From positions 124,001-188,000 of IMG/VR virus record IMGVR_UViG_3300036781_000418: a DNA stretch of 64,000 nucleotides. One strand, written 5' to 3'. Below the pieces are notes generated by a model that saw nothing but the letters and a program-made list of their open reading frames with translations, was not told the origin of the DNA and searched no databases. This document shows, one piece after another, positions 1 through 64,000 of the stretch. Positions within the stretch are counted from its first letter, which is position 1; each line of letters begins with the position of its first letter. A program made the position numbers and the translations under genes.

Positions 1-740
1 ACCTTCATGTCCTGGCCACAGTCCTTGCACTTGATAGTCACCACTTGATCAGGACCCCAGTCGTTCAGGTTCTCGGCCGCCTTCGTGATGGACTCGATCT
101 GTGGCGACGTCAGCGTCTTGATCCACTCTTCAATGTGTTCACGCTCCGTGGTGGTGTCTACTGACTCGATCATGCAGAGTAGGTTGTGGACCGACAGCTT
201 CTTCACGTCGTCGATCGTCATCTCCTTCGACATACCAGTCATCTGGAACATCTCAATGACGTCACGGAAGCGGAGTGGGCGGGTCACCACGACTTCACCG
301 GAGCTAAGGGTAACCTGACGAACCGTCTCAATCAAGGTCGGGTCCAACTGCTTCATGGCGAGCAGCATGTTGTCAAGGTTGACGATGTAGGAGTGGTCCT
401 TGGCCTCGGCACAGGTGTGCTTCACCTCGATACCGAACTCATTACCGTACGTTACCAACCGTAGGAAGAACAGCAGGGCGTCGATGTCGCGACCGAAGAG
501 CTCCAGTGGCTTCTTGATGCTCGGTGCGCACTCGGCGACGATGTCCTCGATGGCGCGACCATTGAACAGCAAGTCCTGGTTCTTCAGGCTAATTTCGTTC
601 AAGGCCGACAGCGGCTTGATTTGAATTTCACCGGTTGAGTAGCTGGCCTCCAACTCACCGTTGTGGTACAGGGCACCACGTGACGGCAGCTGGAAGACGC
701 GGCCTGGGAGACGGTGCTTGAGGAGTGGATTGGTTGACAT
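1..740 (-). CDS. Baseplate hub protein, T4 gp26-like (3' end runs off the window)
   Basis: Manual translation from ATG at 740: MSTNPLLKHRLPGRVFQLPSRGALYHNG...IQIKPLSALNEISLKNQDLLFNG...DIDALLFFLRLVTYG...KHTC...C-x-x-C. This resembles gp26/gp51-like hub proteins. It is missing from the ORF track because there is no stop inside the window. Confidence 0.65.
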   Translation of the reverse strand, partial: MSTNPLLKHRLPGRVFQLPSRGALYHNGELEASYSTGEIQIKPLSALNEISLKNQDLLFNGRAIEDIVAECAPSIKKPLELFGRDIDALLFFLRLVTYGNEFGIEVKHTCAEAKDHSYIVNLDNMLLAMKQLDPTLIETVRQVTLSSGEVVVTRPLRFRDVIEMFQMTGMSKEMTIDDVKKLSVHNLLCMIESVDTTTEREHIEEWIKTLTSPQIESITKAAENLNDWGPDQVVTIKCKDCGQDMK

Positions 741-762
741 TCCGTGAGTTCCTTCTGGGATC

Positions 763-789
763 TAAATATGGGGTAGAGGATGGTATTTA
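763..789. promoter_or_regulatory. Pair of oppositely oriented T4-type late promoter boxes (TAAATA at 763-768 on +, 784-789 on -)
   Basis: Both boxes sit in the 78-nt gap between two divergent structural genes. The same hexamer precedes many late genes. Confidence 0.65.
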
Positions 790-818
790 CGACCAACCAC
801 CCAACTCGAAAATGACAC

Positions 819-3800
819 ATGGCGGATACCAACGAAATTGAAGCCCTAAAAACGCTTCAGCGGATCGAGAAGCTGCTGCGTTCGAACTCGGCTACGTCCA
901 GCGCTCCAGCCGCCGAACGGCTGTCCGCAAAACGACTCCCTGGCGGCGCGAACAACGACACCATGAAGGACGCGGCGGACGCGAACAAGACCCTGCGTGC
1001 CGTGGCTGGAGCGTCCAAGAAGCTGAACGCCACGACGATCGCGCTAACGGACTCATTTAAGTCCCTCAACACCGACATTCGTCGTGCCTCGGTTGGCATT
1101 GGTACGTTCACAAGCCAGCTGTCTAAGGCGTTGTCCGCCCTGAAGGGCGAGGTTGCTGGAAAGCCGGCCGAGCAGGCTGAGGTCGTTGGAACTGAGAAGC
1201 CGCTGACTGAACTTGGTGACATGCTCGTCGCCACGACCAAGAACTTTAGCAACCTAAACTCGGAGCTGGAGAAGCTGGTTGGTAACTACGCTAGGCAGGC
1301 GGGCGTTGGCTCTGGTCCAGCCCCACTGCTTGGTGCAATTCCACGTGCTCCTGGCCCAGCACCCGCCCCAGCACCGGCTCCAGGGAAGGTCCCCGGTGCC
1401 CTCCAACAGACCCCGGTGTTGAGCACCATTGGAACGTTCCTTAAGGGGCTCTCGACCTCAACGGTTGGTCTCTACAGTATGACGGAGGTGCTTGGTAAGC
1501 TGTGGAAGGTCACGCAGCAGGTCACCGGTGACTTCTTCGCTCTATCCAAGGTTGGCCTCGGTTCAGCTGGAAACTTGCAGACGTTGTACGTGAACGCCGC
1601 CAAGGCGGGCATGTCGCTGGCTGACTACTCCAAGCTCCTCCAGAACAACGTGTCCTTGGCCGCACGGGCTGGATCACTGAACAACTTTGACAAGCTAACG
1701 TCCGCCGCCGACAAGCAGCTTGCCCAGCTTGGCGTCTTCGGTGAGGACGCCAAGAACCTGCAGGCCACGCTGCTGAACACGGCCACGCTGGCCGGGGTTC
1801 CACAGGCCCAGTTTGCCGACGTCCTGAACGATCAAATTTCAACGTTCGACAAGCTCCGTAAGGTCACCAACCTGACCGCCTCAGAGTTCGCCGACCTTGT
1901 TACGACGGTCTCACAGTCTGATCAAGCCCAAAAGGAGTTGGTTGGTCTCGCCCCAGATGAACGGGCTGCACGTCAAAGCCAGCTCGTTGAGCTGGCCGCC
2001 ACGGGCCGTCAACTTGGTCTGAACGCGGACGCATCGAAGAAGTTGACCGATGCCTTGATCGCCCAGCGCGGTCAGACGGTCAAGCAGCGGTTTGAAGCCG
2101 CTGGCCGAATCCGCCAGCTCGGTGCGTTCCTTGGCTTGGGCGACCAGGCTGAAGAGGCCGCACAGATTACCATGAAGGGTCGTAACGCGACGGTCGAGGA
2201 ACAGCAACGCGCACGTGAGATCGCGGGTAACCTTGATCAGGCCAACCAACAGCAGTACGGTGAGAACGGGTTTGGCGGTCAGAATGTCCAGGACCAACTT
2301 GAAGAGGCGCTGAAAGGCACCGCGTTCGGTGGTCTCATGGAGGCCCAACGTCCAGCCCAACTTGCTGGTCAGTCGGCTGAGGTCTTCAACAAGGACTTTG
2401 GCAAACACGTTGGCGCGTTCGGTCAGGCGGTTGGTAACCTCCTGAAGTACGTGGCCGGAATTGGTGCAAGTCCACTTGGCCCACTGCTGGACGTCGCCGC
2501 CGGCGCGATCGCCGGTGTCTTTGGGAAGTCGCTTATCACGCCGTTGTTCAACATGCTGACCAAGGCGTTCCCAAGTCTGGGCGCCAAGCTGTTCAAGGGG
2601 GTTGAAGGCGGAGCTGAAGCTGGTGGCGGTGGCGTCATGGACAAGATCCGAAGCCTCTTCTCAGCCGCTAAAACGGACGGCGCCGCCCTTGGAACTCGCG
2701 CTCGAGCAAGTATCGCCGGGTTCAAAGAATCTGGCGCTGGCATCCGTGCTGGAGCCGTTGATTGGGTTAAGAACATTGGTCCAAGCACCACCAAGTGGTT
2801 TAAGGACATGGGTGCGACGATCAAGGACCTCAGCGAAACGGTCAAGGCCACGCCAAAGAACGCCTGGGGCGCCACGGTTGACGGTCTAAAATCCATTGGT
2901 TCAACGGTCAAGGATCTAGCGTCAGGTACGAAAACCTTCCTGTCCGACGCGCCGTTGTCTAAGATCGGTACGCTGTTTTCAGATGCGGCCAGCTCGGCTA
3001 AGGTTGGTCTAACTGGGCTTAGCGATATTCTAATCGGTGGTCTCGCCGCAGCCGGTCCCGCTATCAAGACCTTCTTTAAGAGCACGTTCCTCGTCAGCGC
3101 CATCATCGACGGCGTCAGTGAACTGTTTACCGGTGCTATCACCGCGGCCTTCAGTTCAGACGGTGGTGGTATCTTGGATCGCATCGGTGGTGTACTGTTC
3201 GCGGCGCTGCGCGCCATCCCAGCGATGATCACGGACACGATCGACTACATCTTTGGCACGAACCTCACGAACATCCTTGATCAGATTCTGGCCCTAGCAC
3301 GCACCACGCTGATGACGATCTCTGAAAAGGCGGTCGGATTGGTGGTTGAAATCCTGTCCCACATCCCGTTTGTCAAGGACTCAAGGATGTTTAAGGACTT
3401 GAAGGCCTACAACGAGAAGCAGACCAAGGACATCGAGGCTTCCTACGACACGATCTCTCAGCTGCAGGCCGATTCTTCGTCGGACATCATCTCGGTTGGT
3501 AAAAAGCGTAAGGAACAATACGACGCCCAAGAGGATGATGCCAACAAGGCGACTGACAAGGCGATCCAAGCCACGAACAAGTTCAACTCCACCATCATGG
3601 CCGGCTCGGTCACGACCGCGGGCTTGATCGCCGACGCTCAAGCCCTCCAAGGCCAACAGCTCGCCGTGCCAGGAGCGCAGTCCCAGGCAACGGTGAATTC
3701 TCAGGGAGTGACCCAGCAGGCCCCAGTAAATACAGGCACAGATCAAGCTACCGGCGCGCCGAACTCGCAACCAGCCCAGCTCACTCTCGCCGACGTCGTC

Positions 3801-3956
3801 ACCGCGCTAAACAAGCTCATGGCGATCAACCAGCAGAGTGTTGACGCTGAACAACGACAGGTGGAGCTCGCCGAGCAGATGCTGAGCTCAACGGCTCGCA
3901 CGACAAGGACGTTTATGTCCTCTGAGTCGATGAATGCGATGTTGCTGCGCGCCTAA
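819..3956 (+). CDS. Tape-measure-like tail/baseplate protein
   Basis: 1045 aa, rich in Ala/Gly/Leu/Gln, mostly helical, with hydrophobic segments in the C-terminal half. It follows a late promoter and lies next to the baseplate hub and portal genes. Confidence 0.5.
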   Translation: MADTNEIEALKTLQRIEKLLRSNSATSSAPAAERLSAKRLPGGANNDTMKDAADANKTLRAVAGASKKLNATTIALTDSFKSLNTDIRRASVGIGTFTSQLSKALSALKGEVAGKPAEQAEVVGTEKPLTELGDMLVATTKNFSNLNSELEKLVGNYARQAGVGSGPAPLLGAIPRAPGPAPAPAPAPGKVPGALQQTPVLSTIGTFLKGLSTSTVGLYSMTEVLGKLWKVTQQVTGDFFALSKVGLGSAGNLQTLYVNAAKAGMSLADYSKLLQNNVSLAARAGSLNNFDKLTSAADKQLAQLGVFGEDAKNLQATLLNTATLAGVPQAQFADVLNDQISTFDKLRKVTNLTASEFADLVTTVSQSDQAQKELVGLAPDERAARQSQLVELAATGRQLGLNADASKKLTDALIAQRGQTVKQRFEAAGRIRQLGAFLGLGDQAEEAAQITMKGRNATVEEQQRAREIAGNLDQANQQQYGENGFGGQNVQDQLEEALKGTAFGGLMEAQRPAQLAGQSAEVFNKDFGKHVGAFGQAVGNLLKYVAGIGASPLGPLLDVAAGAIAGVFGKSLITPLFNMLTKAFPSLGAKLFKGVEGGAEAGGGGVMDKIRSLFSAAKTDGAALGTRARASIAGFKESGAGIRAGAVDWVKNIGPSTTKWFKDMGATIKDLSETVKATPKNAWGATVDGLKSIGSTVKDLASGTKTFLSDAPLSKIGTLFSDAASSAKVGLTGLSDILIGGLAAAGPAIKTFFKSTFLVSAIIDGVSELFTGAITAAFSSDGGGILDRIGGVLFAALRAIPAMITDTIDYIFGTNLTNILDQILALARTTLMTISEKAVGLVVEILSHIPFVKDSRMFKDLKAYNEKQTKDIEASYDTISQLQADSSSDIISVGKKRKEQYDAQEDDANKATDKAIQATNKFNSTIMAGSVTTAGLIADAQALQGQQLAVPGAQSQATVNSQGVTQQAPVNTGTDQATGAPNSQPAQLTLADVVTALNKLMAINQQSVDAEQRQVELAEQMLSSTARTTRTFMSSESMNAMLLRA

Positions 3957-3974
3957 CTAAAGGATTCCTGACCC

Positions 3975-5714
3975 ATGTCAATGTTTACTGGCTACTGGCA
4001 GATTCTTACGCCGAAGACGCGTAAGGACTTCTACACCACGTTGTCCACCGACGCCTACGACCCTCGTGCAACCGACGGTTCGTCCCTCTCCGCCGTCAGC
4101 TGGTACGCCAGCGTTATGCGTGGCCCAAATACCCGCATGTCGCAGTACAAGCAGTTCGACGCGATGGACGCCGACATCGACATCGCCCGCTCGTTGGACA
4201 TCATCTCCGAGGAGATGACCAACATGGACGACAAGACGAACCTACCGTTCATCATCGACTGGCAGAAGGAGGACAACCAAGACGTGTCCGACTCCGCCGT
4301 CGTGACCGTTCGTGCCGCCCTGCGGCAGTGGACGCAGCTCCAGCAGCTGACACGCCGCAACTTCCAAATTGCACGGAAGATGGTGCTGTACGGAGACTGC
4401 TTCTTCAAGAAGTCGTCTGACACTCGGCGCTGGGAATACGTCGACCCTATCAACGTCGTCGGGATTGAGGTTGACCAGTACGGCAACAAGATCTCGTACC
4501 ACATCAAGCAGCCAACGGCGAACGCTCAGGCGGGCGTGACACGTGGTGACCAAGTCTTCATCGTGCCGGCCGCCGCCATGATTCACTTCTCGATGTCCGA
4601 CGAAATGGGCGACTCCGCTCCGTTCGGTCAGTCGATTCTGCGCCCAATCTACCGCGTCTACCGTCAGCTCTCGATGCTGGAAGACGCGGTGATCATCTAC
4701 CGTATCGTCCGAGCCCCCGAACGTCGTGTGTTCTACCTTGACGTGGGCAACATGAACGCCCAGCAGACGAAGCGCTACATGGAGACCGTCAAGGCCGAGC
4801 AGCGCCAGAAGCGTATTCCAGGCGTCAGCTCGAACAACGCGTCCGACGTTGTCGACGGTGCCTACGATCCACAGTCCATCTCACAGGACCTGTTTTTCCC
4901 CGTTACGGCCGGCGGCCGCTCCTCACGCGTTGAGGTGCTGCCAGGCGGTACTGAGGACTTTGGCACGACCCTGCTGAAGAAGTTTGAAGAGAAGATCTTC
5001 CGCGGTCTGCGTATTCCAACGTCCTACATGGGCGCTTCCACCACCGGTGGTACGGACCCACAAACGAACGACGGTAAGGTCGGTATCGCGTACATCGAGG
5101 AGCTCCGCTTCTGCAAGTTCATTCAGCGTCTCCAGATGCGCATGAATCAAATCTACGACGAAGAGTTCAAGGTCTACATGAAGGTCTGCGGCCTGCAGAT
5201 CGACGATGAAGTCTTCCAGATTCGACTGCCTGAGCCAGCCAACTTTGCCCTGTACCGCCAGGCCGCCCTTGACGCCGACCTTGTGTCGTCCTTCAAGAAC
5301 ATCGAGGACACCGACCTGCTGTCACGTCGTCTGCTTCTCAAGCGCTACCTTGGCCTGACCGACGACGAGATCCAGATGAACGAAGTTCTCCGCAAGGAAG
5401 AGCAAGGTATCGAGGACACGCCAGACTACACGGCGATCCAACAGCTGTACGACCCAGCCATCTACAAGAACCGTGATCCAATCAAGATCAAGAAGGCCAG
5501 TGAGCCTGAACCTGGTGATGAGGGTACCGGTCAAGAGCTTGGTGGCGACATCGGCATCGGCGGCGAGACCGGCGGATTTGGTGGAGGCGAGCAGCCAGGT
5601 GGTGAAGGTAGTGAGGAGGCCGACCTCCTGACACCTGAACCAGAAGAGACCGGTGGCGCTGAGCCAGCCGCTCCGGCCGCCCCAGCAGGTGGTGAAACTG
5701 AACAACCCGCGTAA
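3975..5714 (+). CDS. Portal protein, T4 gp20-like
   Basis: Motifs MLEDAVIIYRIVRAPERRVFYLDVGNM, QDLFFP, RSSRVEVLPGG and ELRFCKFIQRLQ. Has an acidic, Gly-rich C-terminal tail. Confidence 0.95.
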   Translation: MSMFTGYWQILTPKTRKDFYTTLSTDAYDPRATDGSSLSAVSWYASVMRGPNTRMSQYKQFDAMDADIDIARSLDIISEEMTNMDDKTNLPFIIDWQKEDNQDVSDSAVVTVRAALRQWTQLQQLTRRNFQIARKMVLYGDCFFKKSSDTRRWEYVDPINVVGIEVDQYGNKISYHIKQPTANAQAGVTRGDQVFIVPAAAMIHFSMSDEMGDSAPFGQSILRPIYRVYRQLSMLEDAVIIYRIVRAPERRVFYLDVGNMNAQQTKRYMETVKAEQRQKRIPGVSSNNASDVVDGAYDPQSISQDLFFPVTAGGRSSRVEVLPGGTEDFGTTLLKKFEEKIFRGLRIPTSYMGASTTGGTDPQTNDGKVGIAYIEELRFCKFIQRLQMRMNQIYDEEFKVYMKVCGLQIDDEVFQIRLPEPANFALYRQAALDADLVSSFKNIEDTDLLSRRLLLKRYLGLTDDEIQMNEVLRKEEQGIEDTPDYTAIQQLYDPAIYKNRDPIKIKKASEPEPGDEGTGQELGGDIGIGGETGGFGGGEQPGGEGSEEADLLTPEPEETGGAEPAAPAAPAGGETEQPA

Positions 5715-5742
5715 ATAAGCCATCACCCGTATTGGAGTCCCT

Positions 5743-6354
5743 ATGCAACAGATCCTAAAAGAATACCTCGCCCCTCAGGTGGCCAACCTCACCGAGATGA
5801 AGCAACACAATGGGGACACGTACCTCAGCGGCATCTTGATGCAGTCGGAGGTTATCAACGGCAACGGTCGTAAGTACCGTCGCGGCGAGCTTTCATCGGT
5901 CGTCGAAGAATGCTTTAAGAAGCTGAAGTCCGGCATGTACATCATGGGTGAACTGAACCACCCAGATACGCTGTCCATCGACCTGAACAACGTCTCCCAT
6001 GCCATCACCGAGATGCGCATGGACGGCAACAACGTCGTCGGTCGTATGAAGCTGCTCGGCACCCCGAAGGGTCAGATCGCCAAGGCCATCATGGAAGGTG
6101 GCGTCCGGTTGGGCGTCTCCTCACGTGGTACAGGCTCAGTCAATGAATCTGGTGAAGTGTCTGGCTTTAACTTCGTGACGATGGACATTGTGTCCGTGCC
6201 GTCCGCCAAGGACGCCCTACCTGACCTCGTCTACGAGTCACTAAACTCCAAGAAGATCGTCACGCTGGCCGAGTCCGTGGTGCACGATGAGAAGGCTCAA
6301 GCCCACCTGTTCAAGGCGGTGTCCGCACTGATCCAATCGATCACCAAGAAGTAA
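5743..6354 (+). CDS. Prohead core protease, T4 gp21-like
   Basis: NGNGRKY, GELNHP (catalytic His), GVSSRG (catalytic Ser) and DIVSVPS. TAAATA box at 5712-5717. Confidence 0.95.
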   Translation: MQQILKEYLAPQVANLTEMKQHNGDTYLSGILMQSEVINGNGRKYRRGELSSVVEECFKKLKSGMYIMGELNHPDTLSIDLNNVSHAITEMRMDGNNVVGRMKLLGTPKGQIAKAIMEGGVRLGVSSRGTGSVNESGEVSGFNFVTMDIVSVPSAKDALPDLVYESLNSKKIVTLAESVVHDEKAQAHLFKAVSALIQSITKK

Positions 6355-6426
6355 ACCCACGTTCAAAACGTGACAACCGGGTCAGGTAAATACTTGACCT
6401 TCCACTCAACTAAAGGAGTTCATCAC

Positions 6427-6591
6427 ATGGACTACAAAGAAACGCTCACCGACATGGTGAAGACCCTGATCGCACAAGACCAAGAAGGCGCACGCGCCAT
6501 TGCTCAAAGCATCGTTGTGGCAAAGTCACAAGGCCTCATGCACGGTACCTCAGCTGCTGAAGCTGAAACCACCACGCCTGAAGCGGAATAA
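6427..6591 (+). CDS. Small prohead-core-like protein
   Basis: 54 aa from the ATG after an AAGGAG RBS. Lies between protease and scaffold, where T4 has small core genes. TAAATA at 6387-6392. Confidence 0.5.
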   Translation: MDYKETLTDMVKTLIAQDQEGARAIAQSIVVAKSQGLMHGTSAAEAETTTPEAE

Positions 6592-6596
6592 GTCGT

Positions 6597-6633
6597 AGAC
6601 CACCAAAAACGTTGAGTTTTTGGTGGTCTTTTT
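6597..6633 (+). terminator. Rho-independent terminator
   Basis: agaccaccaaaaac / gtttttggtggtct stem followed by a T tract. Confidence 0.8.
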
Positions 6634-6737
6634 GTGTGCTCGCTAAATATCACATGGCGATATTCGACCAAGGTTGAAGAAGCCGGCACAAATACCCGGG
6701 GTCTACGTTAGTGGACCTCACGTTTAAGGAGAAAGCA

Positions 6738-7637
6738 ATGGACGAAATTCTGCAGAAGCTGCTTGAGTCCGAGCTACTCAGTGAAGACACCCGCGCGCTC
6801 ATCAAAGAGCAGTGGACGACCCACGTTGAAGCTTACAAGGCGCAAGTCGCCGAGGAAACTTCCACCAAGGTCCGCCTGGAACTGACCGCTCAACTTACTG
6901 AACAGTTCACGCAAGAGCGTGACGAACTGGTCACGCAAGTCGACTCCCTCATCACTGAAGTTCTTACCAAGGAACTGAAGGAACTGAAGGACGACATCGA
7001 GTACTACCGCGATCTCGAAGCCACCTACGCTGAACGCCTCGTTGAAGAAAAGACTCGTCTCGCTCATGAAGTGCAGACGGAACTTGATCAGCTCGTCGAT
7101 CATCTGGATTCCTTCCTCGACCAAGTCCTCGCCGAAGAGTTCGAAGAACTCAAGGAAGACATTGAAGTCGTGAAGGCCAACCAGTTCGGCAAGAAAATCT
7201 TCGAAGCCTTCGCTGACACGTTCGCCAAGGCGCACGTAGATGAAAAGAGCGCAACCACCAAGCTGACCGTTTCGGAAGGTAAGGTAGTTGACCTGGAAAA
7301 GCGTCTTTCCGAAGCTGAGGAAAGCCGCAACCAACTGGTCCGTGAAGCCAAGCTTGAGAAGGTGCTCGCACCGCTGCAAGGCAAGAAGCGTGAACAGATG
7401 GCGATGCTCCTCAAGTCAATCGACACCGAGAAACTTGACGAGAGCTACAACTTCTTCATTGGCCGCATCATCAAGGGCGACTCGCAAGAGCAGCTTACTG
7501 AAGGTAAGGCTGATGATCGCAAGACCACTGTCGTGACAGGTGACAACACTGGACGCGTGGTTGATAAGACGCCAGCCCAACTGCAACTGGATGAAGAAAT
7601 GAAGAGCTTCTTCCGTGCCGCTGGCATTAAAAACTAA
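6738..7637 (+). CDS. Prohead scaffold protein, T4 gp22-like
   Basis: Acidic coiled coil with KIFEAF motif, directly upstream of the major capsid gene. Many L-x-E sites. TAAATA at 6644-6649. Confidence 0.85.
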   Translation: MDEILQKLLESELLSEDTRALIKEQWTTHVEAYKAQVAEETSTKVRLELTAQLTEQFTQERDELVTQVDSLITEVLTKELKELKDDIEYYRDLEATYAERLVEEKTRLAHEVQTELDQLVDHLDSFLDQVLAEEFEELKEDIEVVKANQFGKKIFEAFADTFAKAHVDEKSATTKLTVSEGKVVDLEKRLSEAEESRNQLVREAKLEKVLAPLQGKKREQMAMLLKSIDTEKLDESYNFFIGRIIKGDSQEQLTEGKADDRKTTVVTGDNTGRVVDKTPAQLQLDEEMKSFFRAAGIKN

Positions 7638-7660
7638 CCCGTCCTCTCTAGGAGAAACAA

Positions 7661-8947
7661 ATGCATCAACTACTCAAGGAACAAGCCACCTGGGAACAAG
7701 CCTCCGGTAAGCTGCTTGAAGGCGTCCCAGCCGACAAGGTCAAGCTGACCAAGGCCCTGATGGAACAGCAACGCGCTGCCATCCTGAAGGAAACCGCCGG
7801 TGGCACTGGCACGATCGCTTCGGCAATCGACAACTTCCAAAAGATCACGATTCCGATGATCCGTCGTATCGTTCCTGGAACGATCTCGACCGACCTCGTC
7901 GGCATGCAGCCAATGTCCGGTCCAGTCGGCCTGGTCTACTCGCTGCGCTTCGCGTTCTCGGAAGCTGTTGACACCAACGGCGCCACGATCAACGACATCA
8001 CCGCTGGTGACGAAGTCTTCGCGAACAACTCGAAGATGAAGCGCTTCTACTCAACCGCAAACGTCGGCACGACTGGTTACCCACCAGCTCTGACCGCCAC
8101 CACCTCGACCGGTGTGTCCGCAGCTACTGCTGACTACGAAGGTTTCGGCGGTCGCGCGCTGCGTCTGCAGGTCCTGAAGCAAACCATCACCGCTGGCTCG
8201 CGTAAGCTGCAAGCACGTTGGACCGTTGAAGCCGCTCAGGACATCACGTCCCAGCACGGCCTCGATCTCGAAAACGAACTGACCGCCGCTCTGGCCGCTC
8301 AGATCGCTCACGAAATCGACAACGAAATTCTGACTGACCTTTTGGGTCTGGCTGGTTCCGTCGGTACGTACGACTTCGCTGCTCAACCAGCGAACCTCAC
8401 CCCGAACTACCTTGGCGACTCGTACGCCAACCTCGGTGTTCTGATCAACAAGCTCGCCGGTGAAATCGGTGCTAAGACCCGTCGTGGCCCAGGCAACTGG
8501 CTCGTTGGTTCTTACCTGATCACCTCCTTGCTGCAGTCTGCTGCGAAGTCCGTGTTCGCTCCTGCGATCGCTGGTTCCTTCGACATGCCAGTCGGCAACA
8601 AGATGGTTGGTACGCTGAACGGTCAGATGAAGGTCTACTCGTACAACTGGGGTCTGAACGACGCCTGGACGATCGCTGACTCCGCCGACAACGCCACTGG
8701 CGCGACCGGTGAAGACATCCTGATCGGTTACAAGGGTGGTGCATCGGAGCTTGACTCCGGTTACTTCTACTGCCCATACGTGCCGCTGATGTCCTCTGGT
8801 GTGATCACTGATCCTAACACCTTCAACCCAGCTGTTTCGCTGATGACTCGATACGGTAAGGCCACGTTCACGAACGCTGGTACTTCCCTCGGGAACTCGG
8901 CTGACTACTACGCACGTATCCGCGTGCTGAACGTCGCCTTCAGCTGA
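7661..8947 (+). CDS. Major capsid protein, T4 gp23-like
   Basis: IPMIRR, VGMQPMSGPVGLVYSLR, SRKLQARWTVEAAQD, EIDNEI, GYFYCPYVPL and LMTRYG. Confidence 0.97.
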   Translation: MHQLLKEQATWEQASGKLLEGVPADKVKLTKALMEQQRAAILKETAGGTGTIASAIDNFQKITIPMIRRIVPGTISTDLVGMQPMSGPVGLVYSLRFAFSEAVDTNGATINDITAGDEVFANNSKMKRFYSTANVGTTGYPPALTATTSTGVSAATADYEGFGGRALRLQVLKQTITAGSRKLQARWTVEAAQDITSQHGLDLENELTAALAAQIAHEIDNEILTDLLGLAGSVGTYDFAAQPANLTPNYLGDSYANLGVLINKLAGEIGAKTRRGPGNWLVGSYLITSLLQSAAKSVFAPAIAGSFDMPVGNKMVGTLNGQMKVYSYNWGLNDAWTIADSADNATGATGEDILIGYKGGASELDSGYFYCPYVPLMSSGVITDPNTFNPAVSLMTRYGKATFTNAGTSLGNSADYYARIRVLNVAFS

Positions 8948-8949
8948 TC

Positions 8950-8970
8950 GAAGCGGCTTCGGCCGCTCTT
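8950..8970 (+). terminator. Hairpin terminator after the capsid gene
   Basis: agcggc-TTCG-gccgct followed by a short T run. Confidence 0.6.
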
Positions 8971-9038
8971 GATAAGTGTTCAAAATGGAACCCACAATGT
9001 GGGTTCCATTTGTGGCATCTGCACCGTACAATTGCTAC

Positions 9039-9236
9039 ATGAGCCTCTACATTGAACACCTCACCACCGCCGATCACCTTATGGCCGCCGGACTGGGGTG
9101 CGTGGTTGTAACAACCCTGTATGCTGGCTTGGCGGTGGTCCTCAACTACTACCATCGAGTTACCGACTTGATCTTCCTGCTGATTGGCGTGGTGGGTTGC
9201 CTCATTATGGTCTACGCCCTCTTTGCCATGATCTAA
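9039..9236 (+). CDS. Small two-TM membrane protein
   Basis: Two hydrophobic segments. Preceded by TTCCAT-N17-TACAAT (9004-9032). Confidence 0.55.
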   Translation: MSLYIEHLTTADHLMAAGLGCVVVTTLYAGLAVVLNYYHRVTDLIFLLIGVVGCLIMVYALFAMI

Positions 9237-9237
9237 T

Positions 9238-9801
9238 ATGACCACCAAAACTAAACCAGCTGACAAGCTGCGGCTTGTGATCTCGCTTCGAAACGAAGCT
9301 CATGATCAGCCGCCAGTTCGACTTGGCTTCATCAACGACTATCGACCTGACCTGGCTGGCTGGGCCGCTAAGCAACACACCCAAGACAACTGGGCGTACG
9401 GCGAAGCGTACGCCCGCAAAGGCGACCCTCCGCGCTACGGATACCATGAAGATGGCAGGGTGTATTCCCTTCGCTGGAAGCGCAGTGAGGTCAACACCTG
9501 GCTGAACGACGTAGATGACGATGGTAAACTTATTCCAATCATTGAAGAGGTTCCAGCCGACCTCCAGCCGACCATCATTAAAAACGTTCCAATGAACGGC
9601 TTCCGCTTGGTCAAAACAGTTACACGTTACAGCACCTCCAACAAGGTCTGGCGCGTTCAAGATCCACGTGGCTTCCAACTTGAGATCAGTTCGGCCAACC
9701 TTGAGACGCTGATCCACAGCACCATCATCTTAGGCGGCCTGATCGACGGCTACTGCGTCTGGAACGGCAAGGTCCTCCAGATCGTGCCCACCCCCACCTA
9801 A
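9238..9801 (+). CDS. Hypothetical phage protein
   Basis: 187 aa with a globular C-terminus (VWRVQDPRGFQLEISSANL) and phage-like codon usage. Confidence 0.6.
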   Translation: MTTKTKPADKLRLVISLRNEAHDQPPVRLGFINDYRPDLAGWAAKQHTQDNWAYGEAYARKGDPPRYGYHEDGRVYSLRWKRSEVNTWLNDVDDDGKLIPIIEEVPADLQPTIIKNVPMNGFRLVKTVTRYSTSNKVWRVQDPRGFQLEISSANLETLIHSTIILGGLIDGYCVWNGKVLQIVPTPT

Positions 9802-9822
9802 CCTTACCACCGTTCAACCTGT

Positions 9823-9848
9823 CAGGCACCCAATGGGTGCCTGTTTTG
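9823..9848 (+). terminator. Rho-independent terminator
   Basis: caggcaccc-aat-gggtgcctg followed by TTTTG. Confidence 0.75.
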
Positions 9849-9887
9849 CGTTCGGAATCGTAAATAGCACTCCAACTAGAGAGTCCC

Positions 9888-10628
9888 ATGAAGCTTCAAC
9901 AGCTACACGAAAGCGGCAAGTACTCCGAGATCATCAACGGAGTAATCACGCCCGCCACCAACTTTAGCAACGACTCCTACTGTTTGAAGAGCACAGGTGC
10001 CAAGAAGCTAGCGGTCTACGCCGAGCTCACCACCCTTGGAAATATTTTCAACGGCATCTCAGCGGCCAGGGACGTGATCCTGTCAAGCCTGACGGCGCTC
10101 ACCTCCATCAAGGGCCTGCCTGACAACGTCGAAACCCTGCGCCTTGAGGCGCTGCCAAACATTAGGAGCCTTGAAGGCTGTCCGTCAACGCTCCGAACCT
10201 TCTCATCTCAGCGATGCGGCCTTACCTCGCTGAAGGGCCTACCACGCACGTTGGCCGGCAGCCTCTATCTATCGCACAACCACGAGCTCTCCGATCTAAC
10301 TGGCATGCCCAGTGAGGTTGGCTACAGCATCAGCATCACGGGTGGAGCCACCATTGATTTGACTGGCATCCACAAGAAGCTCAAAAGTATGGGCTCAGGC
10401 TCAAAGAACACCAGCATCTTTAAGTGCGATTCGTTTAAGGGTGGCGTCCTTGGACTGTTGATGATTGAGGATCTAGGTAAAGTTGACCTGGGCAGCGCCA
10501 ACTTCGAACAGTTGAACGCCATCATCAACAAACACCTGCATGAGGACGCCAAGGTGTCAACTGACCGCATGCTGACATGCCAAGAAGAGCTGATTGACGC
10601 CGGTTACGACGAGTACGCAAAGCTATGA
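9888..10628 (+). CDS. LRR-like repeat protein, probable internal head protein
   Basis: Repeats LTSIKGLP / IRSLEGCP / LTSLKGLP / LSDLTGMP. N-terminus MKLQQLHE. TAAATA at 9861-9866. Confidence 0.7.
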   Translation: MKLQQLHESGKYSEIINGVITPATNFSNDSYCLKSTGAKKLAVYAELTTLGNIFNGISAARDVILSSLTALTSIKGLPDNVETLRLEALPNIRSLEGCPSTLRTFSSQRCGLTSLKGLPRTLAGSLYLSHNHELSDLTGMPSEVGYSISITGGATIDLTGIHKKLKSMGSGSKNTSIFKCDSFKGGVLGLLMIEDLGKVDLGSANFEQLNAIINKHLHEDAKVSTDRMLTCQEELIDAGYDEYAKL

Positions 10629-11356
10629 AGATCAAACAACTACACGAAGTCAAGGTTCCAGAAGGCGCGTCCTTCTCCATGGACAAGCACAGCATCATGA
10701 CCATCCATACACTGGATGAGCACGGCCACGTGCTGCCCGACGTCGCCGCCTTCAAGTTCAAGGTGGCCGGTATCATCGCCCAGAACATCGGCTTGACCTC
10801 CCTCGAGGGTCTACCGAAGGTTATCAAGGGCAGCCTGGTGGTCAGCAAGAACAAGCTGACCACGATGGTGGGTGGGCCTACTGAGGTTCACGGCGTCATG
10901 GATGTGAACAGCAACGAACTGACCTCGATTGAAGGCGTTCCACGTAAGCTGACCAAGTTAGCCGCCAGCGACAACCGTATCAAGTCGTTGCACAACATTC
11001 ATAAACACATTGATGAGTTCATTCCACCATCAAAGACCGCCGCCGGCTACAACAGTGGCTACTATGGAACTGTGGCTGCTGGGGGTCTTGAATTTAGTGA
11101 CAATCCTCTAACCGAAGCGGCCCTTGGTATTTTGAAGATCAAAGGGTTTGACACGATTGTCTTTGTGAGTGAGTCAAGTGGCCCTATGTACGCCGCGATG
11201 GTACTTGTCAATCGCGCCATTAGCGACAATGTCCGTAAGAACGCAGACGGCCATGGCGACAACCTTGGTTGGTCCTGCCCGGTTACGAACGCCCAGCTTC
11301 TTGAAATGCAGGAGCTGTGGATGGATTTGGGTCTAGAGGACCTAGCCCAGCTGTGA
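10625..11356 (+). CDS. LRR-like repeat protein, paralog of 9888..10628
   Basis: LTSLEGLP / LTSIEGVP / IKSLHNI repeats, N-terminus MKIKQLHE, and a similar C-terminal helix (QELWMDLGLEDLAQL). Confidence 0.7.
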   Translation: MKIKQLHEVKVPEGASFSMDKHSIMTIHTLDEHGHVLPDVAAFKFKVAGIIAQNIGLTSLEGLPKVIKGSLVVSKNKLTTMVGGPTEVHGVMDVNSNELTSIEGVPRKLTKLAASDNRIKSLHNIHKHIDEFIPPSKTAAGYNSGYYGTVAAGGLEFSDNPLTEAALGILKIKGFDTIVFVSESSGPMYAAMVLVNRAISDNVRKNADGHGDNLGWSCPVTNAQLLEMQELWMDLGLEDLAQL

Positions 11357-11398
11357 TTCCTCTAAATACGTAGATTATCTCCATCAGGGACACCATAC

Positions 11399-12277
11399 AT
11401 GAGCACGATCTTGGAGCTTCTACAGCTCACTGAAGCAAAGAACCACATGGGCGAGAAGACCTACGCTTCATGGGATTCTTGGAAGAAGGCCATCCGTAAG
11501 GCCTATCCAGAAGTTTGGTTCGACGGCGACAAGGACATTGCTAACGCGATGATCGGCGCAAAGCCATACAAGCAAGGAAGCACCCATCAAGTGGGTGAGT
11601 GGGACGGCAACGAAGGCTGCATCCACAACCTGTCTGAAGGCAAAAAGGACAAGAAAAATCCAGCTGACATGAGCCCAACCAAGCTCTACAACTACGTATT
11701 GGATGTGATGATTGGCGACGACGATGAAGAAGGTCAGGAACGTTTCATCAATGCCTTGCGTGGCAACAGTGGCGGTACAAAACGAGCCCGTGAAGACGCA
11801 AAACAAGACATGCTTCGGTACATTGAACGCGAAGGCCTAACTGAAGGCAAGTCCAAGATCATGGACAAGATTTATCCAAAGACTAAGGGTCCAGCTGAGA
11901 AGTCAGGCCGGCACATGAAGGCTGGTTACTACGTCTTCGACGAAGACGGCGTGCCAGTGCATGGACCGTTTGACACGGACCGCAAGGCGGAGCGTGAAGC
12001 GGCCCATCTGAACGCTGGTAAGAACCGCGGCTTCTACATGGACTACCTCGAAGCTGGTGATGAAGTTTCTGAAGGTCAGCTTGTCGAGGACGAAGGCATC
12101 GATAAGATCGATGCTTGGAAGGCCGCTGTAAAGAAGGCCCACCCAGACGTCGCCGCCAAGTTGAAGTTTAAGGCCAACGTGGAAGACGACACCCTTGAAG
12201 CCTGCATCTCTGGCCAGGACCGCCTCTACGGTGTGTTCGACCTTGATAAGGAACGCGGCCAAGTACTTGGCAACTAA
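11399..12277 (+). CDS. Modular polyprotein-like probable internal head protein
   Basis: Modules of about 62-76 aa separated by LTE|A, LSE|G, LTE|G and VSE|GQLVE|. First and last modules are homologous. TAAATA at 11363-11368. Confidence 0.6.
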   Translation: MSTILELLQLTEAKNHMGEKTYASWDSWKKAIRKAYPEVWFDGDKDIANAMIGAKPYKQGSTHQVGEWDGNEGCIHNLSEGKKDKKNPADMSPTKLYNYVLDVMIGDDDEEGQERFINALRGNSGGTKRAREDAKQDMLRYIEREGLTEGKSKIMDKIYPKTKGPAEKSGRHMKAGYYVFDEDGVPVHGPFDTDRKAEREAAHLNAGKNRGFYMDYLEAGDEVSEGQLVEDEGIDKIDAWKAAVKKAHPDVAAKLKFKANVEDDTLEACISGQDRLYGVFDLDKERGQVLGN

Positions 12278-12286
12278 GGAACCACC

Positions 12287-12571
12287 ATGGCAAGCATCAC
12301 TCCAAACGTTACCCTCTACACCCAGCACATCACTGAGGCCGGCCAATGCCGCTCCGTGTTGACGGCGCTCAAGGCACTGGTCGACGGTGGTACGTTCCGT
12401 CAAAACTTGATCAGCCTCAACTCCATTGAAGCCAACCTCACCAACCTACCGTATCCAGACGAACTAGTTGGTCGCGTCAACGCGCTGAGCGTGGCGATTC
12501 AGGAACTTGAGACGACCCTTGGCATCATTGAAAACGGCATCCGCGGAGCCTTGCTCTACCCACGTCAATGA
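12287..12571 (+). CDS. Hypothetical protein
   Basis: 94 aa with an RBS, in the late cluster. Has ITE|A near the N-terminus. Confidence 0.6.
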   Translation: MASITPNVTLYTQHITEAGQCRSVLTALKALVDGGTFRQNLISLNSIEANLTNLPYPDELVGRVNALSVAIQELETTLGIIENGIRGALLYPRQ

Positions 12572-13272
12572 AGCTGATCGACCTACGCAAGGTGCGCCTC
12601 ATCACGAAGACCAGCGTGGCCGCCGCCAAGCAGCCACGCATTGACCTGCCAATCTTCGGTATCAGCATTGGAACTGAGCAGTCAACGGGCGACACCTCAC
12701 GAGTCAACGAAGCGGCGGAGTATTCCGACCATGATGAGTACATCATGCAGCTGTGGAAGAAGCACAAGCTAAAGCCTATCGCTGAAGGTCAGTACGCCAA
12801 CGTGTACCAACATCCAACGCACGCAAACGTCGTTGTGAAGATCAGCCACAATGACGTGCCTTACATCAAGTACCTTAAGTGGGCCGAGAAGCAGCATGGC
12901 AACCCCTACCTGCCGCACGTGTTGAGTCTCCATGAGTACAAAGACGAAGCCTTCGAAAAAGGCGAGGTGTTTCACATCGTCTTCATGGAGAAGCTTTACC
13001 CACCGTCCAAGAAGGACGTGAAGAACTTCCTGCTCCACTCTGGTCTCTATGAGATCGGCATTGACGCTGAAGAGTTTGGCAACGTCACCGATGAGGATCT
13101 TGAGGAGGCTATGAAGTCCGACTCAATTGACCCAAAGCTTAAGTCTATTCTTACTTACATCAGGCGTTCACCGTACGCTTTCGATATCCATGATCAGAAC
13201 TTCATGGTCCGCAAAGGCGGTCAACTTGTTCTGACCGATCCAACCTCACATATCGGGCACGTCCCAAAATGA
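12568..13272 (+). CDS. Protein-kinase-like (Ser/Thr/Tyr kinase fold) protein
   Basis: IAEGQYANVY (Gly-rich loop), VVVKIS (ATP Lys), VFMEKL (hinge), DIHDQNFM (catalytic loop) and LVLTDP (DFG equivalent). Confidence 0.8.
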   Translation: MKLIDLRKVRLITKTSVAAAKQPRIDLPIFGISIGTEQSTGDTSRVNEAAEYSDHDEYIMQLWKKHKLKPIAEGQYANVYQHPTHANVVVKISHNDVPYIKYLKWAEKQHGNPYLPHVLSLHEYKDEAFEKGEVFHIVFMEKLYPPSKKDVKNFLLHSGLYEIGIDAEEFGNVTDEDLEEAMKSDSIDPKLKSILTYIRRSPYAFDIHDQNFMVRKGGQLVLTDPTSHIGHVPK

Positions 13273-13601
13273 AACACTCCTTCAAATCCTACCTAGCAGA
13301 GGCCGAGGTCAACGCGGCGGTTGAAAAGCCAAAGGCGCCTGACGCTTCATCACCTGACGCGAACGCGATGAAGATCGCGGCTGAGTTCCTTGACACGACG
13401 CCTGAACACCTTGAAATTATTGACAAGGGAACTGAAGCGAAGGTGCTCGACACTGGTCGTGAAATCGCCAAGAAGTTCATCAAGATGGCTACTGGCTCTT
13501 GGGTCATTCGCCAGTTCAAGGCGCTAGGCAAGATGTTCGCCCGCGTTGAAGCACCAAACGGCAACGCCCGCACATACCAGTCGGACGTCGCGACGGAGTA
13601 A
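13269..13601 (+). CDS. Probable internal head protein with T4-type capsid-targeting N-terminus
   Basis: Starts MKHSFKSYLAE|AE, resembling the T4 internal-protein targeting peptide (MKTYQEFIAE type). Confidence 0.6.
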   Translation: MKHSFKSYLAEAEVNAAVEKPKAPDASSPDANAMKIAAEFLDTTPEHLEIIDKGTEAKVLDTGREIAKKFIKMATGSWVIRQFKALGKMFARVEAPNGNARTYQSDVATE

Positions 13602-13605
13602 GTAA

Positions 13606-14769
13606 GTGCCCACCACCGCCATCAAGCACCTGGCCAAGAAGACCCACCACTCGATCGATCGCGTCGAGCACCTGTGGAAGAAGGCCAAGGACATTGTCAC
13701 CAAGGAGTATGGAGCCGACCACCAAGGCTACTATGCGCTGGTGATGGGCATCACGAAGAAGATGCTTGGGCTTAGCGAGCGACTGTCGTTCGGCGACTAC
13801 CTGGTGTTGAAGGAAGTGGACACTGGTAAGTCAGTGCTCTATCAATCCATCGTGAAGCTGTTGAACGCTGGTAAAGAGGTGCGAGTGCGGATCAACCGAG
13901 TTGGAGCTGATACAAGTTCACTCAAGATGTTCTTCGACGGTAGTCTATGGACTTCTCGGGCCCTAGGCTCAAGTGACGATATTATTCGCTTCAACGGCAC
14001 CTGTGAAGTTGGTGCTGGTGCGCCGAGGCTCCTCAGCGCTTCTACAGCTCTAGAACAACATCTCAAACATGACGATGCTGACGACGACTACACCATCAAG
14101 AAGGACAGTTGGGCCGGCGGCTACTTGGTGACCAACATTGACAAGGTCGATGAAGCTGAAGACGTGTCCGTCCTTTGGCTCGCGATCATGAAGCTGACCG
14201 ACGCTGGGCATCATATTGAAGTCAACTTCGACAACTACAATCGAGCTGGCACCTTCTCAACTTATCAAGGCATTCTGCGCAGCTCACGCCACACCACTAC
14301 ACCTGAGTTTTTTGGAGTGTACATTGACCCACAGCGCGATAAGCATCAGCTGAACTACTCCTATAACCTCACTGAGTTCTTCAAGCCTGAAGACGCAGAC
14401 GACATCTTTAAGTTGGAGAAGCATGGTGATACGTACCGCATCTCAAAGATGAAGAAGGTTGACGAGTCAGCTACCAACACCGTGTTGTTCACGCTTATCC
14501 ATAAGTTGCTGGATGCTGGACACCATGTGAAGGCTGACTTTACCTCGGGGAACACAGCTGACTGGCCGTTCCCCGACAATTCGAAGCGCTATCAAGGCGC
14601 ACTTAAGGTGGTTGGCAACCACATCGCCCTGTACGGCACCATTACCACCGGATCGAAGCTGCCTGATACTACCTCTGGTCGCGTTGTCAGCGCTATCAAC
14701 GCTGAAAACGCCGACGAACACTTCAACCTCGAGAAAGACGGTACAGACTATGTACTACGAAACGCCTGA
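13606..14769 (+). CDS. Tandem-module polyprotein-like protein
   Basis: GTG start. A 58-aa leader domain is followed by three homologous 100-113 aa modules separated by LKE| and two KVDE| sites. Confidence 0.7.
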   Translation: MPTTAIKHLAKKTHHSIDRVEHLWKKAKDIVTKEYGADHQGYYALVMGITKKMLGLSERLSFGDYLVLKEVDTGKSVLYQSIVKLLNAGKEVRVRINRVGADTSSLKMFFDGSLWTSRALGSSDDIIRFNGTCEVGAGAPRLLSASTALEQHLKHDDADDDYTIKKDSWAGGYLVTNIDKVDEAEDVSVLWLAIMKLTDAGHHIEVNFDNYNRAGTFSTYQGILRSSRHTTTPEFFGVYIDPQRDKHQLNYSYNLTEFFKPEDADDIFKLEKHGDTYRISKMKKVDESATNTVLFTLIHKLLDAGHHVKADFTSGNTADWPFPDNSKRYQGALKVVGNHIALYGTITTGSKLPDTTSGRVVSAINAENADEHFNLEKDGTDYVLRNA

Positions 14770-15151
14770 CGGCGACGCACCACCTTCCAAGCCAATGGAC
14801 GCCTTGATTGGCCTCCTGCTGAAGGCCCGTTCTGCCGCCCACCTCAACCACTGGAAGACAAAGTCCTTCGCCATGCACATCGCCTTGGAGGAGCTCTATG
14901 AGCTTCTCGCCGAGTTCGTTGATCAGCTGGCTGAAGTATGGATGGGCATGTCGACCGATGAGCTGAACATCGATCAGAATCAACCGTCTGGCTTCGTAGT
15001 CGGCGATCCGCTGACGTTCATCAAGCAGCTCAGTGTGGCACTTGAGGAGTTCGCTAAGCTTATCCCGCAGCTCCCACCCCTTGTAAATATCTACGAAGAG
15101 CTTCAAGGTGCCGTTGCCCGAGTGAAGTTCAAGCTCGAGCGCCTCGCTTAA
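14750..15151 (+). CDS. Ferritin/Dps-like four-helix protein (phage type)
   Basis: AHLNHWKTKSFAMHIALEELYELLAEFVDQLAE matches the HxxHW...H.AL..Y..L....D.L.E Dps-like pattern. ATG at 14750. Confidence 0.7.
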   Translation: MYYETPDGDAPPSKPMDALIGLLLKARSAAHLNHWKTKSFAMHIALEELYELLAEFVDQLAEVWMGMSTDELNIDQNQPSGFVVGDPLTFIKQLSVALEEFAKLIPQLPPLVNIYEELQGAVARVKFKLERLA

Positions 15152-15162
15152 CAGGATCTACC

Positions 15163-15513
15163 ATGGGTAACCCATTTGACTTCGCCAAGCCCGTCATCAA
15201 GTTCAACAAGCTTGACGACCTTCCAAAGAAGCCGCACACCCCACAAGAGGTGATCGCGGCCCTGAAGGTCCTGCACAAGATGGTGCACGCTCAGGCGGAC
15301 CACTACGGTGGTAAGCACGGGATTCTGCTCCCAGCGCAGATCTCGGAGGAGTCGCTGCTGTCCTCGCTTATGAACCTGAAGAATGAAGCGGATGAAGCCA
15401 AGCTGGACGCCGAGCTGGACCTTGAAGAGGCTGCCGAGGACCTGATGGACAACATGGACGCTGAGAACATCGTCCGCTTCGGCACGCTTCTAAGCTTGCT
15501 TATCAAGCCATGA
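15163..15513 (+). CDS. Hypothetical protein
   Basis: 116 aa with an acidic helical C-terminus, in an operon with its neighbours. Confidence 0.6.
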   Translation: MGNPFDFAKPVIKFNKLDDLPKKPHTPQEVIAALKVLHKMVHAQADHYGGKHGILLPAQISEESLLSSLMNLKNEADEAKLDAELDLEEAAEDLMDNMDAENIVRFGTLLSLLIKP

Positions 15514-15848
15514 ACCTAGCCGACTTGCTTGAAGCTCGCTATGAGGTAACGGACTCATCTCCGATTATCTACATCGCCATCAAGAAGTTGCTGGCTAAGA
15601 CCGAGTACATCTACCTCAAGTGCAACGTTCGAGCTTCCTTCGCCATCGGTGGCAAGGTACAGAAGCTCCACGTTAACGGAAAGTTGATCAGCATTTCCGA
15701 AGGTGGCGGTCTGCGGTATGTAGACTGGCAGTCTAAGTCGGTACGCGACGTTACCAAGATCATCTATCCTGACCTTAACACCATTGACGACGAACTGCGC
15801 ATCGACAAAGATCCGCATGACGATGCGTACATGATTGAAAACTTCTAG
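15510..15848 (+). CDS. Stand-alone copy of the module repeated in 13606..14769
   Basis: MNLADLLE| leader, then IIYIAIKKLLAK ... TIDDELRIDKDPHDDAYMIEN, matching both ends of the repeated module. Confidence 0.65.
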   Translation: MNLADLLEARYEVTDSSPIIYIAIKKLLAKTEYIYLKCNVRASFAIGGKVQKLHVNGKLISISEGGGLRYVDWQSKSVRDVTKIIYPDLNTIDDELRIDKDPHDDAYMIENF

Positions 15849-15869
15849 GCGGCGCCATGTAAATACGGG

Positions 15870-16466
15870 ATGGATAAACATCTCGTCTTCATTCATGGGC
15901 TCAACGCCACGAGCAACTCCTTCAACTACCTTACGGCGAAGCTGAACCTTCCAAGTGAGCGCGTGACGTGCATCAACTACACGTCTCAGCAGGAGCTGCT
16001 GCTTTCACTGCACCAAGTCGATGAACTGCTCCCATCAAGTGGGGAGCTCGTTCTCATTGGGCACTCGCTTGGCGGCATCATCTCAACGTTGCTGGCCCAC
16101 AAGTACCCAGAGCGCGTCAAGCAGGTGATCACGATCGCCTCGCCGTTCGGTGGATCGAAGGCGGCCATCTTCATGCAGTGGATTCCTGGTACGTCACCTG
16201 TACTGCAGGACATTACGCCGTACTCACGGCTCATCAAGCTGTCACAGTCCAAGCCGGCCGCGCTGGTTCACTCCATCATCACGCAGGGTGCGTCCATCAT
16301 CGGCTCGTCGGAGCCCAGTGACGGCGTCATCACGGTCGCTTCGCAGCTTATGACGCCCGCGGGCAAGCATACGGCGAAGATTAGATCCAACCACTTCGAG
16401 GTGCTGATGATGCCGCGCACCGCTAAACTAATCCAAAAAATTCTGGAGATCAAACCACATGGGTAA
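15870..16466 (+). CDS. Alpha/beta hydrolase (lipase/esterase-like)
   Basis: VFIHGL, GHSLGG nucleophile elbow, SDGVITV and a C-terminal NHFEVL His. TAAATA at 15860-15865. Confidence 0.85.
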   Translation: MDKHLVFIHGLNATSNSFNYLTAKLNLPSERVTCINYTSQQELLLSLHQVDELLPSSGELVLIGHSLGGIISTLLAHKYPERVKQVITIASPFGGSKAAIFMQWIPGTSPVLQDITPYSRLIKLSQSKPAALVHSIITQGASIIGSSEPSDGVITVASQLMTPAGKHTAKIRSNHFEVLMMPRTAKLIQKILEIKPHG

Positions 16467-17997
16467 TAAGTTCATCAAGCGCGCCAACGCGACCGCTGAG
16501 TACACGCCTGAAGCCTTGGCCGACTTCACACGCTGCGCGAAGGATCCAATCTACTTCATGACGAACTACGTCTGGATCTCGGATCCAAAGAAGGGACCAA
16601 CGCTGTTCAAGCTCTTCGACTATCAGATCGAGATGGTGCAGCACATCCACGAGAACAAGGACACCGTCATCCTTGCATCACGTCAGCTTGGTAAGACCAC
16701 CGTGGTGGCCATGTACATGCTGTGGTTCGCGCTGTTCCACAAGCGTAAGAAGTGCATCATCGCCTCCAAGGGCATGGGCCACGCAACTGAAATTATGTCA
16801 CGGATCAAGTACGCCTATGAGGAGCTGCCGAACTGGTTGAAGTGCGGCTGCAAGTTCTACAACCGTACGTCCATTCAGTTCGACAACGGCTCTGAAATCA
16901 AGTGCGAGGCAACGTCCATCAACACCGGTCGAGGCGACTCCCCTTCAATCTTGTTCATCGATGAGTTGGCGTTTATCCCACGTCGCATTCAAGATGAGAT
17001 GTGGGCGTCGATTACGCCGGCTCTCTCAAACGGCGGCAAGTTCATCATGACTTCAACGCCGAACGGTGACAACGAACTCTACTCCACCATCTGGCGTGGT
17101 GCCAACTCGCAGCAGAACTCCTTCAAGCCGCTGCGTGTCATGTGGTACCAACATCCTGACCGTGGCCAAGAGTACTACAACGAGATGAAGGGTAAGCTTG
17201 GTGAGCTTAAGACCCGTCAGGAGTTGGACTGTGAGTTCCTGTCCTCCGACGCACTGCTCATCAACTCCATCGTGCTGGCTCAGCTTCGTTCACAGGTGCA
17301 CGTGGAGACGAACCTCGGCTTCAAGTTCTTCCAACCAATGGACTCGCTGCCAGGCCGTGACAAGACCTACCTTGTCGGCCTGGATCCGGCAACCGGTCAT
17401 GGTGGTGACTGCTCCGTGATCGAGGTGTTCGCGTTTCCGTCGATGGAGCAGGTTGCCGAGTTCCGTTCAAACGAGATCAACATTCCACTGCTGTACGCCA
17501 AGCTCAAGTGGCTCCTTAACTTCCTGTCACAGAACCGCAACGGTGGCGAGGCTGAGGTGCACTGGACGTTTGAGCGCAACGGCATCGGTGAGGCCTTGTC
17601 CGCGCTGTACTTCAACGATGAGACGCAGCCCGAACATCCGCAGCTGTTGTCCGAGGGCATGGACAAGTTCGGCGTCTACACGACGGGCAAGCAGAAGATC
17701 CTCTCCTGTCTAAAGCTCAAGCAGCTTGTAGAGAAGTCGGAAAACGGCCTCAAGCTGAACTCTCAGGACCTGCTCGAGGAGCTCAAGAACTTCGTCTCGA
17801 AGGGTGGCGGCTACGCGGCGAAGCCTGGTGGCACGGATGACTGCGTCATGGCCGTCGTGCTGGTCGTGCGACTCCTGGAGCGGCTCGCCTACTCAAACGA
17901 AGAGGCCTTCAAGCGTGTGAACGAGTACGTCTCCGTGGACGATCAGGCACAGCTTCCAATGGACGACTCCGACGAGCCAATGCCGTTCTCCTTCTGA
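16459..17997 (+). CDS. terL: Terminase large subunit, T4 gp17-like
   Basis: LFDYQ, ASRQLGKTT (Walker A), LFIDELAF (Walker B), STPNG, VGLDPATG and DDCVMA nuclease motifs. Confidence 0.95.
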   Translation: MGNKFIKRANATAEYTPEALADFTRCAKDPIYFMTNYVWISDPKKGPTLFKLFDYQIEMVQHIHENKDTVILASRQLGKTTVVAMYMLWFALFHKRKKCIIASKGMGHATEIMSRIKYAYEELPNWLKCGCKFYNRTSIQFDNGSEIKCEATSINTGRGDSPSILFIDELAFIPRRIQDEMWASITPALSNGGKFIMTSTPNGDNELYSTIWRGANSQQNSFKPLRVMWYQHPDRGQEYYNEMKGKLGELKTRQELDCEFLSSDALLINSIVLAQLRSQVHVETNLGFKFFQPMDSLPGRDKTYLVGLDPATGHGGDCSVIEVFAFPSMEQVAEFRSNEINIPLLYAKLKWLLNFLSQNRNGGEAEVHWTFERNGIGEALSALYFNDETQPEHPQLLSEGMDKFGVYTTGKQKILSCLKLKQLVEKSENGLKLNSQDLLEELKNFVSKGGGYAAKPGGTDDCVMAVVLVVRLLERLAYSNEEAFKRVNEYVSVDDQAQLPMDDSDEPMPFSF

Positions 17998-18046
17998 ACC
18001 TGAACGTACTCGGTGACTCGGGTGCCGACGGTGCTATGATGCGCGA

Positions 18047-18304
18047 ATGAGCGTATACATCTTTGCAGTCGATCCGGACGGTGACGTGGTACACCGTCGG
18101 TTCACACAGGGCGATCTCCTGAAACAAGGCATGGAGGCCGCCGAGTGGTTCCGGAAAAATGGACATAGCCATGTGTCCATCTCCTACGAGAACGAGAACC
18201 TCGTCGGAAAACCTGGAGTAGCGGCCGTCGAGAACGGTAAGACCCCCGACGGTGAAGCGTACGAGTGGTCCAAGGCTGGTCGAGCCGGAAAGATGCGGAG
18301 ATGA
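18047..18304 (+). CDS. Hypothetical protein
   Basis: 85 aa, preceded by a TATGAT -10-like box. Confidence 0.6.
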   Translation: MSVYIFAVDPDGDVVHRRFTQGDLLKQGMEAAEWFRKNGHSHVSISYENENLVGKPGVAAVENGKTPDGEAYEWSKAGRAGKMRR

Positions 18305-18540
18305 ACTTCGCACACTACGCCCTCGGTTACTTCACCCAGTCGCTGGACGACCCGGCGTTCTACTACGTCTTCCGCAAGCCTGAACTGCCCAACACCTTCA
18401 TGGTGGAGATGCCGGAAGGCCACCTTCGGATGGTGTTTGAGCGTGAGTTCGTAGACCGTGGCGTGCTCTGTCGAGAGTATGTCAAGCACCCGGACTATGC
18501 GCACTCCTCCAACTTCTACATCAGGTACTACTTCGTATGA
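18301..18540 (+). CDS. Hypothetical protein
   Basis: ATG at 18301 overlaps the previous stop (ATGA). Confidence 0.55.
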   Translation: MNFAHYALGYFTQSLDDPAFYYVFRKPELPNTFMVEMPEGHLRMVFEREFVDRGVLCREYVKHPDYAHSSNFYIRYYFV

Positions 18541-18737
18541 TTGATCTAGCAAGCCAGCGGTCCAAGGATGTGATGCTTATGTTGAGCAGCTGCATAATCA
18601 CGTTTGGTATTGGTTTCCTCTGGGGCATGTGCGCCGGTCCCAGCGTTGAAACTGATATGCAGATTGGTTTCGGCTTTACCGCCGCAAACCTCGTCTTCAT
18701 TGCACTGTTCAGGTGGATGGCATGGCTGACCGATTAA
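18537..18737 (+). CDS. Small membrane protein
   Basis: Two hydrophobic segments and an ATGA overlap. Confidence 0.5.
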   Translation: MIDLASQRSKDVMLMLSSCIITFGIGFLWGMCAGPSVETDMQIGFGFTAANLVFIALFRWMAWLTD

Positions 18738-18976
18738 ACCCTGTTCAAGAAGACGGACCGTGGACGGTCGCGCAGGAAGGTCGAGCACTGTACTCCGATG
18801 ACTTCCACCATGACGTGACCCTCAAGATCATGGGGGACTTTGCTAACGATGAAGACCGGACGGCGTACGCCAAGCACCTCGCCGCCATCCTGAACATGGC
18901 CATCCTCCAGGAAAAGCTGGTGCAAGCCAGAACCGTTACACTTTCTTCACGAGAGCGCCCGGAAGGCGGCGTATAA
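18713..18976 (+). CDS. Hypothetical protein
   Basis: 87-aa ORF in a co-directional run; start uncertain. Confidence 0.45.
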   Translation: MDGMADRLNPVQEDGPWTVAQEGRALYSDDFHHDVTLKIMGDFANDEDRTAYAKHLAAILNMAILQEKLVQARTVTLSSRERPEGGV

Positions 18977-19005
18977 TGGCCTCACGATAAATCCTGGAGA
19001 GCGTC

Positions 19006-19464
19006 ATGCAGTATGTCTGCCTTGATCGAAAAGGAAAGGTGTTGGGTCTTGTCGCCAACAATCCATACAGCTACGGGCTGATCAATAAGGACGCCGTGCC
19101 GAAGGGCACGCACAAGGCCAAGGCCAACTGGGACTTTGAGTCGTTTGAAGAAGTTGAGGCGATCGCCGAGATGCTCACGACCTTGACCAAGGCCCAGTGG
19201 ATTGCCTACGACGAAGGCCCCAGCCACTCCCCGCGCTTTGGCATCATGGAGATGTTCAAGGCTGGCGATGAAATCTCCTATGGATACAACGGTGACAGCA
19301 ACCCATGCTGCACCGTGATTCGAATCACGCCCACCCTTGTAGTCGTCGGCTCCGACGGTGAGCGTTTTCGTCGACGTGGATCCACCTCCACGTGGCGTCG
19401 TGAAGGCAGCCGTGGTTGGACCTTGTCCAAGGGTCACCACTCCAGCCGCAACCCAAGCTACTAA
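19006..19464 (+). CDS. Hypothetical phage protein
   Basis: 152 aa with a GGAG RBS and an upstream TATAAT. Confidence 0.65.
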   Translation: MQYVCLDRKGKVLGLVANNPYSYGLINKDAVPKGTHKAKANWDFESFEEVEAIAEMLTTLTKAQWIAYDEGPSHSPRFGIMEMFKAGDEISYGYNGDSNPCCTVIRITPTLVVVGSDGERFRRRGSTSTWRREGSRGWTLSKGHHSSRNPSY

Positions 19465-19478
19465 AACAAGGGAACGAG

Positions 19479-20216
19479 ATGAGTAAGATCCATTGGAAGG
19501 GTGAAGAGGTCTATCACTTCCTCTACAACTATGCCAAGATCATGTTGGACAACCCTGACATCGGCATCGCTGAAGCCGCTCGTCAAGCTCAAGAACTCTC
19601 AATCAAGGAAGGCTGGATTCAGGTCGGCCGACGTCGTGAAATCCACAACGCCTCGTTCATGAACGCGGAGTGGCGCGAAAAGCTAATCGGCATGCGTGAG
19701 AAGGTCTTGAAGGACCGCATTCTCGCAGCCGAGGCCGTCGCTGAGGAACCCAAGCCGATCGACCACGCACACGAGGCCTTGGTTACGAACGTGCTGGCTC
19801 TACTGGGCGACACACGCATTCAGCACAAGCTGCGTGAGGTAATGGGGTTACCGAACATGCTGAACTACCCCACCACCGACGCCGCGAAGGCCGTCATCTC
19901 GCCCAAGGAGAAGACCGAGGCCGTCAAGAAGAAGAAACGCATCTTCATCGTCGGCCTAAAGGGTTCCCAGCCTGACGCCATCAAGCGGTTCGCTGGAGCT
20001 CGCTTAGACCTACACTTCCTCGACGCTGGTGACAGACGTGAGCGCATGCGTGAGCAAGCCCGCTCCGCCGACGTCTCGATCGCGATGCTCAGCTTCGTCA
20101 ACCATGGAGTGACGGACGCCGTCAAGACGGCCGCTGAGAAGGCTGGTAAGGAGTACAAGCAAATCTCCGGCACCTTGGGCGATCTGCAACGCGTGATTGG
20201 TCTGATTCCATCCTAA
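19479..20216 (+). CDS. Hypothetical protein with a DUF2325-like C-terminal Rossmannoid domain
   Basis: C-terminus IFIVGLKG...ADVSIAMLSFVNHGVTDAVKTAAEKAGKEY resembles DUF2325. Confidence 0.5.
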   Translation: MSKIHWKGEEVYHFLYNYAKIMLDNPDIGIAEAARQAQELSIKEGWIQVGRRREIHNASFMNAEWREKLIGMREKVLKDRILAAEAVAEEPKPIDHAHEALVTNVLALLGDTRIQHKLREVMGLPNMLNYPTTDAAKAVISPKEKTEAVKKKKRIFIVGLKGSQPDAIKRFAGARLDLHFLDAGDRRERMREQARSADVSIAMLSFVNHGVTDAVKTAAEKAGKEYKQISGTLGDLQRVIGLIPS

Positions 20217-20282
20217 ACGTAGGTCACCTCGATCCTTCAGAAAGGGCCCTATGGGCCCTTTGTTGCGTCTTACAATTGCAGT

Positions 20283-21425
20283 ATGGATGCACTTCACTAC
20301 ATCACACAATTCAAGCTGACCCCAGCGTGGGCTTCCATGCTGAGCACGGTCGAGGACTCCACATGGCACCGTGAGGAGAACGTCGCGGTACACACCGAGA
20401 TGTCGATCACAAAGTACCTGGAAAGTTACTCAACGATCCACACCGCCCAACAGCAGAAGCTCTGTCTCCTGGCCTTGCTCTACCACGACGTTGGTAAGCC
20501 CGCCGCCGAGGAGCTCAAGACGAAGGAGGACGGAACAACGTATCGCCGGTACTCTGGCCACGAACAGGACTCCGCCGTCGCGTTCATGCAGGACTATGTT
20601 CGAGTGCCGGAGCTGCGCACACTCCTGAACCTGCAGGAAGCACGTGCCGTCCGGTGGATCATCGAGAATCACCTGCCGTATGGCTACACGCGAGAGGAGA
20701 AACGCGGAGGCCTCGCCGTTGCACTACGTGGGGCCCTGAGCACCGCGGGCGTGGTCGATGAGACGTTCTATGCGTGCCTCCGCTCCGATGCAGCCGGCCG
20801 CATTTCCGACGACCACGAGGTGAAGCTCGCAAACGTTGAGTCCTGGATCGCTGAGTTCGACCTCCTGCCGAAGGAACCACGAACTTCGTTCAAGACGAAC
20901 CGGAACATGTACATCCTTGTCGGGCCGTCCGGTTCTGGTAAGACGACGTGGCGCACTCGGATGTCGACCCTCACCAACGGCATCTTCGGCATTCGCATCA
21001 TGTCGGTGGACGACCTGCGCGTGGCGTACTTCAACCTTGTTCACGCTGAGCTTCAGCTGGATGAAGCCGAACGGTACCGTCAAGCGTGGGACTTCACATG
21101 TGCTGACAAGGAGTTCACTAAGTGGGCGGACGCGGCAATTGACCGTCAGTACAAGCTAGCGGAGCAGCATCACTGTTCCGTGATCGTGGACATGACGAAC
21201 GGCGGCCGCAAGAAGCGAGTGCAGTGGACGGACCGTGCGAAGAAGGAGAAGCTTAACGTCATCATCGTTGAGTTTTGGAGCACCTTTGAAACGCTCATCA
21301 AGCGTCAGAAGACGCGCGGCGACAAGGCCGTTCCGGCCAGCGCGGTTCACAGTCAACTCTACGCTACCAACACCGCGTGGCAGGGTTATGAGTGTGATAC
21401 CGTCATCTTGGAGATTGGAGCCTAA
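20283..21425 (+). CDS. HD-domain phosphohydrolase fused to a P-loop polynucleotide-kinase-like domain
   Basis: WHREENVAVHT, LLYHDVGKP, GHEQDS, IENHL and SDAAGR (HD domain); LVGPSGSGKTT and VIVDMTN (kinase). Confidence 0.85.
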   Translation: MDALHYITQFKLTPAWASMLSTVEDSTWHREENVAVHTEMSITKYLESYSTIHTAQQQKLCLLALLYHDVGKPAAEELKTKEDGTTYRRYSGHEQDSAVAFMQDYVRVPELRTLLNLQEARAVRWIIENHLPYGYTREEKRGGLAVALRGALSTAGVVDETFYACLRSDAAGRISDDHEVKLANVESWIAEFDLLPKEPRTSFKTNRNMYILVGPSGSGKTTWRTRMSTLTNGIFGIRIMSVDDLRVAYFNLVHAELQLDEAERYRQAWDFTCADKEFTKWADAAIDRQYKLAEQHHCSVIVDMTNGGRKKRVQWTDRAKKEKLNVIIVEFWSTFETLIKRQKTRGDKAVPASAVHSQLYATNTAWQGYECDTVILEIGA

Positions 21426-21427
21426 CC

Positions 21428-21769
21428 ATGCTGATCGCCAGGTACTTCCCGTCCTTCTGCGATGACGATGACTTCGACGACTACGTCACTGAAGTCCTGA
21501 CAATGGAGGCGCTGCTCGCCCTCCCTTGGGTAAAGGAGTGGGAGAAGCTGGACGGCTTCACCGGCTGGTTTATCCGTGAACACATCCTCATCGCGGGTGT
21601 CGACACCACGGGGCCAAGGGCACGTCAAGGTTGGCCAATCAAAGACGGCTGCTACGTGGCCTACGCGATCTACAACCGCGCTGAACCCTACCTGTGGGCG
21701 CCCACGGCAACTCGCGATCTGGTGCAGCTCTCGCTTCTGCCTTGCGTCTCAGACGTGAAGACATACTAA
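21428..21769 (+). CDS. Hypothetical protein
   Basis: 113-aa ORF downstream of the HD-kinase gene. Confidence 0.55.
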   Translation: MLIARYFPSFCDDDDFDDYVTEVLTMEALLALPWVKEWEKLDGFTGWFIREHILIAGVDTTGPRARQGWPIKDGCYVAYAIYNRAEPYLWAPTATRDLVQLSLLPCVSDVKTY

Positions 21770-21792
21770 CCACCGCGCCACCAAACGCACAC

Positions 21793-21812
21793 GAGGGACC
21801 TTCGGGTCCCTC
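21793..21812. terminator. UUCG hairpin (terminator or stabiliser)
   Basis: gagggacc-TTCG-ggtccctc, with only a weak U tract. Confidence 0.55.
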
Positions 21813-22021
21813 AACTGTTATGCGCTTCACCTAACACGCCCACGACAACCGGCGTCCCATACTGCCACGTCCACGCAAGACTACCGACCCAGTCAGCCGC
21901 ATACAATTCATCTTCTACGCTGTTGAACAAACGGTGTTGATCGAGAAAGTCGCTAAATAGACAAGCTGCTTAACTGCAGTGTTTCTCGATTTTCATTTTT
22001 TCAAGTTTAGGAGATTTTTGT

Positions 22022-22888
22022 ATGACCACGAAACTGACCGTAGCCGACCTCGCCGCAGCCTTTGACAAGAAGGCATCCGCCGGCAATGGCAACCCTACCT
22101 GGAAGTTGTTCTTCTCTTTCTGGAAAGCACCCGTCGATTCCACGACGACCGTTCGCTTCCTGCCTGACGCTGACACCAGCAACCCCTTCGCCTTCCTCGT
22201 CCAGAACTTCACCCATGAACTCTTCATCAATGGGAAGAAGCAGGTCGTCGCCTGCTTGAAGATGTACGGTGAGGACTGCCCGATCTGCGCGCTGTCTGCT
22301 CACTTCTACGACGAGAAGAGCCCTGACCACAACAAGGAAATGGGCAAGAAGTTCTACCGCAAGATGTCGTACATCGGCCAAGTGCTGGTTCTGGACACCC
22401 CAGTTCCACACCCAGACGAAAACCAACTCGTGAAGCTGATCGACTTTGGACCGCAGATCTTCAAGCAGATCGACGCTGGCTTCAAGAGCGGTGACATGGA
22501 CGAAGTTCCGTACGACTACAAGGGTGGATACAACTTCCGTATCCGCAAGACCTTGACTGGCCAAGGTCAGAACTCGTACATCACCTCGAACTTCGCGCCG
22601 AAGCAACAGCCTCTGGCCGACGATCTGATCGAGAAGATTCAGCTGTTCAACCTCGCTGAGTACCGCGAGAAGAAGACTCCGCGTGAAACGCTGGAAGCTA
22701 TGCTGCTGTCCGCTTCGACGGGCGCTCCGATGGAAGTTGCTGGCAGTGATGCACCAGCCTCGACCGACGACGCACCAGCGACCGCACCGGCTGCGACTCC
22801 CGTCGCAACTCCAGCCGTGACCTCGGGCATGTCAGCGGTAGAAGCGCTTCGCGCTCGAACTCTGGCCATGGCCCAGAACGCTGAGTAA
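22022..22888 (+). CDS. Single-stranded DNA-binding protein, T4 gp32-like
   Basis: TTVRFLPD, CLKMYGEDCPIC, KKFYRKMSY, FGPQIFK, GYNFRIRK and YITSNF. TAAATA at 21954-21959. Confidence 0.92.
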   Translation: MTTKLTVADLAAAFDKKASAGNGNPTWKLFFSFWKAPVDSTTTVRFLPDADTSNPFAFLVQNFTHELFINGKKQVVACLKMYGEDCPICALSAHFYDEKSPDHNKEMGKKFYRKMSYIGQVLVLDTPVPHPDENQLVKLIDFGPQIFKQIDAGFKSGDMDEVPYDYKGGYNFRIRKTLTGQGQNSYITSNFAPKQQPLADDLIEKIQLFNLAEYREKKTPRETLEAMLLSASTGAPMEVAGSDAPASTDDAPATAPAATPVATPAVTSGMSAVEALRARTLAMAQNAE

Positions 22889-22903
22889 GTAACTGCTTAA
22901 GCA

Positions 22904-22931
22904 GCAGGGCTAAGGGATTCCTTAGCCCTTT
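22904..22931 (+). terminator. Rho-independent terminator
   Basis: agggctaagg-gatt-ccttagccct followed by TTT. Confidence 0.7.
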
Positions 22932-22953
22932 TCTCGTCTCTACAGGAGTAAAC

Positions 22954-24027
22954 ATGGCTCTCTCGTTCCTCAAGGATTTTAAGAAGACTGCCGCCAAGCT
23001 CGACACCGTCGGCGTTGGCATTCGATCAACTGAGGTGTGGCTCAGCACCGGTAACTACGCGCTTAACCGCGCCCTGAGCGGGGACTTTCTCAAGGGCATC
23101 CCACTGTCCAAGCTGACGCTGTTCGCCGGCCCATCGGGCTCGGGCAAGTCGTTCATTGCGGGCAACCTTGTCAGGCAAGCCCAGCTTGATGGGTATCACA
23201 TCCTCTTCCTCGACTCTGAACACGCGATCGACGTTGACTACCTCGCCAAGATCGGCGTGGACGTCAGTGAAGAAGCGCTGACCTACATGTCGGTGGCCAC
23301 CATCGAGGACGTGAACGCCATCTTGGCGAACTTCTTCTCGGGCTACATCAAGTCCTACGGCAAGGACAACCCCGACGCCCAAAAGACGCTCATCGTCATG
23401 GACTCACTCGCCATGCTGTCATCCTCCACCGAAATGGAGAACTACGACGGCAAGGGCATCGTCAAGGGCGACCAAGGCCAGCTGGCCAAGCGGCGCAAGG
23501 CCATGCTGCGGATGGCGGTTGGCCACATCGGTCGACTGCCAATCTCCATGGTGTTGACCGACCACGTGTACCCACAGGATATCATGATGGGCGACGGTGC
23601 TTGGGCCATCACCAACTCAACCAAGTTCTCGGTGTCGATCATCGGCATCATTACGAAGTTGAAGCTGCGTGAAGAGGGTGAAGTTACTGGTGTGCGCATG
23701 AAGTTCGAGACCTACAAGTCTCGCTTCGCGAAGCTGGGCACGAAGGTCGAGCTGGAGGTGCCGTACAACAAGGGCATGTCCTCAACAAGTGGTCTGCTTG
23801 AGTTGCTTGGCCCAGATGGTATGGGCGTGATCGCCAAGGGTACCCAGCCCGGTGAGAAGCTGTCTTGGGTTTGTGAATACGGCGAGGTTCGCCTCGTGTT
23901 CAAGGAGAAGGACTTCACCGACGTACTCGCACGAGAGGTGCTTAAGCATCCAATGTGTGCGCCGATGTTGGCCCGAGCCGAGGTTCCAGAAGTGGAACCT
24001 ACTGACGACGAAGTCGAAGCAGTTTGA
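22954..24027 (+). CDS. uvsX: RecA/UvsX recombinase
   Basis: STGNYALN, GPSGSGKS (Walker A), DSEHA and IVMDSL (Walker B). Confidence 0.92.
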   Translation: MALSFLKDFKKTAAKLDTVGVGIRSTEVWLSTGNYALNRALSGDFLKGIPLSKLTLFAGPSGSGKSFIAGNLVRQAQLDGYHILFLDSEHAIDVDYLAKIGVDVSEEALTYMSVATIEDVNAILANFFSGYIKSYGKDNPDAQKTLIVMDSLAMLSSSTEMENYDGKGIVKGDQGQLAKRRKAMLRMAVGHIGRLPISMVLTDHVYPQDIMMGDGAWAITNSTKFSVSIIGIITKLKLREEGEVTGVRMKFETYKSRFAKLGTKVELEVPYNKGMSSTSGLLELLGPDGMGVIAKGTQPGEKLSWVCEYGEVRLVFKEKDFTDVLAREVLKHPMCAPMLARAEVPEVEPTDDEVEAV

Positions 24028-24098
24028 ACGGAGGGGCTTCGGCCCCTCTCGTCCTATGTGTGGGTGTCCAACGGCACCCACCTTGATAAAGTACTCGA

Positions 24099-24563
24099 AT
24101 GAACATCTTTAAGCTTAGCACCGACATCAATCAGCTGCAGCTCCAGATGATCGCGTTCTTCGATCGGTGGGAACAGCAGATCAAGCTGGCTGAACCTCTC
24201 TTTAAGATCGAGGGCTCCAAACTCGAGGACCTTGCACGCACGATTCCACAGCACCAGTTCCACTTTGCTGGGCTGGCCCAGGAGGCGAAGGCTGCGGTTA
24301 AATACTTCGAGTCCATGCTTGAACAGCAAGAGGCCATCTACGCCAAGAACTACGCGCACGGCAACCGTGCCTACGGTTCACGTGAGGTCCAGCAGTTCAT
24401 CCAAGGCGAGAAGGAGGTGGTTGAGATGAAGCAGTTGATCGTCCAAGCCGCCTTCTACCAAAACCAGCTCGCTGAAATCGTCGAGGCCATCAAACAAATG
24501 GGGTGGATGCTCGGCCATATCGTCAAGCTCCGTGTCGCATCACTTGAAGAGACCATCATCTAA
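24099..24563 (+). CDS. UvsY-like recombination mediator
   Basis: All-helical 154 aa between UvsX and UvsW, ending IKQMGWMLGHIVKLR as UvsY-like proteins do. Confidence 0.65.
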   Translation: MNIFKLSTDINQLQLQMIAFFDRWEQQIKLAEPLFKIEGSKLEDLARTIPQHQFHFAGLAQEAKAAVKYFESMLEQQEAIYAKNYAHGNRAYGSREVQQFIQGEKEVVEMKQLIVQAAFYQNQLAEIVEAIKQMGWMLGHIVKLRVASLEETII

Positions 24564-25060
24564 TGAACAAATTTTACAACTCCTTCTCCGACTACCAGTT
24601 CAACCAGCAAACCATGCAAGTGGCGCCACCGATCACCAGTGGTGGAGTTCTGGGTGGTGGCGTATCGTACGGCGTCATTGCGCAGCCAGTCCAGCTGACC
24701 GCAGCCGCGCCAGCGTTCGTCACGTACCAAACCTACAACTTGACAAGTGGCGCCCAGATGGGCTGGTCTGACATGAAGGTGGAGGCTAACCCGGCCACGC
24801 AGCCGTCCACGCACCACGACTGCTTCAACCAACGCGCCGACAGCACCGATAGCATCACCACGATGTTCGCTGGCTGGTTGCCTGACGGCCGCAACGTCGT
24901 CATGACGTTGAGCCCAGAGCAGAACATCACACCACGTGACTCGCTCAAGCTGCAGGAGCTGATCGCCTTCATGACCGATTCCAAGGCCAAGGGCAAGCTT
25001 AACCCGTACGCCTACGCCATGAAGCACCACATCATCCAGCACTTCAAGCTGGAGGTCTGA
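24563..25060 (+). CDS. Hypothetical protein
   Basis: 165 aa, translationally coupled on both sides. Confidence 0.6.
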   Translation: MNKFYNSFSDYQFNQQTMQVAPPITSGGVLGGGVSYGVIAQPVQLTAAAPAFVTYQTYNLTSGAQMGWSDMKVEANPATQPSTHHDCFNQRADSTDSITTMFAGWLPDGRNVVMTLSPEQNITPRDSLKLQELIAFMTDSKAKGKLNPYAYAMKHHIIQHFKLEV

Positions 25061-26472
25061 TGACCAAGAAGGCCGACATCTGGGTGCATGACGAAGTCTA
25101 CGCCCACATCAAAGGTCTTCAACCCCAGGACCGACAGTTCCTTTGGAACAAGTTTGGCATTGAGGTTGAAGGCTCCTTCTACATGCCGGCCCGCCGCACT
25201 GGTCGCTGGGACGGCAAGTTGCGCTTCTTCGACAAGGAAGACCGCATCTTCATTCGGCTGTTGGATGAGCTGATTCCCTACCTTGACAAGTGGGGCTACG
25301 AGGTTGAGCTGCACGACGAGCGTAAGCCCGTCCAGCTTATCAAGTCGCGCATCACTGAGGACTACTTCATCAAGGATCCGGACCAGCCAATCAAGGTGAA
25401 GCTGCGCCCATACCAAGTGCACGCCATCAACAAGGCGATGGACTCAACGTACGGCATTCTTGAGATGGCAACGGGCTCAGGTAAGTCGTTGACGATCGCC
25501 GGCATCTGCGCCCTCTTTACGGAGAACGACAAGCGCTGCATGGTGATCGTGCCGTCGGCCGACTTGGTTGGCCAGACGTCAGCCTCCTATCAACTCGTCG
25601 GCATTCCACATGGTACCTACTCAGGCAGTGCCAAGGACCTCTCTCAGCCACACGTCGTGGCCACGTGGCAGGCCCTGCAGAACAACCCTTCGATCGTGAA
25701 GGACTTCGACTGCATCATCATTGACGAGACGCACGGCGCAACGGCCGAGGTCGTGGGCAAGCTGATCTGCGACCACGCCAAGCACGTGCCGTACCGCTTC
25801 GGCTTTACAGGCACGATGCCCAAGAAGCAAACCGACCTCTACACCTTGCGGGGTTCGATCGGTGAGGTGCTCTACCAAATCTCGGCGGCCGAGCTCATTC
25901 AAATGGGTTACCTCGCTGATTTGGAGATTACGCCGGTTGAGGTGCAGGCTGACGTTGATGAGGAGTTTCCAGACTACGGCTCTGAGAAGACCTACTTGGC
26001 GTCCAACACCGAGCGACTTGACCTGCTGGCCGACTTCATCGTGAACACGTGCGAAAAGCACGGCAACACGCTGGTCCTTGTCAACTCCATCAAGCAGGGC
26101 CGCAAGCTGGAAAAGCTGATCAAGGACTCCGTCTTCCTCTGTGGTGCGACGGAGAACGAGGTCCGAGCCGAGTGGTACTCAACCTTCGCTGACCGTGACG
26201 ATTTGATCGTGATCGCAACAGCTGGGATCGCGTCAACCGGAATTTCGATTGACCGTATCTTTGCCCTTGTTATGATTGACTCTGGCAAGTCGTTCATTCG
26301 GTGCATTCAGTCCATTGGACGCGCAATTCGGAAGAACGGCGACAAGGTACGAGCGGCCGTGTACGACATCTACTCCTCCCTGAAGTGGAGTAAGAAGCAC
26401 GCTAGAGAGCGTCAGAAGTTTTACAAGGAAGCGAAGTACCCACTTAACAAAGTTGCAAAGGTGAAGGCATGA
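25060..26472 (+). CDS. uvsW: UvsW-like SF2 DNA helicase
   Basis: LRPYQ, ATGSGKS, DETH, GFTGT, STGISI and QSIGRAIR. Confidence 0.92.
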   Translation: MTKKADIWVHDEVYAHIKGLQPQDRQFLWNKFGIEVEGSFYMPARRTGRWDGKLRFFDKEDRIFIRLLDELIPYLDKWGYEVELHDERKPVQLIKSRITEDYFIKDPDQPIKVKLRPYQVHAINKAMDSTYGILEMATGSGKSLTIAGICALFTENDKRCMVIVPSADLVGQTSASYQLVGIPHGTYSGSAKDLSQPHVVATWQALQNNPSIVKDFDCIIIDETHGATAEVVGKLICDHAKHVPYRFGFTGTMPKKQTDLYTLRGSIGEVLYQISAAELIQMGYLADLEITPVEVQADVDEEFPDYGSEKTYLASNTERLDLLADFIVNTCEKHGNTLVLVNSIKQGRKLEKLIKDSVFLCGATENEVRAEWYSTFADRDDLIVIATAGIASTGISIDRIFALVMIDSGKSFIRCIQSIGRAIRKNGDKVRAAVYDIYSSLKWSKKHARERQKFYKEAKYPLNKVAKVKA

Positions 26473-26789
26473 CCGAAGCTGTACCGACACGCGTAGTTGT
26501 CCAGTTTAGTGTTGAGGACATGGATGGGTTGGTGGTAGCGTTTGGTGAAACCGCCGTCATTTACGTTGATGGAAAACACTGCGCCTCCACGATGAAGTAC
26601 ACAGGGCTAGATTTTAAGATTAAGGCGGATAAACATGGTTGAACTAGAAGACGTCGAGCTGAAGCTCTTAGCCACAATGGTGGCCGAGGTTCGCTGCAAA
26701 TCCAACGAGGTTGGTGACATCCATACGGCGGTCTTGGAGGCCGTGCGCATGGTGTTGTACCGCTACGGTGGCTCGATCGTGGAGGCGCA

Positions 26790-27167
26790 GTGGCCATGAC
26801 AACTTCAACTGAAATCCGTGAGTGGTTCAGCGATGACGCCGAAAATCGACAGCGTGAGACGATCAGCCACTTCATCTGCGATAAGCGCGTGGACGTTGAG
26901 GAGCGGTTGGCCATCTGGCGAGAAACGCCAGACAACTTGGCTACCACTCTCAACTACATCACCGATGTCGACCTGCCCGTGTTTGAGTCAATGTACTCAG
27001 ACTTCAACATTTTCGAGGTGGTGGCTGAAATTGGTAGCAAGTACCAGGAGGTTGACCTTCGTGAGGTCACTGGCTACTTGACGGAAAAGTACACCACTGA
27101 AGAGCTGCGTGCCCTTGACGTCGAGCTCATGGAACACGGCGCCCACTACGTTATCTTGGATTGGTAA
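26790..27167 (+). CDS. Hypothetical protein
   Basis: Acidic 125-aa ORF. Confidence 0.55.
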   Translation: MAMTTSTEIREWFSDDAENRQRETISHFICDKRVDVEERLAIWRETPDNLATTLNYITDVDLPVFESMYSDFNIFEVVAEIGSKYQEVDLREVTGYLTEKYTTEELRALDVELMEHGAHYVILDW

Positions 27168-27170
27168 ATC

Positions 27171-27578
27171 ATGTACTACACCGCAACTATCCTTACCCTT
27201 GATCAACCAACCGGCAACGGCCGAACCTACACGACTGAGGTGGCGCGTGAGATGATCGAGCAGCATTACAAGCGCCACATTCAAACTGGCAAGGCCAGCT
27301 TCGGCCAGTTTGGATACCCAACTGAAGAATCCAAACAGGCAACGATCGACCTGAACTCGGTCTCGCATGTAGTCGAAAGTCTGCGTGTCGAAGACGGCAA
27401 GTTGGTGGGCACCATTCGCGTGCTTGGATCTCCATTGGGCAATATCCTCAAGGAGCTGTTGTTGAACAACACCCCCAACTGTGGCTTCCGCCCGCGCGGT
27501 CTTGCCTGTGTCACTCACGAAGGCGTCATCTTCAACTACGAGTACATCAGCATCGACTTCACTCGCAACCCTGCATGA
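27171..27578 (+). CDS. Prohead-protease paralog lacking the catalytic His and Ser
   Basis: Aligns by eye with 5743..6354 over its full length (GNGRTY, IDLNSVSH, VLGSPLG, IDF), but has GQFGYP and GFRPRG at the catalytic motifs. Confidence 0.75.
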   Translation: MYYTATILTLDQPTGNGRTYTTEVAREMIEQHYKRHIQTGKASFGQFGYPTEESKQATIDLNSVSHVVESLRVEDGKLVGTIRVLGSPLGNILKELLLNNTPNCGFRPRGLACVTHEGVIFNYEYISIDFTRNPA

Positions 27579-27844
27579 AGGCGCGTCAACTCAAGTATGC
27601 CTTGCAGCGCCAAGGCCCGCGCCGAATTCAGGCGGAGGGTATGGAACGGTACCCTGAAGACGGCACGCCACCCAACTACGTGGCTATCACGAAGATCGTG
27701 GTGCCAACACAGCGAGACAAGGACGAGCTGTTGAGGGCGATAGAGTACATTCACTATCTGCGTGAGCTAGACACCGACTACATCGCGGTGAATACGCTGG
27801 CCCACATGTACCTACGCCCTGAACTTATCGAAGTAGCACCATGA
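27575..27844 (+). CDS. Hypothetical protein
   Basis: 89 aa with ATGA overlaps. Confidence 0.55.
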   Translation: MKARQLKYALQRQGPRRIQAEGMERYPEDGTPPNYVAITKIVVPTQRDKDELLRAIEYIHYLRELDTDYIAVNTLAHMYLRPELIEVAP

Positions 27845-28359
27845 TCATCCTCAACGAAATCAACCGTCTGTACCTGCTGGACAGCCTTACCTCGCCGTTG
27901 CCTGAAGGCAGCCGCTTTCACTGGACGTTCAGTGCCCAGCAGCTCGACTTCATGCTCTCGGAGATGCAGTACCTTGAGGAGTACGAGGGCAGCTGTGTGA
28001 GCCTGATTACTGAGGACTCCACCATCACCGTGCCGACCAGCTGGAACGTGATGATCGTGGACCGTGAGACGTACACCGTTGAGATGATTCCAGCCCACCT
28101 CGCGGCCGTGTTCAACCACGACGTCATGGTGTTCTCGCCGACCGACACGAAGTTGCAGACCGTAAAGATTCGTGTCGACCAGCTGCTTGAAGACCACCGC
28201 ATCGTCTACCCATCGTTCGACAAGTCGTCCGCGATGGTCTACGGCATCGCCCCGAAGCTGCAGCTTGGCCGTGACCCAATGGCACGTGGCATCATCGTTG
28301 GCCCGTCCGACCTCTTCCGCTACATCAACCGCAAGACGGTTGGCGACATTCTCTCCTAA
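27841..28359 (+). CDS. Hypothetical phage protein
   Basis: 172 aa, globular composition, strong phage codon usage. Confidence 0.65.
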   Translation: MIILNEINRLYLLDSLTSPLPEGSRFHWTFSAQQLDFMLSEMQYLEEYEGSCVSLITEDSTITVPTSWNVMIVDRETYTVEMIPAHLAAVFNHDVMVFSPTDTKLQTVKIRVDQLLEDHRIVYPSFDKSSAMVYGIAPKLQLGRDPMARGIIVGPSDLFRYINRKTVGDILS

Positions 28360-28367
28360 GGAAAACC

Positions 28368-28787
28368 ATGTCTGGACTTGTTGAACAACTTGAACTGAAG
28401 ACCGACAACTCGGAGTCGTTGGAACATGCCATTGCCATCTGCATGAAGTGGAACTCAAGGGTGTCCTCCTTCTACGTTACCGAAGAGAATGGCTTGCCAT
28501 GGATGCACCTCTGCTGGGGTGACGGCAAGGACCAAAAGCTAGGCGTGAACTTCTTTCCAGCACCGCTGGAGAACCCGAAAATGGTTACCGACCAGGTGTG
28601 GAGTTGGCTCCAAGCTCAGTTTAAGGACCAGAAGAGCGGCTGTAAGCGGTGGCCTGGATTTGACACCCTTGGTGATGGAACCGATTCGCCGGGCTTTTAT
28701 TTCAAGAGCTGCCATGACTTTTCTGGTGCGAAGGGGGTCTACCCCTTCATCAAGGTTTCACCGTACTACATCTACTATTCCAAGTAG
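28368..28787 (+). CDS. Hypothetical protein
   Basis: 139 aa with an AAGGA RBS. Confidence 0.6.
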   Translation: MSGLVEQLELKTDNSESLEHAIAICMKWNSRVSSFYVTEENGLPWMHLCWGDGKDQKLGVNFFPAPLENPKMVTDQVWSWLQAQFKDQKSGCKRWPGFDTLGDGTDSPGFYFKSCHDFSGAKGVYPFIKVSPYYIYYSK

Positions 28788-28840
28788 GCCGGGCTAAATA
28801 GGCGATCATTAAGCGGGCTAGACCCGCTTTGAGGTCTCCT

Positions 28841-29416
28841 ATGTCAATGAATTTCCCTGATGCCGTGGCGTTCGCCATGAAGTACGAGGTTGGACCCTTC
28901 TTCAACCAAGCCGATCCAGAAACTATCGCAGGTCTGATCGCAACCCAAGCACAACGCCACAAGGTCGGCTACACCAACGACCCGCATGATAAAGGTAGTG
29001 AGACCAAGTTTGGTGTCGCCATCACCGCCAACCCTGGTGTCAACATCACCACCCTCACGTGGCCACAAGCGGTGGAGATCTACCGCGCAAAATATTGGAT
29101 GGCCGGCGGCTGCCACCTCCTCAACGAACGTGTAGCGGTGATCCACTTCGACGGTTGCGTCAACCATGGCGTAGGTCGCGCCTCGAAGTTTCTGCAGCAG
29201 ATCGCTGGAGTCAACCAAGACGGCAACGTCGGTCAAGTGACCGCCAACGCCCTCGCGGCGATGGACCCACTTAGCGTGTGCTCGCGAATTGCCGCTCGCC
29301 GCGAGCAGTTCTACCACGACATCGTCATCAACGATCCAACCCAGTCTAGGTTCCTCAATGGGTGGCTCGCACGAATCGAGGACGTGTTGGCAACCGTGTC
29401 TAAACCAACGTTCTGA
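28841..29416 (+). CDS. Glycoside hydrolase family 108 endolysin with PG-binding C-terminus
   Basis: DPHDKGSETKFGV, FDGCVNHG, FLQQIAGVNQDGNVG and RFLNGWLAR. TAAATA at 28795-28800. Confidence 0.88.
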   Translation: MSMNFPDAVAFAMKYEVGPFFNQADPETIAGLIATQAQRHKVGYTNDPHDKGSETKFGVAITANPGVNITTLTWPQAVEIYRAKYWMAGGCHLLNERVAVIHFDGCVNHGVGRASKFLQQIAGVNQDGNVGQVTANALAAMDPLSVCSRIAARREQFYHDIVINDPTQSRFLNGWLARIEDVLATVSKPTF

Positions 29417-29453
29417 CGTTACCTTGGTTGACCGGATATTACAGGAGCGTACA

Positions 29454-29702
29454 ATGAACTCTGATGAAGCCCCTCCACGGCTGTTCACTAAGGTGACGGC
29501 CGCTCAGGTAAACTATGACTCTGATTTTGTTGAGTACTGCGTTGGACAAGAACAAGCACGACTGAAGGCCGCTGGACAGACGATGTCACAAGCGGCCGTT
29601 CTCGCCTTTAGGCGTGAAGTGCTGCGGACGATGATCACTGGACGCCCAGACCTTGCGATGAACTTGAGGACCAACAATCAACTACTCTTTGAAAATCAAT
29701 AA
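29454..29702 (+). CDS. Hypothetical protein
   Basis: ATG after a GGAG RBS; TTGACC-N16-TACAAT nearby. Confidence 0.5.
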   Translation: MNSDEAPPRLFTKVTAAQVNYDSDFVEYCVGQEQARLKAAGQTMSQAAVLAFRREVLRTMITGRPDLAMNLRTNNQLLFENQ

Positions 29703-29711
29703 GGAAAATAA

Positions 29712-32183
29712 ATGAATCTGTTCAAGCGAAGTGGCACTAAGGTGCCATTCGATCTCTCTAAATGGCAAGCGCACATCGCCAAGATGTGCGAGGGGGTTCC
29801 AGGCGTCTCGCCGTCAATGATCGAGATCGCCGCACAACCGCACTTTCAAGACGGCATGACGACACGTGAGCTGGACGACATCGCCCTCAAGTCAATCGTC
29901 AGCCTCATCGACGAGGAGCTGAACCCAGACACTGGCGACGTGAACTACCAGATGGTCGCGGGCAAACACCGCAACACCATGCTTCGCAAGGACGTGTTCG
30001 GTTCATGGGTGGTGCCGCACCTGTACGACATCGTCAAGCAGAACGTCGCCGACAAGCTCTACACGCCAGACCTGCTGACGTGGTACACGGAAGACGAGTG
30101 GAACTTCTTCAACAAGCACGTCGACCATGAGAAGGACGAGAACCTACCATACGCCGCGGTTGAGCAGCTGATCGAGAAGTACCTAGTCCGCAACCGCGCC
30201 ACGGGCCGTGTCGTTGAAACGCCGCAAGTCCGCTACATGGTCGCCGCGGCCACGATGTTCCACGCTGAGAAGAAGGACCGCCTTAAATGGGTGCGTGACT
30301 TCTACACCGCCGCGTCGGACGGCCAGTTCACGCTCGCCACGCCAGTCCTTGCCGGCCTCGGCACCAAAACCAAGCAGTTCTCCTCGTGCGTGCTGCTTCG
30401 TACGGACGACGACCTTGACTCGATCTTCGACACGGGCAAGGTGATGGCCAACTACGCGGCCAAGCGCGCCGGCATCGGTCTTGAGTTCGGTCGCATGCGA
30501 CCGCTCGGCGCCCCGATCCGTGACGGTGAGGTGATGCACACGGGTATCCTACCCTTCTTGAAGAAGTGGTTCGGCGACCTGCGGTCCTGCTCACAAGGCG
30601 GCATCCGCAACGCGTCGGCCACGATGAACTTTCCAATCTGGCACTACCAGTTCGACGACTACATCACGATGAAGAACAACAAGGGCACCGACGAGACTCG
30701 TGTCCGTCAGCTCGACTACTGTGTCGTGCTGAGCTCGTTCTTCTGGAAGCGGTTCCTCGCCAAGGGTGACATCACCTTCTTCGATCCGAACCAAGTGCCT
30801 GACCTCTACGAGGCCTTCTACCGCGACATCGAGCTGTTCGAGAAGCTGTACGTCAAGTACGAGAAGCGCACTGACCTGCGCACCAAGGTGCAGCCCGCCG
30901 AGCTGGTGATGAAGGGCTGGATCATCAACGAGCGCTCCGACACCGGTCGCATCTACTTCCTGAACATCGACAACGTCCAGCGCCAAGGCTCACTTGATCC
31001 GCGCCAGTACCCCGTCTACCAGACGAACCTCTGCACGGAGATCATGCTCCACACCGAGGCGATCGGCAAGACGGTCAAGACACGGATTGTCAAGGCGATC
31101 AACGAGGCGTTGGACTTCACGTGTGACCTGCCACGTTCGATGTCCAACCCAAAGATCGTCGAGAGGACCGCCGAGACCATTACGTTCGAGCTGGATGAGG
31201 ACGTCGGTCGCATCGCGCTGTGCACCCTCGGTTCCATGAACTGGGGCGCCGTCCGTCACCCAGAGGACCTGCGCCGTCCACTGCGCCTGCTCCACCGCGG
31301 CCTCCACAACCTGCTGCAGTACCAGGACTTCCTGTCGTCGCACTCGTACATGCACAACCTTGAATTCGAACCGCTCGGCATTGGCATCACAAACCTCGCG
31401 TACTGGCACGCCAAGCGCAAGCTGAAATACGGCACCGAGGAGTCGCTGGCCGAGGTCAAGCGCTGGAACGAACACCAGAACTTCTACCTCACCGAGATGT
31501 CGGTCGACCTTGCCGAGGAGAAGGGTCCATGCTTGAAGAGTGCCGACACCTGCTACGGTAAGGGCATCTTCCCATGGGAGCGTCGTGCACCAGGCGTCAA
31601 CGAGTTGACCGACTTCACGCCGGATCCAGACCTGCCGTGGGAGCCGCTTCGTATCCGCATGGTCAAGTTCGGCGTTAAGAACGCCCACACCGGTGCGATC
31701 GCCCCCGTCGAGTCCTCGTCGGTCGTGCTGAACTCAACGAACGGCGGTAACCTCGTCAAGCAGCTGATCGTCACCAAGCGCTCCAAGGCCGGTGACTTTG
31801 TGCAGGTGGTGCCTGAGTACCGCAAGCTGAAGAACTACTACGAGTTGCAGTGGGAGCAGCCTGACTGCCTGCCGTATTTGAAGACGATGGCCGTGCTGCA
31901 GGTCCACACCGACCAAGGCATCTCGATCGACACGTACTACACACCACGGAACTTCCGCTCCGAGGATCCGGAGAAGGACGGCAAGATCGACGTGAACGTG
32001 GTCATTCGCAACCACCTCTTGGCGCACAAGTGGGGCATCAAGTCCTTCTACTACCACCTGGTCGAGAAGCAAGCCTCGGTGGACGCGATGCGTGAGGAAC
32101 CGGCCTCGATCGACGAGGTCAACGCCATGCTGCAAGAGCTGGCACAGGCCGAGGAAGAGTACTGCGAGAGCTGCGTGCTGTAG
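29712..32183 (+). CDS. nrdA: Ribonucleotide reductase class Ia alpha subunit with ATP cone
   Basis: ETPQ, LATPVLAG, FSSCVL, SCSQGGIRNASAT, TNLCTEI, ALC, PVESSS, SFYY and C-terminal CESC. Confidence 0.96.
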   Translation: MNLFKRSGTKVPFDLSKWQAHIAKMCEGVPGVSPSMIEIAAQPHFQDGMTTRELDDIALKSIVSLIDEELNPDTGDVNYQMVAGKHRNTMLRKDVFGSWVVPHLYDIVKQNVADKLYTPDLLTWYTEDEWNFFNKHVDHEKDENLPYAAVEQLIEKYLVRNRATGRVVETPQVRYMVAAATMFHAEKKDRLKWVRDFYTAASDGQFTLATPVLAGLGTKTKQFSSCVLLRTDDDLDSIFDTGKVMANYAAKRAGIGLEFGRMRPLGAPIRDGEVMHTGILPFLKKWFGDLRSCSQGGIRNASATMNFPIWHYQFDDYITMKNNKGTDETRVRQLDYCVVLSSFFWKRFLAKGDITFFDPNQVPDLYEAFYRDIELFEKLYVKYEKRTDLRTKVQPAELVMKGWIINERSDTGRIYFLNIDNVQRQGSLDPRQYPVYQTNLCTEIMLHTEAIGKTVKTRIVKAINEALDFTCDLPRSMSNPKIVERTAETITFELDEDVGRIALCTLGSMNWGAVRHPEDLRRPLRLLHRGLHNLLQYQDFLSSHSYMHNLEFEPLGIGITNLAYWHAKRKLKYGTEESLAEVKRWNEHQNFYLTEMSVDLAEEKGPCLKSADTCYGKGIFPWERRAPGVNELTDFTPDPDLPWEPLRIRMVKFGVKNAHTGAIAPVESSSVVLNSTNGGNLVKQLIVTKRSKAGDFVQVVPEYRKLKNYYELQWEQPDCLPYLKTMAVLQVHTDQGISIDTYYTPRNFRSEDPEKDGKIDVNVVIRNHLLAHKWGIKSFYYHLVEKQASVDAMREEPASIDEVNAMLQELAQAEEEYCESCVL

Positions 32184-32246
32184 TTCGATGGGGGCTTGGT
32201 CCCCCATCTCGAGTTGTAAACCTCGCCATCCAATTAGAATGACACC

Positions 32247-33404
32247 ATGACCGACTACACCAAGCAGACCAACTACTCAAAGCGTCGAATGTTCCTCGAC
32301 GTGGAAGGGGCCGTAACCATCCAACGGTACGACCAGTTCGCCTTTCCAAAGCAGGACAAGTTCACCAAGACCCAGCGCGGCCAGTTCTGGATTCCTGATG
32401 AGGTCACCCTTACGAAGGACCGCATCGACTTCACCAACGCAAACGAGGCCACCCGCTTTGTTTTCACGCAGAATCTCCTCCGCCAGACGGCCCTGGACTC
32501 GATCCAAGGCCGCGCACCTGTTCAGATCTTCACACCCGTATGCTCCGTTCCGGAGACTGAAGCGTGGGTCCAATGGTGGTCGGCCTTCGAACAAATTCAC
32601 TCTGAGTCGTACTCACACATCATCCGCAACATCTACCAGATGCCATCGGACCAGTTCAACGCTATCCATGATACAGCCCCTATCGTAGGCATGCTGTCGG
32701 GCATTGACAAGTACTACCAAGACCTGCACGTCATCAACTCGGCGATCGTCACGAAGCTGAACCTTCAAGCCGAACTGTCCAAGGCGCCAGTGCTCGAGGC
32801 GGTGCTCGCCCCCGCGATCAAGTGGCTGGAGGTCTTCACCTCTGAAGAACGCCACATCAAGGCGATCTACCTTGCCCTTGTCGCGTCGTACGGCCTTGAA
32901 GCCATCCGCTTCATGGTCTCCTTCTGCACGTCGCTCGGCATGGTGGAGAACAAGATCTTCATCGGCAACGGCAACGTGATCCAGTTGATCTTGTCGGACG
33001 AGTTGCTCCACACCGACGCGACCGCGTGGATGATCAACACCAACGTCAAGACGGATCCGCGCTTTGCACAGGTTGCGGCCGAGTGCCGCAAGGAAGTGTA
33101 CGACATGCTGATCGCCGTCCGTGACGAAGAAGCGGCTTGGGCCAAGTACCAGTTCTCCAAGGGCACGATCCTCGGCATGAACGAGAAGATCATGGTGTCG
33201 AAGGTGGACCACACGGCTGAGCACCGCTTCCGCGACATCGGCATCAAGTTCGACTCAGGCATCAAGTCAGATCCGTTGCCTTGGATGGGCAAGTACACCA
33301 ACACCAACAAGTCGCAGACCGCTCTGCAGGAAAATGAGTCCGTCAGCTACATGCTGTCGGCCATGACCTCCGAGGTCCGGTACGACGAACTTCCATCTCT
33401 GTAA
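32247..33404 (+). CDS. nrdB: Ribonucleotide reductase class Ia beta subunit
   Basis: FWIPDEV, LDSIQ, EQIHSESY (radical Tyr), LEAIRFMVSF and DELLH. Confidence 0.96.
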   Translation: MTDYTKQTNYSKRRMFLDVEGAVTIQRYDQFAFPKQDKFTKTQRGQFWIPDEVTLTKDRIDFTNANEATRFVFTQNLLRQTALDSIQGRAPVQIFTPVCSVPETEAWVQWWSAFEQIHSESYSHIIRNIYQMPSDQFNAIHDTAPIVGMLSGIDKYYQDLHVINSAIVTKLNLQAELSKAPVLEAVLAPAIKWLEVFTSEERHIKAIYLALVASYGLEAIRFMVSFCTSLGMVENKIFIGNGNVIQLILSDELLHTDATAWMINTNVKTDPRFAQVAAECRKEVYDMLIAVRDEEAAWAKYQFSKGTILGMNEKIMVSKVDHTAEHRFRDIGIKFDSGIKSDPLPWMGKYTNTNKSQTALQENESVSYMLSAMTSEVRYDELPSL

Positions 33405-33407
33405 ACC

Positions 33408-34073
33408 ATGGCCACCATCATCACGTCGTCTGGCACGACAGTTCGCACCGTCCACACGTCACCGTTCAACGGGGCCGCAATCAAGACGCTGTTCCCAAAG
33501 CACCGTCAGAAGTTCAGGGTTAGCTTCTACTTGAACGACCCAACGCTGTTTTCACCATCCGAGAACGCGACGATCATCGAGCACATCAAGGTGTTGGAGC
33601 AGGCCGTCGTGCGACTTGAGCTGCCAGTGATGTCGTTTGTGCCGACTACCGTAGCGATGTCCGTTGGCGCTACCGTCAACTGGGCGTCGAGGATTACGGC
33701 TGAACCACACTCGCCGATCGGGGTGATCTTCATGGACGACCTCCGATCAGAGGTGATTCGCTCCTTGAACGTGTTCGCCGTTTCCCAAATGCGCTCGCCC
33801 TTTAGCATCATGGTTGAGCTGCTTGACGTCAACGATTCCGTCGTTGAAACACTGATCGCCTCGGTGATGTTCAACGCCTTCTCACGTAGTGAGTTGGACT
33901 ACGCGCCGCTTACCAAGCAGGTCACTGGCACGATCACCGATATTGGCCCGTCTCAAGCGCCGCAAAACGGCCGCACAGTCAACTTGAACATGCCCAACAC
34001 CCAAGAGTTCGATCACAACGTGATCGTCGGCCAATTTGAAATCGATGGACTCGTGTCCATGATCTACCCATAA
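33408..34073 (+). CDS. Tail-tube (gp19/gp48/gp54)-like protein
   Basis: PKHRQKFRVSF, LELPVMSF, IGVIFMDD, FSIMVELLD and SELDY resemble the tube-protein pattern; recognition is by eye only. Confidence 0.45.
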   Translation: MATIITSSGTTVRTVHTSPFNGAAIKTLFPKHRQKFRVSFYLNDPTLFSPSENATIIEHIKVLEQAVVRLELPVMSFVPTTVAMSVGATVNWASRITAEPHSPIGVIFMDDLRSEVIRSLNVFAVSQMRSPFSIMVELLDVNDSVVETLIASVMFNAFSRSELDYAPLTKQVTGTITDIGPSQAPQNGRTVNLNMPNTQEFDHNVIVGQFEIDGLVSMIYP

Positions 34074-34081
34074 GGAAAACT

Positions 34082-34330
34082 ATGTACACCGTCTACTCCA
34101 AACCTGACTGTCCGCAGTGCGACGCCGCGAAGGCGCTGCTGACCTTCAACGGCCACCCGTACCGTGAGGTCATTCTCGACGTCGGTCAAGCCAAGCTTGA
34201 TGAATCCACGTACATCTCACGTGAGGACCTGCTCCAGCAGATTCCAACGGCCCGCACGATGCCACAAATCTACGAGGGCATCAAGCTCGTCGGTGGGTTG
34301 ATCGACCTGAAGCGTCACCTGATCACATGA
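34082..34330 (+). CDS. Glutaredoxin (NrdC-like)
   Basis: VYSKPDCPQC, RTMPQI and VGGL. Confidence 0.92.
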   Translation: MYTVYSKPDCPQCDAAKALLTFNGHPYREVILDVGQAKLDESTYISREDLLQQIPTARTMPQIYEGIKLVGGLIDLKRHLIT

Positions 34331-34755
34331 AGATCATGGACATGAAACCTGAGCTCGGCACCTACGTTTGGCTGACCCCGACTTCTGGCACGGTTGAGGG
34401 CCTGCGCGCCTGGGCCGGAGTTCAAGGCTTTGAGTCGCTGATCGACTTTACCAAGCTCCACGTGACCGTGCTCTACTCAAGGTCGTACCTTCCGGTGATC
34501 CCTGATAAGACCTGGTTCTACCCAGCGACGGCGTCGGGCTTCAAGCAGCTAGACAAGAGCATGTTCGTCATGACCCTTGACTCGCCTGGTATCGTGCAGC
34601 GTCATGAGAAGCTGATGTCAATTGGCGCCACACACGACTGGGCGACCTTCATCCCACACATGTCCCTGTGGAAGGGGCCACCTCCGCCGCAACTCGAGCC
34701 GCCAGGGTTCACGATGATCTTCACGAACGAGCAGTGCGAACCGCTCAAGCCATAA
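34327..34755 (+). CDS. acb1: Acb1-like anti-CBASS 2H phosphodiesterase (T4 gp57B family)
   Basis: GTYV, LHVTVLYSR, MTLDS, GATHD, PHMSL and EPLK parallel T4 Acb1 as recalled (GLYV, IHSTICYSR, LVLDS, GATHD, PHITL, EPLK). Confidence 0.85.
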   Translation: MKIMDMKPELGTYVWLTPTSGTVEGLRAWAGVQGFESLIDFTKLHVTVLYSRSYLPVIPDKTWFYPATASGFKQLDKSMFVMTLDSPGIVQRHEKLMSIGATHDWATFIPHMSLWKGPPPPQLEPPGFTMIFTNEQCEPLKP

Positions 34756-34779
34756 AGGACCTTCGGGTCCTTTTCTTTT
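34754..34779 (+). terminator. Rho-independent terminator
   Basis: aaaggacc-TTCG-ggtccttt followed by a T-rich tract. Confidence 0.85.
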
Positions 34780-34832
34780 GCTCAGACCCTTCACGCGAGT
34801 TCGCTCGTAGAGGCATTAGCTGGCAGATAGTG

Positions 34833-34933
34833 CGGGTTCACGTGACGGCGACACGGTTGAGGCTGAGGGCCTCCCGATCGGTGAAGGTGGTTGGCTCTGC
34901 ATCGGAACCAAACAAGTGCAACCGGTGACCCCG
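34833..34933. ncRNA. Candidate structured element, copy A (homologous to 58025-58115 in reverse orientation)
   Basis: Four colinear conserved blocks shared with copy B, with potential closing stems. No known RNA family recognised. Confidence 0.45.
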
Positions 34934-34975
34934 GGTGACGCCAGGTCTAAATACTGAAACAAGTAGAGAGCTACC

Positions 34976-35362
34976 ATGACGCCAGTAACCGCCGCCGCAA
35001 TGACGATCACCGCCTTCGGCTTCACCATCAACCTGATCTCCCTGATGATCATCCTCCTGATCATTGGCCTGGTGGTGCTCTTCATTCGCATTCAGCTCAG
35101 CAACCGTCTCGACTTCGCCGACATGCTCACGAAGGACGGTCACACCGTGTCCTTGACGAAGGTCCTACAGCTGCTTGGCGGGACGACCTCCACGTGGGTC
35201 GTGATCAAGCTCGCCTCTTCAGGTGCGCTCGGCGTCGAGATCTTCGCCACGTACCTGGCCTACGTCGCCTCCATCGAGGGGTTCAGCAAGTTCATCTCCG
35301 CGAAGTACGGCTACCGTGAGACCGGTGCCAGCGGTAAAGGCGACCCGACTAAGCCAGAATAA
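34976..35362 (+). CDS. Holin-like membrane protein
   Basis: 128 aa with several hydrophobic segments and a basic C-terminal tail. TAAATA at 34948-34953. Confidence 0.5.
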   Translation: MTPVTAAAMTITAFGFTINLISLMIILLIIGLVVLFIRIQLSNRLDFADMLTKDGHTVSLTKVLQLLGGTTSTWVVIKLASSGALGVEIFATYLAYVASIEGFSKFISAKYGYRETGASGKGDPTKPE

Positions 35363-35414
35363 CCGGGTTGCTATAAGGTTATGATGGCGATGTACTGACC
35401 ACTCAGGGATCATC

Positions 35415-35690
35415 ATGACCTCCTTCCAAGAACCAGCCCCGTTGTCGCCGTCCTACGGCGGTGAGCGGCTGGCCTCCAAGATTCTGATGGGCTCGCGTGT
35501 ACGTCGTGAAATCTTCGACCCGACGAACCTCGAGCACCTCCAGAGCTACCGCACCTACCTGACCACTGGCAACTGGGGTGACGTCCAGTTCTACTACGAA
35601 AACCCGTTCGCCACCGTGCCGGCCACCGTCAACTACAAGTTCGCGATCGCCGCCCTGAACTCGACGTTGGGCGACGGCAACGTCAACTGA
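35415..35690 (+). CDS. Hypothetical phage protein
   Basis: 91 aa, preceded by a TATGAT box. Confidence 0.6.
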   Translation: MTSFQEPAPLSPSYGGERLASKILMGSRVRREIFDPTNLEHLQSYRTYLTTGNWGDVQFYYENPFATVPATVNYKFAIAALNSTLGDGNVN

Positions 35691-35706
35691 TCCCACCCAA
35701 CCCAAA

Positions 35707-35734
35707 CAAAGGGGACGCCATTGGCGTCCCCTTT
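35707..35734 (+). terminator. Bidirectional terminator-like hairpin
   Basis: aaaggggacgcc-att-ggcgtcccctttt. Confidence 0.75.
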
Positions 35735-35749
35735 TCGTATGATGGTGAT

Positions 35750-36238
35750 ATGGAACAACTCACCACCAACCCAAACAGGATCGACCTTGACGAGGCCTAC
35801 ATGCAGATGGCCGAGATCTGGGCGAAACGCTCCAAGGCGAACCGCAAGCAGGTCGGTGCCCTGATCGTCAAGGACAAGCAGATCATCTCGGACGGCTACA
35901 ACGGCATGCCAAGTGGCGCCAGTGACGACGTCTGTGAAGTCATGGTCTACCCTGACTCATACGATGGGCGTGACGGTATCGGTGGATCACCGGACAAGCT
36001 CATGAAGACGAAGAACGAGGTCCTCCATGCCGAGTCCAACGCCCTCATGAAGGTGGCCGAGAATGGTGGTGTTGGCGTCCAAGGCGCGACCCTCTACGTG
36101 ACCATGTCGCCGTGCCGTGACTGCGCCAAGCTGATCAAGCAGGCCAAGATCGCCCGTGTGGTTTACCGTGAAGAATACCGTGACACCGGTGGCGTCGACT
36201 TCCTCCGTGAATACGGTGTGCAGGTGATCAAGCTATGA
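35750..36238 (+). CDS. dCMP deaminase
   Basis: QVGALIV, DGYNG, HAESNA and SPCRDC. Confidence 0.93.
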   Translation: MEQLTTNPNRIDLDEAYMQMAEIWAKRSKANRKQVGALIVKDKQIISDGYNGMPSGASDDVCEVMVYPDSYDGRDGIGGSPDKLMKTKNEVLHAESNALMKVAENGGVGVQGATLYVTMSPCRDCAKLIKQAKIARVVYREEYRDTGGVDFLREYGVQVIKL

Positions 36239-36807
36239 GCCTTGACACCCTTACGACTGAGCTAAACGGCCGCACCCTTCGATACGACGGCGTCAGCATC
36301 GTCAGCCCTGAAGCCGTGCCCGACCTGTTCATGAAGGGCGTCAACCCTTGCCTGCTCCGCGTGAACGTGCTGGACCCTGACATCGAGACGTTCAACCGCC
36401 TAGTGCCACTGGATCCAGTCAACGTGGTTGGACCTGAACCGATCACGTTCAACCGTGGCTGGCTTCTACCTAGGCTGACGGCGAAGCTGGACGTCCAAGC
36501 ACACGTCATGACGCTGCTCCAGGCAAAGCTGTTGACTGGGTGTTACCTCAAGCACGAGCAGGTCGATGCGGCCATGAAGCGTACCGAGGCGGAGCTGGCC
36601 CTGTTCACCAAGCATGGGATGGACGACCTGCTCCGCTGCCTCATCTGGGTGATTGAAAAGTTCAAGGAGCACAAGGTCGTGTACGGCGTCGGTCGTGGCT
36701 CGAGCTGTGCGTCGTACGTGCTCTTCCTGATTGGTCTCCACCTGGTGGATCCAATCAAGCATGAAATCCCAATTGAGGAGTTCTTCAAGCCGGCTGAGCA
36801 GCCGTGA
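36235..36807 (+). CDS. DNA polymerase III alpha (DnaE)-like N-terminal palm fragment
   Basis: EAELALF, GVGRGSSCASYVLFLIGLHLVDPIKHEIPIEEF, which is the GRGS region of DnaE. Confidence 0.85.
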   Translation: MSLDTLTTELNGRTLRYDGVSIVSPEAVPDLFMKGVNPCLLRVNVLDPDIETFNRLVPLDPVNVVGPEPITFNRGWLLPRLTAKLDVQAHVMTLLQAKLLTGCYLKHEQVDAAMKRTEAELALFTKHGMDDLLRCLIWVIEKFKEHKVVYGVGRGSSCASYVLFLIGLHLVDPIKHEIPIEEFFKPAEQP

Positions 36808-36854
36808 AAGCTAAATAGGGAAGCCCAAAACCCTATTTAACAGGAGATGCCCTT

Positions 36855-37079
36855 ATGGCAGTTATTCGCAGCGCTCGCGGTGAGCTCATCGACACCCGTC
36901 TGATGGCCATCAAGGCCCAGCTGGCGAAGGCCCCGCTTCCAAAGGCCGTTCAGGCCCGCCAAGTTGAGATCACGGAACTTGAAGGTGGCAAGGTCGAAGA
37001 GCAAGTTGTTACCGCCGAAATGATGGAGATGATGGCCGCGGCCGAAGTCTCCGATGTTAAACCCAAGAAAGCAAAGTAA
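36855..37079 (+). CDS. Hypothetical phage protein
   Basis: 74 aa. TAAATA at 36812-36817 and a CAGGAG RBS. Confidence 0.6.
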   Translation: MAVIRSARGELIDTRLMAIKAQLAKAPLPKAVQARQVEITELEGGKVEEQVVTAEMMEMMAAAEVSDVKPKKAK

Positions 37080-37408
37080 TGAGCTTCGAAAAGCTACGTC
37101 CAATTCTGAACACCGTGCTCTTCACCTTCCTCGATAAGACCGAGGGTGCAAAGGGCGCTTTCTCTGAACGCACACGTGGCGGCATTATCCTGCCAACCGT
37201 CAAGTCCACTCAGCGCGACGACCGCTGGGGTCGAGTCGAGGCGGTCGGTCCGGACGTCTACGGCCTTGAAGTAGGGGAGTTCATCCTCATCGAGGCCCTG
37301 CAGTGGAACCGTTCCGAGGTCTTTGAGGGCGACAAGCTCTGGAAGACCGATGACACCAAGATCCTCTTGGTTACGACCGACGAGAACCTCACCGTCAACT
37401 ACGGATAA
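37079..37408 (+). CDS. GroES-like co-chaperonin
   Basis: LRPILNTV, TRGGIILP, GRVEAVGPD and VGEFIL. Confidence 0.8.
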   Translation: MSFEKLRPILNTVLFTFLDKTEGAKGAFSERTRGGIILPTVKSTQRDDRWGRVEAVGPDVYGLEVGEFILIEALQWNRSEVFEGDKLWKTDDTKILLVTTDENLTVNYG

Positions 37409-37411
37409 ATC

Positions 37412-37627
37412 ATGATGAGTGCTTGTGCATGTATGGGACCAGCGGGCGACTGCCCATGTCTTCGCCGTCAACGTGGCCAGAAGGTGGAGATTACGGAGAC
37501 GTTCATCTCCCCAAGCCTCTTCGCCCTCTTGACTGACGAGGACAAGAACACCGTCAATGAGATCAAGCGGAAAGCACTTGGTCTGTGGATGGCTGAGAAA
37601 CATGCCAAGAAGGTAGTCAATGATTAA
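37412..37627 (+). CDS. Small Cys-rich hypothetical protein
   Basis: CACMGP...CPC N-terminus. Confidence 0.5.
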   Translation: MMSACACMGPAGDCPCLRRQRGQKVEITETFISPSLFALLTDEDKNTVNEIKRKALGLWMAEKHAKKVVND

Positions 37628-37931
37628 CACGGTGCTACTGTCTAAAGTCGAGGTGAAGAAGCTGTTGGCTATTCTACTTGATGAAAGCCTGACTGACGTT
37701 GCTGCTTGGAACCAAACGTACGCGATCTTTCATAGTCGAGATGTTGAGCGTGCGTACATGCATGAGAATCACCTCGTCACGCAGGAGTATCAGGAAAATG
37801 TCAATGCGGACGATGTTCGCTGGTCGCTGTTTGACTCTGAACTTGGTGGGCAGGTGGACTTTCCTAATCGCACCGAGATGATCGGTGAATTGGCAATATA
37901 CGAATACCTACTTCGGAAGGCGAAACCATGA
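37620..37931 (+). CDS. Hypothetical protein
   Basis: 103 aa in an overlapping run. Confidence 0.5.
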   Translation: MINTVLLSKVEVKKLLAILLDESLTDVAAWNQTYAIFHSRDVERAYMHENHLVTQEYQENVNADDVRWSLFDSELGGQVDFPNRTEMIGELAIYEYLLRKAKP

Positions 37932-38191
37932 TCATCAGCAGCGAAGGCCTCACCTTCTCCTATGAGCGTGACGGCAGGTACTGGGTGCTGCACATTGACA
38001 AGAGCCCAACCCCATTGAGGTGGGACCCTAGCGCGACGTTCACGCCCAAATCGCTCGATCTTCCAGTGCTACGTGCTGAGTATCGGCGCGCCATCGGCGC
38101 CATCATTGACGACATGTTTTCGTACCTGTCGTTCAATGATCGCCACGAAATTTTCAACCTAACCATCAAGCACATCCCTTGTCCTTTCTAA
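37928..38191 (+). CDS. Hypothetical protein
   Basis: 87 aa with an ATGA overlap. Confidence 0.5.
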   Translation: MIISSEGLTFSYERDGRYWVLHIDKSPTPLRWDPSATFTPKSLDLPVLRAEYRRAIGAIIDDMFSYLSFNDRHEIFNLTIKHIPCPF

Positions 38192-38209
38192 CTTTGTGAG
38201 TTTACATGC

Positions 38210-39307
38210 ATGACCTTTATCATCCTTACCTTCCTAGCGGCCTTTCTCATTGAAGGACTAGGAACCGCCACCTCGGTCATTGGTCTCAGTGCGCTCTTCG
38301 GCGCCAACCCAATCATCATCGCGCTGGCCATCGCCCTCGACTTGGGCAAGATCGTCGTGGTCTCCCTGTTGTACAAGTACTGGAGCACCCTGGGCAAGGT
38401 GATGAAGTCGTACGCGTTCATCGCGGCCGCGATCACCATGGTCATCACGTCCGCTGGGGCCGCGGGCTACCTGACTGGCGAGTTCCAGAAGGCCATCATG
38501 GGCTCACAGGAAAGTGGGCTGCGTGTTGAGGCGCTGAAGGGCGAGCAGGCCAAGCTGGAAGAGCGCAAGAAGCAGATCGACAACCAGATCGAGCACCTGC
38601 CCGAGAAGTACACGGCGACCGCTCGGATCCGCATGATCAACCAGTTCAAGGACGAGCAGAAGACGGTGACGGCGCGGCTTGGTGAGATCACCACGCAGCT
38701 GCCCGACCTACAGGTTCACCAGCTGGGTGTGGAGGCGAAGGCTGGACCGATCCTGACCATCGCCAAGTCGTTCAACATCCCAGTCGAGCAGGCGATCAAG
38801 TACGTCATCCTCATGATCATCGTGGTGTTCGACCCGTTGGCGATCTTCTTGATCATCGCCGGCAACTTCTTGGTGGAACAGCGGAAGAAAGGTCAACAGG
38901 CGGAATACATCGAGCGTATCAAGGATGAGGTGCGCACGAAACGTATACCTGTCATGACGCCACCGCCACCGCCACCGCCTGAGAAAGAGACACCCGAGCC
39001 AACCGATGAGACCACAGCGGTGATGGAGGAAGCGCCCGTCATGCCGATCTACGAGGTCTTGGAGCCGACTCCACAGCCACTTGAGGAGCCACCAGAACCG
39101 CCTGAGGTGAAACCAGCCGACCCCAATGAGATCACCCTCAACGACCTCGGTCCAAGGGCCGAGATCACGCTTGACACCGTGAAGGGTAAGCTGCACCGCT
39201 CCTCAATGCACGACGCTGACGAGGGCGACGTGGAGATGGACGTTGGGGTTGGGCTGCACGGCAAACCTTCGCGTGCTCGTACCGTGTACCAAGGCCAGAG
39301 ACGATGA
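38210..39307 (+). CDS. Multi-TM membrane protein with coiled coil and Pro/Glu-rich tail
   Basis: Three N-terminal TM segments, a coiled coil, a further TM segment (IIVVFDPLAIFL) and a poly-Pro tail. Confidence 0.7.
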   Translation: MTFIILTFLAAFLIEGLGTATSVIGLSALFGANPIIIALAIALDLGKIVVVSLLYKYWSTLGKVMKSYAFIAAAITMVITSAGAAGYLTGEFQKAIMGSQESGLRVEALKGEQAKLEERKKQIDNQIEHLPEKYTATARIRMINQFKDEQKTVTARLGEITTQLPDLQVHQLGVEAKAGPILTIAKSFNIPVEQAIKYVILMIIVVFDPLAIFLIIAGNFLVEQRKKGQQAEYIERIKDEVRTKRIPVMTPPPPPPPEKETPEPTDETTAVMEEAPVMPIYEVLEPTPQPLEEPPEPPEVKPADPNEITLNDLGPRAEITLDTVKGKLHRSSMHDADEGDVEMDVGVGLHGKPSRARTVYQGQRR

Positions 39308-39358
39308 CAGGTTCGATGTTCGCTACAATGAAAGTATCGACATCGAAAAGGAGCCTTC

Positions 39359-40276
39359 ATGGCCGTCAACACGCTTTGGGTAGATCGCTACAAACCAAAG
39401 ACCCTCGCTGACCTCGTTCTCCAAAACGAAAGCGTCCGCAAGATCTTCGCCAAGTACATCGAGGAGAAGAGCATTCCCAACCTGCTCTTGGTTGGGCCAG
39501 CTGGTACGGGCAAGAGCTCAATGTCCAACGTCCTCAAGCGTGAGCTTGAGATCGACCGCCTTGACACGTTGCGCATCAACTGCTCGGATGAAGGCATCGA
39601 GGCGATTCGCGACAAGGTCAAGTCCTTCGCCACGACCCTGCCGTACGGTGACTTCAAGCTTGTCCAGCTTGAGGAGATTGACGGCCTCGGCCACCAAGCC
39701 CAGAAGATGCTGCGCAGCTTCATGGAGGACGTGACCCACACGTGTCGGTTCATCGCCACGGCGAACAACAAGAACCTGCTCCTCCCAGCCATCCAGTCGC
39801 GGTTCCAGACCTTCGAGTTCCAAGCTCCGGGCCGTGACTTCGTCATGCTCCGTGGTGCGGAGATCATGGAGAAGGAGGAGATCGCCTTCGACCTTGACAC
39901 CATCGAGCGGTTGGCCGCCATCACCTACCCCGACGTTCGCCAGTTCATCCAGCAGCTGGAGAAGAACTCGACGTCAGGCGCGTTGAAGATCGTCGCGGCT
40001 GAAGCCTCAGCCCAAGACTGGAAGCTCAGCCTGCTTGACCTGATGGGAACCAGCAACTGGGCCGCCGCACGAAAGCTCGTGTGTGAGAACTCCAGCAAGG
40101 AGGAGCTCGTCGACGTCTACCGCTTCCTCTACCAGAACATCCACCGCACTGACGTGTCTCAGGCGAAGCGTGACTTGGCGGTCGTCGTCATTGCCAAGTA
40201 TCAGTACCAACATCCATTCTGTGCCGACGGGGAACTCAACCTCGCGGCCTGCTTCATTGAACTGGGGATTTTGTAA
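39359..40276 (+). CDS. Clamp loader AAA+ subunit, T4 gp44-like
   Basis: WVDRYKPKTL, GPAGTGKS, LEEID and IQSRF. Confidence 0.92.
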   Translation: MAVNTLWVDRYKPKTLADLVLQNESVRKIFAKYIEEKSIPNLLLVGPAGTGKSSMSNVLKRELEIDRLDTLRINCSDEGIEAIRDKVKSFATTLPYGDFKLVQLEEIDGLGHQAQKMLRSFMEDVTHTCRFIATANNKNLLLPAIQSRFQTFEFQAPGRDFVMLRGAEIMEKEEIAFDLDTIERLAAITYPDVRQFIQQLEKNSTSGALKIVAAEASAQDWKLSLLDLMGTSNWAAARKLVCENSSKEELVDVYRFLYQNIHRTDVSQAKRDLAVVVIAKYQYQHPFCADGELNLAACFIELGIL

Positions 40277-40632
40277 TGGCCGATACCGCAGACCGTCGCT
40301 CAGAGGGCGACCTTTCAATGACTGACAGTGCAATACAGAATCGGCTCACCTACCGACACTGTCAAGCTCATGGCATCTGCGTGAGCTGCAAAACCAAGGA
40401 GGTGCGAGGCCGTTCGTACTGCTACGACTGCTCAATCACGCAGAAGCTCCACACCTACCGGACGGGGTTGAGGCACTTCATGACCGACGCCGGGCTAGAC
40501 AACACAACGAACGTCCTCAACGTGGTTGAGGGCATGATTGATCGGCACCAGCTGTCGCTGGATGAAATGGTGCTGCTCAATTCACTCCTGGTGCTCATCA
40601 GCAAAGCACACACTACAAGGAAAACAACATGA
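40276..40632 (+). CDS. Hypothetical Zn-finger-like protein
   Basis: CVSC ... CYDC. Confidence 0.45.
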   Translation: MADTADRRSEGDLSMTDSAIQNRLTYRHCQAHGICVSCKTKEVRGRSYCYDCSITQKLHTYRTGLRHFMTDAGLDNTTNVLNVVEGMIDRHQLSLDEMVLLNSLLVLISKAHTTRKTT

Positions 40633-41159
40633 TCATCACCCTCTGCGGCTCCGCCCGCTTCGAACGTCTCTTCAAGGCCTGGAACGAGGCCCTCACCCTC
40701 GGTGGCCACACCGTCTTCGACCTATCAGTCTATCCGAGCGAGAAGGCGGGCGTCAAGCAGTGGTACAACGACGTCGAGAAGATCCAGCTCGATGCGGCCC
40801 ACCTCGCCAAGATCGCCGCCTCAGACGCGATCGTCGTCATCAACCGCTACGGCTACATCGGTGAGTCCACCCTGCGTGAGGTGATGTTCGCCAAAGCCGC
40901 CGGCAAAAAGCTCTACTTCCAAGAAGGCTGGATGCAAGGCTATGGCTTCGACCCAGATGCCGAACGACGTGTTCAAGATGGCGACATCGTCGACGAGTTC
41001 GAGGCCTCAGCCATCAAGGACGGCATCGCCCTCCCCGTTAAGTCGCCCATCAACACGGGTTGGTACTCCACCGACGTCACAGGCGACACGTTGCTTGAAA
41101 GTTGTGACCAAGATGGCATCTACTGGAAGCGCGTCTCCGACGCCATAAACGCGGAGTAA
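40629..41159 (+). CDS. Rossmannoid (nucleoside-deoxyribosyltransferase-like) hypothetical protein
   Basis: ITLCGSARF ... HLAKIAASDAIVVIN..GYIGEST.REV.FA...GK. Confidence 0.5.
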   Translation: MIITLCGSARFERLFKAWNEALTLGGHTVFDLSVYPSEKAGVKQWYNDVEKIQLDAAHLAKIAASDAIVVINRYGYIGESTLREVMFAKAAGKKLYFQEGWMQGYGFDPDAERRVQDGDIVDEFEASAIKDGIALPVKSPINTGWYSTDVTGDTLLESCDQDGIYWKRVSDAINAE

Positions 41160-41161
41160 CC

Positions 41162-41680
41162 ATGGCCGCACGCGACGCACTGGACCTCTTTGGCTTTCTT
41201 GGCCAGCTCAACTCAGGCAACACCAACGCCTACGCTGAGCTGACTGACGAGGCGAAGAAGGTCGCCCACCCGTTGGTGATCATGCGGTGGTTGGCAGGCA
41301 CCACCGATCCACAGCAGATTCTCCGCCTCAACATGTTCGTCAACCCATACGTCTTCAGCTTGGGCGACGAGAAGGAGCTGCTGTTCCAGCTCTCCGCGGC
41401 GGCCTGTACTGGCTACCAACGTAGCACCTGGTTGAAGGGGCCTGGACAGGACAAGCGATCCAAGCTGCTCCTTGAGACCGTTGCTCAAGCCTACGAGTGC
41501 ACGAACCGGGATGCGGGTCACCTACTCGAGTTGATGAGTGAGGCCGATGTGCTACTATGTGCAGAGCAGCTCGGCCTCGAGAAGGAACAGGTGACGAAGC
41601 TGAAGGCTGACTTCAACAAAGGTAAAGATGAAGCGCGAGGAACTAAGACAAGCGGCAAGCCATCGGCGCGTAAGCGCTGA
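41162..41680 (+). CDS. Possible clamp loader small subunit (gp62-like)
   Basis: Helical 172 aa (PLVIMRWL...LNMFVN...LLF) near gp44; weak recognition. Confidence 0.45.
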   Translation: MAARDALDLFGFLGQLNSGNTNAYAELTDEAKKVAHPLVIMRWLAGTTDPQQILRLNMFVNPYVFSLGDEKELLFQLSAAACTGYQRSTWLKGPGQDKRSKLLLETVAQAYECTNRDAGHLLELMSEADVLLCAEQLGLEKEQVTKLKADFNKGKDEARGTKTSGKPSARKR

Positions 41681-42362
41681 ATCGGCTGAGCAGTCTCGTT
41701 GGGACTGCGAATACTGCAACCACAGCTGGGCCACTGAGAACGGCTTCATGGGGCACACCTGTAAGGGTCGAGCGAAGCTTGACCAGTTGCAGTCGATCAC
41801 TGGACAGGTGGCGTACTCCTACTACGGTGACTGGATGCGGGCACGTCGAAGGTCGGTGCCTAGCGCGGAGAAGTTCCTGACCTCTCGGTACTACAACACG
41901 TTCATCCGCTTCGCCGACTTCGCCGACAAGACGGCGATTCCCAACACTGAGCAGTTCATCAAGCAGATGGTCGAGCTCAACTACGACCCGGTGCTGTGGA
42001 CGAACCGTGGAGTCTACGCGGCGTACCTTGAATGGTTTGACCGGGCCTACCCACCCGAGTCGCAGTTCATGGAGTCACTTGACCAGCTTACTCGGCTGGC
42101 GGCCGATGGTGAAGTGCAGCTCACCAACATCTACGAGTACCTCGGTGCTGAGTCGTTGGTGAAGCTTGTCCGTCGTCGCAAGGTCTCGCCGTGGTTCCTC
42201 GTGACGTCGAAGAAGTTCATCTCATGGGCGACGGCCTTGCCAACCCTTGAGAAACAGCTCGTGACGGACTGCGTGAACGTGGGTGCGTACGGCCTGAAGC
42301 TTCAAGCTCGGCCTGATCTTGTCCACATGTTCCGTGCCGCGTCGGCGGAGGTTGGCCTATGA
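41628..42362 (+). CDS. Hypothetical protein with N-terminal C2HC zinc finger
   Basis: CEYC ... HTC; coupled by ATGA to the DnaE core fragment. Confidence 0.65.
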   Translation: MKREELRQAASHRRVSAESAEQSRWDCEYCNHSWATENGFMGHTCKGRAKLDQLQSITGQVAYSYYGDWMRARRRSVPSAEKFLTSRYYNTFIRFADFADKTAIPNTEQFIKQMVELNYDPVLWTNRGVYAAYLEWFDRAYPPESQFMESLDQLTRLAADGEVQLTNIYEYLGAESLVKLVRRRKVSPWFLVTSKKFISWATALPTLEKQLVTDCVNVGAYGLKLQARPDLVHMFRAASAEVGL

Positions 42363-42937
42363 TTGGTGACATTGACATCGACACGGCGACCTCCTTCGAT
42401 CCGACGAAGGTCTTCCCATGGATTCGCGCCAGCATGGTGAAGGACGGCCAGTTGTTGAAGCACCCGTGTGGCGTCTACCCACAGCGCATTGCTCGAGACC
42501 CGATCACTGGCCTGGCCGCCGTGCCGTACGACGTGGCTGAGGACCTCGGCTTCATCAAGCTCGACTTCCTTCACCTGACCGTCTACGACAACCTCAACTC
42601 GCGTGAGGAGCTCGAGACGCTGGTCAACAAGGAACCGGAGTGGACGCTGCTACAGCTCCCCTCCACCCACAAGAAACTCTTTCAACTGGCAAAGCACGGT
42701 GAGCTCCTGATGAAGCTCAAGCCGACGTCGTTGGAGGAGCTGGCCGACGTGCTGGCGCTCATCCGCCCCGGTAAGTCGACCCTCGTTCCGCTCTACACCA
42801 AGAGCAAGACGACGGCTCGCCAGCTCCTCTGGGCGCAGGACTCGGAGAACGGCTACACCTTCAAGAAGGCCCACGCGTACGGCTACGCCCTGGTCATCGT
42901 GCTCCAACTTCACCTCATTGACATGGGACGGATATGA
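42359..42937 (+). CDS. DnaE-like catalytic core fragment
   Basis: GDIDID (catalytic DxD), KHPCGVY, GFIKLDFL, LFQL, LALIRPG and YTFKKAHAYGY. Confidence 0.85.
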   Translation: MIGDIDIDTATSFDPTKVFPWIRASMVKDGQLLKHPCGVYPQRIARDPITGLAAVPYDVAEDLGFIKLDFLHLTVYDNLNSREELETLVNKEPEWTLLQLPSTHKKLFQLAKHGELLMKLKPTSLEELADVLALIRPGKSTLVPLYTKSKTTARQLLWAQDSENGYTFKKAHAYGYALVIVLQLHLIDMGRI

Positions 42938-43224
42938 AACGTAAAGGCGTCAAAAATTCGCTGCAGTATCACGGCTGGACCGCCGATCAGTTCAAGGCGC
43001 TGACCACTGAACACCTGATCACCATCTTGGCGGCGTCACGGATGATCATCACGTGCGGGTGTCACTACCACTGTGGTGACGACTACCTGGATCCAAGCGA
43101 CCGTGCCTTCAACAATGGACAGCGCGCGTTACGTGAAACCGTTAAGATAGCCTTGGTAGGTCGTGAACACCGCCCTCGTTCTTGCGCGCCGGCGTGCCGG
43201 GAGAAGAAGCAACTGCGGTACTGA
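42934..43224 (+). CDS. Hypothetical protein
   Basis: 96 aa with an ATGA overlap. Confidence 0.5.
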   Translation: MKRKGVKNSLQYHGWTADQFKALTTEHLITILAASRMIITCGCHYHCGDDYLDPSDRAFNNGQRALRETVKIALVGREHRPRSCAPACREKKQLRY

Positions 43225-43303
43225 CCCGGCACCGTTACACCTTCGTCGTTATCCGGTCTCGTAACGGTGTATAATCGGACGTACACACTTACACGAGGGA
43301 CGT

Positions 43304-44059
43304 ATGGGTGCCAACAGCAAAAGCAAGGACCGTAAGCTCGATCCAGAGCTCGCGGTCAAGACCGTCGCGGAGGCCGTGAAGGTTCGCGACGAAATCAGCG
43401 GCTACTACCGACGGTACCATGGGCTCGCCAAGATCGCCATGGTTTTTCTGAACGTGAAGCCGCACAACTTCAAGAAGGCCGTCGACGCCATCTACTACCT
43501 TGGTGGAGCTGGTGAGTACGCGGACCGACTCGCCGCGACGCTTGACAGCGTCGCCAAGATGTACATGATCCTTGACTTCATCGGCGAAGGCAAGGTCGTT
43601 GAGGAGTACTTGAAGGACACGTACGGCATCAAGATCTCCATCCCCGCCAAGGAGCGGATCAAGGAGGTCAAGATCGGTGACCGTGAGCGTGTGACCATCA
43701 ACAACCTCATGAAGCCGAAGTCGCACGGTATCGACATGGATGAGATGAAGACGAACCGCGACCTCGTCAAGTTTTGCTTCGACGGGTGCCTTGGGCTGCA
43801 GTCCACAATCTGCAGCACCGCGGACTACATCAAGGACCACCTCAAGCCGAAGATTGAGAACGCCCTCCTCATCCAACCGCCCGAGTACGCCCGCTTCTTC
43901 AACATCGCGAAGGCCAAGCTCGGCAAGAAAACTGAGGAGAGACAGGCCCGCAAGAAGAAGGGTTTCGAGACCTCGCACGAGGGTATGAACCTTGGTTTCG
44001 CCCAACTCAAGGCGACTCCCATCAAGGACTTGATCGCGGCCTCGAAGGCGAACGAGTAA
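43304..44059 (+). CDS. Hypothetical basic helical protein
   Basis: 251 aa; TATAAT at 43270-43275 and a GAGGGA RBS. Confidence 0.7.
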   Translation: MGANSKSKDRKLDPELAVKTVAEAVKVRDEISGYYRRYHGLAKIAMVFLNVKPHNFKKAVDAIYYLGGAGEYADRLAATLDSVAKMYMILDFIGEGKVVEEYLKDTYGIKISIPAKERIKEVKIGDRERVTINNLMKPKSHGIDMDEMKTNRDLVKFCFDGCLGLQSTICSTADYIKDHLKPKIENALLIQPPEYARFFNIAKAKLGKKTEERQARKKKGFETSHEGMNLGFAQLKATPIKDLIAASKANE

Positions 44060-44167
44060 AATCCGTACACCCCGTTACAGATTTGTCTACATAATCCTGG
44101 AGGAGGATGTAGAATCTCTCCATGCGTTGATCCACAACGTACAACCTGGCAACCTTGGAGAGCTATC

Positions 44168-45223
44168 ATGAACCTTCGTACCCTGTTCGCCCTGACCCTA
44201 GCGGTCGCCCTGACCGCCTGCGGTGGAGGTGGTGGATCCGACAACGGATCAACTCCCCCGCCTCCACCGCCTCCCCCACCCGCGCCGACGGCCACGCTGA
44301 CAAGCTCAGCCGCCTACGCGATCGTTGGAACACCCTTCACGCTGACGTGGAGCTCCAACCAAACCGCCTGCACCGGCACGAACTTCACGGCGAGCGCAGC
44401 CTCCGGCACGGTCACCCCGACCCTGACGGCAGGCACCGCCACCTTTACCGTCACGTGCGGCACAGCGACGGCCTCGGTGACCACGAAGGTCCTGCCCGAG
44501 TACACCGCGATTCCGGACGTCGGCTTCCAAGCCGCCCTCATCAACCTCCACGTTCCAGTGAGCGCTGGCCAGGTGAAGACCGCCGACATCGCGGGTATCA
44601 CAAGCATCGTGATGTCCAGCACCCAGAGCCCCACCATGCCTGGCCAAGCGAGCATCGCGGACTACTCCGTCAGCGACCTCACCGGCCTCGCGAACTTCGT
44701 GAGCCTCACCACCCTGTACGCTGAGCACCAGAACCTTGACAACCGCGTGGACTTCTCGCAGAACCCGGCATTGGTCAACCTGCAGCTGTGGGACAACAAG
44801 ATCACCCACCTGGACGTCTCCGCCCTGGTGAACTTGCAGATCCTCGGTACGGGCTGCTTGGACCTCGACGCCCTGGACGTCTCGAAGAACGTCAACATCG
44901 TCGAGCTGGACCTGCAGAACACCGCCACCTGCGTCACCCGCGCACGCACCCTCGACCTCTCAAAGAACGTCAAGCTCCAGCGACTGTACACCCAGTACAC
45001 GCAACTGGCGAGCCTTGACCTCTCGCACAACCCGCTGATGACGGACGTTTGGGTCTCGAACAACCAGCTGACCTACTTGAACCTCAAGGGCGTCGGACTG
45101 CTGAAGATCCTTGACACCCGCAACAACCCTGGCTTGACACAGATTCTCGTGTCCACCCTGCCGCCTGCCAACCAGGCTGGTTACCTCCAAGATCCAGGCC
45201 AGGTCTTCGTGATCGCGCCCTGA
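44168..45223 (+). CDS. Lipoprotein with Ig-like domain and internalin-type LRRs
   Basis: Signal peptide with lipobox LTA|C, Gly/Pro linker, IPDVGFQAALI cap, and LRRs LTGLANFVSLTTLYA / LVNLQLWDNKITHLDVS / LTYLNLKG. Confidence 0.85.
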   Translation: MNLRTLFALTLAVALTACGGGGGSDNGSTPPPPPPPPPAPTATLTSSAAYAIVGTPFTLTWSSNQTACTGTNFTASAASGTVTPTLTAGTATFTVTCGTATASVTTKVLPEYTAIPDVGFQAALINLHVPVSAGQVKTADIAGITSIVMSSTQSPTMPGQASIADYSVSDLTGLANFVSLTTLYAEHQNLDNRVDFSQNPALVNLQLWDNKITHLDVSALVNLQILGTGCLDLDALDVSKNVNIVELDLQNTATCVTRARTLDLSKNVKLQRLYTQYTQLASLDLSHNPLMTDVWVSNNQLTYLNLKGVGLLKILDTRNNPGLTQILVSTLPPANQAGYLQDPGQVFVIAP

Positions 45224-45236
45224 TCCTTGATGTAGG

Positions 45237-45280
45237 TTGCCAACTGGGGTGATAGAGGTACGATGCCTCTATCACCCCAG
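45237..45280 (+). promoter_or_regulatory. Sigma70-like promoter with the -10 box in the loop of a 15-bp inverted repeat
   Basis: TTGCCA-N16-TACGAT; arms ctggggtgatagagg (45244-45258) and cctctatcaccccag (45266-45280). Confidence 0.6.
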
Positions 45281-45289
45281 AGGCATTTC

Positions 45290-46378
45290 ATGGACCACCT
45301 TAAGATCATCTCACAACTCAAGTCGCCAATCATCTGCGCACTGCCGTATGGCTCCAGGCTGTATGGAACCTCAACGCCTTCGTCTGACTACGACTACAAG
45401 GCCGTCTACATGCCCACGCTCCGTACCCTGCTCCTCAACAAGGAGCTGAAGGTGGAGCGAGCTCGCTTCCACGCCGACGGTACCCGAGCCGCGGACGGTG
45501 ACTCCATGACGGCCGACGGCCTGGAGATCGAAAGCTTCTCGATCCACAAACTGTTCCATGACTACGTGCGTGGTCAAGCCTACGCAATGGAGCTCGTGTT
45601 CGCCATGCAGCAAGGCTTCACGTTGACCGACGCGACGCTGACCACCGTGTGGGGCCAGTCGACCATGGCCACGCTGTCCAAGGAGCTGGTCGCCAAGGCA
45701 CCCCACAAGAACGTCTACTCCATGGTCTCCTTCGCGGTGAAGCAGACGATGGACTACGTGCAGCGTGGAGAACGGTTGAAGGCCGCCTCGAACGTGCTGC
45801 GCAAGGTCAAGAACTGGGAGTTGTTGCTCAAGACGAACGGTGCGGTGCCGCGGCTCGACACGATGGTCGCGTACGCGGACGACACTGGGTATGGAATCAT
45901 CACTGAGCGCGTGATCGACAACGTAGCTCGTGCGACCGGGTTGACCATCGGCGAGTCCATGAACCAGTCGAAGAAGATGGACACGCTCAAGCTGAACGGC
46001 CGCGAGTACCTTGAGACGACCCGCTTGGACCACCTCATCGGCGCGCTGGAAAAGTTGGTGGAGAGCTACGGCACACGCACCAACGAGGCCGCCGAGAAGG
46101 ACGTCGACTGGAAGTCGCTGAGCCACGCGGTGCGTGTGTACCAGCAGGTTGAGGAGTTCCTTGACACTGGCTTCATCACGTTCCCACGTGCCAACGTCCA
46201 ACAGTTGATCGACATCAAGGAAGGTCGAACGTCGCTTGAGGACGTGAAGGTCCTGCTACGCGACCTTGACACGCGCATTCACCCGCGTTGTGTCACGCCA
46301 ACTCAGACCGAGATCGCCGAGCTTGACAAGCAAGCCGACGCCATCCTATACAGCTGGGTTTACGAGGCCACGCTGTAG
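45290..46378 (+). CDS. Pol-beta-family nucleotidyltransferase (RlaP-like)
   Basis: YGSRLYGTSTPSSDYDYKAVY and C-terminal KSLSHAVR. Confidence 0.85.
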   Translation: MDHLKIISQLKSPIICALPYGSRLYGTSTPSSDYDYKAVYMPTLRTLLLNKELKVERARFHADGTRAADGDSMTADGLEIESFSIHKLFHDYVRGQAYAMELVFAMQQGFTLTDATLTTVWGQSTMATLSKELVAKAPHKNVYSMVSFAVKQTMDYVQRGERLKAASNVLRKVKNWELLLKTNGAVPRLDTMVAYADDTGYGIITERVIDNVARATGLTIGESMNQSKKMDTLKLNGREYLETTRLDHLIGALEKLVESYGTRTNEAAEKDVDWKSLSHAVRVYQQVEEFLDTGFITFPRANVQQLIDIKEGRTSLEDVKVLLRDLDTRIHPRCVTPTQTEIAELDKQADAILYSWVYEATL

Positions 46379-46810
46379 CGCGTAGATCGTCGCCTTTGGG
46401 CGAATTTCGACGAACTCAGGAATTACGGGGACACGACGACGTTTGATTCGTCCATGTCCACGTAGGTCCGTGGAGAACCCACGGCCAACGAGTCGACGAA
46501 CGTGCGCCAAGGCGAAGGTCTTGTAGATCGGCTGCGTGATCTCGGACAGGCCAAGCTTGGAGAGTTCAAAGGACAACGGGTGTCGTACCCCTGACTGTTC
46601 CCAATCTCCAGCGACGTTGATGAACGCCTCGAGGTCAACGCCTTCCTGCTGCGCAAAGTCAAGGACGTACGCCGTAAGCTCGTCCTCCGTGATGTTGTCC
46701 ACGATGACAAGGTACTGCTCGTGGCGGTGCTCGAGCAGGCTGAGCATCATCATGTTGGCGTTGCCAGTGACGTGTTCAACGATGAGGTTGGAGATCTTCT
46801 TCTTGGTCAT
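46346..46810 (-). CDS. Hypothetical late protein
   Basis: 154 aa with a minus-strand TAAATA at 46835-46840. Confidence 0.7.
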   Translation of the reverse strand: MTKKKISNLIVEHVTGNANMMMLSLLEHRHEQYLVIVDNITEDELTAYVLDFAQQEGVDLEAFINVAGDWEQSGVRHPLSFELSKLGLSEITQPIYKTFALAHVRRLVGRGFSTDLRGHGRIKRRRVPVIPEFVEIRPKATIYALQRGLVNPAV

Positions 46811-46942
46811 GTAGTGCAGGAGTCGGTGTCCTGGTATTTATGGACCCCGGTTGCACCGTAACGATTCTTGAACCTGTTACAGAATCCTAGTGTACTTATC
46901 TCAGGATAAGCGTAGAATTCAACCATGTTCTAGGAGAACGCC

Positions 46943-47296
46943 ATGTTTAAGAATCCACGCCTGTTGATCTTCATCGCCCTCATCATCGTCGTCTGCCGCT
47001 CCCTGTTCGGATCGTGGCGTGCGACGGAGATCGGACAAGGCGCGCACTTCGGAGTTGGAGTGATCATCTTCGGCTTGCTCTTCTTCCTGTGGGCCATCAC
47101 TATGTTCGGGTCGTTCCGAAACGTTGTGATTGTCCTGACCGCCTTCACCGCGGTCGGCGCGACCCTCGTTTTCTGCGCGGCCTTTACCATGGCCTTCGCC
47201 TTTCATATCCTTGGTGGTCAGCCAATCACTGACCCGGACGGTGCCTTCATGACGATGGTCACATTCGCCAAGGAATTCTGGCACTTGGTGTTCTGA
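46943..47296 (+). CDS. Multi-TM membrane protein
   Basis: Very hydrophobic 117 aa with an AGGAG RBS. Confidence 0.65.
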   Translation: MFKNPRLLIFIALIIVVCRSLFGSWRATEIGQGAHFGVGVIIFGLLFFLWAITMFGSFRNVVIVLTAFTAVGATLVFCAAFTMAFAFHILGGQPITDPDGAFMTMVTFAKEFWHLVF

Positions 47297-47297
47297 C

Positions 47298-47708
47298 ATG
47301 ATAATCTACCACGCTTCACCGACACAGCTGGCCAGCTTCGGGCCAACCCCTGCCTGGTTTTCCACTAACACCCGTGACGCCGCGGGTTGGCATAAAGCCG
47401 GTGGCCAGGTGAAAAGCTACACGCACATCTGCACCTTCGCCGGCGTTATCGCGCCGATCACGACCGTGGTTGAGCTCGCCAAGCGGGTGTGGCCGAACGA
47501 CGAGTTCATCTACTCGATGCTGGACCCGCACATCGGCGAGTTTGAGGTGAGCAAGATCGAGGAGTTTGTCCGAGTGCTCAAGGTTGCCGGGTTTGACGCG
47601 GCCTATGTTGAGGACTACGACCCGCACGACTTCGAGCACGGTCGAACCATCAGCATGTGCGTCCTTAACCCGTCGAGCACGGTGCAGGTTCAGATCTTCA
47701 TGGAGTAA
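47298..47708 (+). CDS. ADP-ribosyltransferase-fold-like protein (tentative)
   Basis: IYHAS...F...AWFSTN...A..W and AGFDAAYV...CVLNP resemble the YHG/FFT/GYDG pattern of ART-PolyVal-like domains. Confidence 0.4.
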   Translation: MIIYHASPTQLASFGPTPAWFSTNTRDAAGWHKAGGQVKSYTHICTFAGVIAPITTVVELAKRVWPNDEFIYSMLDPHIGEFEVSKIEEFVRVLKVAGFDAAYVEDYDPHDFEHGRTISMCVLNPSSTVQVQIFME

Positions 47709-47726
47709 CGTACCCTGGTGCGGTGA

Positions 47727-47769
47727 TGTACAACGTGGGGCTGGTGTCTTAAAATGGCACCAGCCCCAC
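47727..47769 (+). promoter_or_regulatory. Sigma70-like promoter with the -10 box in the loop of a 12-bp inverted repeat
   Basis: TGTACA-N17-TAAAAT; arms gtggggctggtg (47735-47746) and caccagccccac (47758-47769). Confidence 0.6.
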
Positions 47770-47784
47770 AACCGTTTACACACC

Positions 47785-49152
47785 ATGAACTTCGCCGACG
47801 TCCTGAAAACCTGTGAACAAGCCAGTGGTGCTGGCTCCAAGAAGGTCATCAAGGAGGCCTTGGGTCGCTTTGACGCGACTTCACGTCGCTTGATGTACTA
47901 CCTGTTCAACCCGTTCTACACGTTCGGCGTCAAGAAGTACGATCAACCAATCTGTCACACGGTCAACGAAAATGACCTGGACACCGCGATCAACGAGCTC
48001 TTCCTGACGCTGGACCAACTCCGCAACCGCGAGCTGACGGGCAACGCCGCCCGCAACGCCGTGACGGACATTCTCGAGCTCTTCACCGAGGACACGGCCA
48101 AGTACATCGCCCGTGTGATCGACAAGGACCCACAAGCTGGGTTCTCCAACGAGACCTACAACAAGGTCTGGCCTGACGATCCAGTGCCAATCTTCTCCGT
48201 GATGCTGGCCGACAAGTTGGCCGTGACGGAGACCGAGGCCGACGACGGTGGTGACGACTTTGACCAGATCGTCTACCCCATCTGGTCGGACGTGAAGTAC
48301 GACGGTGAACGCAACCTCTGCATCGTCAAAGAAACCGACATCACCTACCTGTCGCGCTCGGGCTTGGAAGCCGAGCACATGTACGGCCTGTTCGACGAAG
48401 AGCTCATCAAGATCCGCGCACACCTTGGCTATGACTTCGTGATGGACGGTGAACGGATGGCCGCCTCCTACATCGACACGATCAACGCCAAGAAGTCTGG
48501 CGCTGAGGGTGAGGTTGGTAAGAAGGCCATGCGCTTCCGAGTCTTCTTCATGATGTCGCTTGACAACTGGAACGCTCAGCAGTGCGCCACCACGATGCGC
48601 CAGAACCGTGCCAACCTCACCGCCATCTTCGCGGCCTGTGAGTGCGTCAAGCTGACCCAGACCGTTGGCCGTGAAGTCGTCGACCATGACGACATGATGA
48701 GCCACCTCGACGAGGTCACCAAGCCCGGTTACGACGGCCAGAAGAAAGGCCACGAGGGTTTGATCCTCAAGCAGTACGAAGCCTTGTACTCATGGGACCG
48801 CTCCATGTCATGGTGCAAGGTCAAGAAGTTCTACGAGGTGGACGTTCGCATCATGACCTACGAGATGGGTCGCAAGTCCCTGTCGCACACCATCGGTCGT
48901 GTCAACTACGTCGGCTTCCTTGAAGACGGTCGTCGTGTTGAAGGTGGCGTTGGATCTGGTCTGCGCCTGAAGTCGCGCAACGACGGCGCCCCAACCCGTG
49001 ACGAGCTGCTCGCCAACTGGGAGAAGTACGAAGGTACGACCATGGTGCTGAAGTACCAGGAAGTCTCGAAGGCCAAGGACAAGCAAGTCCTCAGCCTGCG
49101 CTTCCCCACGGTCTTCCGTTTCCGCGACGACAAGATCATCAACGTTGACTGA
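47785..49152 (+). CDS. lig: ATP-dependent DNA ligase
   Basis: VMLA, VKYDGER (adenylated Lys), YLSRSG, VMDGE, EGLILK, WCKVK and SLRFPTV. Confidence 0.93.
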   Translation: MNFADVLKTCEQASGAGSKKVIKEALGRFDATSRRLMYYLFNPFYTFGVKKYDQPICHTVNENDLDTAINELFLTLDQLRNRELTGNAARNAVTDILELFTEDTAKYIARVIDKDPQAGFSNETYNKVWPDDPVPIFSVMLADKLAVTETEADDGGDDFDQIVYPIWSDVKYDGERNLCIVKETDITYLSRSGLEAEHMYGLFDEELIKIRAHLGYDFVMDGERMAASYIDTINAKKSGAEGEVGKKAMRFRVFFMMSLDNWNAQQCATTMRQNRANLTAIFAACECVKLTQTVGREVVDHDDMMSHLDEVTKPGYDGQKKGHEGLILKQYEALYSWDRSMSWCKVKKFYEVDVRIMTYEMGRKSLSHTIGRVNYVGFLEDGRRVEGGVGSGLRLKSRNDGAPTRDELLANWEKYEGTTMVLKYQEVSKAKDKQVLSLRFPTVFRFRDDKIINVD

Positions 49153-49162
49153 GGAGTTTGAC

Positions 49163-49333
49163 ATGAAGTGGGAAGCTATTAGCGGTGCCATCGCCATCTG
49201 TGCCTTCATGGGCATGTTGGCCTATACCGACTCGACCAAGAACAAGGCCGACGCGGAGATCAAAATCTCCTGCAACAACCTGCGGGCCGCCGCCGTTGCA
49301 GCCAGTCAGCCTACCCCGGTCTGCAGCCTGTAA
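49163..49333 (+). CDS. Small exported or membrane-anchored protein
   Basis: GAGGAG RBS, N-terminal hydrophobic helix and two Cys. Confidence 0.5.
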   Translation: MKWEAISGAIAICAFMGMLAYTDSTKNKADAEIKISCNNLRAAAVAASQPTPVCSL

Positions 49334-49466
49334 CACAGAACCTGCGCAAGCTCGGCGACACCAGGGATGACCGGTGTCGCCGATTCGTTTGTGGTGGTAT
49401 GATCAACACCTACGCCGAACGGTTGCAACCGACGACCGCCTGGCACCAACGACCATACAAGAAGAC

Positions 49467-49826
49467 ATGACCGAAGATGAGCTGATCACTGAGGTGAAGC
49501 GCCTGGCCTACGAGCTCCATGTGGTGACCATGGCCCGTGGCAAACTGTACCGGCGCGCCAAAGACTCGTTTGCGCCTGGTGAGGCCAAGCAGATTATCAA
49601 CAAGGTCTGGACTGAGACCTTGAACAACTTCCAGAAGGAAAACAGGCCTGGCTACTTGGTGATCAACGATCCGTCCCTGACGCGGATGATGCCTGAACCG
49701 ACACCTGAGCCGCCAGTCCCCGAGCCAGTGGTTGAGCCAGAACCAGCCGCGCTTGAAGCGCCAACCGAACAACCAGCTGAAGCACCAGTTGAGGAGTCCA
49801 AAGATGACGACCGAAGCAGTCCATGA
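49467..49826 (+). CDS. Hypothetical protein with Pro/Glu-rich tail
   Basis: Start chosen at the internal ATG downstream of a TATGAT box. Confidence 0.55.
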   Translation: MTEDELITEVKRLAYELHVVTMARGKLYRRAKDSFAPGEAKQIINKVWTETLNNFQKENRPGYLVINDPSLTRMMPEPTPEPPVPEPVVEPEPAALEAPTEQPAEAPVEESKDDDRSSP

Positions 49827-50715
49827 TTTTCTGCACTGCGGAATTGACCGCGATGTTTTGAAGGCGCGATGTGACCTAGTCGACCAGCTCATCAACTTCG
49901 TCGACCGTGCTGAGTGCCTGTGGGAACACAGCGGTCAGCGGGGCGGTGGCCAGCAGCGCGTAGCCGAACTTGGAACGTACAAGGACGTCTGTGAAGGCGC
50001 CATGTTCAAGAAGGTTCGACTGCACCAACACCAGCCGGCGCTCATCAAGCACCTGGCTAACGTGAACTCCGTGTTGCACACTCACGAGTTCCTGCGGACA
50101 ACTTGGCGGCGCAACGCCTACTTCCTGTGCCACGAAGACGAGAAGATGGGCAGTCCACCGCTGAACATTCCAGTTGAAGAGCTGAAGCTGTGGGTGTATG
50201 AGTTTGGTCCCGTGCCGTCGCCGAGCTTGAATGCCAACGCGCCGACGGCCGACGTGCTGGGTGCGTTGGGGAACGCCTACCACACGTTCAACGTTTCTCG
50301 ACTTCGAGTTCGTGCGCTGGACGTCATCCGCGACCTGTTGTCAAACGACGACCATTTCAAGTACATTGACGAGTCAATTCGACGCGTTGAGGGTCAAATC
50401 AGGCGAGCGCTCTACGACCAGATGACGGCTCAACTGGTGAACATCAGCATGTTCGGCATGCTGGCTGGTGGAACGCACCTGGCGAAGGCCACACAGTTCC
50501 TCTACAACTTCAACCTGCGGCCACATGGCTCCGTTGGCGTGACGCTCATTCAGTACCTGACGCACGAACATCGTTATCCAGGCTATTGGATGTCTAAGAC
50601 GGAGACTGACCTCCGAGCCGACATCGACAAGCGCTACGCCGCGCGGATCAAGAACTTAAAGGTGGATAAGTTGGCCGACCTTGATGTGCAGCAGGATGGC
50701 GAACGCTCGAGCTGA
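49804..50715 (+). CDS. Hypothetical protein
   Basis: About 303 aa with a GAGGAG RBS. Confidence 0.65.
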   Translation: MTTEAVHDFLHCGIDRDVLKARCDLVDQLINFVDRAECLWEHSGQRGGGQQRVAELGTYKDVCEGAMFKKVRLHQHQPALIKHLANVNSVLHTHEFLRTTWRRNAYFLCHEDEKMGSPPLNIPVEELKLWVYEFGPVPSPSLNANAPTADVLGALGNAYHTFNVSRLRVRALDVIRDLLSNDDHFKYIDESIRRVEGQIRRALYDQMTAQLVNISMFGMLAGGTHLAKATQFLYNFNLRPHGSVGVTLIQYLTHEHRYPGYWMSKTETDLRADIDKRYAARIKNLKVDKLADLDVQQDGERSS

Positions 50716-51060
50716 GTTCTCGGACGCCAGCTCTGGCGTCCGCACCATCATGTCGCCGTACCGTAGCTGAACGATCCAGCCGAGCTGTTCCTTGAACGCG
50801 GTCTCTGGGAAAAAGATCATGGGCTGAACGCCAAGCTTGATCTCAAGCTTGGACAGCTCGTCAAGGCTGTTGATGTAGTTGACCTCGCTGTTCGCGTAGG
50901 ACGACAGCTTCGAGCGGAAGAACTCGTTGATGCGGCCAACCTTGATCACCTGCTCCCATTCACCCATCAGCTCATCACTCATCTGATCGATGAGCTTTGG
51001 GATGTCTTGCGGCGGGGTGGGGGCGCCTGCCTTAGGGAACGCGAAGATCTTAGCTGTCAT
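50656..51060 (-). CDS. Hypothetical protein
   Basis: 134 aa, coupled by ATGA to the phosphoesterase gene. Confidence 0.65.
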   Translation of the reverse strand: MTAKIFAFPKAGAPTPPQDIPKLIDQMSDELMGEWEQVIKVGRINEFFRSKLSSYANSEVNYINSLDELSKLEIKLGVQPMIFFPETAFKEQLGWIVQLRYGDMMVRTPELASENSARAFAILLHIKVGQLIHL

Positions 51061-51869
51061 ACCTCAATTGAAGCCGTTCCGTCGTAGCGGTGGTACTTTA
51101 GATCCACTTCAAAGTGGTAGCCACCTGGGTTGCACAGCACCTGCGTGCGGTACAGCTGTCGGTTGATCGTGTCATGGGTGTGACCGAAGATCCAGTAAGC
51201 GGGCGCGTTGTCGTCCATCATCATCAGACCGCAGTCGGAGGCGAAGCCGCCGTTCATGGAGCTGCCGTGACGCGGGTGGCACAGTGAATGGGACGGCACG
51301 TGGTGGGTCACCACGATCGTCTTGCCGTCGTGCTTCGACGCAAGGGCCAGGCCGATTCGTTCACGGTTTACCTTGTTCATCTCGAACATGTCGCCGGCCG
51401 TGAATAGTTGGGCCGAGTGAACGTCACCGATCGTGATCTCACGGAAGTCCCACATGCCGTTCTGCACTACCAGGGTCTCCAATGGGTTTGAACCGCCGTC
51501 GGCCCAGAGCACGGACATGATGAAACGCACATCGTCGATGTAGACCGTCTTCACGCCCTTGACGACGTACGTGACGTTCGTCAGGGTAGTCCAGGCCGGA
51601 CCCATGATGGCCGCCTCGTACTCGTTCATGTTGTAGCCGTAGAACTCGTGGTTTCCAGCGACCATCAGGACGTGCTTGAAACGCTTCGACAGGACTTCCA
51701 AGACGACCTGCAAGTAGTTGCGCTTGGCGCAGATGTCACCAGCCAGTACCAGGACGGTTGCCTCGTCACCGAGGAGCGTCGGGATGTGGTCCTCAACTAG
51801 GTCGGCGACGGAGCGCTTTTGGCCCACCTTGAACTCAAGGTGGAGGTCGGAGACGTATCGAATCTTCAT
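51057..51869 (-). CDS. Calcineurin-like metallophosphoesterase
   Basis: SDLH, AGDI, AGNHE, VVTHH and WIFGHTH. Confidence 0.92.
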   Translation of the reverse strand: MKIRYVSDLHLEFKVGQKRSVADLVEDHIPTLLGDEATVLVLAGDICAKRNYLQVVLEVLSKRFKHVLMVAGNHEFYGYNMNEYEAAIMGPAWTTLTNVTYVVKGVKTVYIDDVRFIMSVLWADGGSNPLETLVVQNGMWDFREITIGDVHSAQLFTAGDMFEMNKVNRERIGLALASKHDGKTIVVTHHVPSHSLCHPRHGSSMNGGFASDCGLMMMDDNAPAYWIFGHTHDTINRQLYRTQVLCNPGGYHFEVDLKYHRYDGTASIEV

Positions 51870-52039
51870 GATGCTTTCTTGAGCTCGAGCTGGAGTTCCA
51901 TCCAACACTTAAGCTTCTGCTTTAGTTCTACAACGACACCCGGCTTGCTGAGCGCACCTTGGATCGCCGCGAGCTGGAGCTCGGCGATCAGGGCTTCGCG
52001 TCTCGCCACGTACTGGGCGAACAAGTAGATGTTACTCAT
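51866..52039 (-). CDS. Small helical protein (57 aa, below the ORF-track cutoff)
   Basis: MSNIYLFAQYVARREALIAELQL...; downstream of a minus-strand TAAATA (52045-52050) and overlapping the next start (ATGA). Confidence 0.55.
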   Translation of the reverse strand: MSNIYLFAQYVARREALIAELQLAAIQGALSKPGVVVELKQKLKCWMELQLELKKAS

Positions 52040-52157
52040 GCGTATATTTACCCATTTTGGTGGGTTGTGAGTCCCAAATTGAGGTACATGGGTATGAACC
52101 CAACTTGCTACAATTCAAGCTGTTGTTCCACCAAGTCGTGCTCACGCACACCCACTT

Positions 52158-52433
52158 ATGCAAAAGCGTTTTCAAGATCACACCTCCAGCGTGGCGTTGT
52201 ACGCCGTCCTTAACGAGGACGGGACGTACTTCGCGGGGTTTGACCCACTTAAAGGTGAGGCTGTCAAGGTCGTAGACCCACTGAGAGCCAAGCTGTTCAC
52301 CAACAAGTTCAAAGCGTCTCTTCGTCCAGGGGAGCAGCTGGTGGAGCTGCTCGTCACGCTGTCCTTAGACAACACCCACGTCTCCAAACCCTTCCGCCCA
52401 AAGCGTCGGACCGATCCAACTACAACGGAGTAA
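52158..52433 (+). CDS. Hypothetical phage protein
   Basis: 91 aa. Confidence 0.55.
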   Translation: MQKRFQDHTSSVALYAVLNEDGTYFAGFDPLKGEAVKVVDPLRAKLFTNKFKASLRPGEQLVELLVTLSLDNTHVSKPFRPKRRTDPTTTE

Positions 52434-52436
52434 TCC

Positions 52437-52832
52437 ATGTCAAGATACCGTAACGACAACAGTGCCGGCGTTGCTATCCTCGCGGTGCTGTTTATCATCC
52501 TCGCCTTCTGTGGCGTCGTCGGTGCCATTGGCACCGCGATCTACTTCCAGTTCTCAACGATCATGCATGGGGTGCTGGCCCTAACCAACTGGGTGCCAAC
52601 GATGGGGGTCAAGACCGGAATCTTCGTCGGCACCTGCCTCATCATGTTGTACTTCCGAGCGTTGTACACGTTCGGTGGCATGGCGCTGGGTTGGTTCGTG
52701 TTGGGCATGTCCTGGTGGCAACCGCCGTTGATCTTCTTCCCGTTCATCGCCTTCGCCCTCTTCGGTACGTCGCTTCTCGCGGCCGTCACGCTGCTGGGTT
52801 CGGTGGTCGTTGACTTTTTCGATCGGAGATAA
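52437..52832 (+). CDS. Multi-TM membrane protein
   Basis: About four hydrophobic segments. Confidence 0.65.
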   Translation: MSRYRNDNSAGVAILAVLFIILAFCGVVGAIGTAIYFQFSTIMHGVLALTNWVPTMGVKTGIFVGTCLIMLYFRALYTFGGMALGWFVLGMSWWQPPLIFFPFIAFALFGTSLLAAVTLLGSVVVDFFDRR

Positions 52833-52835
52833 TTC

Positions 52836-54173
52836 ATGTCACGTAAGCTAGTTTCAGTCCGCACCATCGACGCGCTGCGCCCGATTCCCGGTGCGGACGC
52901 CATCGAGGTCGCAACCATCGGCGGCTGGGAGCTCGTGGTGAAGCGTGGCGAGTTCGAAGTGGGGGTCCCATGCCTGTACTTCGAGATCGACTCATTCCTA
53001 CCCAAGCACGTTCCGGCCTTCAGCTTCCTAATGACTCGTGGACTGCGCACCTTTGAGGGCGTCGAAGGCCACAAGCTGAAGACGATCCGCCTGCGTGGTC
53101 AGCGTTCGCAAGGCCTGGCCCTGCCGCTTACCATGTTCGCCTTCATGGAGCCGCTGCTCCGCGGTGTCCAAACAACGGACGAGGAGCTGGCCAACTACTG
53201 GCTGCCCGCCGAGAAGATTCCAATGTGGCGGGAGTACTTCTTCGGCATGCACGAGTACGAGGCCGCCCTGGCTCCACAGGACTTTGACTGGGCGCCGATG
53301 TTCGACGTGGTGAAGTGGGAAGTTGAACTGCCCGCCAGCTTGAAGGGTCAGGCCAAGGGCACGTTCCCGTCGTTCATCCGCAAGACGGACCAAGAGCGCT
53401 GCCAGAACATGAAGCAGGAGATCTTCGGTTCCCCTGACGAGACGTACGTGTTTGACGTCTCCACGCTGCCACAGGAGGCGATCGACGCGATGCTCCAGAA
53501 GGGTCACCTCCAAGTGATCAACGGCATCTACCACCGCATCGTGTCGGGGTTGGCTGGCCAAGATCCTGACACCGTGTACGAAGTCACGTTGAAGGTGGAC
53601 GGTTCGTCGTTCACCGCCTACGTCAAGGCCGACGACGATGGCAACGTGGTCACGGGTGTCTGCAGTCGGAACCTTGAGCTGAAGGTGAACGACGAGAACA
53701 AGGACAACGCGTTCGTCAAGATGTTCGTGGAGAGCGGTCTCCAGGCCGCGATGATCGAGATGTACAACAACCCAAACAACCACATTCCGGACGGTCGCCC
53801 ATTCGCGTTTGCGGTGCAGGGTGAGTTGATGGGGCCTGGCATTCAGAGCAACCGTGAAGGCTTCACGGAGAACAAGCTGTTCGTGTTCGACATCTTCGAC
53901 ATCAACCAAGGGTTCTACATGCCGCCGATGTTCCGACACGACGTCGTAGAGGAGCTGCAGAAGTTGGGCGCCAAGCTTGAACACGTGCCGATTCTCGACG
54001 CTTGCGCAAAGCTGTCCGACCTCGGGCTGCACGACATCGCGTCGATCTTGGCCTTCGCCAATGGCCCCAGCATCAACAACCCGGTTCGGGAAGGCGTCGT
54101 CTTCAAGCGCATGGACGGTCAGTTCAGCTTCAAGGCGATCAGCAACCTGTACCTGGAAATGGAGAAGGACTGA
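52836..54173 (+). CDS. ATP-dependent RNA ligase (DRB0094/Rnl5-like)
   Basis: N-terminal IPGADAIE..GGW..VV..YFEIDS; KTDQER, TLKVDGSS (motif I), CSRN, QGEL.GPGIQ.N, FVFDI, REGVVFK and SFKAISN. Confidence 0.92.
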   Translation: MSRKLVSVRTIDALRPIPGADAIEVATIGGWELVVKRGEFEVGVPCLYFEIDSFLPKHVPAFSFLMTRGLRTFEGVEGHKLKTIRLRGQRSQGLALPLTMFAFMEPLLRGVQTTDEELANYWLPAEKIPMWREYFFGMHEYEAALAPQDFDWAPMFDVVKWEVELPASLKGQAKGTFPSFIRKTDQERCQNMKQEIFGSPDETYVFDVSTLPQEAIDAMLQKGHLQVINGIYHRIVSGLAGQDPDTVYEVTLKVDGSSFTAYVKADDDGNVVTGVCSRNLELKVNDENKDNAFVKMFVESGLQAAMIEMYNNPNNHIPDGRPFAFAVQGELMGPGIQSNREGFTENKLFVFDIFDINQGFYMPPMFRHDVVEELQKLGAKLEHVPILDACAKLSDLGLHDIASILAFANGPSINNPVREGVVFKRMDGQFSFKAISNLYLEMEKD

Positions 54174-54313
54174 TGGAACCGAACAAGATGCTCGTTGAGC
54201 TCTTCGGCGGCATTATGGTCAGGCTCGCGATCGTCGCGGCGATCGGTGCCGTGTCCACGTTTGCCTGGATTATCTACGGCCTAGTGCACCTCATCAGGTA
54301 CATCGTGACCTGA
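54173..54313 (+). CDS. Small membrane peptide
   Basis: 46 aa, hydrophobic, overlapping the ligase stop. Confidence 0.45.
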   Translation: MEPNKMLVELFGGIMVRLAIVAAIGAVSTFAWIIYGLVHLIRYIVT

Positions 54314-54328
54314 ACCTAAAACCATTGG

Positions 54329-54368
54329 TGTACACAGCGGGTGAGGTCGTTAAAATGACCTCACCCGC
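54329..54368 (+). promoter_or_regulatory. Sigma70-like promoter with the -10 box in the loop of a 12-bp inverted repeat
   Basis: TGTACA-N16-TAAAAT; arms gcgggtgaggtc (54337-54348) and gacctcacccgc (54357-54368). Confidence 0.6.
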
Positions 54369-54407
54369 ACATGTATGCGGATGGCGTGTAACTTTGAAGG
54401 GAATTCT

Positions 54408-55061
54408 ATGTGGGACAAACTCAAGGGTTTGGTCATTGAGTCGGATCCGGCCCCCGCCGCGTCCGCACCTCAAGTGGCCGCACCTGGAAAACCGTTGGTG
54501 ACACCAATGGGCAGCACTCCGATCACGTTCACTCCGCCTGGTGTGAACATGGACTTCGTCAACGCGATCAAGAAGGCGATCTTCAGCCGGCCGAGCGCGT
54601 ACCTCACGCTCCTGGAGGCGTCCACGAAGTTGGAGGCCTTCATCGCGGATCCGAACATGCGGATGAAAGCCGCGTGGCAGACTTCGGGTGGTGGTCGCTC
54701 CGCACAGGAAGTCGTGAACGCGGTCACCGCCCACTTGGCGGACGTGGACGGTGAAGAACGCAAGTTCAACGTCGCCGTACAGAACCAGATTCAGACGGCC
54801 GTCGGCACGTTGGTCAACCAAGCCGCCACGCTGCGACAGGACAATGACAACTGCCGCAAGCAGGTCGAACAGCTGACACAGCAGATCACCCAGCTCAACG
54901 ACCGCGTCACGCAACAAGACACGATGGCCTTGCAGCTCGACGGTCAAATCACCGACTCGCGCGCGAAGCTGGATCAGTCCTCCAACGAGTTCAAGGTCGC
55001 CGCACAGGTCGTGCGTGACGAGCTCTCCGCCCACCGCACCACCATCACCTCCACCCTTTAA
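54408..55061 (+). CDS. Coiled-coil protein
   Basis: Pro/Ala linker, small helical domain and a long Gln-rich heptad C-terminus. Confidence 0.75.
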   Translation: MWDKLKGLVIESDPAPAASAPQVAAPGKPLVTPMGSTPITFTPPGVNMDFVNAIKKAIFSRPSAYLTLLEASTKLEAFIADPNMRMKAAWQTSGGGRSAQEVVNAVTAHLADVDGEERKFNVAVQNQIQTAVGTLVNQAATLRQDNDNCRKQVEQLTQQITQLNDRVTQQDTMALQLDGQITDSRAKLDQSSNEFKVAAQVVRDELSAHRTTITSTL

Positions 55062-55070
55062 GGTACCACC

Positions 55071-56090
55071 ATGTCGAATGAACTGACAACGCAACAAGCG
55101 AAGTCCTTCTGGGCTCGCCCAGAAGGCAAGACGGGTATGCTCGCCATCGCGGGCGGTGGCGTCGGCCTCTGGCTCGCCGGCCCCTTCCTCATCGGCCTCT
55201 TCGCGACGGCCATCACCCTCGTCGGCCAGGCGATCACGCTGACGATTCTCGGCGCGATCCTCTTCGCGCTGTGGATGATCTTGTCGAACAAGAAGTTCCA
55301 GACGCTGGTCTCCTACTTCTTCAAGTCCGCGATGCGCTCCCTCACCGGTGTGATCGTGGAGATCGATCCGATCGGCATCATGAAGTCGTACGTCGAGGAC
55401 ATGAAGAAGAAGCGCGACGTCATCTCCGAGGCGCGCGACAAGCTCAACGGCCAGGTGAAGAACCTCGAGCAGAAGATTCGCGACAACGACAGTGGTCGTG
55501 AAAACGCGATGGCCAAGGCGAAGGTTGCACAGGAAAAGGGCATGGGCGCCGCGCTTCAAGTGCAGGCCCGCCAAGCTGGCCGCCTGGAAAAGCTGAACGA
55601 AGGCAGCTTCAAGCCGATGCTCGCCAAGATGAACGCGCACAAGAAGGCGTTGGACAAGTACTACGAGGTCACGGGCATCGTGATCGAGGACTTGCAGAAC
55701 GAAGTTGAGATGCGCGAGATCCAGCGCAAGACCATCTTGGCCTCGTACTCCGCGATGAAGGCGGCTTCCGCGATCATCAACGGCGGCACGAACGAGAAGG
55801 AGCTCTTCGACCAAGCCACTGAGTTCGTCGCGATGGACTACGCCGCGAAGCTGGGTGAGATCGAGTCCTTCATCGAGAACTCGCAAGGCTTCGTCGACGG
55901 CATCGACATCGAGAACGGCGTCTACGAGGCGTCCGCCCTCAAGAACCTCGAGCTGTGGGAAGGTTCCGACTCCATCCTGCTCGGTCATGGCAAAGCGGCG
56001 CTGGTTCAAGCTGACCTGAGCGTCTCGCCGCTGACCACCAAGATCGGCAACGACTCGCTGGACTACGCAACGCTGCTGTCCCGCAAATAA
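55071..56090 (+). CDS. Membrane-anchored coiled-coil protein (PspA/IM30-like tendency)
   Basis: Two N-terminal TM segments followed by about 250 aa of heptad-rich helices. Confidence 0.7.
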   Translation: MSNELTTQQAKSFWARPEGKTGMLAIAGGGVGLWLAGPFLIGLFATAITLVGQAITLTILGAILFALWMILSNKKFQTLVSYFFKSAMRSLTGVIVEIDPIGIMKSYVEDMKKKRDVISEARDKLNGQVKNLEQKIRDNDSGRENAMAKAKVAQEKGMGAALQVQARQAGRLEKLNEGSFKPMLAKMNAHKKALDKYYEVTGIVIEDLQNEVEMREIQRKTILASYSAMKAASAIINGGTNEKELFDQATEFVAMDYAAKLGEIESFIENSQGFVDGIDIENGVYEASALKNLELWEGSDSILLGHGKAALVQADLSVSPLTTKIGNDSLDYATLLSRK

Positions 56091-56191
56091 GTATGGTCCC
56101 TGGCAGCCGCTCCTTGGCTGCCAGCATAGAATGACCTACGCCTCTGAGCGTGTATTAGCGTGTTCAACACTTCAAACCTGAGGGTTTAATC

Positions 56192-57934
56192 ATGGGAAAA
56201 CTGAAGACACTCCCCAAAGCCATCATCGGACTTATCGTCATCGGTGGTGTCGCTTTCGGAGTCAACACCGCCATCAACAAAGGCTACTTCAAGCAGAAAA
56301 CTGAAGTGGCCGTCCAGGTGCCGGACAAGATCGACGGCCTTGGTGGTGGCATCACCTCCACCGCACCGAAACCGACCGCAACCACAGCCATCAACGTGAT
56401 GGCCGCCACAACGGGTGAGACCCTCCGCGTGAAGACCATTCCGTGGAACGGCACGCTTGGCCTGATGCACGCCCAAGCGTCCGGCGCCTTCCGTGCCCAC
56501 AACCTCAACGTGGACATCAAGCGTGAAGACGACTACTCCAAGATGATCGCCGACATGGCGGCCTTCGCGAAGGATCCGACGCAAGGTGTTCACTTCACGG
56601 TGATCATGGGTGACGGCCTGCCGGCCTACATCATCGGCCTGAACGAGGCGCTCAAGCCCTTCGGTCAGCAGGCTGAAATGATCGCGGGTATCGGCTACTC
56701 GCGTGGTGAGGACAAGTGCGTGATCGCGGACGAGGCCAACCCTCGCGGTGCCCTGATCGCCGGCGTCCTTGGTGACGGCGACATCAACATCTGCATCAAG
56801 TACGCCGCGGACAACGCCATCCCGATCAACGCCAACCCGAAGACCTACGACCCCGACGCCATGAACTTCATGGGCACCGGCTCGTTCGTTGAAGCGGACG
56901 AGAAGTTCATCTCCTCGGCCCGCAACAACTACAAGGGTGGTGCGTGTGAAGAGCGCAAGAACACGAAGACCGGTGACAAGCAGACGGTCTGTGTCACGGG
57001 CTCGGCCACCTGGACTCCCGGTGACGTGAAGGACTTCAGCGAGCTGAAGAAGCTTGGCAAGTCGCTTCGTGTGATCGGCTCTACCAAGGAGTACGCATGG
57101 CAGATGCCAGCCGCGATCATCGGCAACAAGACGTGGATGGCCAACAACCGCCCGACGGTCGAAGCCTTCCTCGCCTCCATCCTTGAATCCGGTGAGAAGG
57201 TCCGCGGTGACAACCAAGCGCTGATGGTCGCCTCCGCCGAACAGGCCAAGGTGATCGGTGAGCAGGACGCTAGCTACTGGGCTGAAATGTTCAAGGGCAC
57301 GACGGACGTTAGCCCCAACGGCAAGACGATTCAGCTTGGTGGCTCCACCACCAACGGTCTCTCGGACGCGGCCTTCATGTTCGGCTTGAACGGAGCGGAC
57401 GACCTCTACTCCAAGGTGTACAACGTGTACGGCAAGATCTCGGTGAAGTACTTCCCCGACCTCATGCCCGGCGGTCTCCGCCCATACGGCGACGTCGTAA
57501 ACAAGTCGTTCATCCAAGCGTTGCTCGCCAAGGCCACCAACGTCGCGCAGGTCGACAAGCCGGTTTACTCCAGCACGACGACTGAAACCTTCGCGGCCAA
57601 GTCGTACGCCATCGAGTTCGAAACCGGCAAGGCCACCTTCTCGCCCTCCGCGGTCAAGGTGCTGAACGACCTGTTGGATCAAGCCGCCGTGACGACGCTG
57701 AACGTGCAGATCAACGGCCACACGGACAACACTGGTGATTCTGGCACGAACATCGGGCTGTCCAAGGACCGAGCCGAAGCGGTGAAGAACTTCCTGATGA
57801 AGAACGCACCGTCCACCTTCACGGCCGAACGTGTCCAAACGCGCGGCTACGGTGACACGCAACCGATCGCGGACAACAACACCGTCGCGGGCAAGGCCAA
57901 GAACCGCCGCGTTGAGGTTATCCTCCGCAAGTAA
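56192..57934 (+). CDS. ABC-type substrate-binding domain fused to a C-terminal OmpA/MotB peptidoglycan-binding domain
   Basis: N-terminal TM anchor and an NMT1/THI5-like body (YSRGEDK, TWTPGD); C-terminal FETGKA, INGHTDNTG, NIGLSKDRAEAV, RGYG and NRRVE. Confidence 0.88.
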   Translation: MGKLKTLPKAIIGLIVIGGVAFGVNTAINKGYFKQKTEVAVQVPDKIDGLGGGITSTAPKPTATTAINVMAATTGETLRVKTIPWNGTLGLMHAQASGAFRAHNLNVDIKREDDYSKMIADMAAFAKDPTQGVHFTVIMGDGLPAYIIGLNEALKPFGQQAEMIAGIGYSRGEDKCVIADEANPRGALIAGVLGDGDINICIKYAADNAIPINANPKTYDPDAMNFMGTGSFVEADEKFISSARNNYKGGACEERKNTKTGDKQTVCVTGSATWTPGDVKDFSELKKLGKSLRVIGSTKEYAWQMPAAIIGNKTWMANNRPTVEAFLASILESGEKVRGDNQALMVASAEQAKVIGEQDASYWAEMFKGTTDVSPNGKTIQLGGSTTNGLSDAAFMFGLNGADDLYSKVYNVYGKISVKYFPDLMPGGLRPYGDVVNKSFIQALLAKATNVAQVDKPVYSSTTTETFAAKSYAIEFETGKATFSPSAVKVLNDLLDQAAVTTLNVQINGHTDNTGDSGTNIGLSKDRAEAVKNFLMKNAPSTFTAERVQTRGYGDTQPIADNNTVAGKAKNRRVEVILRK

Positions 57935-57977
57935 AAGTTACACGCTATGGTCGGGTTCCCTCCCTGACCATCTTTAT

Positions 57978-58006
57978 AGGACGAGTCGAAAGGCTCGTCC
58001 TTTTTT
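57978..58006 (+). terminator. Rho-independent terminator
   Basis: aggacgagtc-gaaa-ggctcgtcct followed by T6. Confidence 0.85.
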
Positions 58007-58024
58007 GACTCGTGAGCACCACCA

Positions 58025-58115
58025 GACGGCGACCGGTTGCACCCGAATATACGATGCACAGAGCACAACACCGTAGCCGGCCAGTGCCTCAGACGTCGCC
58101 TCGTGTCGCCGAACG
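58025..58115. ncRNA. Candidate structured element, copy B
   Basis: Reverse-complement homolog of 34833-34933. cggcgac and gtcgccg can close the domain. Confidence 0.45.
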
Positions 58116-58136
58116 ACGTACACCTGAATTCACTCG

Positions 58137-58165
58137 TTCACAACGGCTTGGCCGATCGTTATGAT
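58137..58165 (+). promoter_or_regulatory. Sigma70-like promoter for the permease/ATPase genes
   Basis: TTCACA-N17-TATGAT. Confidence 0.6.
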
Positions 58166-58194
58166 GGTCGAGCGTGTACTAACCGAGATCAACT

Positions 58195-58974
58195 ATGAAC
58201 GTTCTTGAACCCTACCACCTAGGACGGCGCTTCAACCTGAAGCTGCTGTCCGGCATCTCAGCTGGCGTGATGTTCGTCGCGTGGATGCTGGCTCCCGCCT
58301 CCACTGGCATTCCGTCGCCGCTCGCCATCGCGATAGCGTGGAACAACATGGCCTTGTCACAGGGCCTGTTGATCGAGCTGTTCAACTCGATGGTGGTGAT
58401 CTGGCAGGCCCTGCTGTTCTCCGCCATCCTGTCATGTGGCATCGCCTTCCTCACGACGGCCGACATCTTCAAGGGTGTTGGGACGTTCATCGCCTCACTC
58501 CGGTTTCTAGGGTTTGCCGGCCTGACGTTCCTGTTCACGCTGTGGACGAGCAGCGGCACGTCCCTGAAGCTCGCGCTCCTCACCTTCGGCATGACGGTGT
58601 TTCTGACGCGCTCCACGATCGACGTGATCAAGTCCATTCCGCAGTCGGACATCGACTACGCCCGTTCACTCGGGCTGAGTGGCTGGCGACTCGCGTGGGA
58701 GGTTGGTGCTTGCGGCAAGCAGGCGGACATGCTCGACCTGGTGCGCCAGAACGCGGCCATCGGTTGGACGTTGCTCTCCATGGTGGAGGGCCTTGTCCGA
58801 AGTGAAGGCGGTGTCGGTGCGATGTTGCTCAGCCAGAACAAGTACTTCAACCTCAGCGCGGTCTTCGCGATCCAACTCACCATCCTCGCCTACGGCATTC
58901 TGCAGGACGTGGCGTTGAGTTGGATCCGTGGCGTCATCTGCCCGTGGACGCGCATTAACCGGAGCGACGAATGA
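58195..58974 (+). CDS. ABC transporter permease (NitT/TauT-like)
   Basis: About six TM segments and an EAA-loop-like IDYARSLGLSGWRLAWEV. Confidence 0.85.
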   Translation: MNVLEPYHLGRRFNLKLLSGISAGVMFVAWMLAPASTGIPSPLAIAIAWNNMALSQGLLIELFNSMVVIWQALLFSAILSCGIAFLTTADIFKGVGTFIASLRFLGFAGLTFLFTLWTSSGTSLKLALLTFGMTVFLTRSTIDVIKSIPQSDIDYARSLGLSGWRLAWEVGACGKQADMLDLVRQNAAIGWTLLSMVEGLVRSEGGVGAMLLSQNKYFNLSAVFAIQLTILAYGILQDVALSWIRGVICPWTRINRSDE

Positions 58975-59366
58975 CCTTCGTTATCATCAACACCAACTTG
59001 GCGGTTCGCCCGGTCCGTGATCACCCCATTCCGAATCACCGTGACCGACTTGAAGTGCGCCCCCACCTGTGGAAGAACGAAAAAGGAGATGGGTGGTACT
59101 GTGCACGGAAACCGGCTGGCCACTCATACCCAGAATACTCGATCAACGGCATGGCGCCCACGGCGCTTGAAGCCTGGGCCAGGTGGAAGATACGAGACCA
59201 GCGCCGAGTTCGCATTCCTCGCGCTGGCATTCAGAACAAGCGTGATACGCGCAACTGGTTCTTCGACGGTTGCTTCTACATCAGCTCCTACATTTCGCAT
59301 GAAGGAGTTCTGCGCATCATCCACGGCTACGACCCAATCACCGACGAACTCATCTTGAGGGGCTAA
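58971..59366 (+). CDS. Hypothetical phage-type protein inside the ABC operon
   Basis: 131 aa, ATGA-coupled, rich in basic and aromatic residues. Confidence 0.5.
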   Translation: MTFVIINTNLAVRPVRDHPIPNHRDRLEVRPHLWKNEKGDGWYCARKPAGHSYPEYSINGMAPTALEAWARWKIRDQRRVRIPRAGIQNKRDTRNWFFDGCFYISSYISHEGVLRIIHGYDPITDELILRG

Positions 59367-59367
59367 C

Positions 59368-60162
59368 TTGAACTACGAGAAACACGAGCGACTCCTGACG
59401 GTCGACCACCTCAACCTGCAGTACGGTGAGAAGATCATTCTGCGTGACGTCAACGTCTGCATCGACAACATCACCCGCCCTGACACGGTGCAAGGCCAGG
59501 TGGTCGCGCTCCTTGGCCCATCGGGTATCGGTAAGACGCAGCTCTTCCGCTGCCTGTCGGGCATGCAGCAAGCGACCAACGGGCACGTGCTCATCGGTGA
59601 TCAGCAGCTGCAAGTCAACGGTGGTGAGGTTGGCGTGGTGCAGCAAGCCTACCCACTCTTCGCCCACCGTACGGTGCTCAGCAACCTGCGCCTGGCCGCC
59701 AGAAAACTTGGCAAAAACTCCGAGCCGGAGATTGAGCGGCTGCTCACCCACTTCGGACTGCAGGACAAGAAGAAGTCCTACCCCACCGAGCTGAGTGGCG
59801 GTCAGCGCCAACGCATCGCGATCATCCAGCAGCTGCTGTGTTCCAACCACTTCCTGCTCATGGACGAGCCGTTCAGCGGCCTTGACGTGATGGCGAAGCA
59901 GCGGGTGTTCGACACGATCCGCACCGTGAGTCAGGCTCATGACCTGAACACGATCATCTTCACGACACACGACCTGGAGGCGGCCGTGAACTTGGCCGAC
60001 AACATCTGGGTGCTTGGCCGAGTTGAAGGCCAGCCGGGCGCGACGATCGTGCAGCAGATTGACTTGGCCGCGGCCGGCCTTGCATGGTCGCCGGACATCG
60101 AGCACCACCCGAAGTATTGGCCCATGGTGTTGCAGCTCAAGGAGCTGTTCAAGCACCTTTAA
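59368..60162 (+). CDS. ABC transporter ATPase (NitT/TauT-like)
   Basis: GPSGIGKT, VVQQ, LSGGQRQR, LMDEPF and TTHD. TTG start. Confidence 0.93.
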   Translation: MNYEKHERLLTVDHLNLQYGEKIILRDVNVCIDNITRPDTVQGQVVALLGPSGIGKTQLFRCLSGMQQATNGHVLIGDQQLQVNGGEVGVVQQAYPLFAHRTVLSNLRLAARKLGKNSEPEIERLLTHFGLQDKKKSYPTELSGGQRQRIAIIQQLLCSNHFLLMDEPFSGLDVMAKQRVFDTIRTVSQAHDLNTIIFTTHDLEAAVNLADNIWVLGRVEGQPGATIVQQIDLAAAGLAWSPDIEHHPKYWPMVLQLKELFKHL

Positions 60163-60245
60163 CCTGGTCCGTGAACCTTCATTCGTGCATGTTCGAACGA
60201 CGGCTTACGGACTAAAATGAAGTACCTTTAACTAGGAGGCGTGTA

Positions 60246-60515
60246 ATGAAGCTTAAGACTTTCCCGAAGGTTGTGATTGGTTTGGTGGTGCTCGGCGTGG
60301 CCGGCTTTTTCTTGTCCAAACAGGACTTGAGCAAGCTCGTTCCGCCGAAGAAGGTCGAGGTGGTGGAGCAACAGCCCGCCCAAGACAGTCCACCGGTCGT
60401 GCAACAGCAAGAACCCGTCCAGCAGGATCCGCCTGCCGCTCAGCCGGCGCCGCAGCCCGCTCAACCAGCACAGCAGGACGCCGGTTTGGCGGCCGTGCTG
60501 GGCAAGAAGAAGTGA
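60246..60515 (+). CDS. Small membrane-anchored Gln/Pro-rich protein
   Basis: N-terminus MKLKTFPKVVIGLVVLG is homologous to that of 56192..57934. AGGAGG RBS. Confidence 0.65.
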   Translation: MKLKTFPKVVIGLVVLGVAGFFLSKQDLSKLVPPKKVEVVEQQPAQDSPPVVQQQEPVQQDPPAAQPAPQPAQPAQQDAGLAAVLGKKK

Positions 60516-60523
60516 GGTGAACC

Positions 60524-61150
60524 ATGGTCACACGTGCAAAGACAAGCACACCAGCCACGCTGGACAAGGCCACCAAGCCACTTTGGACTGCCTTGGACCC
60601 TGAGAACTACAAGGGTCCGAACTTTGACAAGGAACCGCTGAAGGGCCTTGGACTGTTGGTTCGCGACGAGGTCACCGGCTACACTGGCATGGTCACTCAA
60701 GTCAGCGTCCTGCTGAGCGGTAACGTCCAGTTCGCCGTTCAGCCGTCCTCCACCGACTGTGGGGTGACAATGCCCGACGCGATGCAGTTGGACGTACATT
60801 CGCTCAAGGCCGTCGGTGATGGTCTGTCGAAGACCGTCATCAAGGTGCCGAATCCGACGACCATTCCGCTCGGCGTCGAGGTTGAGGACATCATCACTGG
60901 TATTAAGGCGATAACGACCCAGAAGACCACGTTCATGAACGGCTGTGAGGTCTTCTTGCTTGAGGTCGCGTTGAAGAACCGCCAGCCACTGACGGAGTTT
61001 GCCCACCACATCAACGCCATCCGCCTCAAGGTAACTGGCAAGAATGACAAGACCAAGCAGCTCAACTTGCCGCCCGCTGACGACCGGGGCCGCCCTCCTG
61101 GTGGACCGAGCAAACGGCTCACCCACACTCCCACCACACGTCTCCGTTAA
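60524..61150 (+). CDS. Hypothetical protein with a tandem-duplicated small beta domain
   Basis: LGLLVRDEVTGYTGMVT..LSGNVQF versus LGVEVEDIITGIKAITT..MNGCEVF. Confidence 0.65.
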   Translation: MVTRAKTSTPATLDKATKPLWTALDPENYKGPNFDKEPLKGLGLLVRDEVTGYTGMVTQVSVLLSGNVQFAVQPSSTDCGVTMPDAMQLDVHSLKAVGDGLSKTVIKVPNPTTIPLGVEVEDIITGIKAITTQKTTFMNGCEVFLLEVALKNRQPLTEFAHHINAIRLKVTGKNDKTKQLNLPPADDRGRPPGGPSKRLTHTPTTRLR

Positions 61151-61159
61151 GGACCAACC

Positions 61160-62050
61160 ATGAAGAAGACACTTTCCCTGCTGCTCGGTGTTGTGCTGAG
61201 CATGGGTGCCCACGCCGCCTCAGTTGGCATCGCCAGCGGCAACACCACGGGCACCAACTACCCGATGGCCGAGGACATCAAGCGTGTGTGCAGCACGCCG
61301 CAGTCGCCGATCTATAACGTGGTGTCTGACGGTTCGGTGGACAACATCTTCAAGATCTACAACGACAAGTCCGTCCAGTACGGCATCATTCAAGCCGACG
61401 CACTGGTCTACCAGCAAGGCATCGACAAGAAGATGATGAGCAACATCTTGATGGTGTTCCCGTTCTTCTCGACGGAGATTCACCTGATCGTGAAGGACGG
61501 TGCGCCCATCACCGACATCAGCCAGCTGCGTGGCAAGCGCGTGGTTGAAGGTCCTGAAGGTTCCGGCACGTGGGTGACGGTGCAGGTGATCAAGGCCCTC
61601 ACCGGACTTCAGTGGACCGCCATCAACAAGAGCCAGCAGGACGGCTTCAACGCGGTGATGAGCAACCAAGCGGACGCTGAGTTTATTGTGGCTGGCGCGC
61701 CAATCAGCCTGCTGCAAAAGTCGACTGGGTTTCGCCTCGTGCCCATCAAGCACCCAGCGCTGGACGGCTTCAAGTTGTACACGAAGACGATGCTGAGCTC
61801 TGGCATGTACCCGTCGGTCCGTGGCACAGTGTCCACGTACAAGGTGGACAACGTGTTGGCGACGTACGCCTTCAAGAACCAATACCAGCGGGAGATTGGC
61901 GACCTCGTGACGTGCATCGCGAGGAACATCGGTGAACTCCAGCAGACTGGACATCCGAAGTGGCGTGACGTCGATCCGGCGGATATTAACCGGATTGACT
62001 GGCCTGCACATCCGGCCGCCGTCGCCGCCATCAAGCGCGTTTCCCGGTAA
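61160..62050 (+). CDS. TAXI-family TRAP solute-binding protein
   Basis: Signal peptide, IASGNTTGTNY, SDGSVDNI, YGIIQAD, TEIHLIV, QLRGKRV, GSGT and DAEFIVAGAP. Confidence 0.85.
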   Translation: MKKTLSLLLGVVLSMGAHAASVGIASGNTTGTNYPMAEDIKRVCSTPQSPIYNVVSDGSVDNIFKIYNDKSVQYGIIQADALVYQQGIDKKMMSNILMVFPFFSTEIHLIVKDGAPITDISQLRGKRVVEGPEGSGTWVTVQVIKALTGLQWTAINKSQQDGFNAVMSNQADAEFIVAGAPISLLQKSTGFRLVPIKHPALDGFKLYTKTMLSSGMYPSVRGTVSTYKVDNVLATYAFKNQYQREIGDLVTCIARNIGELQQTGHPKWRDVDPADINRIDWPAHPAAVAAIKRVSR

Positions 62051-62067
62051 ACACGGACTTCTCCTCC

Positions 62068-62100
62068 GTCGGCCCGAACCTGTGAAGGTCTCGGGCCGAC
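62068..62100 (+). terminator. Long GC-rich hairpin after the TAXI gene
   Basis: gtcggcccga...tcgggccgac perfect 10-bp arms, no U tract. Confidence 0.45.
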
Positions 62101-62601
62101 TCGTCTCCAGATCTGGCCCGTTACACTCGAGTAAGTTTTACTACCTGCCGGCGGCCCCGAGTAAGACTTACTTAAATGTGTAACAAATAGGCGTTGAAGT
62201 AGTAACTTTTACAGCGCTATGTTATAGTGGTTCCATCACTTCATAATATGGCGTGTAATAAGCCCGGACAATAAGAAAGCCGGGTAGAGGAGCTCTGTAG
62301 TACCCCTTCCCGTTACAAAAGATCGTCATCACGATCCGGCGTAGCTGTACGCGGAAGCTCAGTTTTGACCGAGTAGGGTAGAAGTTTGCCCTTGCGAAGC
62401 GTTTGTCGGTCCAGTTAGTTATTGCTTAAGTTTGAGTGGCAGAATATCGAGGCCATATTATGGTTTCGATAATGACGAATATTATCTAGATCTGAACCCA
62501 AATTCAGAATCGAAATAAGTGCAGTTTCTATGTTTGTGCTTCGAAATATACGTTAAGATGCTACTCGCAATCACAAACCTTTTGCTCTAAGGCCCACTGC
62601 A

Positions 62602-63219
62602 ATGTCTGATGTGAACACAGCCCGAGAAAATGGCAAGAAGATCCTTCTGGTCTCTTCGCCAGTTCAAGCAATTCTGATGAACAAAGTGCTGATCGATGAG
62701 ATTCGATCCGGCTTTTGGGCGAATCACCGACCATCCGGCCATGGTGATCACTGGACTGAAGTCGAAGCGATCGTGTCGACGGACGGTCAACTCGGTCCGA
62801 TCAACTGGTCGGCACCACGCACCTACAACGTACTCAACCTCGACTTCTTCAACCCCAACGCTGACAAGCTCGTCGCGCTGGCCAAGTCCGTGAAGCCGAA
62901 CTCCAACGAGCGCTCCGTCAAGAAGGAGCTCATCGAACTTGGTCGCATCATCGGCGGCCGCCTGGCTTCGCGCACCTCCGAGCCGATCAAGCTCGAACGC
63001 GGCAACCACAAGCCTGGCACCTTGACCGCCTCGGTCCGCAAAGCCCGTGAAGCTGGTTGCACCTTGGCCGACGTGATCGCCCTCTCGAAAAGCGGTACGG
63101 CCGCCGCGAGCGTGAAGCCGAAGACGACCACCGTCAAGAAGCGCGTTGAAGACGCGGGTCTCGAACTTACCGGTGCGATCGCTGGTCCGATCACCCACGT
63201 CGCCGCCCTCGCCGAGTAA
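62602..63219 (+). CDS. Hypothetical protein with basic C-terminus
   Basis: 205 aa with phage codon usage. Confidence 0.7.
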   Translation: MSDVNTARENGKKILLVSSPVQAILMNKVLIDEIRSGFWANHRPSGHGDHWTEVEAIVSTDGQLGPINWSAPRTYNVLNLDFFNPNADKLVALAKSVKPNSNERSVKKELIELGRIIGGRLASRTSEPIKLERGNHKPGTLTASVRKAREAGCTLADVIALSKSGTAAASVKPKTTTVKKRVEDAGLELTGAIAGPITHVAALAE

Positions 63220-63289
63220 ACCTCTGGCGCCTCACAACGGGCCGTAGACCATGTCGGTTCACGGCCTTTGTTTCATCTAGGAGCACACC

Positions 63290-64000
63290 ATGGACTTTGC
63301 CATTTTCAAGGCGGCGGTCTCGAAGCGATTCGAGTTTCTCGCCAGGCACTCGCTGTTTCGCGTCAACCTCGACGCTGACAACGGTCAAGGCACGATCATC
63401 TCGGGCCGCGACCGCATCTGGGCAACCTACCTGAGCGCCTTTCCGGCCGGCGCGGACCCCATCTTCCGTGAACGCACGGAACACGACTGCAACTGCTGCA
63501 AGTCGTTCATCCGCGCGGTCGGCAACTGCGTCGCCATCGTGGACGGCAAGTTGGAAACCCTCTGGGACCTGAAGGTCAGCGATCCAAACTACCAGATCGT
63601 CGCCGACGCGATGGCCGCCTTCGTGCGCAACGGCAAGGTGACCGACATCTTCCTGCACATGGAGTCCACGGCTGGCCGTGACAAGACGTTTGAGCAAGTC
63701 CTCGGCGGCGAGAACATCACGTGGAACCACCTCGCTGTCACGCTGCCGCGCGACACGGTGGTGGACAAGCATGACATCCCGTCGACGCTGAACGGTCCGC
63801 GCGACGACCACCAAGTCCTGCACCGCTCGCTCACCGAGTTCAGTGTGGAAGCCTTGGACATCGTGCGTGAGCTCATCGCGCAGAACTCCCTTTACCGCGG
63901 TGAAGAGGACAAGTACGCCACGACCGAGTTCCACAAGCTGAAGACGGTGTTCGACACCCTGCTCACGGACCAGGCCAAGGACCTCTTCGTCTGGACGAAG
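63290..64000 (+). CDS. Hypothetical phage protein (partial, runs off the window)
   Basis: Manual translation: MDFAIFKAAVSKRFEFLARHSLFRV...YLSAFP...RERTEHDCNCCKSFIRAVGN; AGGAG RBS. Confidence 0.75.
   Translation, partial: MDFAIFKAAVSKRFEFLARHSLFRVNLDADNGQGTIISGRDRIWATYLSAFPAGADPIFRERTEHDCNCCKSFIRAVGNCVAIVDGKLETLWDLKVSDPNYQIVADAMAAFVRNGKVTDIFLHMESTAGRDKTFEQVLGGENITWNHLAVTLPRDTVVDKHDIPSTLNGPRDDHQVLHRSLTEFSVEALDIVRELIAQNSLYRGEEDKYATTEFHKLKTVFDTLLTDQAKDLFVWTK

What the first reader, a model, noticed from the sequence alone, without database searches (positions are those of the whole stretch)
11399..12277. Second polyprotein-like ORF: four roughly 70-aa modules separated by (L/V)-(S/T)-E|G sites
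Seen in sequence: leader MSTILELLQLTE|, then modules of 68, 69, 76 (plus a 5-aa GQLVE spacer) and 62 aa, with junctions NLSE|GKK, GLTE|GKS and EVSE|GQLVE|. Modules 1 and 4 are homologous (WDSWKKAIRKAYPEV versus DAWKAAVKKAHPDV); modules 2 and 3 are unrelated to them. The gene has its own TAAATA late promoter. The same LTE|GK site occurs in the scaffold protein (7498 region), a presumed protease substrate. Inference: a beads-on-a-string cargo protein that loads several unrelated mini-proteins into the capsid through one targeting peptide.
Basis: partly seen in the sequence, partly recalled or inferred. Interest (0 to 1): 0.72.

Follow-up and report, generated by a model that had tools for sequence, protein, structure and literature searches.

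The report
Protease-cut capsid cargo polyprotein
A soil jumbo phage with a T4-type head encodes a 292-residue protein that looks like four small folded proteins strung behind one capsid-targeting leader, with head-protease cut sites at each joint. The same pieces occur shuffled or alone in hundreds of related phage proteins.

Summary
ORF 11399-12277 (+) encodes 292 aa: a 12-aa leader, modules of 68, 69 and 76 aa, a 5-aa spacer and a 62-aa module. The joints are LTE|A, LSE|G, LTE|G, VSE|G and LVE|D.

The window is a metagenomic jumbo phage (342.6 kb, soil) with a T4-type portal, S77 prohead protease, scaffold and gp23-like capsid protein.

- **Motif:** [LIVM][ST]E[AG] occurs 4 times here (0.065 expected) and 35 times in the whole proteome. 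This ORF ranks first and the scaffold second.
- **Homologs:** 304 representative proteins match, almost all through module 1 or module 4, placed at the N-terminus, inside, at the C-terminus or alone. In 107 module-1 copies, 81% have E at P1 and 79% have V/L/I/M at P3.
- **Modules:** Modules 1 and 4 are homologous (hhalign 95.9%). Module 3 recurs in 14 other proteins. Module 2 is an orphan insertion bounded by two sites.
- **Structure:** AlphaFold gives confident separate domains (pLDDT 83.8, pTM 0.40), with low confidence at two of the three joints.
- **Virion link:** A module-1 protein of Pseudomonas phage PA5oct is annotated as a virion protein found by mass spectrometry.

Cleavage and packaging of this protein are inferred, and module functions are unknown. 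I file it as a new variant of T4-type internal proteins.

The parts
11363..11368 (+). TAAATA promoter-like hexamer (T4 late-promoter type) upstream of the ORF, with 30 nt between it and the ATG
   Evidence: Sequence. Genome-wide there are 111 copies against 6-40 for other permutations, and 53% precede an SD-like element and a start codon, mostly by 21-32 nt. 'Late' timing is inferred from the T4 analogy and from its presence before the protease gene.
11386..11390 (+). Shine-Dalgarno-like AGGGA, 8 nt before the ATG
   Evidence: Sequence.
11399..11434 (+). Leader MSTILELLQLTE (aa 1-12), a candidate capsid targeting sequence ending in an LTE|A cut site
   Evidence: Family N-terminal consensus is M-K/S-L-L-K/Q-E-L-L-x-L-x-E. 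The T4 CTS is MKTYQEFIAE (PMC8442874). AlphaFold predicts a short helix at 3-9, then an extended stretch at 10-12.
11435..11638 (+). Module 1 (aa 13-80): a widespread small alpha/beta domain ending in LSE|G
   Evidence: pLDDT 96-98. 128 copies were found in the 150 listed homologs: 53 N-terminal, 54 internal and 21 C-terminal. P1 is E in 81% and P3 is V/L/I/M in 79% of copies.
11639..11845 (+). Module 2 (aa 81-149): an orphan helical module ending in LTE|G, inserted relative to the closest homologs
   Evidence: No homolog was found by phmmer iteration or by a region-restricted search. It is absent from P0002 and P0008. Predicted helices are 93-105, 110-121 and 128-144, at pLDDT 75-84.
11846..12073 (+). 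Module 3 (aa 150-225): N-terminal arm plus the core GYYVFDEDGVPVHGPFDTDRKAEREAAHL, ending in VSE|G
   Evidence: The core recurs in 14 other proteins, sometimes twice, usually preceded by xxE|AK. It also occurs in the same genome's ORF G:257490-257918. Core pLDDT is 87-97.
12074..12088 (+). Spacer GQLVE (aa 226-230) between two candidate cut sites
   Evidence: A comparable GQLDE follows module 4 in P0008. pLDDT is below 50 over 223-232.
12089..12277 (+). Module 4 (aa 231-292) plus the stop codon; a diverged homolog of module 1
   Evidence: hhalign m1 against m4: probability 95.9%, E 5.3e-9. 36 copies were found in other proteins, including stand-alone ones of 71-75 aa. 26 of 32 non-terminal copies end in VLxE. 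pLDDT is 94-97.
5743..6354 (+). Prohead serine protease (Peptidase_S77, T4 gp21 type), the presumed processing enzyme
   Evidence: Pfam PF03420 E 3.2e-25 and PHROG 207 E 5.4e-52. It has its own TAAATA with 25 nt between the hexamer and the start codon.
6711..7637 (+). Scaffold/core protein with three strict sites, including LTE|GK at 7494-7505
   Evidence: PHROG 237 head scaffolding (weak) and PHROG 10922. Sites are listed. It ranks second in the proteome for the motif.
7661..8947 (+). Major capsid protein (gp23 type) with an N-terminal propeptide carrying LKE|, LLE|G, LME| and LKE|T sites
   Evidence: Pfam PF07068 E 1.6e-85, with the domain starting at residue 56. Sites are listed.
3975..5714 (+). 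Portal protein (T4 gp20 type); context
   Evidence: Pfam PF07230 E 6.8e-76.

Best explanation
The gene encodes an internal head protein of the T4 kind, built as a polyprotein. It is probably transcribed late from its own TAAATA promoter. The 12-residue leader (MSTILELLQLTE) is proposed to dock the precursor onto the scaffold core of the assembling prohead, as the T4 capsid targeting sequence does. The S77 prohead protease is then proposed to cut after Glu at [L/V]-x-E sites: after residue 12, removing the leader, and after residues 80, 149, 225 and 230. This would release four independently folded mini-proteins of 6.9-8.4 kDa, about the size of mature T4 IPI. These are proposed to stay in the capsid with the DNA and probably enter the host at infection.

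Because each module carries its own cut site, modules can be gained, lost, duplicated or moved between genes without changing the mature product. That would explain why the same modules appear alone, or in other orders, in related phages.

What is shown: the anatomy, the motif statistics, module shuffling, domain independence in the model, the T4-type head machinery, and virion association of one homolog.

What is inferred: targeting by the leader, cleavage at each site, retention in the capsid and ejection. What the modules do is unknown. An anti-defence or host take-over role is a guess by analogy with T4 IPI and Alt.
For: T4-type portal, S77 protease, scaffold and gp23-like capsid protein lie just upstream.

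The strict cut motif occurs 4 times against 0.065 expected, and this ORF and the scaffold are the top two proteins of the proteome for it.

Across 107 module-1 copies in unrelated sequence contexts, P1 is E in 81% and P3 is V/L/I/M in 79%, while P2 varies. 48 of 65 internal copies have [LIVM]xE directly before the domain, against a 2.5% background. This matches the T4 rule that CTS positions 8 and 10 govern processing (PMC9026906).

65% of module-1 copies have a site within 12 residues after the core, against 25% of random windows. 26 of 32 module-4 copies end in VLxE.

Stand-alone leader-plus-module proteins would yield the same mature N-terminus (A/S-K-N-H-M-G-E) as internal copies cut at the joint.

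Family-wide, [LIVM]xE[AGS] is enriched 2.7-fold (z 23.5), against z 3.5 for the reversed motif. Site spacing peaks at 60-80 aa.

Module 2 is an insertion bounded by two sites.

The AlphaFold2 model has pLDDT 83.8 but pTM 0.40, with low confidence at joints 1 and 3. P3-P1 of the first site lie outside the folded core.

Homologs sit on T4-like phage contigs carrying gp15, sheath, terminase, gp32 and UvsX genes.

PA5oct EST35_0203 carries module 1 (HMM E 1.1e-15) and is annotated 'structural protein, ESI-MS/MS'. PA5oct also has an S77 protease.
Against: There is no direct evidence that this protein is in virions or is cut: the phage exists only as a soil metagenome assembly.

The conserved hydrophobic-x-E before module 1 could be part of the domain rather than a cut site.

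Joint 2 (LTE149|G) lies between two predicted helices and is not in a disordered linker.

Two further [LIVM]xE matches (MGE17-19, VGE65-67) lie inside the folded module 1 and must be assumed protected.

T4 internal proteins are cut only once (PMC8442874) and are highly basic, whereas this protein is acidic (pI 5.35; modules 4.8-7.0).

In PA5oct gp203 the residues before module 1 read LDEE|K, which fits the rule only loosely.

The crude genome-wide link between late promoters and CTS-like N-termini is weak (odds ratio 2.3, p 0.03).
Confidence: 0.62

Rival explanations
1. It is a capsid-targeted internal protein from which only the leader is removed, as in T4 IPI-III. The mature product is then one 280-residue, four-domain protein, and the [L/V]-x-E motifs at the joints are linker features or domain edges that the protease does not use.
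For: T4 internal proteins are cut once (PMC8442874). Joint 2 lies between helices rather than in a disordered linker. The hydrophobic-x-E before module 1 could be a conserved domain edge.
Against: The same motif appears at the boundaries of three unrelated module types and at both ends of modules. Stand-alone forms show that single modules are functional units. Motif enrichment is family-wide and directional. P3-P1 lie in low-confidence, non-core residues in the models.
Confidence: 0.17
2. It is an auxiliary core or scaffold component comparable to T4 gp67/gp68/gp22. It would be incorporated into the prohead core, chopped by the protease and mostly expelled before DNA packaging. On this reading the modules are filler or assembly factors, not cargo.
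For: It shares the strict cut motif with the scaffold and lies in the head gene block. T4 core proteins are cut at several sites (PMC9026906). Module 2 is helical and acidic, and the whole protein is acidic.
Against: Modules 1, 3 and 4 are compact alpha/beta folds with invariant Trp and Gly residues, conserved at 40-65% identity across very diverse phages. That is unlike poorly conserved helical scaffolds. Their copy number and position vary freely between phages, and only one gene in this genome carries modules 1 and 4, which suggests an accessory rather than an assembly role. The PA5oct homolog is found in mature virions.
Confidence: 0.13
3. It is not a virion protein but a cytoplasmic multi-domain protein. 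The leader resemblance and joint motifs would then be coincidental or serve another purpose.
For: No Pfam or PHROG family, no informative structural match and no direct proteomics exist for this protein. Homolog genes are not always next to head genes.
Against: The motif statistics argue against coincidence. So do the shared leader consensus across the family, the late-type promoter, the position 2.4 kb downstream of the capsid gene, and MS detection of the PA5oct homolog in virions.
Confidence: 0.05

Closest known systems
T4 internal proteins IPI, IPII, IPIII and Alt, with their capsid targeting sequence (CTS)
   Same: Both have a short N-terminal leader of the same pattern, ending in hydrophobic-x-Glu: T4 MKTYQEFIAE against MSTILELLQLTE here, with a family consensus of MKLLKELLxLxE. 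Both occur in phages with a gp21-type S77 protease, a gp22-like scaffold and a gp23-like capsid protein. The mature products have similar size: about 8-20 kDa in T4 and 6.9-8.4 kDa here. In both, the cargo is highly variable behind a conserved leader.
   Different: T4 internal proteins are cut once and carry one cargo per gene, whereas here four cargos sit in one reading frame with cut sites between them. There is no sequence similarity in the mature parts (no PHROG or Pfam hit). This protein is acidic to neutral, not highly basic.
Polyvalent proteins of phages and conjugative elements (Iyer, Burroughs, Anand, de Souza, Aravind 2017, PMC5512222)
   Same: Several unrelated domains lie in one polypeptide that is thought to be delivered with the DNA. 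Domain shuffling is extensive, and the authors draw an analogy to viral polyproteins. One module-1 carrier, Tunturi_5 gp350 (1080 aa), is annotated 'DarB-like antirestriction protein'.
   Different: Polyvalent proteins are large, are built from recognisable enzymatic or DNA-binding domains, and are thought to be released by embedded peptidases. Here the modules are tiny and of unknown function. No peptidase is embedded, and release would be by the trans-acting prohead protease at a short linear motif.
Processed head and ejection proteins of giant phages phiKZ, 201phi2-1 and SPN3US
   Same: An S77-related prohead protease cuts after Glu at a three-residue motif, several sites can occur per substrate, and propeptides are thought to target proteins into the prohead (PMC5694885).
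   Different: Their motif is A/S/G-x-E and their propeptides are long (over 100 aa). The multiple cuts are described inside propeptides that are discarded, not between retained folded modules.
Pseudomonas phage PA5oct EST35_0203 (QCG76084.1, 498 aa)
   Same: It contains module 1 (HMM E 1.1e-15) inside a multi-segment protein with many hydrophobic-x-E sites. It was detected in virions by ESI-MS/MS according to the GenBank record, and the phage has an S77 protease.
   Different: It has a different leader type (MFNINDILRLAGVQAVKE) and different partner modules. No processing data were available to me.

Membership tests
T4-type CTS-bearing internal head proteins | An N-terminal propeptide of 10-19 residues ending in (L/I)-x-E, with hydrophobic residues at the targeting positions | tested here: met
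   MSTILELLQLTE|A. The T4 CTS sequence and rules come from PMC8442874 and PMC9026906.
T4-type CTS-bearing internal head proteins | Encoded by a phage with a gp21-type (S77) prohead protease and a scaffold core | tested here: met
   PF03420 E 3.2e-25 at 5743-6354, a scaffold at 6711-7637 and a gp23-type capsid protein.
T4-type CTS-bearing internal head proteins | Sequence homology of the mature part to IPI, IPII, IPIII or Alt | tested here: not met
   No Pfam or PHROG family at E <= 0.01, and no tblastn hit in 50,697 phage records.
T4-type CTS-bearing internal head proteins | Packaged into proheads and processed by the protease, as shown by virion proteomics | not testable with these tools
   The phage is known only from a soil metagenome. 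The only indirect support is the PA5oct homolog annotated as an MS-detected structural protein.
T4-type CTS-bearing internal head proteins | A single cleavage, next to the CTS only | tested here: not met
   Four further candidate sites lie at module boundaries. Whether they are used is untested.
T4-type CTS-bearing internal head proteins | A highly basic mature protein | tested here: not met
   The whole protein has pI 5.35, and the modules range from 4.8 to 7.0.
Polyvalent proteins (Iyer et al. 2017) | Two to fifteen distinct domains in one polypeptide of a phage or plasmid, with variable architectures among relatives | tested here: met
   Four modules here. Relatives of 71-1420 aa carry modules in varying order and number.
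Polyvalent proteins (Iyer et al. 2017) | Presence of the characteristic effector or peptidase domains (MPTase, ART, ArdC-N, PBECR and others) | tested here: not met
   No Pfam domain was found in P0001 or in 8 large relatives of 926-1420 aa, apart from sub-threshold zinc-ribbon hits.
Prohead scaffold/core proteins (gp22, gp67, gp68 type) | Predominantly helical or coiled-coil, poorly conserved, and degraded to peptides | tested here: not met
   Modules 1, 3 and 4 are predicted as compact alpha/beta domains at pLDDT 87-98 and are well conserved. Only module 2 is helical.
Substrates of S77 prohead proteases | A hydrophobic (T4: L/I)-x-E motif with cleavage after Glu, at accessible positions | tested here: inconclusive
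   The motif is present and statistically enriched. Joints 1 and 3 are in low-confidence linkers and joint 2 lies between helices. Cleavage itself was not tested.

The most novel reading that the evidence does not exclude
Prohead-protease cut sites act as universal joints. T4-like and jumbo phages would use them to assemble, swap and multiply ejected mini-proteins inside single genes, in a way that resembles exon shuffling. A large, unannotated repertoire (at least 304 clusters at 50% identity) of 7-8 kDa modules such as module 1 would then be injected anti-defence or host take-over effectors, loaded at fixed ratios through one targeting peptide.
Probability: 0.3. Interest if true: 0.85.

Novelty: new variant of a known kind. 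Interest (0 to 1): 0.68.

Why it matters
Proteins packed in phage heads and injected with the DNA are the first phage factors to meet host defences, and few are known outside T4, P1, phiKZ and SPN3US.

If this reading is right, a simple sequence grammar identifies a large hidden class of such cargo in metagenomes: a late promoter, an MKLLxELLxLxE-type leader, and folded modules of about 60-80 aa separated by hydrophobic-x-E|A/G. It would also explain how this cargo diversifies.

It would extend the T4 CTS packaging system, already used to load foreign proteins, to natural delivery of several products at fixed ratios from one precursor. PA5oct is culturable and already has virion proteomics, so the prediction can be tested directly.

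Tried and rejected
**Family and sequence searches**
- Pfam and PHROGs gave nothing for P0001.
- tblastn of P0001 against 50,697 phage records found no match. Other family members used as queries did find PA5oct-like phages and Tunturi_5.
- Word-indexed searches restricted to module 3 (150-229) and module 2 (81-149) returned only the query.
- Local profile iteration found more module-3 copies but none of module 2.

**Structure searches**
- The full model was searched by Foldseek against PDB, BFVD and AFDB clusters.
- A separate module-1 model was searched against 48,161 PDB chains by VIA-align (best Z 4.0, below the tool's noise level) and against AFDB clusters.
- An ESM Atlas search was also run.
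- None gave an informative fold or function. The BFVD top hit, a 498-aa unnamed entry, has the same length as PA5oct EST35_0203, but its identity was not checked.

**Other attempts**
- Pfam on 8 large relatives found no partner domains.
- A single MAFFT alignment with fragments of all module types piled modules 3 and 4 onto module 1. The full-length fold therefore used only full-length relatives plus module-1 fragments, so modules 2-4 rest on an alignment of at most 3 sequences.
- The closest isolate by capsid protein, Ralstonia phage RsoM2USA, has no equivalent gene downstream of its capsid gene.
- Supplementary proteomics tables of the PA5oct paper are not held.
- A crude test linking TAAATA-driven genes with CTS-like N-termini was only weakly positive (p 0.03), and I do not lean on it.
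- An assembly chimera is unlikely, because P0002 and P0008, which come from different source collections, share the 1-3-4 module order.

Full report
**1. What is there**

ORF 11399-12277 on the + strand is open and encodes 292 residues.
- LTE10-12|A
- LSE78-80|G
- LTE147-149|G
- VSE223-225|G
- LVE228-230|D

This gives a 12-residue leader, modules of 68, 69 and 76 residues, a GQLVE spacer and a 62-residue module.

A TAAATA hexamer lies at 11363-11368, with 30 nt between it and the ATG. An AGGGA Shine-Dalgarno-like element follows at 11386-11390.

**2. Context**

The window belongs to a single 342,591-bp contig whose only public holder is a soil metagenome run. Just upstream lie four head genes:
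- a T4-type portal (PF07230, E 6.8e-76)
- an S77 prohead serine protease (PF03420, E 3.2e-25)
- a scaffold-like protein
- a gp23-type major capsid protein (PF07068, E 1.6e-85)

The nearest isolates by capsid protein are jumbo phages: Ralstonia RsoM2USA (52%) and Xanthomonas XacN1 (45%). This is therefore a jumbo phage with T4-style head assembly. Cleavage after Glu at a hydrophobic-x-E motif is the expected protease specificity (PMC5694885 and PMC9026906).

**3. Is the pattern more than chance?**

- The strict motif [LIVM][ST]E[AG] occurs four times in the protein against 0.065 expected from composition; 0 of 20,000 shuffles reach four.
- In an approximate proteome of 427 ORFs the motif occurs only 35 times. 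This ORF ranks first (P 3.6e-6) and the scaffold second with three sites, including LTE|GK at 7494-7505.
- TAAATA occurs 111 times in the genome, against 6-40 for every other arrangement of the same six letters. 53% of copies precede an SD-like element and a start codon, mostly by 21-32 nt, including the protease gene. It behaves as a promoter element of the T4 late type. Late timing itself is inferred.

**4. Homologs show modules, not a fixed protein**

An exhaustive HMMER search found 304 representative proteins at E <= 0.001. Nearly all match only residues 10-80 (module 1) or 230-292 (module 4). The matched proteins are 71 to 1420 residues long.

Among the 150 listed, module 1 is N-terminal in 53 copies, internal in 54 and C-terminal in 21. 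Proteins of 71-100 residues consist of just a leader plus module 1 or module 4.

Module 3's core (G-W/Y-Y-V-x-D...G-P-F-x-T/S...E-A) recurs in 14 other proteins, sometimes twice. It also occurs in a second gene of this genome, G:257490-257918, behind the leader MKLSTISELIAINE|A.

Module 2 has no detectable relative. It is absent from the two closest homologs, P0002 (modules 1-3-4) and P0008 (modules 1-3-4 plus an extra C-terminal module), so it is an insertion lying between two sites.

Modules 1 and 4 are homologous. hhalign gives probability 95.9% and E 5.3e-9, and W28, G66 and G73 are invariant over 117 copies of both types.

**5. Module boundaries carry the cut motif whatever the neighbour**

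In 107 module-1 copies with upstream sequence:
- the residue before the domain is Glu in 81%
- the residue two before that is V/L/I/M in 79%
- the residue between varies
- the first domain residue is A, G or S in 76% (63, 13 and 5 of 107)

Among 65 internal or C-terminal copies, 48 have [LIVM]xE directly before the domain, against a background of 2.5% per position. On the C-terminal side, 65% of copies have a site within 12 residues of the core, against 25% of random windows, with the peak at 5-6 residues. 26 of 32 module-4 copies end in VLxE.

Module-3 copies are typically preceded by xxE|AK. Family-wide, [LIVM]xE[AGS] is enriched 2.7-fold (z 23.5), while the reversed motif gives z 3.5. Spacing between consecutive sites peaks sharply at 60-80 residues, with 128 of 446 intervals against about 9.5 expected.

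One point carries much of the argument. A stand-alone 'leader + module 1' protein and an internal module 1 cut at its joint would yield the same mature N-terminus (A/S-K-N-H-M-G-E).

**6. Leader**

The N-termini of the family give the consensus M-K/S-L-L-K/Q-E-L-L-x-L-x-E. The T4 capsid targeting sequence is MKTYQEFIAE (PMC8442874). In T4, positions 4 and 7 matter for targeting and positions 8 and 10 for processing (PMC9026906).

Within this phage, similar N-termini are found on several proteins:
- the protease (MQQILKE|)
- the capsid protein (MHQLLKE|)
- two neighbouring genes (MKLQQLHE|, MKIKQLHE|)
- about ten other TAAATA-driven ORFs

A crude enrichment test for this association was only weakly significant (p 0.03).

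**7. Structure**

AlphaFold2 on the full length used an alignment of 88 rows that is deep only for module 1. It gave mean pLDDT 83.8 but pTM 0.40.

The only stretches below pLDDT 50 are 80-85, 162-168 and 223-232. These cover joints 1 and 3 and a loop in the N-terminal arm of module 3. Joint 2 lies in a three-residue break between helices 128-144 and 148-158, so it is not predicted to be disordered.

| Module | Predicted fold |
|---|---|
| 1 | one helix packed on an antiparallel sheet |
| 4 | one helix packed on an antiparallel sheet |
| 3 | small beta-beta-alpha-beta unit |
| 2 | helical |

In the separate module-1 model (pLDDT 86, pTM 0.74), the residues LTE before the domain lie in the low-confidence N-terminal stretch (mean pLDDT 59 over the first ten residues), ahead of the first core strand. 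This argues that their conservation is not structural.

No search gave an informative fold match; the best VIA-align Z was 4.0.

**8. Link to virions**

Using other family members as queries, module 1 was found in two kinds of isolated phage.
- **PA5oct-like Pseudomonas jumbo phages.** EST35_0203 is 498 aa and matches the module-1 HMM at E 1.1e-15. It is annotated 'structural protein, ESI-MS/MS' and sits among other MS-detected structural proteins. PA5oct also encodes an S77 protease, and the PA5oct study reports 93 virion-associated proteins by MS (PMC7318152).
- **Tunturiibacter phage Tunturi_5.** gp350 is 1080 aa and annotated 'DarB-like antirestriction protein'.

Metagenomic homologs lie on T4-like contigs carrying gp15, sheath, terminase, gp32 and UvsX genes.

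**9. Interpretation**

The best reading is a T4-type internal head protein built as a polyprotein. One leader would target the precursor to the prohead core. The S77 protease would remove the leader and separate four mini-proteins of 6.9-8.4 kDa, about the size of mature IPI (about 8 kDa, PMC9026906).

Site-delimited modules can be shuffled without altering the mature product, which would explain the family's architecture.

What remains inferred: targeting, use of each site, retention in the capsid and ejection. Function is unknown. The modules are not basic (pI 4.8-7.0), so a DNA-condensing role like that proposed for the T4 internal proteins is unlikely. An anti-defence or take-over role is only an analogy.

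The rivals are:
- cleavage of the leader only, leaving a four-domain mature protein
- a degradable core component of the gp67/gp68 type
- a non-virion protein

**10. Relation to what is known**

It works like T4 IPs and Alt (CTS plus gp21 cleavage), but it fails three features of that family. It has no homology in the mature part, it has more than one candidate cut, and it is not basic.

It resembles the polyvalent proteins of Iyer et al. 2017 (PMC5512222) in being a string of shuffled domains delivered with the DNA. It lacks their recognisable domains and their embedded peptidases.

Multi-site processing is described in phiKZ and SPN3US, but inside discarded propeptides (PMC5694885).

I found no description of CTS-led polyproteins with protease sites between retained folded modules in the library searches made. 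The library is not complete, so this is absence of evidence only. I file it as a new variant of a known kind.

Noticed in passing
window 9888-10628 and 10625-11356 (+): Two adjacent paralogous ORFs of 246 and 243 aa start with CTS-like leaders (MKLQQLHE|S and MKIKQLHE|V). The first has its own TAAATA. Both show a repeated LTSLEGLP-type pattern that looks like leucine-rich repeats by eye. Pfam does not confirm this (LRR_4 E 0.8); PHROG 21719 is of unknown function. They are candidate additional capsid-targeted proteins.
   Followed up: partly
whole genome G000 (window = 124001-188000); examples at G:118820, 213512, 219300, 257490, 269493, 272364, 272868, 337865: About 15 ORFs driven by TAAATA begin with MK(L/T)xx(L)xE-type leaders. 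This suggests a larger set of capsid-targeted proteins scattered over the genome. The statistical link to the promoter was only weak in a crude test (OR 2.3, p 0.03).
   Followed up: partly
G000:257490-257918 (+), outside the window: A 142-aa ORF with the leader MKLSTISELIAINE|A is followed directly by a module-3-like core (GWYVIDP...GPYRTREEAKEY). It is a stand-alone relative of module 3 in the same genome, with its own TAAATA (21 nt between hexamer and start codon).
   Followed up: partly
window 11630-11641, 11837-11848, 12065-12076, 11426-11437: The DNA at the four strict joints shares a core (A/T)CTGAAG(G/C): TCTGAAGGCAAA, ACTGAAGGCAAG, TCTGAAGGTCAG and ACTGAAGCAAAG. This may only reflect codon choice for S/T-E-G/A, or it could offer microhomology for recombination between modules.
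   Followed up: no
window 12568-13272 (+): A 234-aa ORF two genes downstream matches PHROG 15752 (T7 gp0.7-type protein kinase, inhibitor of host transcription) at E 3.5e-13. Pfam gives only weak atypical-kinase hints (ABC1 E 0.066).
   Followed up: partly
L005 (PA5oct MK797984.1) 5731-7227 and 10350-11840: PA5oct EST35_0203 contains an internal repeat: two segments ending ...LPYAVIKRIHDKVMGE|T and ...MPVQRLRAIHKSLMDE|G. A similar segment ends EST35_0206 (...LPDDVINRIYSKIAK*). This is another site-terminated module in MS-detected virion proteins.
   Followed up: no
L001 6904-9951 and 11361-14183: The metagenomic homolog P0007 is flanked by two large ORFs (1015 and 940 aa) with no Pfam domain. 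A 163-aa ORF at 14180-14671 carries a module-3-like core. This locus may hold several string-type proteins.
   Followed up: no
window 7661-7800 (+): The capsid protein N-terminus has four hydrophobic-x-E sites (after residues 7, 20, 35 and 44). The Pfam gp23 domain begins at residue 56, so LKE42-44|TAGG is the likely maturation site.
   Followed up: no

What the first reader, a model, noticed from the sequence alone, without database searches (positions are those of the whole stretch)
27171..27578. Catalytically dead paralog of the prohead protease located outside the head module
Seen in sequence: the 135-aa ORF aligns along its length with 5743..6354 (GNGRTY/GNGRKY, IDLNSVSH/IDLNNVSH, VLGSPLG/LLGTPKG, SIDF/TMDI). 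GELNHP has become GQFGYP and GVSSRG has become GFRPRG. Established: these His and Ser residues are the catalytic residues of T4 gp21-family proteases. Inference: a pseudo-protease that could regulate timing of head maturation, bind L-x-E cargo peptides, or act as a decoy for host defences that sense or target the phage protease.
Basis: partly seen in the sequence, partly recalled or inferred. Interest (0 to 1): 0.6.

Follow-up and report, generated by a model that had tools for sequence, protein, structure and literature searches.

The report
Inactive prohead-protease paralog in jumbo phage
A 342-kb soil jumbo phage carries, far from its head genes, a short intact copy of its capsid-maturation protease that lacks the catalytic serine and histidine. 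It belongs to a large, previously unnamed family of such "dead" proteases in big phages, and what they do is unknown.

Summary
ORF 27171-27578 (+, 135 aa) is a genuine paralog of the phage's own S77 prohead protease (5743-6354): BLASTP E 2e-18, 26% identity over its full length. An AlphaFold2 model (pLDDT 96.8) matches T4 gp21 with Z 15.3 and rmsd 2.0 Å. The catalytic His is Tyr49 and the catalytic Ser is Arg107. The N-terminal pro-segment and C-terminal tail of the enzyme are absent.

It is neither a one-off nor a decaying pseudogene. An exhaustive profile search gives at least 106 clusters (at 50% identity) of 115-170 aa phage proteins with the same Ser→Arg change (motif F-R-P/T-R/A-G) and a hydrophobic or aromatic residue in place of His. 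A syntenic 332-kb relative keeps the gene in the same slot at 40% identity. Six other large-phage genomes also pair a canonical protease with a distant short copy lacking one or both catalytic residues.

The gene lies in a tightly coupled uvsY-helicase block of the replication module, with no late-promoter motif directly upstream. The true protease has one 26 nt upstream.

Function is inferred only. My best guess is a non-catalytic, cytoplasmic binder of protease-type peptide motifs that works off the capsid, possibly against protease-sensing immunity.

The closest precedent is the "cryptic protease" paralog of phiKZ-like phages (SPN3US gp117), which is a separate lineage.

The parts
27171..27578 (+). 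Gene for the 135-aa inactive S77-like protein (pseudo-protease). It corresponds to the core domain of T4 gp21, residues 38-172.
27315..27317 (+). Codon for Tyr49, at the position of the catalytic His (GELNHP becomes GQFGYP).
27489..27491 (+). Codon for Arg107, at the position of the catalytic Ser (GVSSRG becomes GFRPRG). The Arg is present in 104 of the 150 best family representatives.
27555..27557 (+). Codon for Asp129. It aligns with the Asp that is invariant in canonical enzymes and is inferred to be the third triad residue. It is retained here and in 59% of the Ser-to-Arg family.
5743..6354 (+). Canonical S77 prohead protease (203 aa, His73/Ser126 intact) in the head module, between the portal and the scaffold-like and major head proteins.
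5711..5717 (+). Late-promoter-like motif GTAAATA, 26 nt upstream of the canonical protease. It is one of 15 STAAATA sites in the window (1.75 expected by chance).
24099..28787 (+). Block of ten tightly packed or overlapping genes (UvsY, 165 aa, Dda-like helicase, 57, 54, 125, pseudo-protease, 89, 172, 139 aa). It contains no STAAATA motif and is the likely transcription unit of the pseudo-protease.

Best explanation
Shown. The ORF is a real gene for a truncated, catalytically inactive paralog of the T4 gp21-type (S77) prohead protease. It keeps the whole beta-barrel core and the non-catalytic conserved motifs of the enzyme (N-x-N-G-R-x-Y, V-S-H, L-x-T-P-x-G). It has Arg in place of the nucleophilic Ser and Tyr in place of the general-base His. 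It also lacks the N-terminal pro-segment and the C-terminal tail. It belongs to an old, diverse family found only in phages, with its own signature G-x-x-G-[Y/M/F]-P ... F-R-[P/T]-[R/A]-G.

Inferred mechanism. The protein is made from the replication-module operon, before or independently of head assembly. Without the targeting tail it stays in the cytoplasm. There it acts as a non-cleaving binder of the peptide motifs that this protease family recognises (cleavage after Glu in T4). The conserved Arg at the nucleophile position would be placed to pair with the acidic P1 residue or a carboxylate. The most likely benefit is to shield cleavable targets from the active protease. One candidate target is the bait loop of host sensors that fire when cut by prohead proteases, as recently shown for CBASS CD-NTases. 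In other words, it would be an anti-defence substrate trap or decoy. Identity as a conserved pseudo-protease: about 0.9. The specific mechanism: about 0.3.
For: Homology and fold:
- BLASTP E 2e-18 to the phage's own protease.
- PHROG 207 at 5e-15.
- AF2 pLDDT 96.8.
- Foldseek 5JBL probability 1.0, TM 0.79.
- VIA-align Z 15.3, rmsd 2.0 Å, 127 residues, gp21 residues 38-172; next best Z 8.2.

Loss of catalytic residues.

Family:
- 134 of the best 150 representatives are short.
- 104 of 150 have Arg at the Ser column.
- The His column holds M/Y/F/L/V/I in most of the short members; nearly all the His residues there belong to full-length canonical proteases.
- 81 of 135 members still hit Pfam S77 and no other family.
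- All nearest ESM Atlas clusters are viral.

Selection:
- Intact ORFs with conserved motifs at 27-50% identity.
- Same genomic slot in a 332-kb relative at 40% identity.
- dN/dS 0.41 in one close family pair (low power).

Off-capsid, early or accessory character:
- Position in the uvsY-helicase block.
- No STAAATA motif between 21959 and 28794, while the true protease has one 26 nt upstream.
- Diverges faster than its neighbours: 40% versus 51-75%, close to Acb1 at 37.5%.
- Patchy among related isolates.
- Acidic, median pI 5.0, which argues against nucleic-acid binding.

Biological plausibility:
- T4 gp21 activity triggers CBASS by cutting a CD-NTase loop.
- This phage encodes Acb1 7 kb downstream.
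- Acb1 lies 4-8 kb from the short paralog in the relative L024, in a second lineage (L025 and the P0136 contig) and in Yersinia phage fHe-Yen9-03.
Against: - No experiment or computation here shows any binding partner. The complex prediction with the phage's own protease gave no verdict.
- No host, host defence system or RNA data are available; only the source soil metagenome holds this DNA.
- Expression timing is inferred from a promoter-like motif and gene packing only.
- Proximity to Acb1 is loose. It is absent in XacN1, RAS14 and LR756511, and may simply reflect inherited synteny. Acb1 also occurs in phages without the paralog.
- The proposed role of Arg107 is a structural guess made without coordinates.
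- The canonical motif residues E, D/N and the second Arg of GVSSRG are relaxed in the family, so the substrate groove may not be preserved.
Confidence: 0.3

Rival explanations
1. It regulates the phage's own protease. The dead subunit would co-assemble with the active protease (gp21 is pentameric) or bind its pro-segments. This would hold the protease inactive in the cytoplasm until it is built into the prohead, and so tune the timing of maturation.
For: It has the same fold and keeps the conserved non-catalytic surface motifs. T4 gp21 is a pentamer that is auto-inhibited by its N-terminus and activated by self-cleavage. Every carrier genome examined also has a canonical protease. Premature protease activity is now known to be sensed by host immunity.
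Against: The complex prediction gave no support, although that counts as no verdict. The paralog shares only 26% identity with its partner and is closer to other phages' short copies, so there is no sign of co-evolution with the local protease. Close relatives such as RsoM2USA do without it. It lies in another module with apparently different timing.
Confidence: 0.2
2. It has acquired a function unrelated to protease substrates. The barrel would be reused as a scaffold, and the conserved Arg and aromatic residue would form a new ligand or protein binding site, for example for a host factor or a small molecule linked to the neighbouring nucleotide-metabolism genes.
For: The replacement Arg is itself conserved, as are the flanking Phe and Pro/Thr, which suggests a new selected site rather than simple loss. 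Residues around the old active site are relaxed. In five lineages the neighbours are thymidylate synthases, helicases, ligase and RNR.
Against: No conserved partner gene was found: DUF7487 is absent from this genome, and the flanking small ORFs are not conserved. The proteins are acidic, which argues against DNA binding. Many non-catalytic protease motifs are still kept.
Confidence: 0.25
3. It is an assembly factor inside the prohead: a non-cleaving adaptor or chaperone that binds L-x-E-type propeptides of core or cargo proteins and is built into the scaffolding core.
For: It retains the fold and several groove-region motifs. T4 proheads contain several small non-essential core proteins.
Against: It lacks the C-terminal region thought to target the protease into the prohead. 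It lies outside the head module and has no late-promoter motif directly upstream. Its distribution among related phages with similar heads is patchy.
Confidence: 0.1
4. It is a decaying relic of a duplicated protease gene (a pseudogene or 'cryptic protease') with no present function.
For: The catalytic residues are lost and both ends are truncated. It is missing in some relatives. The phiKZ-type counterpart was originally described as presumably inactive or cryptic.
Against: More than 100 diverse clusters have intact ORFs of uniform length with family-specific conserved motifs. The fold prediction is very confident. The gene is retained in position at 40% identity. Codon-position GC matches that of real genes. 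dN/dS is 0.41 in a close pair. The gene is translationally coupled to its neighbours.
Confidence: 0.03
5. It is still an active peptidase that uses other residues, for example the conserved Ser65-His66 pair.
For: Ser65 and His66 are 93-98% conserved in the family, and Asp129 is retained.
Against: The same V-S-H motif is equally conserved in canonical enzymes that have their own Ser/His pair, and it is absent from T4 gp21, so it is not a catalytic pair there. Adjacent residues on one strand point to opposite sides (general structural knowledge). The nucleophile position holds a conserved Arg.
Confidence: 0.03

Closest known systems
T4 gp21 prohead protease (MEROPS/Pfam Peptidase_S77; PDB 5JBL)
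   Same: It has the same fold (Z 15.3, rmsd 2.0 Å over 127 residues). It shares the motifs N-x-N-G-R-x-Y, L-x-T-P-x-G and G-x-G, and the Asp aligned with the invariant Asp of the canonical enzymes. It is found in T4-superfamily myoviruses.
   Different: The catalytic Ser is Arg and the catalytic His is Tyr. About 25-37 N-terminal residues (pro-segment) and about 40-50 C-terminal residues (tail) are missing. It is encoded in the replication module rather than between the portal and scaffold genes. It has no Pfam S77 hit of its own.
'Cryptic protease' paralogs of phiKZ-like giant phages (SPN3US gp117, PhiPA3 gp143, 201phi2-1 gp206; Ali et al. 2017, PMC5694885)
   Same: Both are short (136-145 aa) diverged second copies of the prohead protease in a giant phage. 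Both lack the C-terminal region, are encoded away from the active enzyme, are presumed inactive, and have unknown function.
   Different: Those derive from the S80 (phiKZ gp175) branch. They are reported to keep the Ser and Asp and to lack the His. The profile of the present family finds nothing in SPN3US, PhiPA3 or 201phi2-1, and hhalign against PhiPA3 gp143 gives 1% probability. The present family is defined by Ser-to-Arg and is far larger and more diverse.
Herpesvirus assemblin proteases
   Same: A distantly related fold (Z 6-8), and the same role in capsid maturation as the canonical enzyme.
   Different: No detectable sequence relationship, a Ser-His-His triad, and dimeric enzymes of eukaryotic viruses.

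Membership tests
Peptidase S77 (T4 gp21-type prohead protease), as an enzyme | gp21 / assemblin-like beta-barrel fold | tested here: met
   AF2 pLDDT 96.8. 5JBL is the top match: Foldseek probability 1.0, TM 0.79; Z 15.3, rmsd 2.0 Å.
Peptidase S77 (T4 gp21-type prohead protease), as an enzyme | Sequence match to the family model | tested here: inconclusive
   No Pfam PF03420 hit at E<=1 for this protein. However, it matches PHROG 207 at 5e-15 and the phage's own S77 protease at BLASTP 2e-18, and 81 of 135 family members hit PF03420.
Peptidase S77 (T4 gp21-type prohead protease), as an enzyme | Catalytic Ser (T4 Ser140, first Ser of GVSSRG) | tested here: not met
   Arg107 (GFRPRG).
Peptidase S77 (T4 gp21-type prohead protease), as an enzyme | Catalytic His (T4 His85, GELNHP) | tested here: not met
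   Tyr49 (GQFGYP).
Peptidase S77 (T4 gp21-type prohead protease), as an enzyme | Third triad residue Asp | tested here: met
   Asp129 aligns with the Asp that is invariant in 16 of 16 canonical sequences. That this Asp is the triad residue is inferred.
Peptidase S77 (T4 gp21-type prohead protease), as an enzyme | N-terminal pro-segment and C-terminal tail that are self-cleaved or target the enzyme to the prohead | tested here: not met
   The alignment covers protease residues 27-154 of 203 and gp21 residues 38-172. The ORF starts and ends at the edges of the core domain.
Peptidase S77 (T4 gp21-type prohead protease), as an enzyme | Gene in the head module next to the portal and scaffold genes | tested here: not met
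   It lies 21 kb away, between the Dda-like helicase and NrdA.
phiKZ-type 'cryptic protease' paralogs (SPN3US gp117 group) | Short second protease-like gene coexisting with an active prohead protease in a giant phage | tested here: met
phiKZ-type 'cryptic protease' paralogs (SPN3US gp117 group) | Detectable sequence relationship to gp117 / PhiPA3 gp143 | tested here: not met
   The A2 profile has no match in SPN3US, PhiPA3 or 201phi2-1. hhalign probability is 1%.
phiKZ-type 'cryptic protease' paralogs (SPN3US gp117 group) | Ser and Asp kept, His lost | tested here: not met
   Here the Ser is also lost (Arg107).
Short Ser-to-Arg S77-like family (defined here) | Length 115-170 aa, motif G-x-x-G-[Y/M/F]-P and motif F-R-[P/T]-[R/A]-G | tested here: met
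   135 aa, GQFGYP and GFRPRG. Its nearest relatives P0003 (50%), P0005 and P0008 (40%) have the same motifs.

The most novel reading that the evidence does not exclude
The Ser-to-Arg short S77 family would be a widespread class of phage pseudo-proteases that act as anti-defence decoys. Made before the real protease, they would occupy or mask the cleavable bait loops of host immune sensors that detect prohead-protease activity (such as CdnG-type CBASS). Alternatively, they would sequester free protease. Either way they would silence a protease-triggered alarm, giving a new mechanistic class of counter-defence built from a dead copy of the very enzyme being sensed.
Probability: 0.15. Interest if true: 0.85.

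Novelty: new variant of a known kind. Interest (0 to 1): 0.55.

Why it matters
Dead copies of enzymes that persist under selection usually mark a regulatory or decoy role. A truncated second protease gene has so far been noted only in phiKZ-like phages, where it was treated as a cryptic relic.

This work shows that the T4-type (S77) branch has its own much larger family, with a conserved Arg where the nucleophile was. The family is spread through jumbo and huge phages and has no separate Pfam model in the copy searched.

Prohead-protease activity has just been shown to trigger CBASS immunity. A protease look-alike that does not cut, is probably not encapsidated and is probably made early is therefore an obvious candidate modulator of that axis, or of premature protease activity.

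The family also gives annotators a clear rule: motifs G-x-x-G-[Y/M/F]-P and F-R-P-R-G, about 130 aa, outside the head module. That rule avoids mislabelling these genes as prohead proteases.

Tried and rejected
- Megablast of 26000-29000 against GenBank phages found no match.
- The search for related loci with the 135-row alignment failed because no stretch was conserved enough. With the 3-row alignment it returned only 7 weak viral loci, which I did not pursue.
- Complex prediction of the pseudo-protease with the phage's own protease gave ipSAE 0.00-0.01. That is no verdict and counts neither for nor against binding.
- DUF7487, seen near family members in two contigs, is absent from this genome. 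I rejected it as a conserved partner.
- The flanking small ORFs (125 aa upstream, 89 aa downstream) have no counterpart in the syntenic relative, so there is no conserved two-gene module.
- The T4 late-promoter consensus TATAAATA has no match in the window. The variant STAAATA is the enriched motif.
- The sigma-70 and terminator scan of 21.5-30 kb was no better than shuffled sequence.
- Only the source soil metagenome holds this DNA and no RNA run does, so I did not use read laying.
- dN/dS could be computed only on one close pair of family members from other contigs (8 synonymous, 14 non-synonymous changes, ratio 0.41). Power is low. The downstream-gene comparison in that script is invalid because of an indel.
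- A word-indexed search with the family profile was swamped by canonical 207-aa marine proteases and added little.
- Co-occurrence with Acb1 showed no correlation: Acb1 is present in both carriers and non-carriers.
- The Fokine & Rossmann 2016 structure paper is not held.

Full report
**1. The observation**

The window is bases 124001-188000 of a 342,591-bp virus record with direct terminal repeats, i.e. a complete jumbo phage. The only sequencing run that holds this DNA is a soil metagenome.

ORF 27171-27578 (+) encodes 135 aa. Its ATG lies 3 nt after the stop of the preceding gene, and its TGA overlaps the ATG of the next gene. Its codon-position GC (0.53/0.40/0.68) follows the pattern of bona fide genes of this genome. 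The overlapping antisense 173-aa ORF does not.

BLASTP against the 203-aa product of 5743-6354 gives 26% identity over residues 2-135 versus 27-154, E 2e-18.

The 203-aa protein is a Pfam Peptidase_S77 member (3e-25). The 135-aa protein has no Pfam hit but matches PHROG 207 'head maturation protease' at 5e-15.

The 203-aa gene lies between the portal (3975-5714) and the scaffold-like and major head proteins. The 135-aa gene lies 21 kb downstream, among a gp32-like SSB, UvsX, UvsY, a Dda-like helicase and NrdA/NrdB. The genome holds exactly these two S77-like genes.

**2. The catalytic residues**

- The crystallised T4 gp21 chain (5JBL) carries Ala at the His of GELNHP and at the first Ser of GVSSRG.
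- Hobbs and Kranzusch use H85A/S140A as 'dead' gp21.
- Ali et al. describe an H/S/D triad.

In the ORF these positions are Tyr49 and Arg107. Asp129 aligns with the Asp that is invariant in canonical enzymes. The protein therefore lacks both the nucleophile and the general base.

The conserved Ser65-His66 pair is not a plausible substitute. It is equally conserved in canonical enzymes that have their own catalytic pair, and it is absent from T4 gp21.

**3. Fold**

With a 135-row family alignment, AlphaFold2 gives pLDDT 96.8 and pTM 0.88.

- Foldseek ranks T4 gp21 (5JBL) first: E 2.5e-6, probability 1.0, TM 0.79. Herpesvirus proteases follow.
- VIA-align gives Z 15.3, rmsd 2.0 Å over 127 residues, covering gp21 residues 38-172. 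The next entry scores Z 8.2.

The protein is thus the bare core domain. It lacks the N-terminal segment that blocks the active site of the gp21 zymogen. It also lacks the C-terminal region thought to target the enzyme into the prohead.

**4. It is a member of a large family, not a private duplicate**

An exhaustive HMMER search of 1.84 billion cluster representatives found 5581 proteins at E<=1e-3.

- Among the best 150, 134 are 106-175 aa long.
- In an alignment with the window's protease, 104 of 150 have Arg at the catalytic-Ser column.
- The His column holds M (36), Y (31), F, V, L and I.
- The 13 sequences with both His and Ser are nearly all the 200-230 aa (or longer, fused) canonical enzymes.

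Column statistics show two things:

- Both groups share N-x-N-G-R-x-Y, V-S-H, L-x-T-P-x-G and G-x-G.
- The canonical G-E-L-D/N-H-P and G-V/I-S-S-R-G become G-x-L/I-G-[M/Y/F]-P and x-F-R-[P/T]-[R/A]-G.

Two subtypes are visible: Y/F at the His column with Asp kept (the window's type), and M with Asn.

Further properties of the family:

- 81 of 135 members still hit Pfam S77 and no other family, so no separate Pfam model exists in the copy searched.
- All nearest ESM Atlas clusters are viral.
- The proteins are acidic, median pI 5.0.

On a maximum-likelihood tree (133 columns, poorly resolved), 15 of 16 canonical enzymes fall into one supported group of 27, together with some short forms that carry other substitutions. 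The window's own protease pairs with another phage's canonical enzyme (64% identity). The ORF pairs with short Ser-to-Arg proteins (P0003 at 50%, then P0005). The paralogy is therefore ancient.

**5. Who carries it**

These genomes pair one canonical protease (His and Ser intact) with one distant short or inactive copy:

| Genome | Size | Motifs of the second copy |
|---|---|---|
| Yersinia jumbo phage fHe-Yen9-03 (g113, annotated 'hypothetical protein') | 353 kb | SEIDP / LSSRG |
| Uncultured huge phage LR756511 | 595 kb | GELGMP / FRSRG |
| Uncultured huge phage LR756501 | 735 kb | GELGYP / FRPRA |

By major head protein, the nearest isolates to the window's phage are Ralstonia phage RsoM2USA (52.5%), Xanthomonas phages XacN1 and Xoo-sp13, and Stenotrophomonas phages RAS14 and CM1.

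- RsoM2USA, a Vibrio jumbo phage and Salmonella phage Munch have only the canonical gene.
- XacN1 and RAS14 have an additional degenerate short copy.

The gene is thus accessory and patchy in its distribution.

**6. Evidence of selection**

A 331,776-bp metagenomic contig (L024) is syntenic with the window. Its order is RecA/UvsX, UvsY, helicase, a 57-aa ORF, the short paralog (P0008), a 74-aa ORF, a 171-aa ORF, a muramidase, NrdA, NrdB, glutaredoxin and Acb1. Protein identities to the window are:

| Protein | Identity |
|---|---|
| UvsX | 75% |
| SSB | 64% |
| Helicase | 61% |
| UvsY | 51% |
| 172-aa ORF | 51% |
| Short paralog | 40% |
| Acb1 | 37.5% |

A second lineage (L025 and the P0136 contig) also keeps its copy in a fixed slot, after thymidylate synthase and before a lysozyme.

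One close pair of family members gives dN/dS 0.41, from 8 synonymous and 14 non-synonymous changes. This has low power.

Uniform length, intact frames and family-specific invariant residues across more than 100 diverged clusters add to this. Together the evidence rules out neutral decay.

**7. Expression context (inferred)**

The motif STAAATA occurs 15 times in the window against 1.75 expected. It resembles the T4-type late promoter; that resemblance is from my own knowledge.

- Thirteen matches are on the + strand, mostly within 80 nt upstream of head, packaging, lysozyme and gp32-like genes.
- One lies 26 nt upstream of the canonical protease.
- None lies between 21959 and 28794.

The paralog sits in a 4.7-kb run of ten overlapping or abutting genes that starts with uvsY. 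This suggests transcription with replication and recombination genes rather than with head genes. No RNA data exist to check this.

**8. Mechanism**

What is shown: a conserved, non-catalytic gp21 core domain without targeting ends, encoded off the head module, fast-evolving, accessory and found only in phages.

What I infer as most likely (about 0.3): a cytoplasmic binder of protease-type peptide motifs. The conserved Arg at the nucleophile position would pair with the acidic P1 residue or a carboxylate. The protein would shield cleavable targets. The most attractive target is the bait loop of host sensors that are activated by prohead-protease cleavage, recently demonstrated for CBASS CD-NTases and T4 gp21.

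The phage invests in anti-CBASS defence, since Acb1 is at 34327-34755. Acb1 also lies 4-8 kb from the short paralog in L024, in L025 and the P0136 contig, and in the Yersinia phage. It does not in XacN1, RAS14 or LR756511, and Acb1 is also found in non-carriers. This is no more than a hint.

Rival explanations:

- Regulator or poison subunit of the phage's own pentameric protease (0.2). The one complex prediction gave no verdict.
- New function at a new Arg/aromatic site unrelated to protease substrates (0.25).
- Intra-prohead adaptor (0.1).
- Relic (0.03).
- Still-active enzyme (0.03).

**9. Comparison with what is known**

The nearest precedent is Ali et al. 2017 (PMC5694885). They found a truncated, presumably inactive 'cryptic protease' paralog (SPN3US gp117, PhiPA3 gp143, 201phi2-1 gp206) of the S80 protease in phiKZ-like phages. 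They called a protease paralog in a phage genome unprecedented at the time.

The present family is a different lineage:

- Its profile finds nothing in those three genomes.
- hhalign against PhiPA3 gp143 gives 1% probability.
- It has lost the Ser, whereas the phiKZ group is reported to keep it.

I found no paper describing the S77-branch short family. The literature library is incomplete, so this is not proof of absence.

**10. Verdict**

The finding is real. The pseudo-enzyme call is well supported and the pseudogene alternative is refuted. The specific function is open.

- Novelty: a new variant of a known kind, i.e. a dead prohead-protease paralog of giant phages, here as a large S77-derived Ser-to-Arg family.
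- Interest: 0.55.

Noticed in passing
window 34327-34755 (+): A 142-aa protein matches Pfam Acb1 (anti-CBASS phosphodiesterase) at 5e-20. It sits just after NrdA/NrdB, a 221-aa ORF and a glutaredoxin. The same arrangement occurs in the syntenic contig L024. The Yersinia phage fHe-Yen9-03 Acb1 homolog (g106) lies 4.3 kb from that phage's short protease paralog (g113).
   Followed up: partly
window, 15 sites, e.g. 762, 5711, 6643, 9860, 11362, 15083, 15859, 21953, 28794, 34947: The motif STAAATA is 8-9 times over-represented (15 versus 1.75 expected). It is almost always on the + strand, shortly upstream of head, packaging, lysozyme and gp32-like genes. It is probably this phage's late-promoter core, a variant of T4's TATAAATA, which itself is absent from the window.
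   Followed up: partly
P0053 (452 aa, metagenomic): One family member carries two tandem inactive protease-like domains (GMP.../FRL...) behind an unrelated N-terminal region of about 150 aa. The dead domain can therefore be duplicated and fused.
   Followed up: no
window 28829-29416 (+), TTG start; L024 11189-11758; L025 11568-12359 (-): A lysozyme gene lies 1-1.3 kb downstream of the short paralog in three contexts, but it belongs to a different family each time: GH108 plus PG_binding_3 here, PF11860 Muramidase in L024, and Phage_lysozyme2 in L025. This could be in-place replacement of the lysin or coincidence.
   Followed up: no
window 3975-5714 (+): The portal protein ends in a low-complexity tail of about 80 residues rich in Gly, Glu, Pro and Ala. 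This is unusual for T4-type portals.
   Followed up: no
window 819-3956 (+): A 1045-aa ORF directly upstream of the portal, preceded by a late-promoter-like motif, has no PHROG match at 1e-5.
   Followed up: no
window 36235-36807 (+): A 190-aa ORF matches only the N-terminal (NTPase/PHP-adjacent) part of bacterial DNA polymerase III alpha (PF07733, 2e-11). It may be a fragment or a split gene.
   Followed up: no
LR756501 (L018), canonical protease ORF: In the 735-kb huge phage, the active S77 protease domain is fused to a long C-terminal coiled-coil or repeat region (open frame 811 aa). It looks like a protease-scaffold fusion.
   Followed up: no
L042 (XacN1 281402-281749) and L043 (RAS14 57917-58168): These isolates have very degenerate short S77-like second copies that lack even the N-G-R-x-Y and F-R-P-R-G motifs. 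They may represent later stages of divergence or independent origins.
   Followed up: partly

What the first reader, a model, noticed from the sequence alone, without database searches (positions are those of the whole stretch)
34833..58115. Unexplained roughly 90-nt intergenic element present twice (34846-34926 on +, 58032-58111 on -)
Seen in sequence: two gene-free gaps 23 kb apart share four colinear blocks in opposite orientation. The blocks are CGGCGACACG, CTGAGG, TGCATCG and GTGCAACCGGT, with spacers of 7/29/11 nt in copy A and 9/28/9 nt in copy B. A partly conserved GGTGnTnnGCTC lies just before the third block. The intervening sequence differs, but each copy can form a closing stem (A: cgggttcac/gtgaccccg; B: cggcgac/gtcgccg) and a TGCA...TGCA inner hairpin. 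The blocks are not conserved in any shared reading frame. Both copies sit between a terminator and a promoter. I could not match the element to tRNA, tmRNA, SRP, RNase P, common riboswitches or the known small ribozymes. A related CGGCGACAC arm also occurs in the hairpin at 49352-49383. Inference: a novel phage structured ncRNA or ribozyme, or a small mobile or protein-binding DNA element.
Basis: seen in the sequence. Interest (0 to 1): 0.7.

Follow-up and report, generated by a model that had tools for sequence, protein, structure and literature searches.

The report
Eroded copies of phage terminator cassette
The two look-alike gaps are worn-down members of a family of about two dozen ~95-bp palindromic intergenic cassettes in a soil T4-like jumbo phage; the intact form looks like a two-way transcription terminator, not a new ribozyme or structured RNA.

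Summary
The four blocks are real and non-random. But they are not a two-copy element. The window is part of a 342.6-kb T4-like jumbo phage (Gp23 capsid protein, gp55-like late sigma). It carries at least 23 related intergenic elements, four of them in this window.

Intact copies are about 98 bp. They have inverted end boxes (CGGCGACACGAGG... / ...CCTCGTGTCGCCG) around a GC hairpin (GAGGGACC-N4-GGTCCCTC). The hairpin has A-rich and U-rich flanks and scores as an intrinsic terminator on both strands. These copies lie directly after stop codons, often between convergent genes.

Copies A and B fold no better than shuffled sequence. Each already has a canonical terminator just upstream. Relatives lack the element at both orthologous sites. 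The family shows no consensus RNA structure, no compensatory changes in the closing stem, and no Rfam match.

My best reading is a PeSL/REP-like terminator and recombination cassette family, with A and B as decayed members.

Nine cassettes are joined, exactly 5 nt away, to a conserved 33-bp box. That box occurs 9-11 times per genome at unusually even ~30-kb spacing in several related phages. It remains unexplained.

The parts
34754..34783 (+). Canonical intrinsic terminator of the upstream gene (34327-34755, RNA-ligase-like). It lies upstream of copy A.
   Evidence: Terminator scan; phrog_755 match for the gene.
34788..34840 (+). P box. The invariant 33-mer (TAGAGGCATTAGCTGGCAGATAGTGCGGGTTCA) is at 34808-34840, with about 20 nt of weaker upstream conservation. 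It is joined to copy A by a 5-nt spacer.
   Evidence: 11 copies in the genome, 9 of them exact; 9 are followed by the CGGCGACACG box, after 5 nt in at least 8 of them. The core is conserved in related phages.
34846..34942 (+). Copy A: an eroded cassette. It keeps the left end box CGGCGACACG, a relic of the hairpin's 5' arm (CTGAGGGCC), the tail motif GGTGGTTGGCTCTGCATCG, and the inner part of the right end box (GTGCAACCGGTGACC).
   Evidence: nhmmer matches; family alignment; fold z = +1.26 and -0.13.
34946..34954 (+). TCTAAATAC, a match to the phage's enriched upstream motif (C/G)TAAATAG (a likely T4-type late promoter). It lies 22 nt before the ATG at 34976.
   Evidence: 8-mer enrichment upstream of genes; sequence.
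57978..58007 (+). Canonical intrinsic terminator of the upstream gene (56192-57934). It lies upstream of copy B.
   Evidence: Terminator scan.
58020..58111 (-). Copy B: an eroded cassette in the opposite orientation. Its left end box (CGGCGACACGAGGCGACG) is well kept. The hairpin is lost. It keeps the tail motif GGTGTTGTGCTCTGTGCATCG and a degenerate right end box (GTGCAACCGGTCGCCG).
   Evidence: nhmmer matches; fold z = -0.93 and -0.71; absent at the orthologous site in L072 and G003.
58137..58165 (+). Sigma-70-like promoter (TTCACA-17-TATGAT) upstream of the gene at 58195-58974.
   Evidence: Promoter scan, 10 of 12 matches.
49353..49436 (+). Third family copy in the window. It has a perfect end-box hairpin (CGGCGACAC...GGTGTCGCCG), the tail motif, and GGTTGCAACCGACGACC. 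It starts 19 nt after the upstream gene's stop codon.
   Evidence: nhmmer E 5.5e-8; alignment; z = -4.4; context.
21773..21860 (+). Fourth family copy in the window. Its end boxes are diverged but its hairpin (CGAGGGACC-TTCG-GGTCCCTC) is intact. It starts 3 nt after the upstream gene's stop codon.
   Evidence: nhmmer E 1.7e-10; alignment; context.

Best explanation
Copies A and B are two decayed members of a dispersed family of about 95-bp intergenic palindromic cassettes in a soil T4-like jumbo phage. The family has at least 23 members.

The intact cassette is a bidirectional intrinsic terminator. It has a GC hairpin (GAGGGACC-N4-GGTCCCTC) with an A-rich tract on one side and a U-rich tract on the other, so it reads as a terminator on either strand. 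An inverted 11-22-bp end box (CGGCGACACGAGGCGACGCCGG) extends it on both sides. It sits directly after stop codons and, in its most complete form, between convergent genes.

Inferred function:
- It ends and insulates transcription units.
- It leaves a stable 3' structure on the mRNA.
- Its 20-100 bp of conserved sequence gives the phage's recombination system homology. That lets cassettes spread, convert and be lost, as proposed for PeSL cassettes of T4-type phages.

Where a separate canonical terminator already serves the upstream gene, as at A and B, the cassette hairpin has eroded.

Shown: family membership, architecture, position, lack of RNA-structure signal, and lineage-specific presence.
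Inferred: termination activity, spread by recombination, and any role of the end boxes.
For: **Family membership.** A profile built from other copies finds A and B. There are 23 loci.

- Block 1 is the left end box.
- CTGAGG is the 5' arm of the hairpin (C[G/T]GAGGG).
- GGTGnTnnGCTC plus TGCATCG is the U-rich tail (TCTGTTGTGCTCTGTGC).
- GTGCAACCGGT is the inner part of the right end box.

**Terminator behaviour.**
- The intact copies at genome 306014 and 123589 score as terminators on both strands, and the copy at 278080 on one strand.
- Intact copies fold at z = -4.5 to -6.5.

**Position.** 10 of 24 intergenic boxes start within 9 nt of a gene-model stop codon on the same strand. An eleventh (genome 37999) follows an in-frame-looking TAA by 9 nt but has no gene call there. 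At 10675, 10762 and 278080 the stop codon overlaps the box.

**Decay at A and B.** Both have their own upstream terminators and no fold signal.

**Orthologous sites.**
- B is missing in L072 and G003.
- A is replaced in G003 and L074 by a simple hairpin terminator.
- The 306014 site in G003 keeps the same hairpin with A-rich and U-rich flanks but has no end boxes.

**Phage type.** It is T4-like: Gp23 at E 2e-86 and a gp55-like sigma at E 9e-30. This is the group in which composite repeated promoter/terminator cassettes are documented (PMC2839356, PMC4122927).
Against: - There are no transcript data. The only RNA run found holds nothing on this region.
- The U-tracts are imperfect (5 T in 8).
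- The terminator model does not explain why the 17-22-nt end box is conserved letter for letter across phages that share only about 50% protein identity.
- It does not explain why one arm is joined at exactly 5 nt to the P box.
- PeSLs carry a clear sigma-70 promoter. The P box does not match one.
- Spread by recombination is inferred only from presence or absence and from copy-number differences.
Confidence: 0.55

Rival explanations
1. The conserved end box (CGGCGACACGAGGCGACGCCGG, with two GGCGAC repeats one helical turn apart) is a DNA site for a phage-encoded protein. It could be an operator or roadblock, working like the stoperators of mycobacteriophage L5, or an accessory site of the P box. 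On this reading the hairpin and the rest of the cassette are secondary.
For: - The box is conserved as sequence on both arms, with almost no compensatory change.
- The exact 17-mer is kept in at least five other phage lineages.
- The spacing to the P box is fixed: 5 nt here and 8 nt in G001.
- Boxes occur alone, without a partner arm, after stop codons.
- It is not a host repeat: there was one chance hit, inside a coding region, among 185,579 bacterial and archaeal genomes.
Against: - No candidate binding protein was identified.
- Three related jumbo phages keep only 1-3 boxes, which is odd for a core regulatory site.
- The boxes in copy A (right arm) and copy B (right arm) are degenerate.
Confidence: 0.2
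2. The cassette is a MITE-like non-autonomous mobile element of the Correia/IS630 type. It has terminal inverted repeats and inserts at TA, and it is moved by a transposase supplied in trans.
For: - Size about 98 bp, with 11-22-bp terminal inverted repeats.
- TA follows the right end in about 8 of 16 aligned copies, and flanks both ends at 10675-10770.
- Copy number differs strongly between relatives.
- Orthologous sites are empty.
Against: - TA on both sides occurs in only 1 of 5 complete copies, read directly.
- Internal sequence is poorly conserved while the ends are.
- The phage has no Y1 (IS200/RAYT) or DDE_3 (IS630) transposase.
- The element is absent from bacterial genomes.
- The hairpin core is present at an orthologous site in G003 without the end boxes. 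This suggests the cassette grew around an older terminator rather than being inserted whole.
Confidence: 0.12
3. The P box is a promoter, and P-linked cassettes are small RNA genes or 5' leaders. The family would then be a set of phage sRNAs whose CGGCGACACGA 5' region pairs with the complementary TCGTGTCGCCG in other cassettes and 3' UTRs. The reader's structured RNA idea falls here.
For: - The P box always points into the cassette at fixed distance.
- In 6 of 11 cases it faces a convergent gene, with the cassette hairpin in between, as expected for a self-contained small transcription unit.
- In relatives the P core has -35/-10-like hexamers (TTAACA-16-TAGTGT) (by eye).
- G001 has ORF-free arrays of P boxes about 100-250 nt apart.
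Against: - No consensus structure or covariation.
- A and B are unstructured.
- No Rfam match.
- 14 of 23 cassettes, including copy B, have no P box.
- The P box here does not pass a sigma-70 scan, and no phage RNA polymerase was found.
- P orientation relative to co-directional genes is about 15 the same and 7 opposite. One orthologous P box is inverted in G003.
Confidence: 0.1

Closest known systems
PeSL (promoter-early stem-loop) cassettes of T4-type phages (PMC2839356, PMC4122927)
   Same: Both occur in T4-like phages and are repeated about 100-bp intergenic composite motifs. Both contain a GC stem-loop that acts as a terminator or attenuator. Both are conserved enough to serve as recombination linkers, and both are linked to insertions and deletions between relatives.
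   Different: PeSLs carry a clear sigma-70 early promoter with an AT-rich upstream region. Here the linked P box does not match sigma-70, and 14 of 23 cassettes have none. These cassettes have long inverted end boxes and work-alike symmetry on both strands. Mini-circle or shuffling activity was not tested.
REP/BIME extragenic palindromes of enterobacteria (from general knowledge)
   Same: Both are short GC-rich palindromic units found only between genes and right after stop codons, often between convergent genes and in either orientation. Both come in tens of copies. REP/BIME units are thought to stabilise 3' ends, attenuate transcription and bind proteins.
   Different: REPs are about 35-40 nt units with a GTAG-type head and are spread by RAYT (Y1) transposases. 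No Y1 transposase is present here. This unit is about 98 bp with a separate central terminator hairpin. It lives in a phage, and there is no counterpart in bacterial genomes.
Bidirectional intrinsic (Rho-independent) terminators
   Same: A GC hairpin has an A-rich tract on one side and a T-rich tract on the other, between convergent genes, and it scores on both strands.
   Different: Ordinary terminators share structure, not sequence. Here the hairpin sequence, the tails and the 11-22-bp outer boxes are all conserved among copies and between phages.
Correia elements / MITEs with TA duplication (from general knowledge)
   Same: Both are about 100-150 bp with terminal inverted repeats. Both are intergenic and affect transcription and RNA processing.
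   Different: There is no consistent TA duplication, no transposase partner and a poorly conserved interior.
Stoperators of cluster A mycobacteriophages (from general knowledge)
   Same: A short asymmetric site is repeated about 20-30 times in short intergenic spaces next to stop or start codons.
   Different: Stoperators are 13-bp sites of a known immunity repressor in temperate phages. No binder is known here and this phage is T4-like.
Halovirus HF2 intergenic repeats that carry promoters (PMC8707807, abstract seen)
   Same: A virus genome carries classes of conserved intergenic repeats tied to transcription signals.
   Different: That is an archaeal virus with AT-rich promoter motifs, no palindromic terminator core and no sequence relation.

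Membership tests
Any Rfam RNA family (riboswitch, ribozyme, sRNA, tRNA-like) | Covariance-model score at or above the family's gathering threshold | tested here: not met
   There were no hits in the whole window at gathering. In E-value mode only sub-threshold terminator-like hits appeared, beside the element. ARAGORN found nothing.
Structured ncRNA / self-cleaving ribozyme (generic) | A shared secondary structure supported by compensatory base changes and by folding better than shuffled sequence | tested here: not met
   RNAalifold predicted 0 pairs over 16 copies. The named stems were 68.7% paired against 64.2% in shuffles, and 8 of the 11 closing-stem pairs show no compensatory change while 3 show a single one each. 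A and B fold at z = +1.26 to -0.93.
Structured ncRNA / self-cleaving ribozyme (generic) | Catalytic self-cleavage or a discrete transcript | not testable with these tools
   No usable RNA data.
Intrinsic bidirectional terminator | A GC-rich stem-loop followed by a T-rich tail on both strands, placed after gene ends | tested here: met
   Met for the intact copies at genome 306014 and 123589 on both strands, and for 278080 on one strand. Not met for copies A and B themselves, where the only terminator found lies upstream of each.
Intrinsic bidirectional terminator | Measured termination of transcription | not testable with these tools
   Needs Term-seq or a reporter assay.
PeSL cassette | Host phage belongs to the T4-type group | tested here: met
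   Gp23 PF07068 at E 2e-86 and the gp55-like late sigma phrog_234 at E 9e-30.
PeSL cassette | A repeated intergenic motif of about 100 bp that holds a stable stem-loop | tested here: met
   23 loci. Intact copies fold at z = -4.5 to -6.5.
PeSL cassette | A strong sigma-70-like early promoter (-35, -10, AT-rich upstream) inside the motif | tested here: not met
   No sigma-70-type site lies in or next to the P box or cassette. 14 of 23 cassettes have no P box.
PeSL cassette | Association with insertions, deletions or shuffling between related phages | tested here: inconclusive
   The element is absent at the orthologous A and B sites, and copy numbers are 24, at least 13, 1, 3 and 2 among relatives. 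These relatives share only about 50-74% protein identity, so single events cannot be traced.
MITE (IS630/Correia type) | Terminal inverted repeats | tested here: met
   CGGCGACACGA...TCGTGTCGCCG in complete copies.
MITE (IS630/Correia type) | Target-site duplication (TA) on both sides | tested here: not met
   TA is on both sides in only 1 of 5 complete copies (read).
MITE (IS630/Correia type) | A cognate transposase with matching ends | tested here: not met
   No DDE_3 or Y1_Tnp in the phage. There was one chance hit of the box in 185,579 bacterial and archaeal genomes. Other transposase families were not searched.
REP/BIME | An associated RAYT (Y1) transposase and about 35-nt REP units | tested here: not met
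   No Y1_Tnp. The unit is about 98 bp with a distinct central hairpin.
T7/SP6-type single-subunit RNA polymerase promoter (for the P box) | A phage-encoded single-subunit RNA polymerase | tested here: inconclusive
   PF00940 was not found, but the control genomes do not carry it either. No multisubunit RNAP domains were found. The 2918-aa giant protein is a virion structural protein with no polymerase match.

The most novel reading that the evidence does not exclude
The 33-bp P box, together with the CGGCGACACG box fixed 5 nt beside it, may be a cis-acting DNA site system rather than an mRNA promoter or terminator. Possible roles are replication-origin or primer-promoter sites of the T4 oriF/oriG kind, or loading or topology sites.

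Supporting points:
- It occurs 9-11 times per roughly 335-kb genome.
- It sits at unusually even ~30-kb intervals.
- It is kept at partly orthologous positions in several soil T4-like jumbo phages.
- It is tolerated in either orientation.

The cassettes of the finding would then be its accessory protein-binding arms.
Probability: 0.15. Interest if true: 0.75.

Novelty: new variant of a known kind. Interest (0 to 1): 0.4.

Why it matters
The result removes a candidate novel ribozyme or ncRNA and replaces it with a concrete, testable anatomy. This is a phage-borne, sequence-conserved, two-way terminator cassette family that has expanded in some soil T4-like jumbo phages and not in others.

Such cassettes are useful landmarks for annotating transcription units in uncultivated jumbo phages. 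They may also be the linkers through which these phages swap genes. They extend the PeSL idea to a GC-rich lineage that uses different sequence logic.

The side observation may be the more valuable lead. A conserved 33-bp box spaced evenly about every 30 kb in several genomes points to an unknown genome-wide cis function.

Tried and rejected
- **Rfam and ARAGORN:** nothing.
- **T7/SP6-like promoter reading of the P box.** It resembles ATTTAGGTGACACTATAG by eye, but no phage RNA polymerase was found. The giant 2918-aa protein is structural.
- **P box as the coding end of a small protein (…ALADR stop).** The open frames upstream are only 6-30 codons, so I rejected this.
- **Sigma-54 and ECF readings of the P box.** The spacing does not fit (by eye).
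- **Host REP or MITE origin.** The 21-mer box gave one chance hit, in a coding region, among 185,579 bacterial and archaeal genomes.
- **Transposases.** Y1_Tnp and DDE_3 are absent.
- **Transcriptome evidence.** One rhizosphere metatranscriptome holds 5% of the capsid-gene words but nothing on 32500-37500. The DNA source run only shows unitig breaks at the repeat.
- **The exact P 29-mer** is in no other viral contig. The motif strings are not in the literature library in any relevant paper.
- **INPHARED phage collection:** no close relative.
- **Not run:** a covariance model, because the profile-HMM search already recovered the family and RNAalifold gave no structure to model. Structure prediction, protein searches and complex prediction were not relevant.

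Full report
**Setting**

The window is bases 124001-188000 of a 342,591-bp virus record with direct terminal repeats. The source is a soil metagenome.

The phage is T4-like:
- It has a Gp23-type major capsid protein (PF07068, E 2e-86), which lies inside the window at about 7826-8926.
- It has a gp55-type late sigma factor (phrog_234, E 9e-30).
- No single-subunit or multisubunit RNA polymerase domains were found. The phage presumably uses the host enzyme.
- The motif (C/G)TAAATAG(G) is strongly enriched just upstream of genes. It looks like this lineage's version of the T4 late promoter.

**Checking the observation**

- CGGCGACACG occurs twice in the window, against 0.34 expected.
- GTGCAACCGGT occurs twice, against 0.03 expected.

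So the similarity is real.

The element is not a two-copy feature. CGGCGACACG occurs 23 times in the genome. GGCGACACG occurs 30 times, 24 of them in the 12.6% of the genome that is non-coding, against 7.4 expected overall.

A profile built from four other copies recovers copy A (E 3.7e-6) and copy B (E 7.5e-5). Iteration gives 23 loci. Four are in the window:
- copy A
- copy B
- 21773-21860

**Anatomy of the intact cassette**

The best-kept copies are about 98 bp. They lie at genome 10675, 123589, 278080 and 306014. Read on one strand, they consist of:
1. an end box, CGGCGACACGA, followed by AAYGAAC
2. a GC hairpin, GAGGGACC-N4-GGTCCCTC
3. a T-rich tail, TCTGTTGTGCTCTGTGC
4. about 20 variable nt
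5. (G)TGCAACCGGCGTCGCCTCGTGTCGCCG, whose last 11 nt are the inverse of the first box

On the other strand the same hairpin is followed by GTTCATTTCG. The consensus scan calls the hairpin a terminator on both strands at genome 306014 and 123589, and on one strand at 278080. These copies fold far better than shuffles, at z = -4.5 to -6.5.

The cassettes lie directly after stop codons:
- 10 of 24 intergenic boxes start within 9 nt of a gene-model stop codon on the same strand. An eleventh (genome 37999) follows a TAA by 9 nt but has no gene call there.
- In three cases the stop codon TAG overlaps the box.
- The four most complete copies fill the gap between convergent genes. Two of those genes are tail-fibre genes on the minority strand.

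**What A and B are**

- Block 1 is the left end box.
- CTGAGG is the remnant of the hairpin's 5' arm (C[G/T]GAGGG).
- GGTGnTnnGCTC and TGCATCG are the T-rich tail.
- GTGCAACCGGT is the inner part of the right end box.

In both copies the 3' arm of the hairpin is gone and the outer right box is degenerate. Neither strand of either copy folds better than dinucleotide shuffles (z = +1.26 and -0.13 for A; -0.93 and -0.71 for B). Across the family, z runs from about -6.5 to +0.6, and A and B are at the unstructured end.

Both already have a canonical terminator between the upstream stop codon and the cassette, at 34754-34773 and 57978-58001. Selection on the cassette's own hairpin would therefore be relaxed.

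**RNA-structure hypothesis**

- There is no Rfam match.
- RNAalifold predicts no consensus pairs over 16 copies.
- For the closing stem plus hairpin that I named, 68.7% of cells pair, against 64.2% after shuffling.
- The closing stem is intact in only about 6-8 of 16 copies. Eight of its 11 pairs show no compensatory change and three show a single one each.
- The hairpin varies in sequence as unrelated terminators do.

Both arms are conserved as sequence rather than as pairing. That points away from a structured RNA.

**Comparison with relatives**

The exact 17-mer CGGCGACACGAGGCGAC occurs in several other soil viral contigs. It usually sits a few nt after a stop codon and 30-50 nt before a terminator hairpin.

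Copy number differs sharply between genomes:

| Genome | Size | Copies |
|---|---|---|
| This phage | 342.6 kb | 24 intergenic |
| G001 (fragment) | 161 kb | at least 13 |
| G002 | 336 kb | 1 |
| G003 | 332 kb | 3 |
| G004 | 235 kb | 2 |

G003 shares 187 of 420 predicted genes with this phage, at a median 50% protein identity.

At orthologous sites:
- **Copy B site.** L072, whose downstream gene is 74% identical, goes from the terminator straight to the promoter region. It lacks about 125-140 nt, including the element. G003 has no element there either.
- **Copy A site.** G003 and L074/L075 keep a P box, followed at once by a simple terminator hairpin and a CCTAAATA motif. They have no CGGCGACACG cassette.
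- **Site of genome 306014.** G003 keeps the identical hairpin AGAGGGACCCTAGGGTCCCTC, with A-rich and T-rich flanks but without the end boxes.

The terminator core is therefore older. The boxed cassette is a lineage-specific elaboration that has been gained or lost site by site.

There is no evidence for classical transposition:
- No Y1 or DDE_3 transposase was found in the phage.
- The box is absent from bacterial genomes apart from one chance coding hit.
- TA flanks both ends in only one of five complete copies.

**Mechanism I commit to**

The intact cassette is a two-way intrinsic terminator and insulator with conserved flanks. It spreads and decays through homologous recombination, much as proposed for the PeSL cassettes of T4-type phages (PMC2839356, PMC4122927). 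A and B are relics.

- Shown: membership, architecture, placement, lack of RNA-structure signal, and presence or absence in relatives.
- Inferred: actual termination, the recombination route, and any function of the end boxes.

The weak point is the end box. Its letter-for-letter conservation between distant phages, and its two GGCGAC repeats one helical turn apart, would suit a protein-binding site. I keep that as the main rival.

**The P box**

Nine cassettes, including copy A, are joined to a 33-mer, TAGAGGCATTAGCTGRCAGATAGTGCGGGTTCA.
- Nine of its 11 genomic copies are exact.
- In at least 8 of the 9 linked copies it ends exactly 5 nt before the CGGCGACACG box.
- Its 18-nt core, GCATTAGNYGRCRRATAG, is conserved in at least a dozen soil phage contigs.
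- It is not coding.
- It does not pass a sigma-70 scan.
- Its orientation relative to co-directional flanking genes is mixed, about 15 the same and 7 opposite.
- At one orthologous site it is inverted in G003.

Its spacing is unusually even:

| Genome | P-box copies | Spacing | CV | p against random placement |
|---|---|---|---|---|
| This phage | 11 | 17.7-43.7 kb | 0.27 | about 1e-4 |
| G003 | 11 | | 0.25 | about 2e-5 |
| G002 | 9 | | 0.30 | about 1e-3 |
| G001 | 5 clusters | 27-43 kb | | |

About half of the sites are orthologous between this phage and G003. The genomes are therefore not independent tests. I could not explain this pattern. It is the most interesting loose end.

**Verdict**

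The ncRNA/ribozyme reading is not supported. The "small mobile or protein-binding DNA element" reading is nearer to the evidence. The best description is a new, GC-rich, palindromic variant of the repeated terminator cassettes known from T4-type phages, with A and B as eroded copies.

Noticed in passing
window 34808-34840 (+); genome 9015, 50501, 75500, 101917, 123692, 158808, 202554, 234590, 278182, 305976, 323678: A 33-bp P box has 11 copies (9 exact) spaced very evenly along the genome (17.7-43.7 kb apart, CV 0.27, p about 1e-4). The same holds for its core in relatives G003 (CV 0.25), G002 (CV 0.30) and G004, and for clusters in G001. About half the sites are orthologous between this phage and G003. 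Orientation relative to genes is mixed. Function unknown.
   Followed up: partly
G003 112337-112355 (-) versus genome 202554-202586 (+): At an orthologous intergenic site between the same two co-directional genes, the P box is inverted in the relative. This suggests the box works in either orientation or sits on a small segment that can flip.
   Followed up: partly
L028 (-) about 1100-3100; L031, L032, L033 (relative G001, IMGVR_UViG_3300035182_000826): ORF-free arrays hold 4-9 P boxes about 100-250 nt apart. Some are followed by the long CGGCGACACG hairpin. Others are followed by tandem 9- or 13-nt repeats (TGGATTCAA / TGGATTCTTCCAA) and a GAGGTGATCA stretch complementary to the 16S rRNA 3' end. 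There are 23 P boxes in 161 kb.
   Followed up: partly
genome-wide; e.g. window 34946-34954: (C/G)TAAATAG(G) is the most enriched 8-mer family upstream of genes (for example CTAAATAG in 21 upstream regions out of 32 genomic occurrences). It is probably this lineage's gp55-dependent late promoter.
   Followed up: partly
genome 113344-113826 (+), outside the window (L030:1351-1833): A 160-aa gp55-like late sigma factor (phrog_234, E 9e-30). It lies at the switch from the minus-strand gene block (about 52-113 kb) to the plus-strand block.
   Followed up: yes
genome 66671-75427 (-), outside the window (L103): A giant 2918-aa ORF matches a virion structural protein (phrog_10938, E 2e-63) and Ig-like decoration domains. 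It has no Pfam hit and no polymerase signal. A P box lies 72 nt upstream of its start, pointing away from it.
   Followed up: partly
genome 278230-281076 (-) and 306113-308458 (-), outside the window: Two tail-fibre genes (long tail fibre distal-subunit-like) lie on the minority strand. Each ends against one of the most complete cassettes.
   Followed up: partly
window 34671-34855: In the source metagenome run, assembler unitigs break at the P box and the cassette start. Summed word depth jumps from about 32 to 333, as expected for a multi-copy repeat. One loose end matches a P box followed by different sequence, as in contig IMGVR_UViG_3300036781_000182.
   Followed up: no
window 58137-58165 (+) and L072 about 3940-3990: A sigma-70-like promoter (TTCACA-17-TATGAT) lies upstream of the gene at 58195. 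The stretch TTGrCsGATCGTTAT is conserved in the relative. The phage therefore also uses ordinary host-type promoters, unlike the P box.
   Followed up: no
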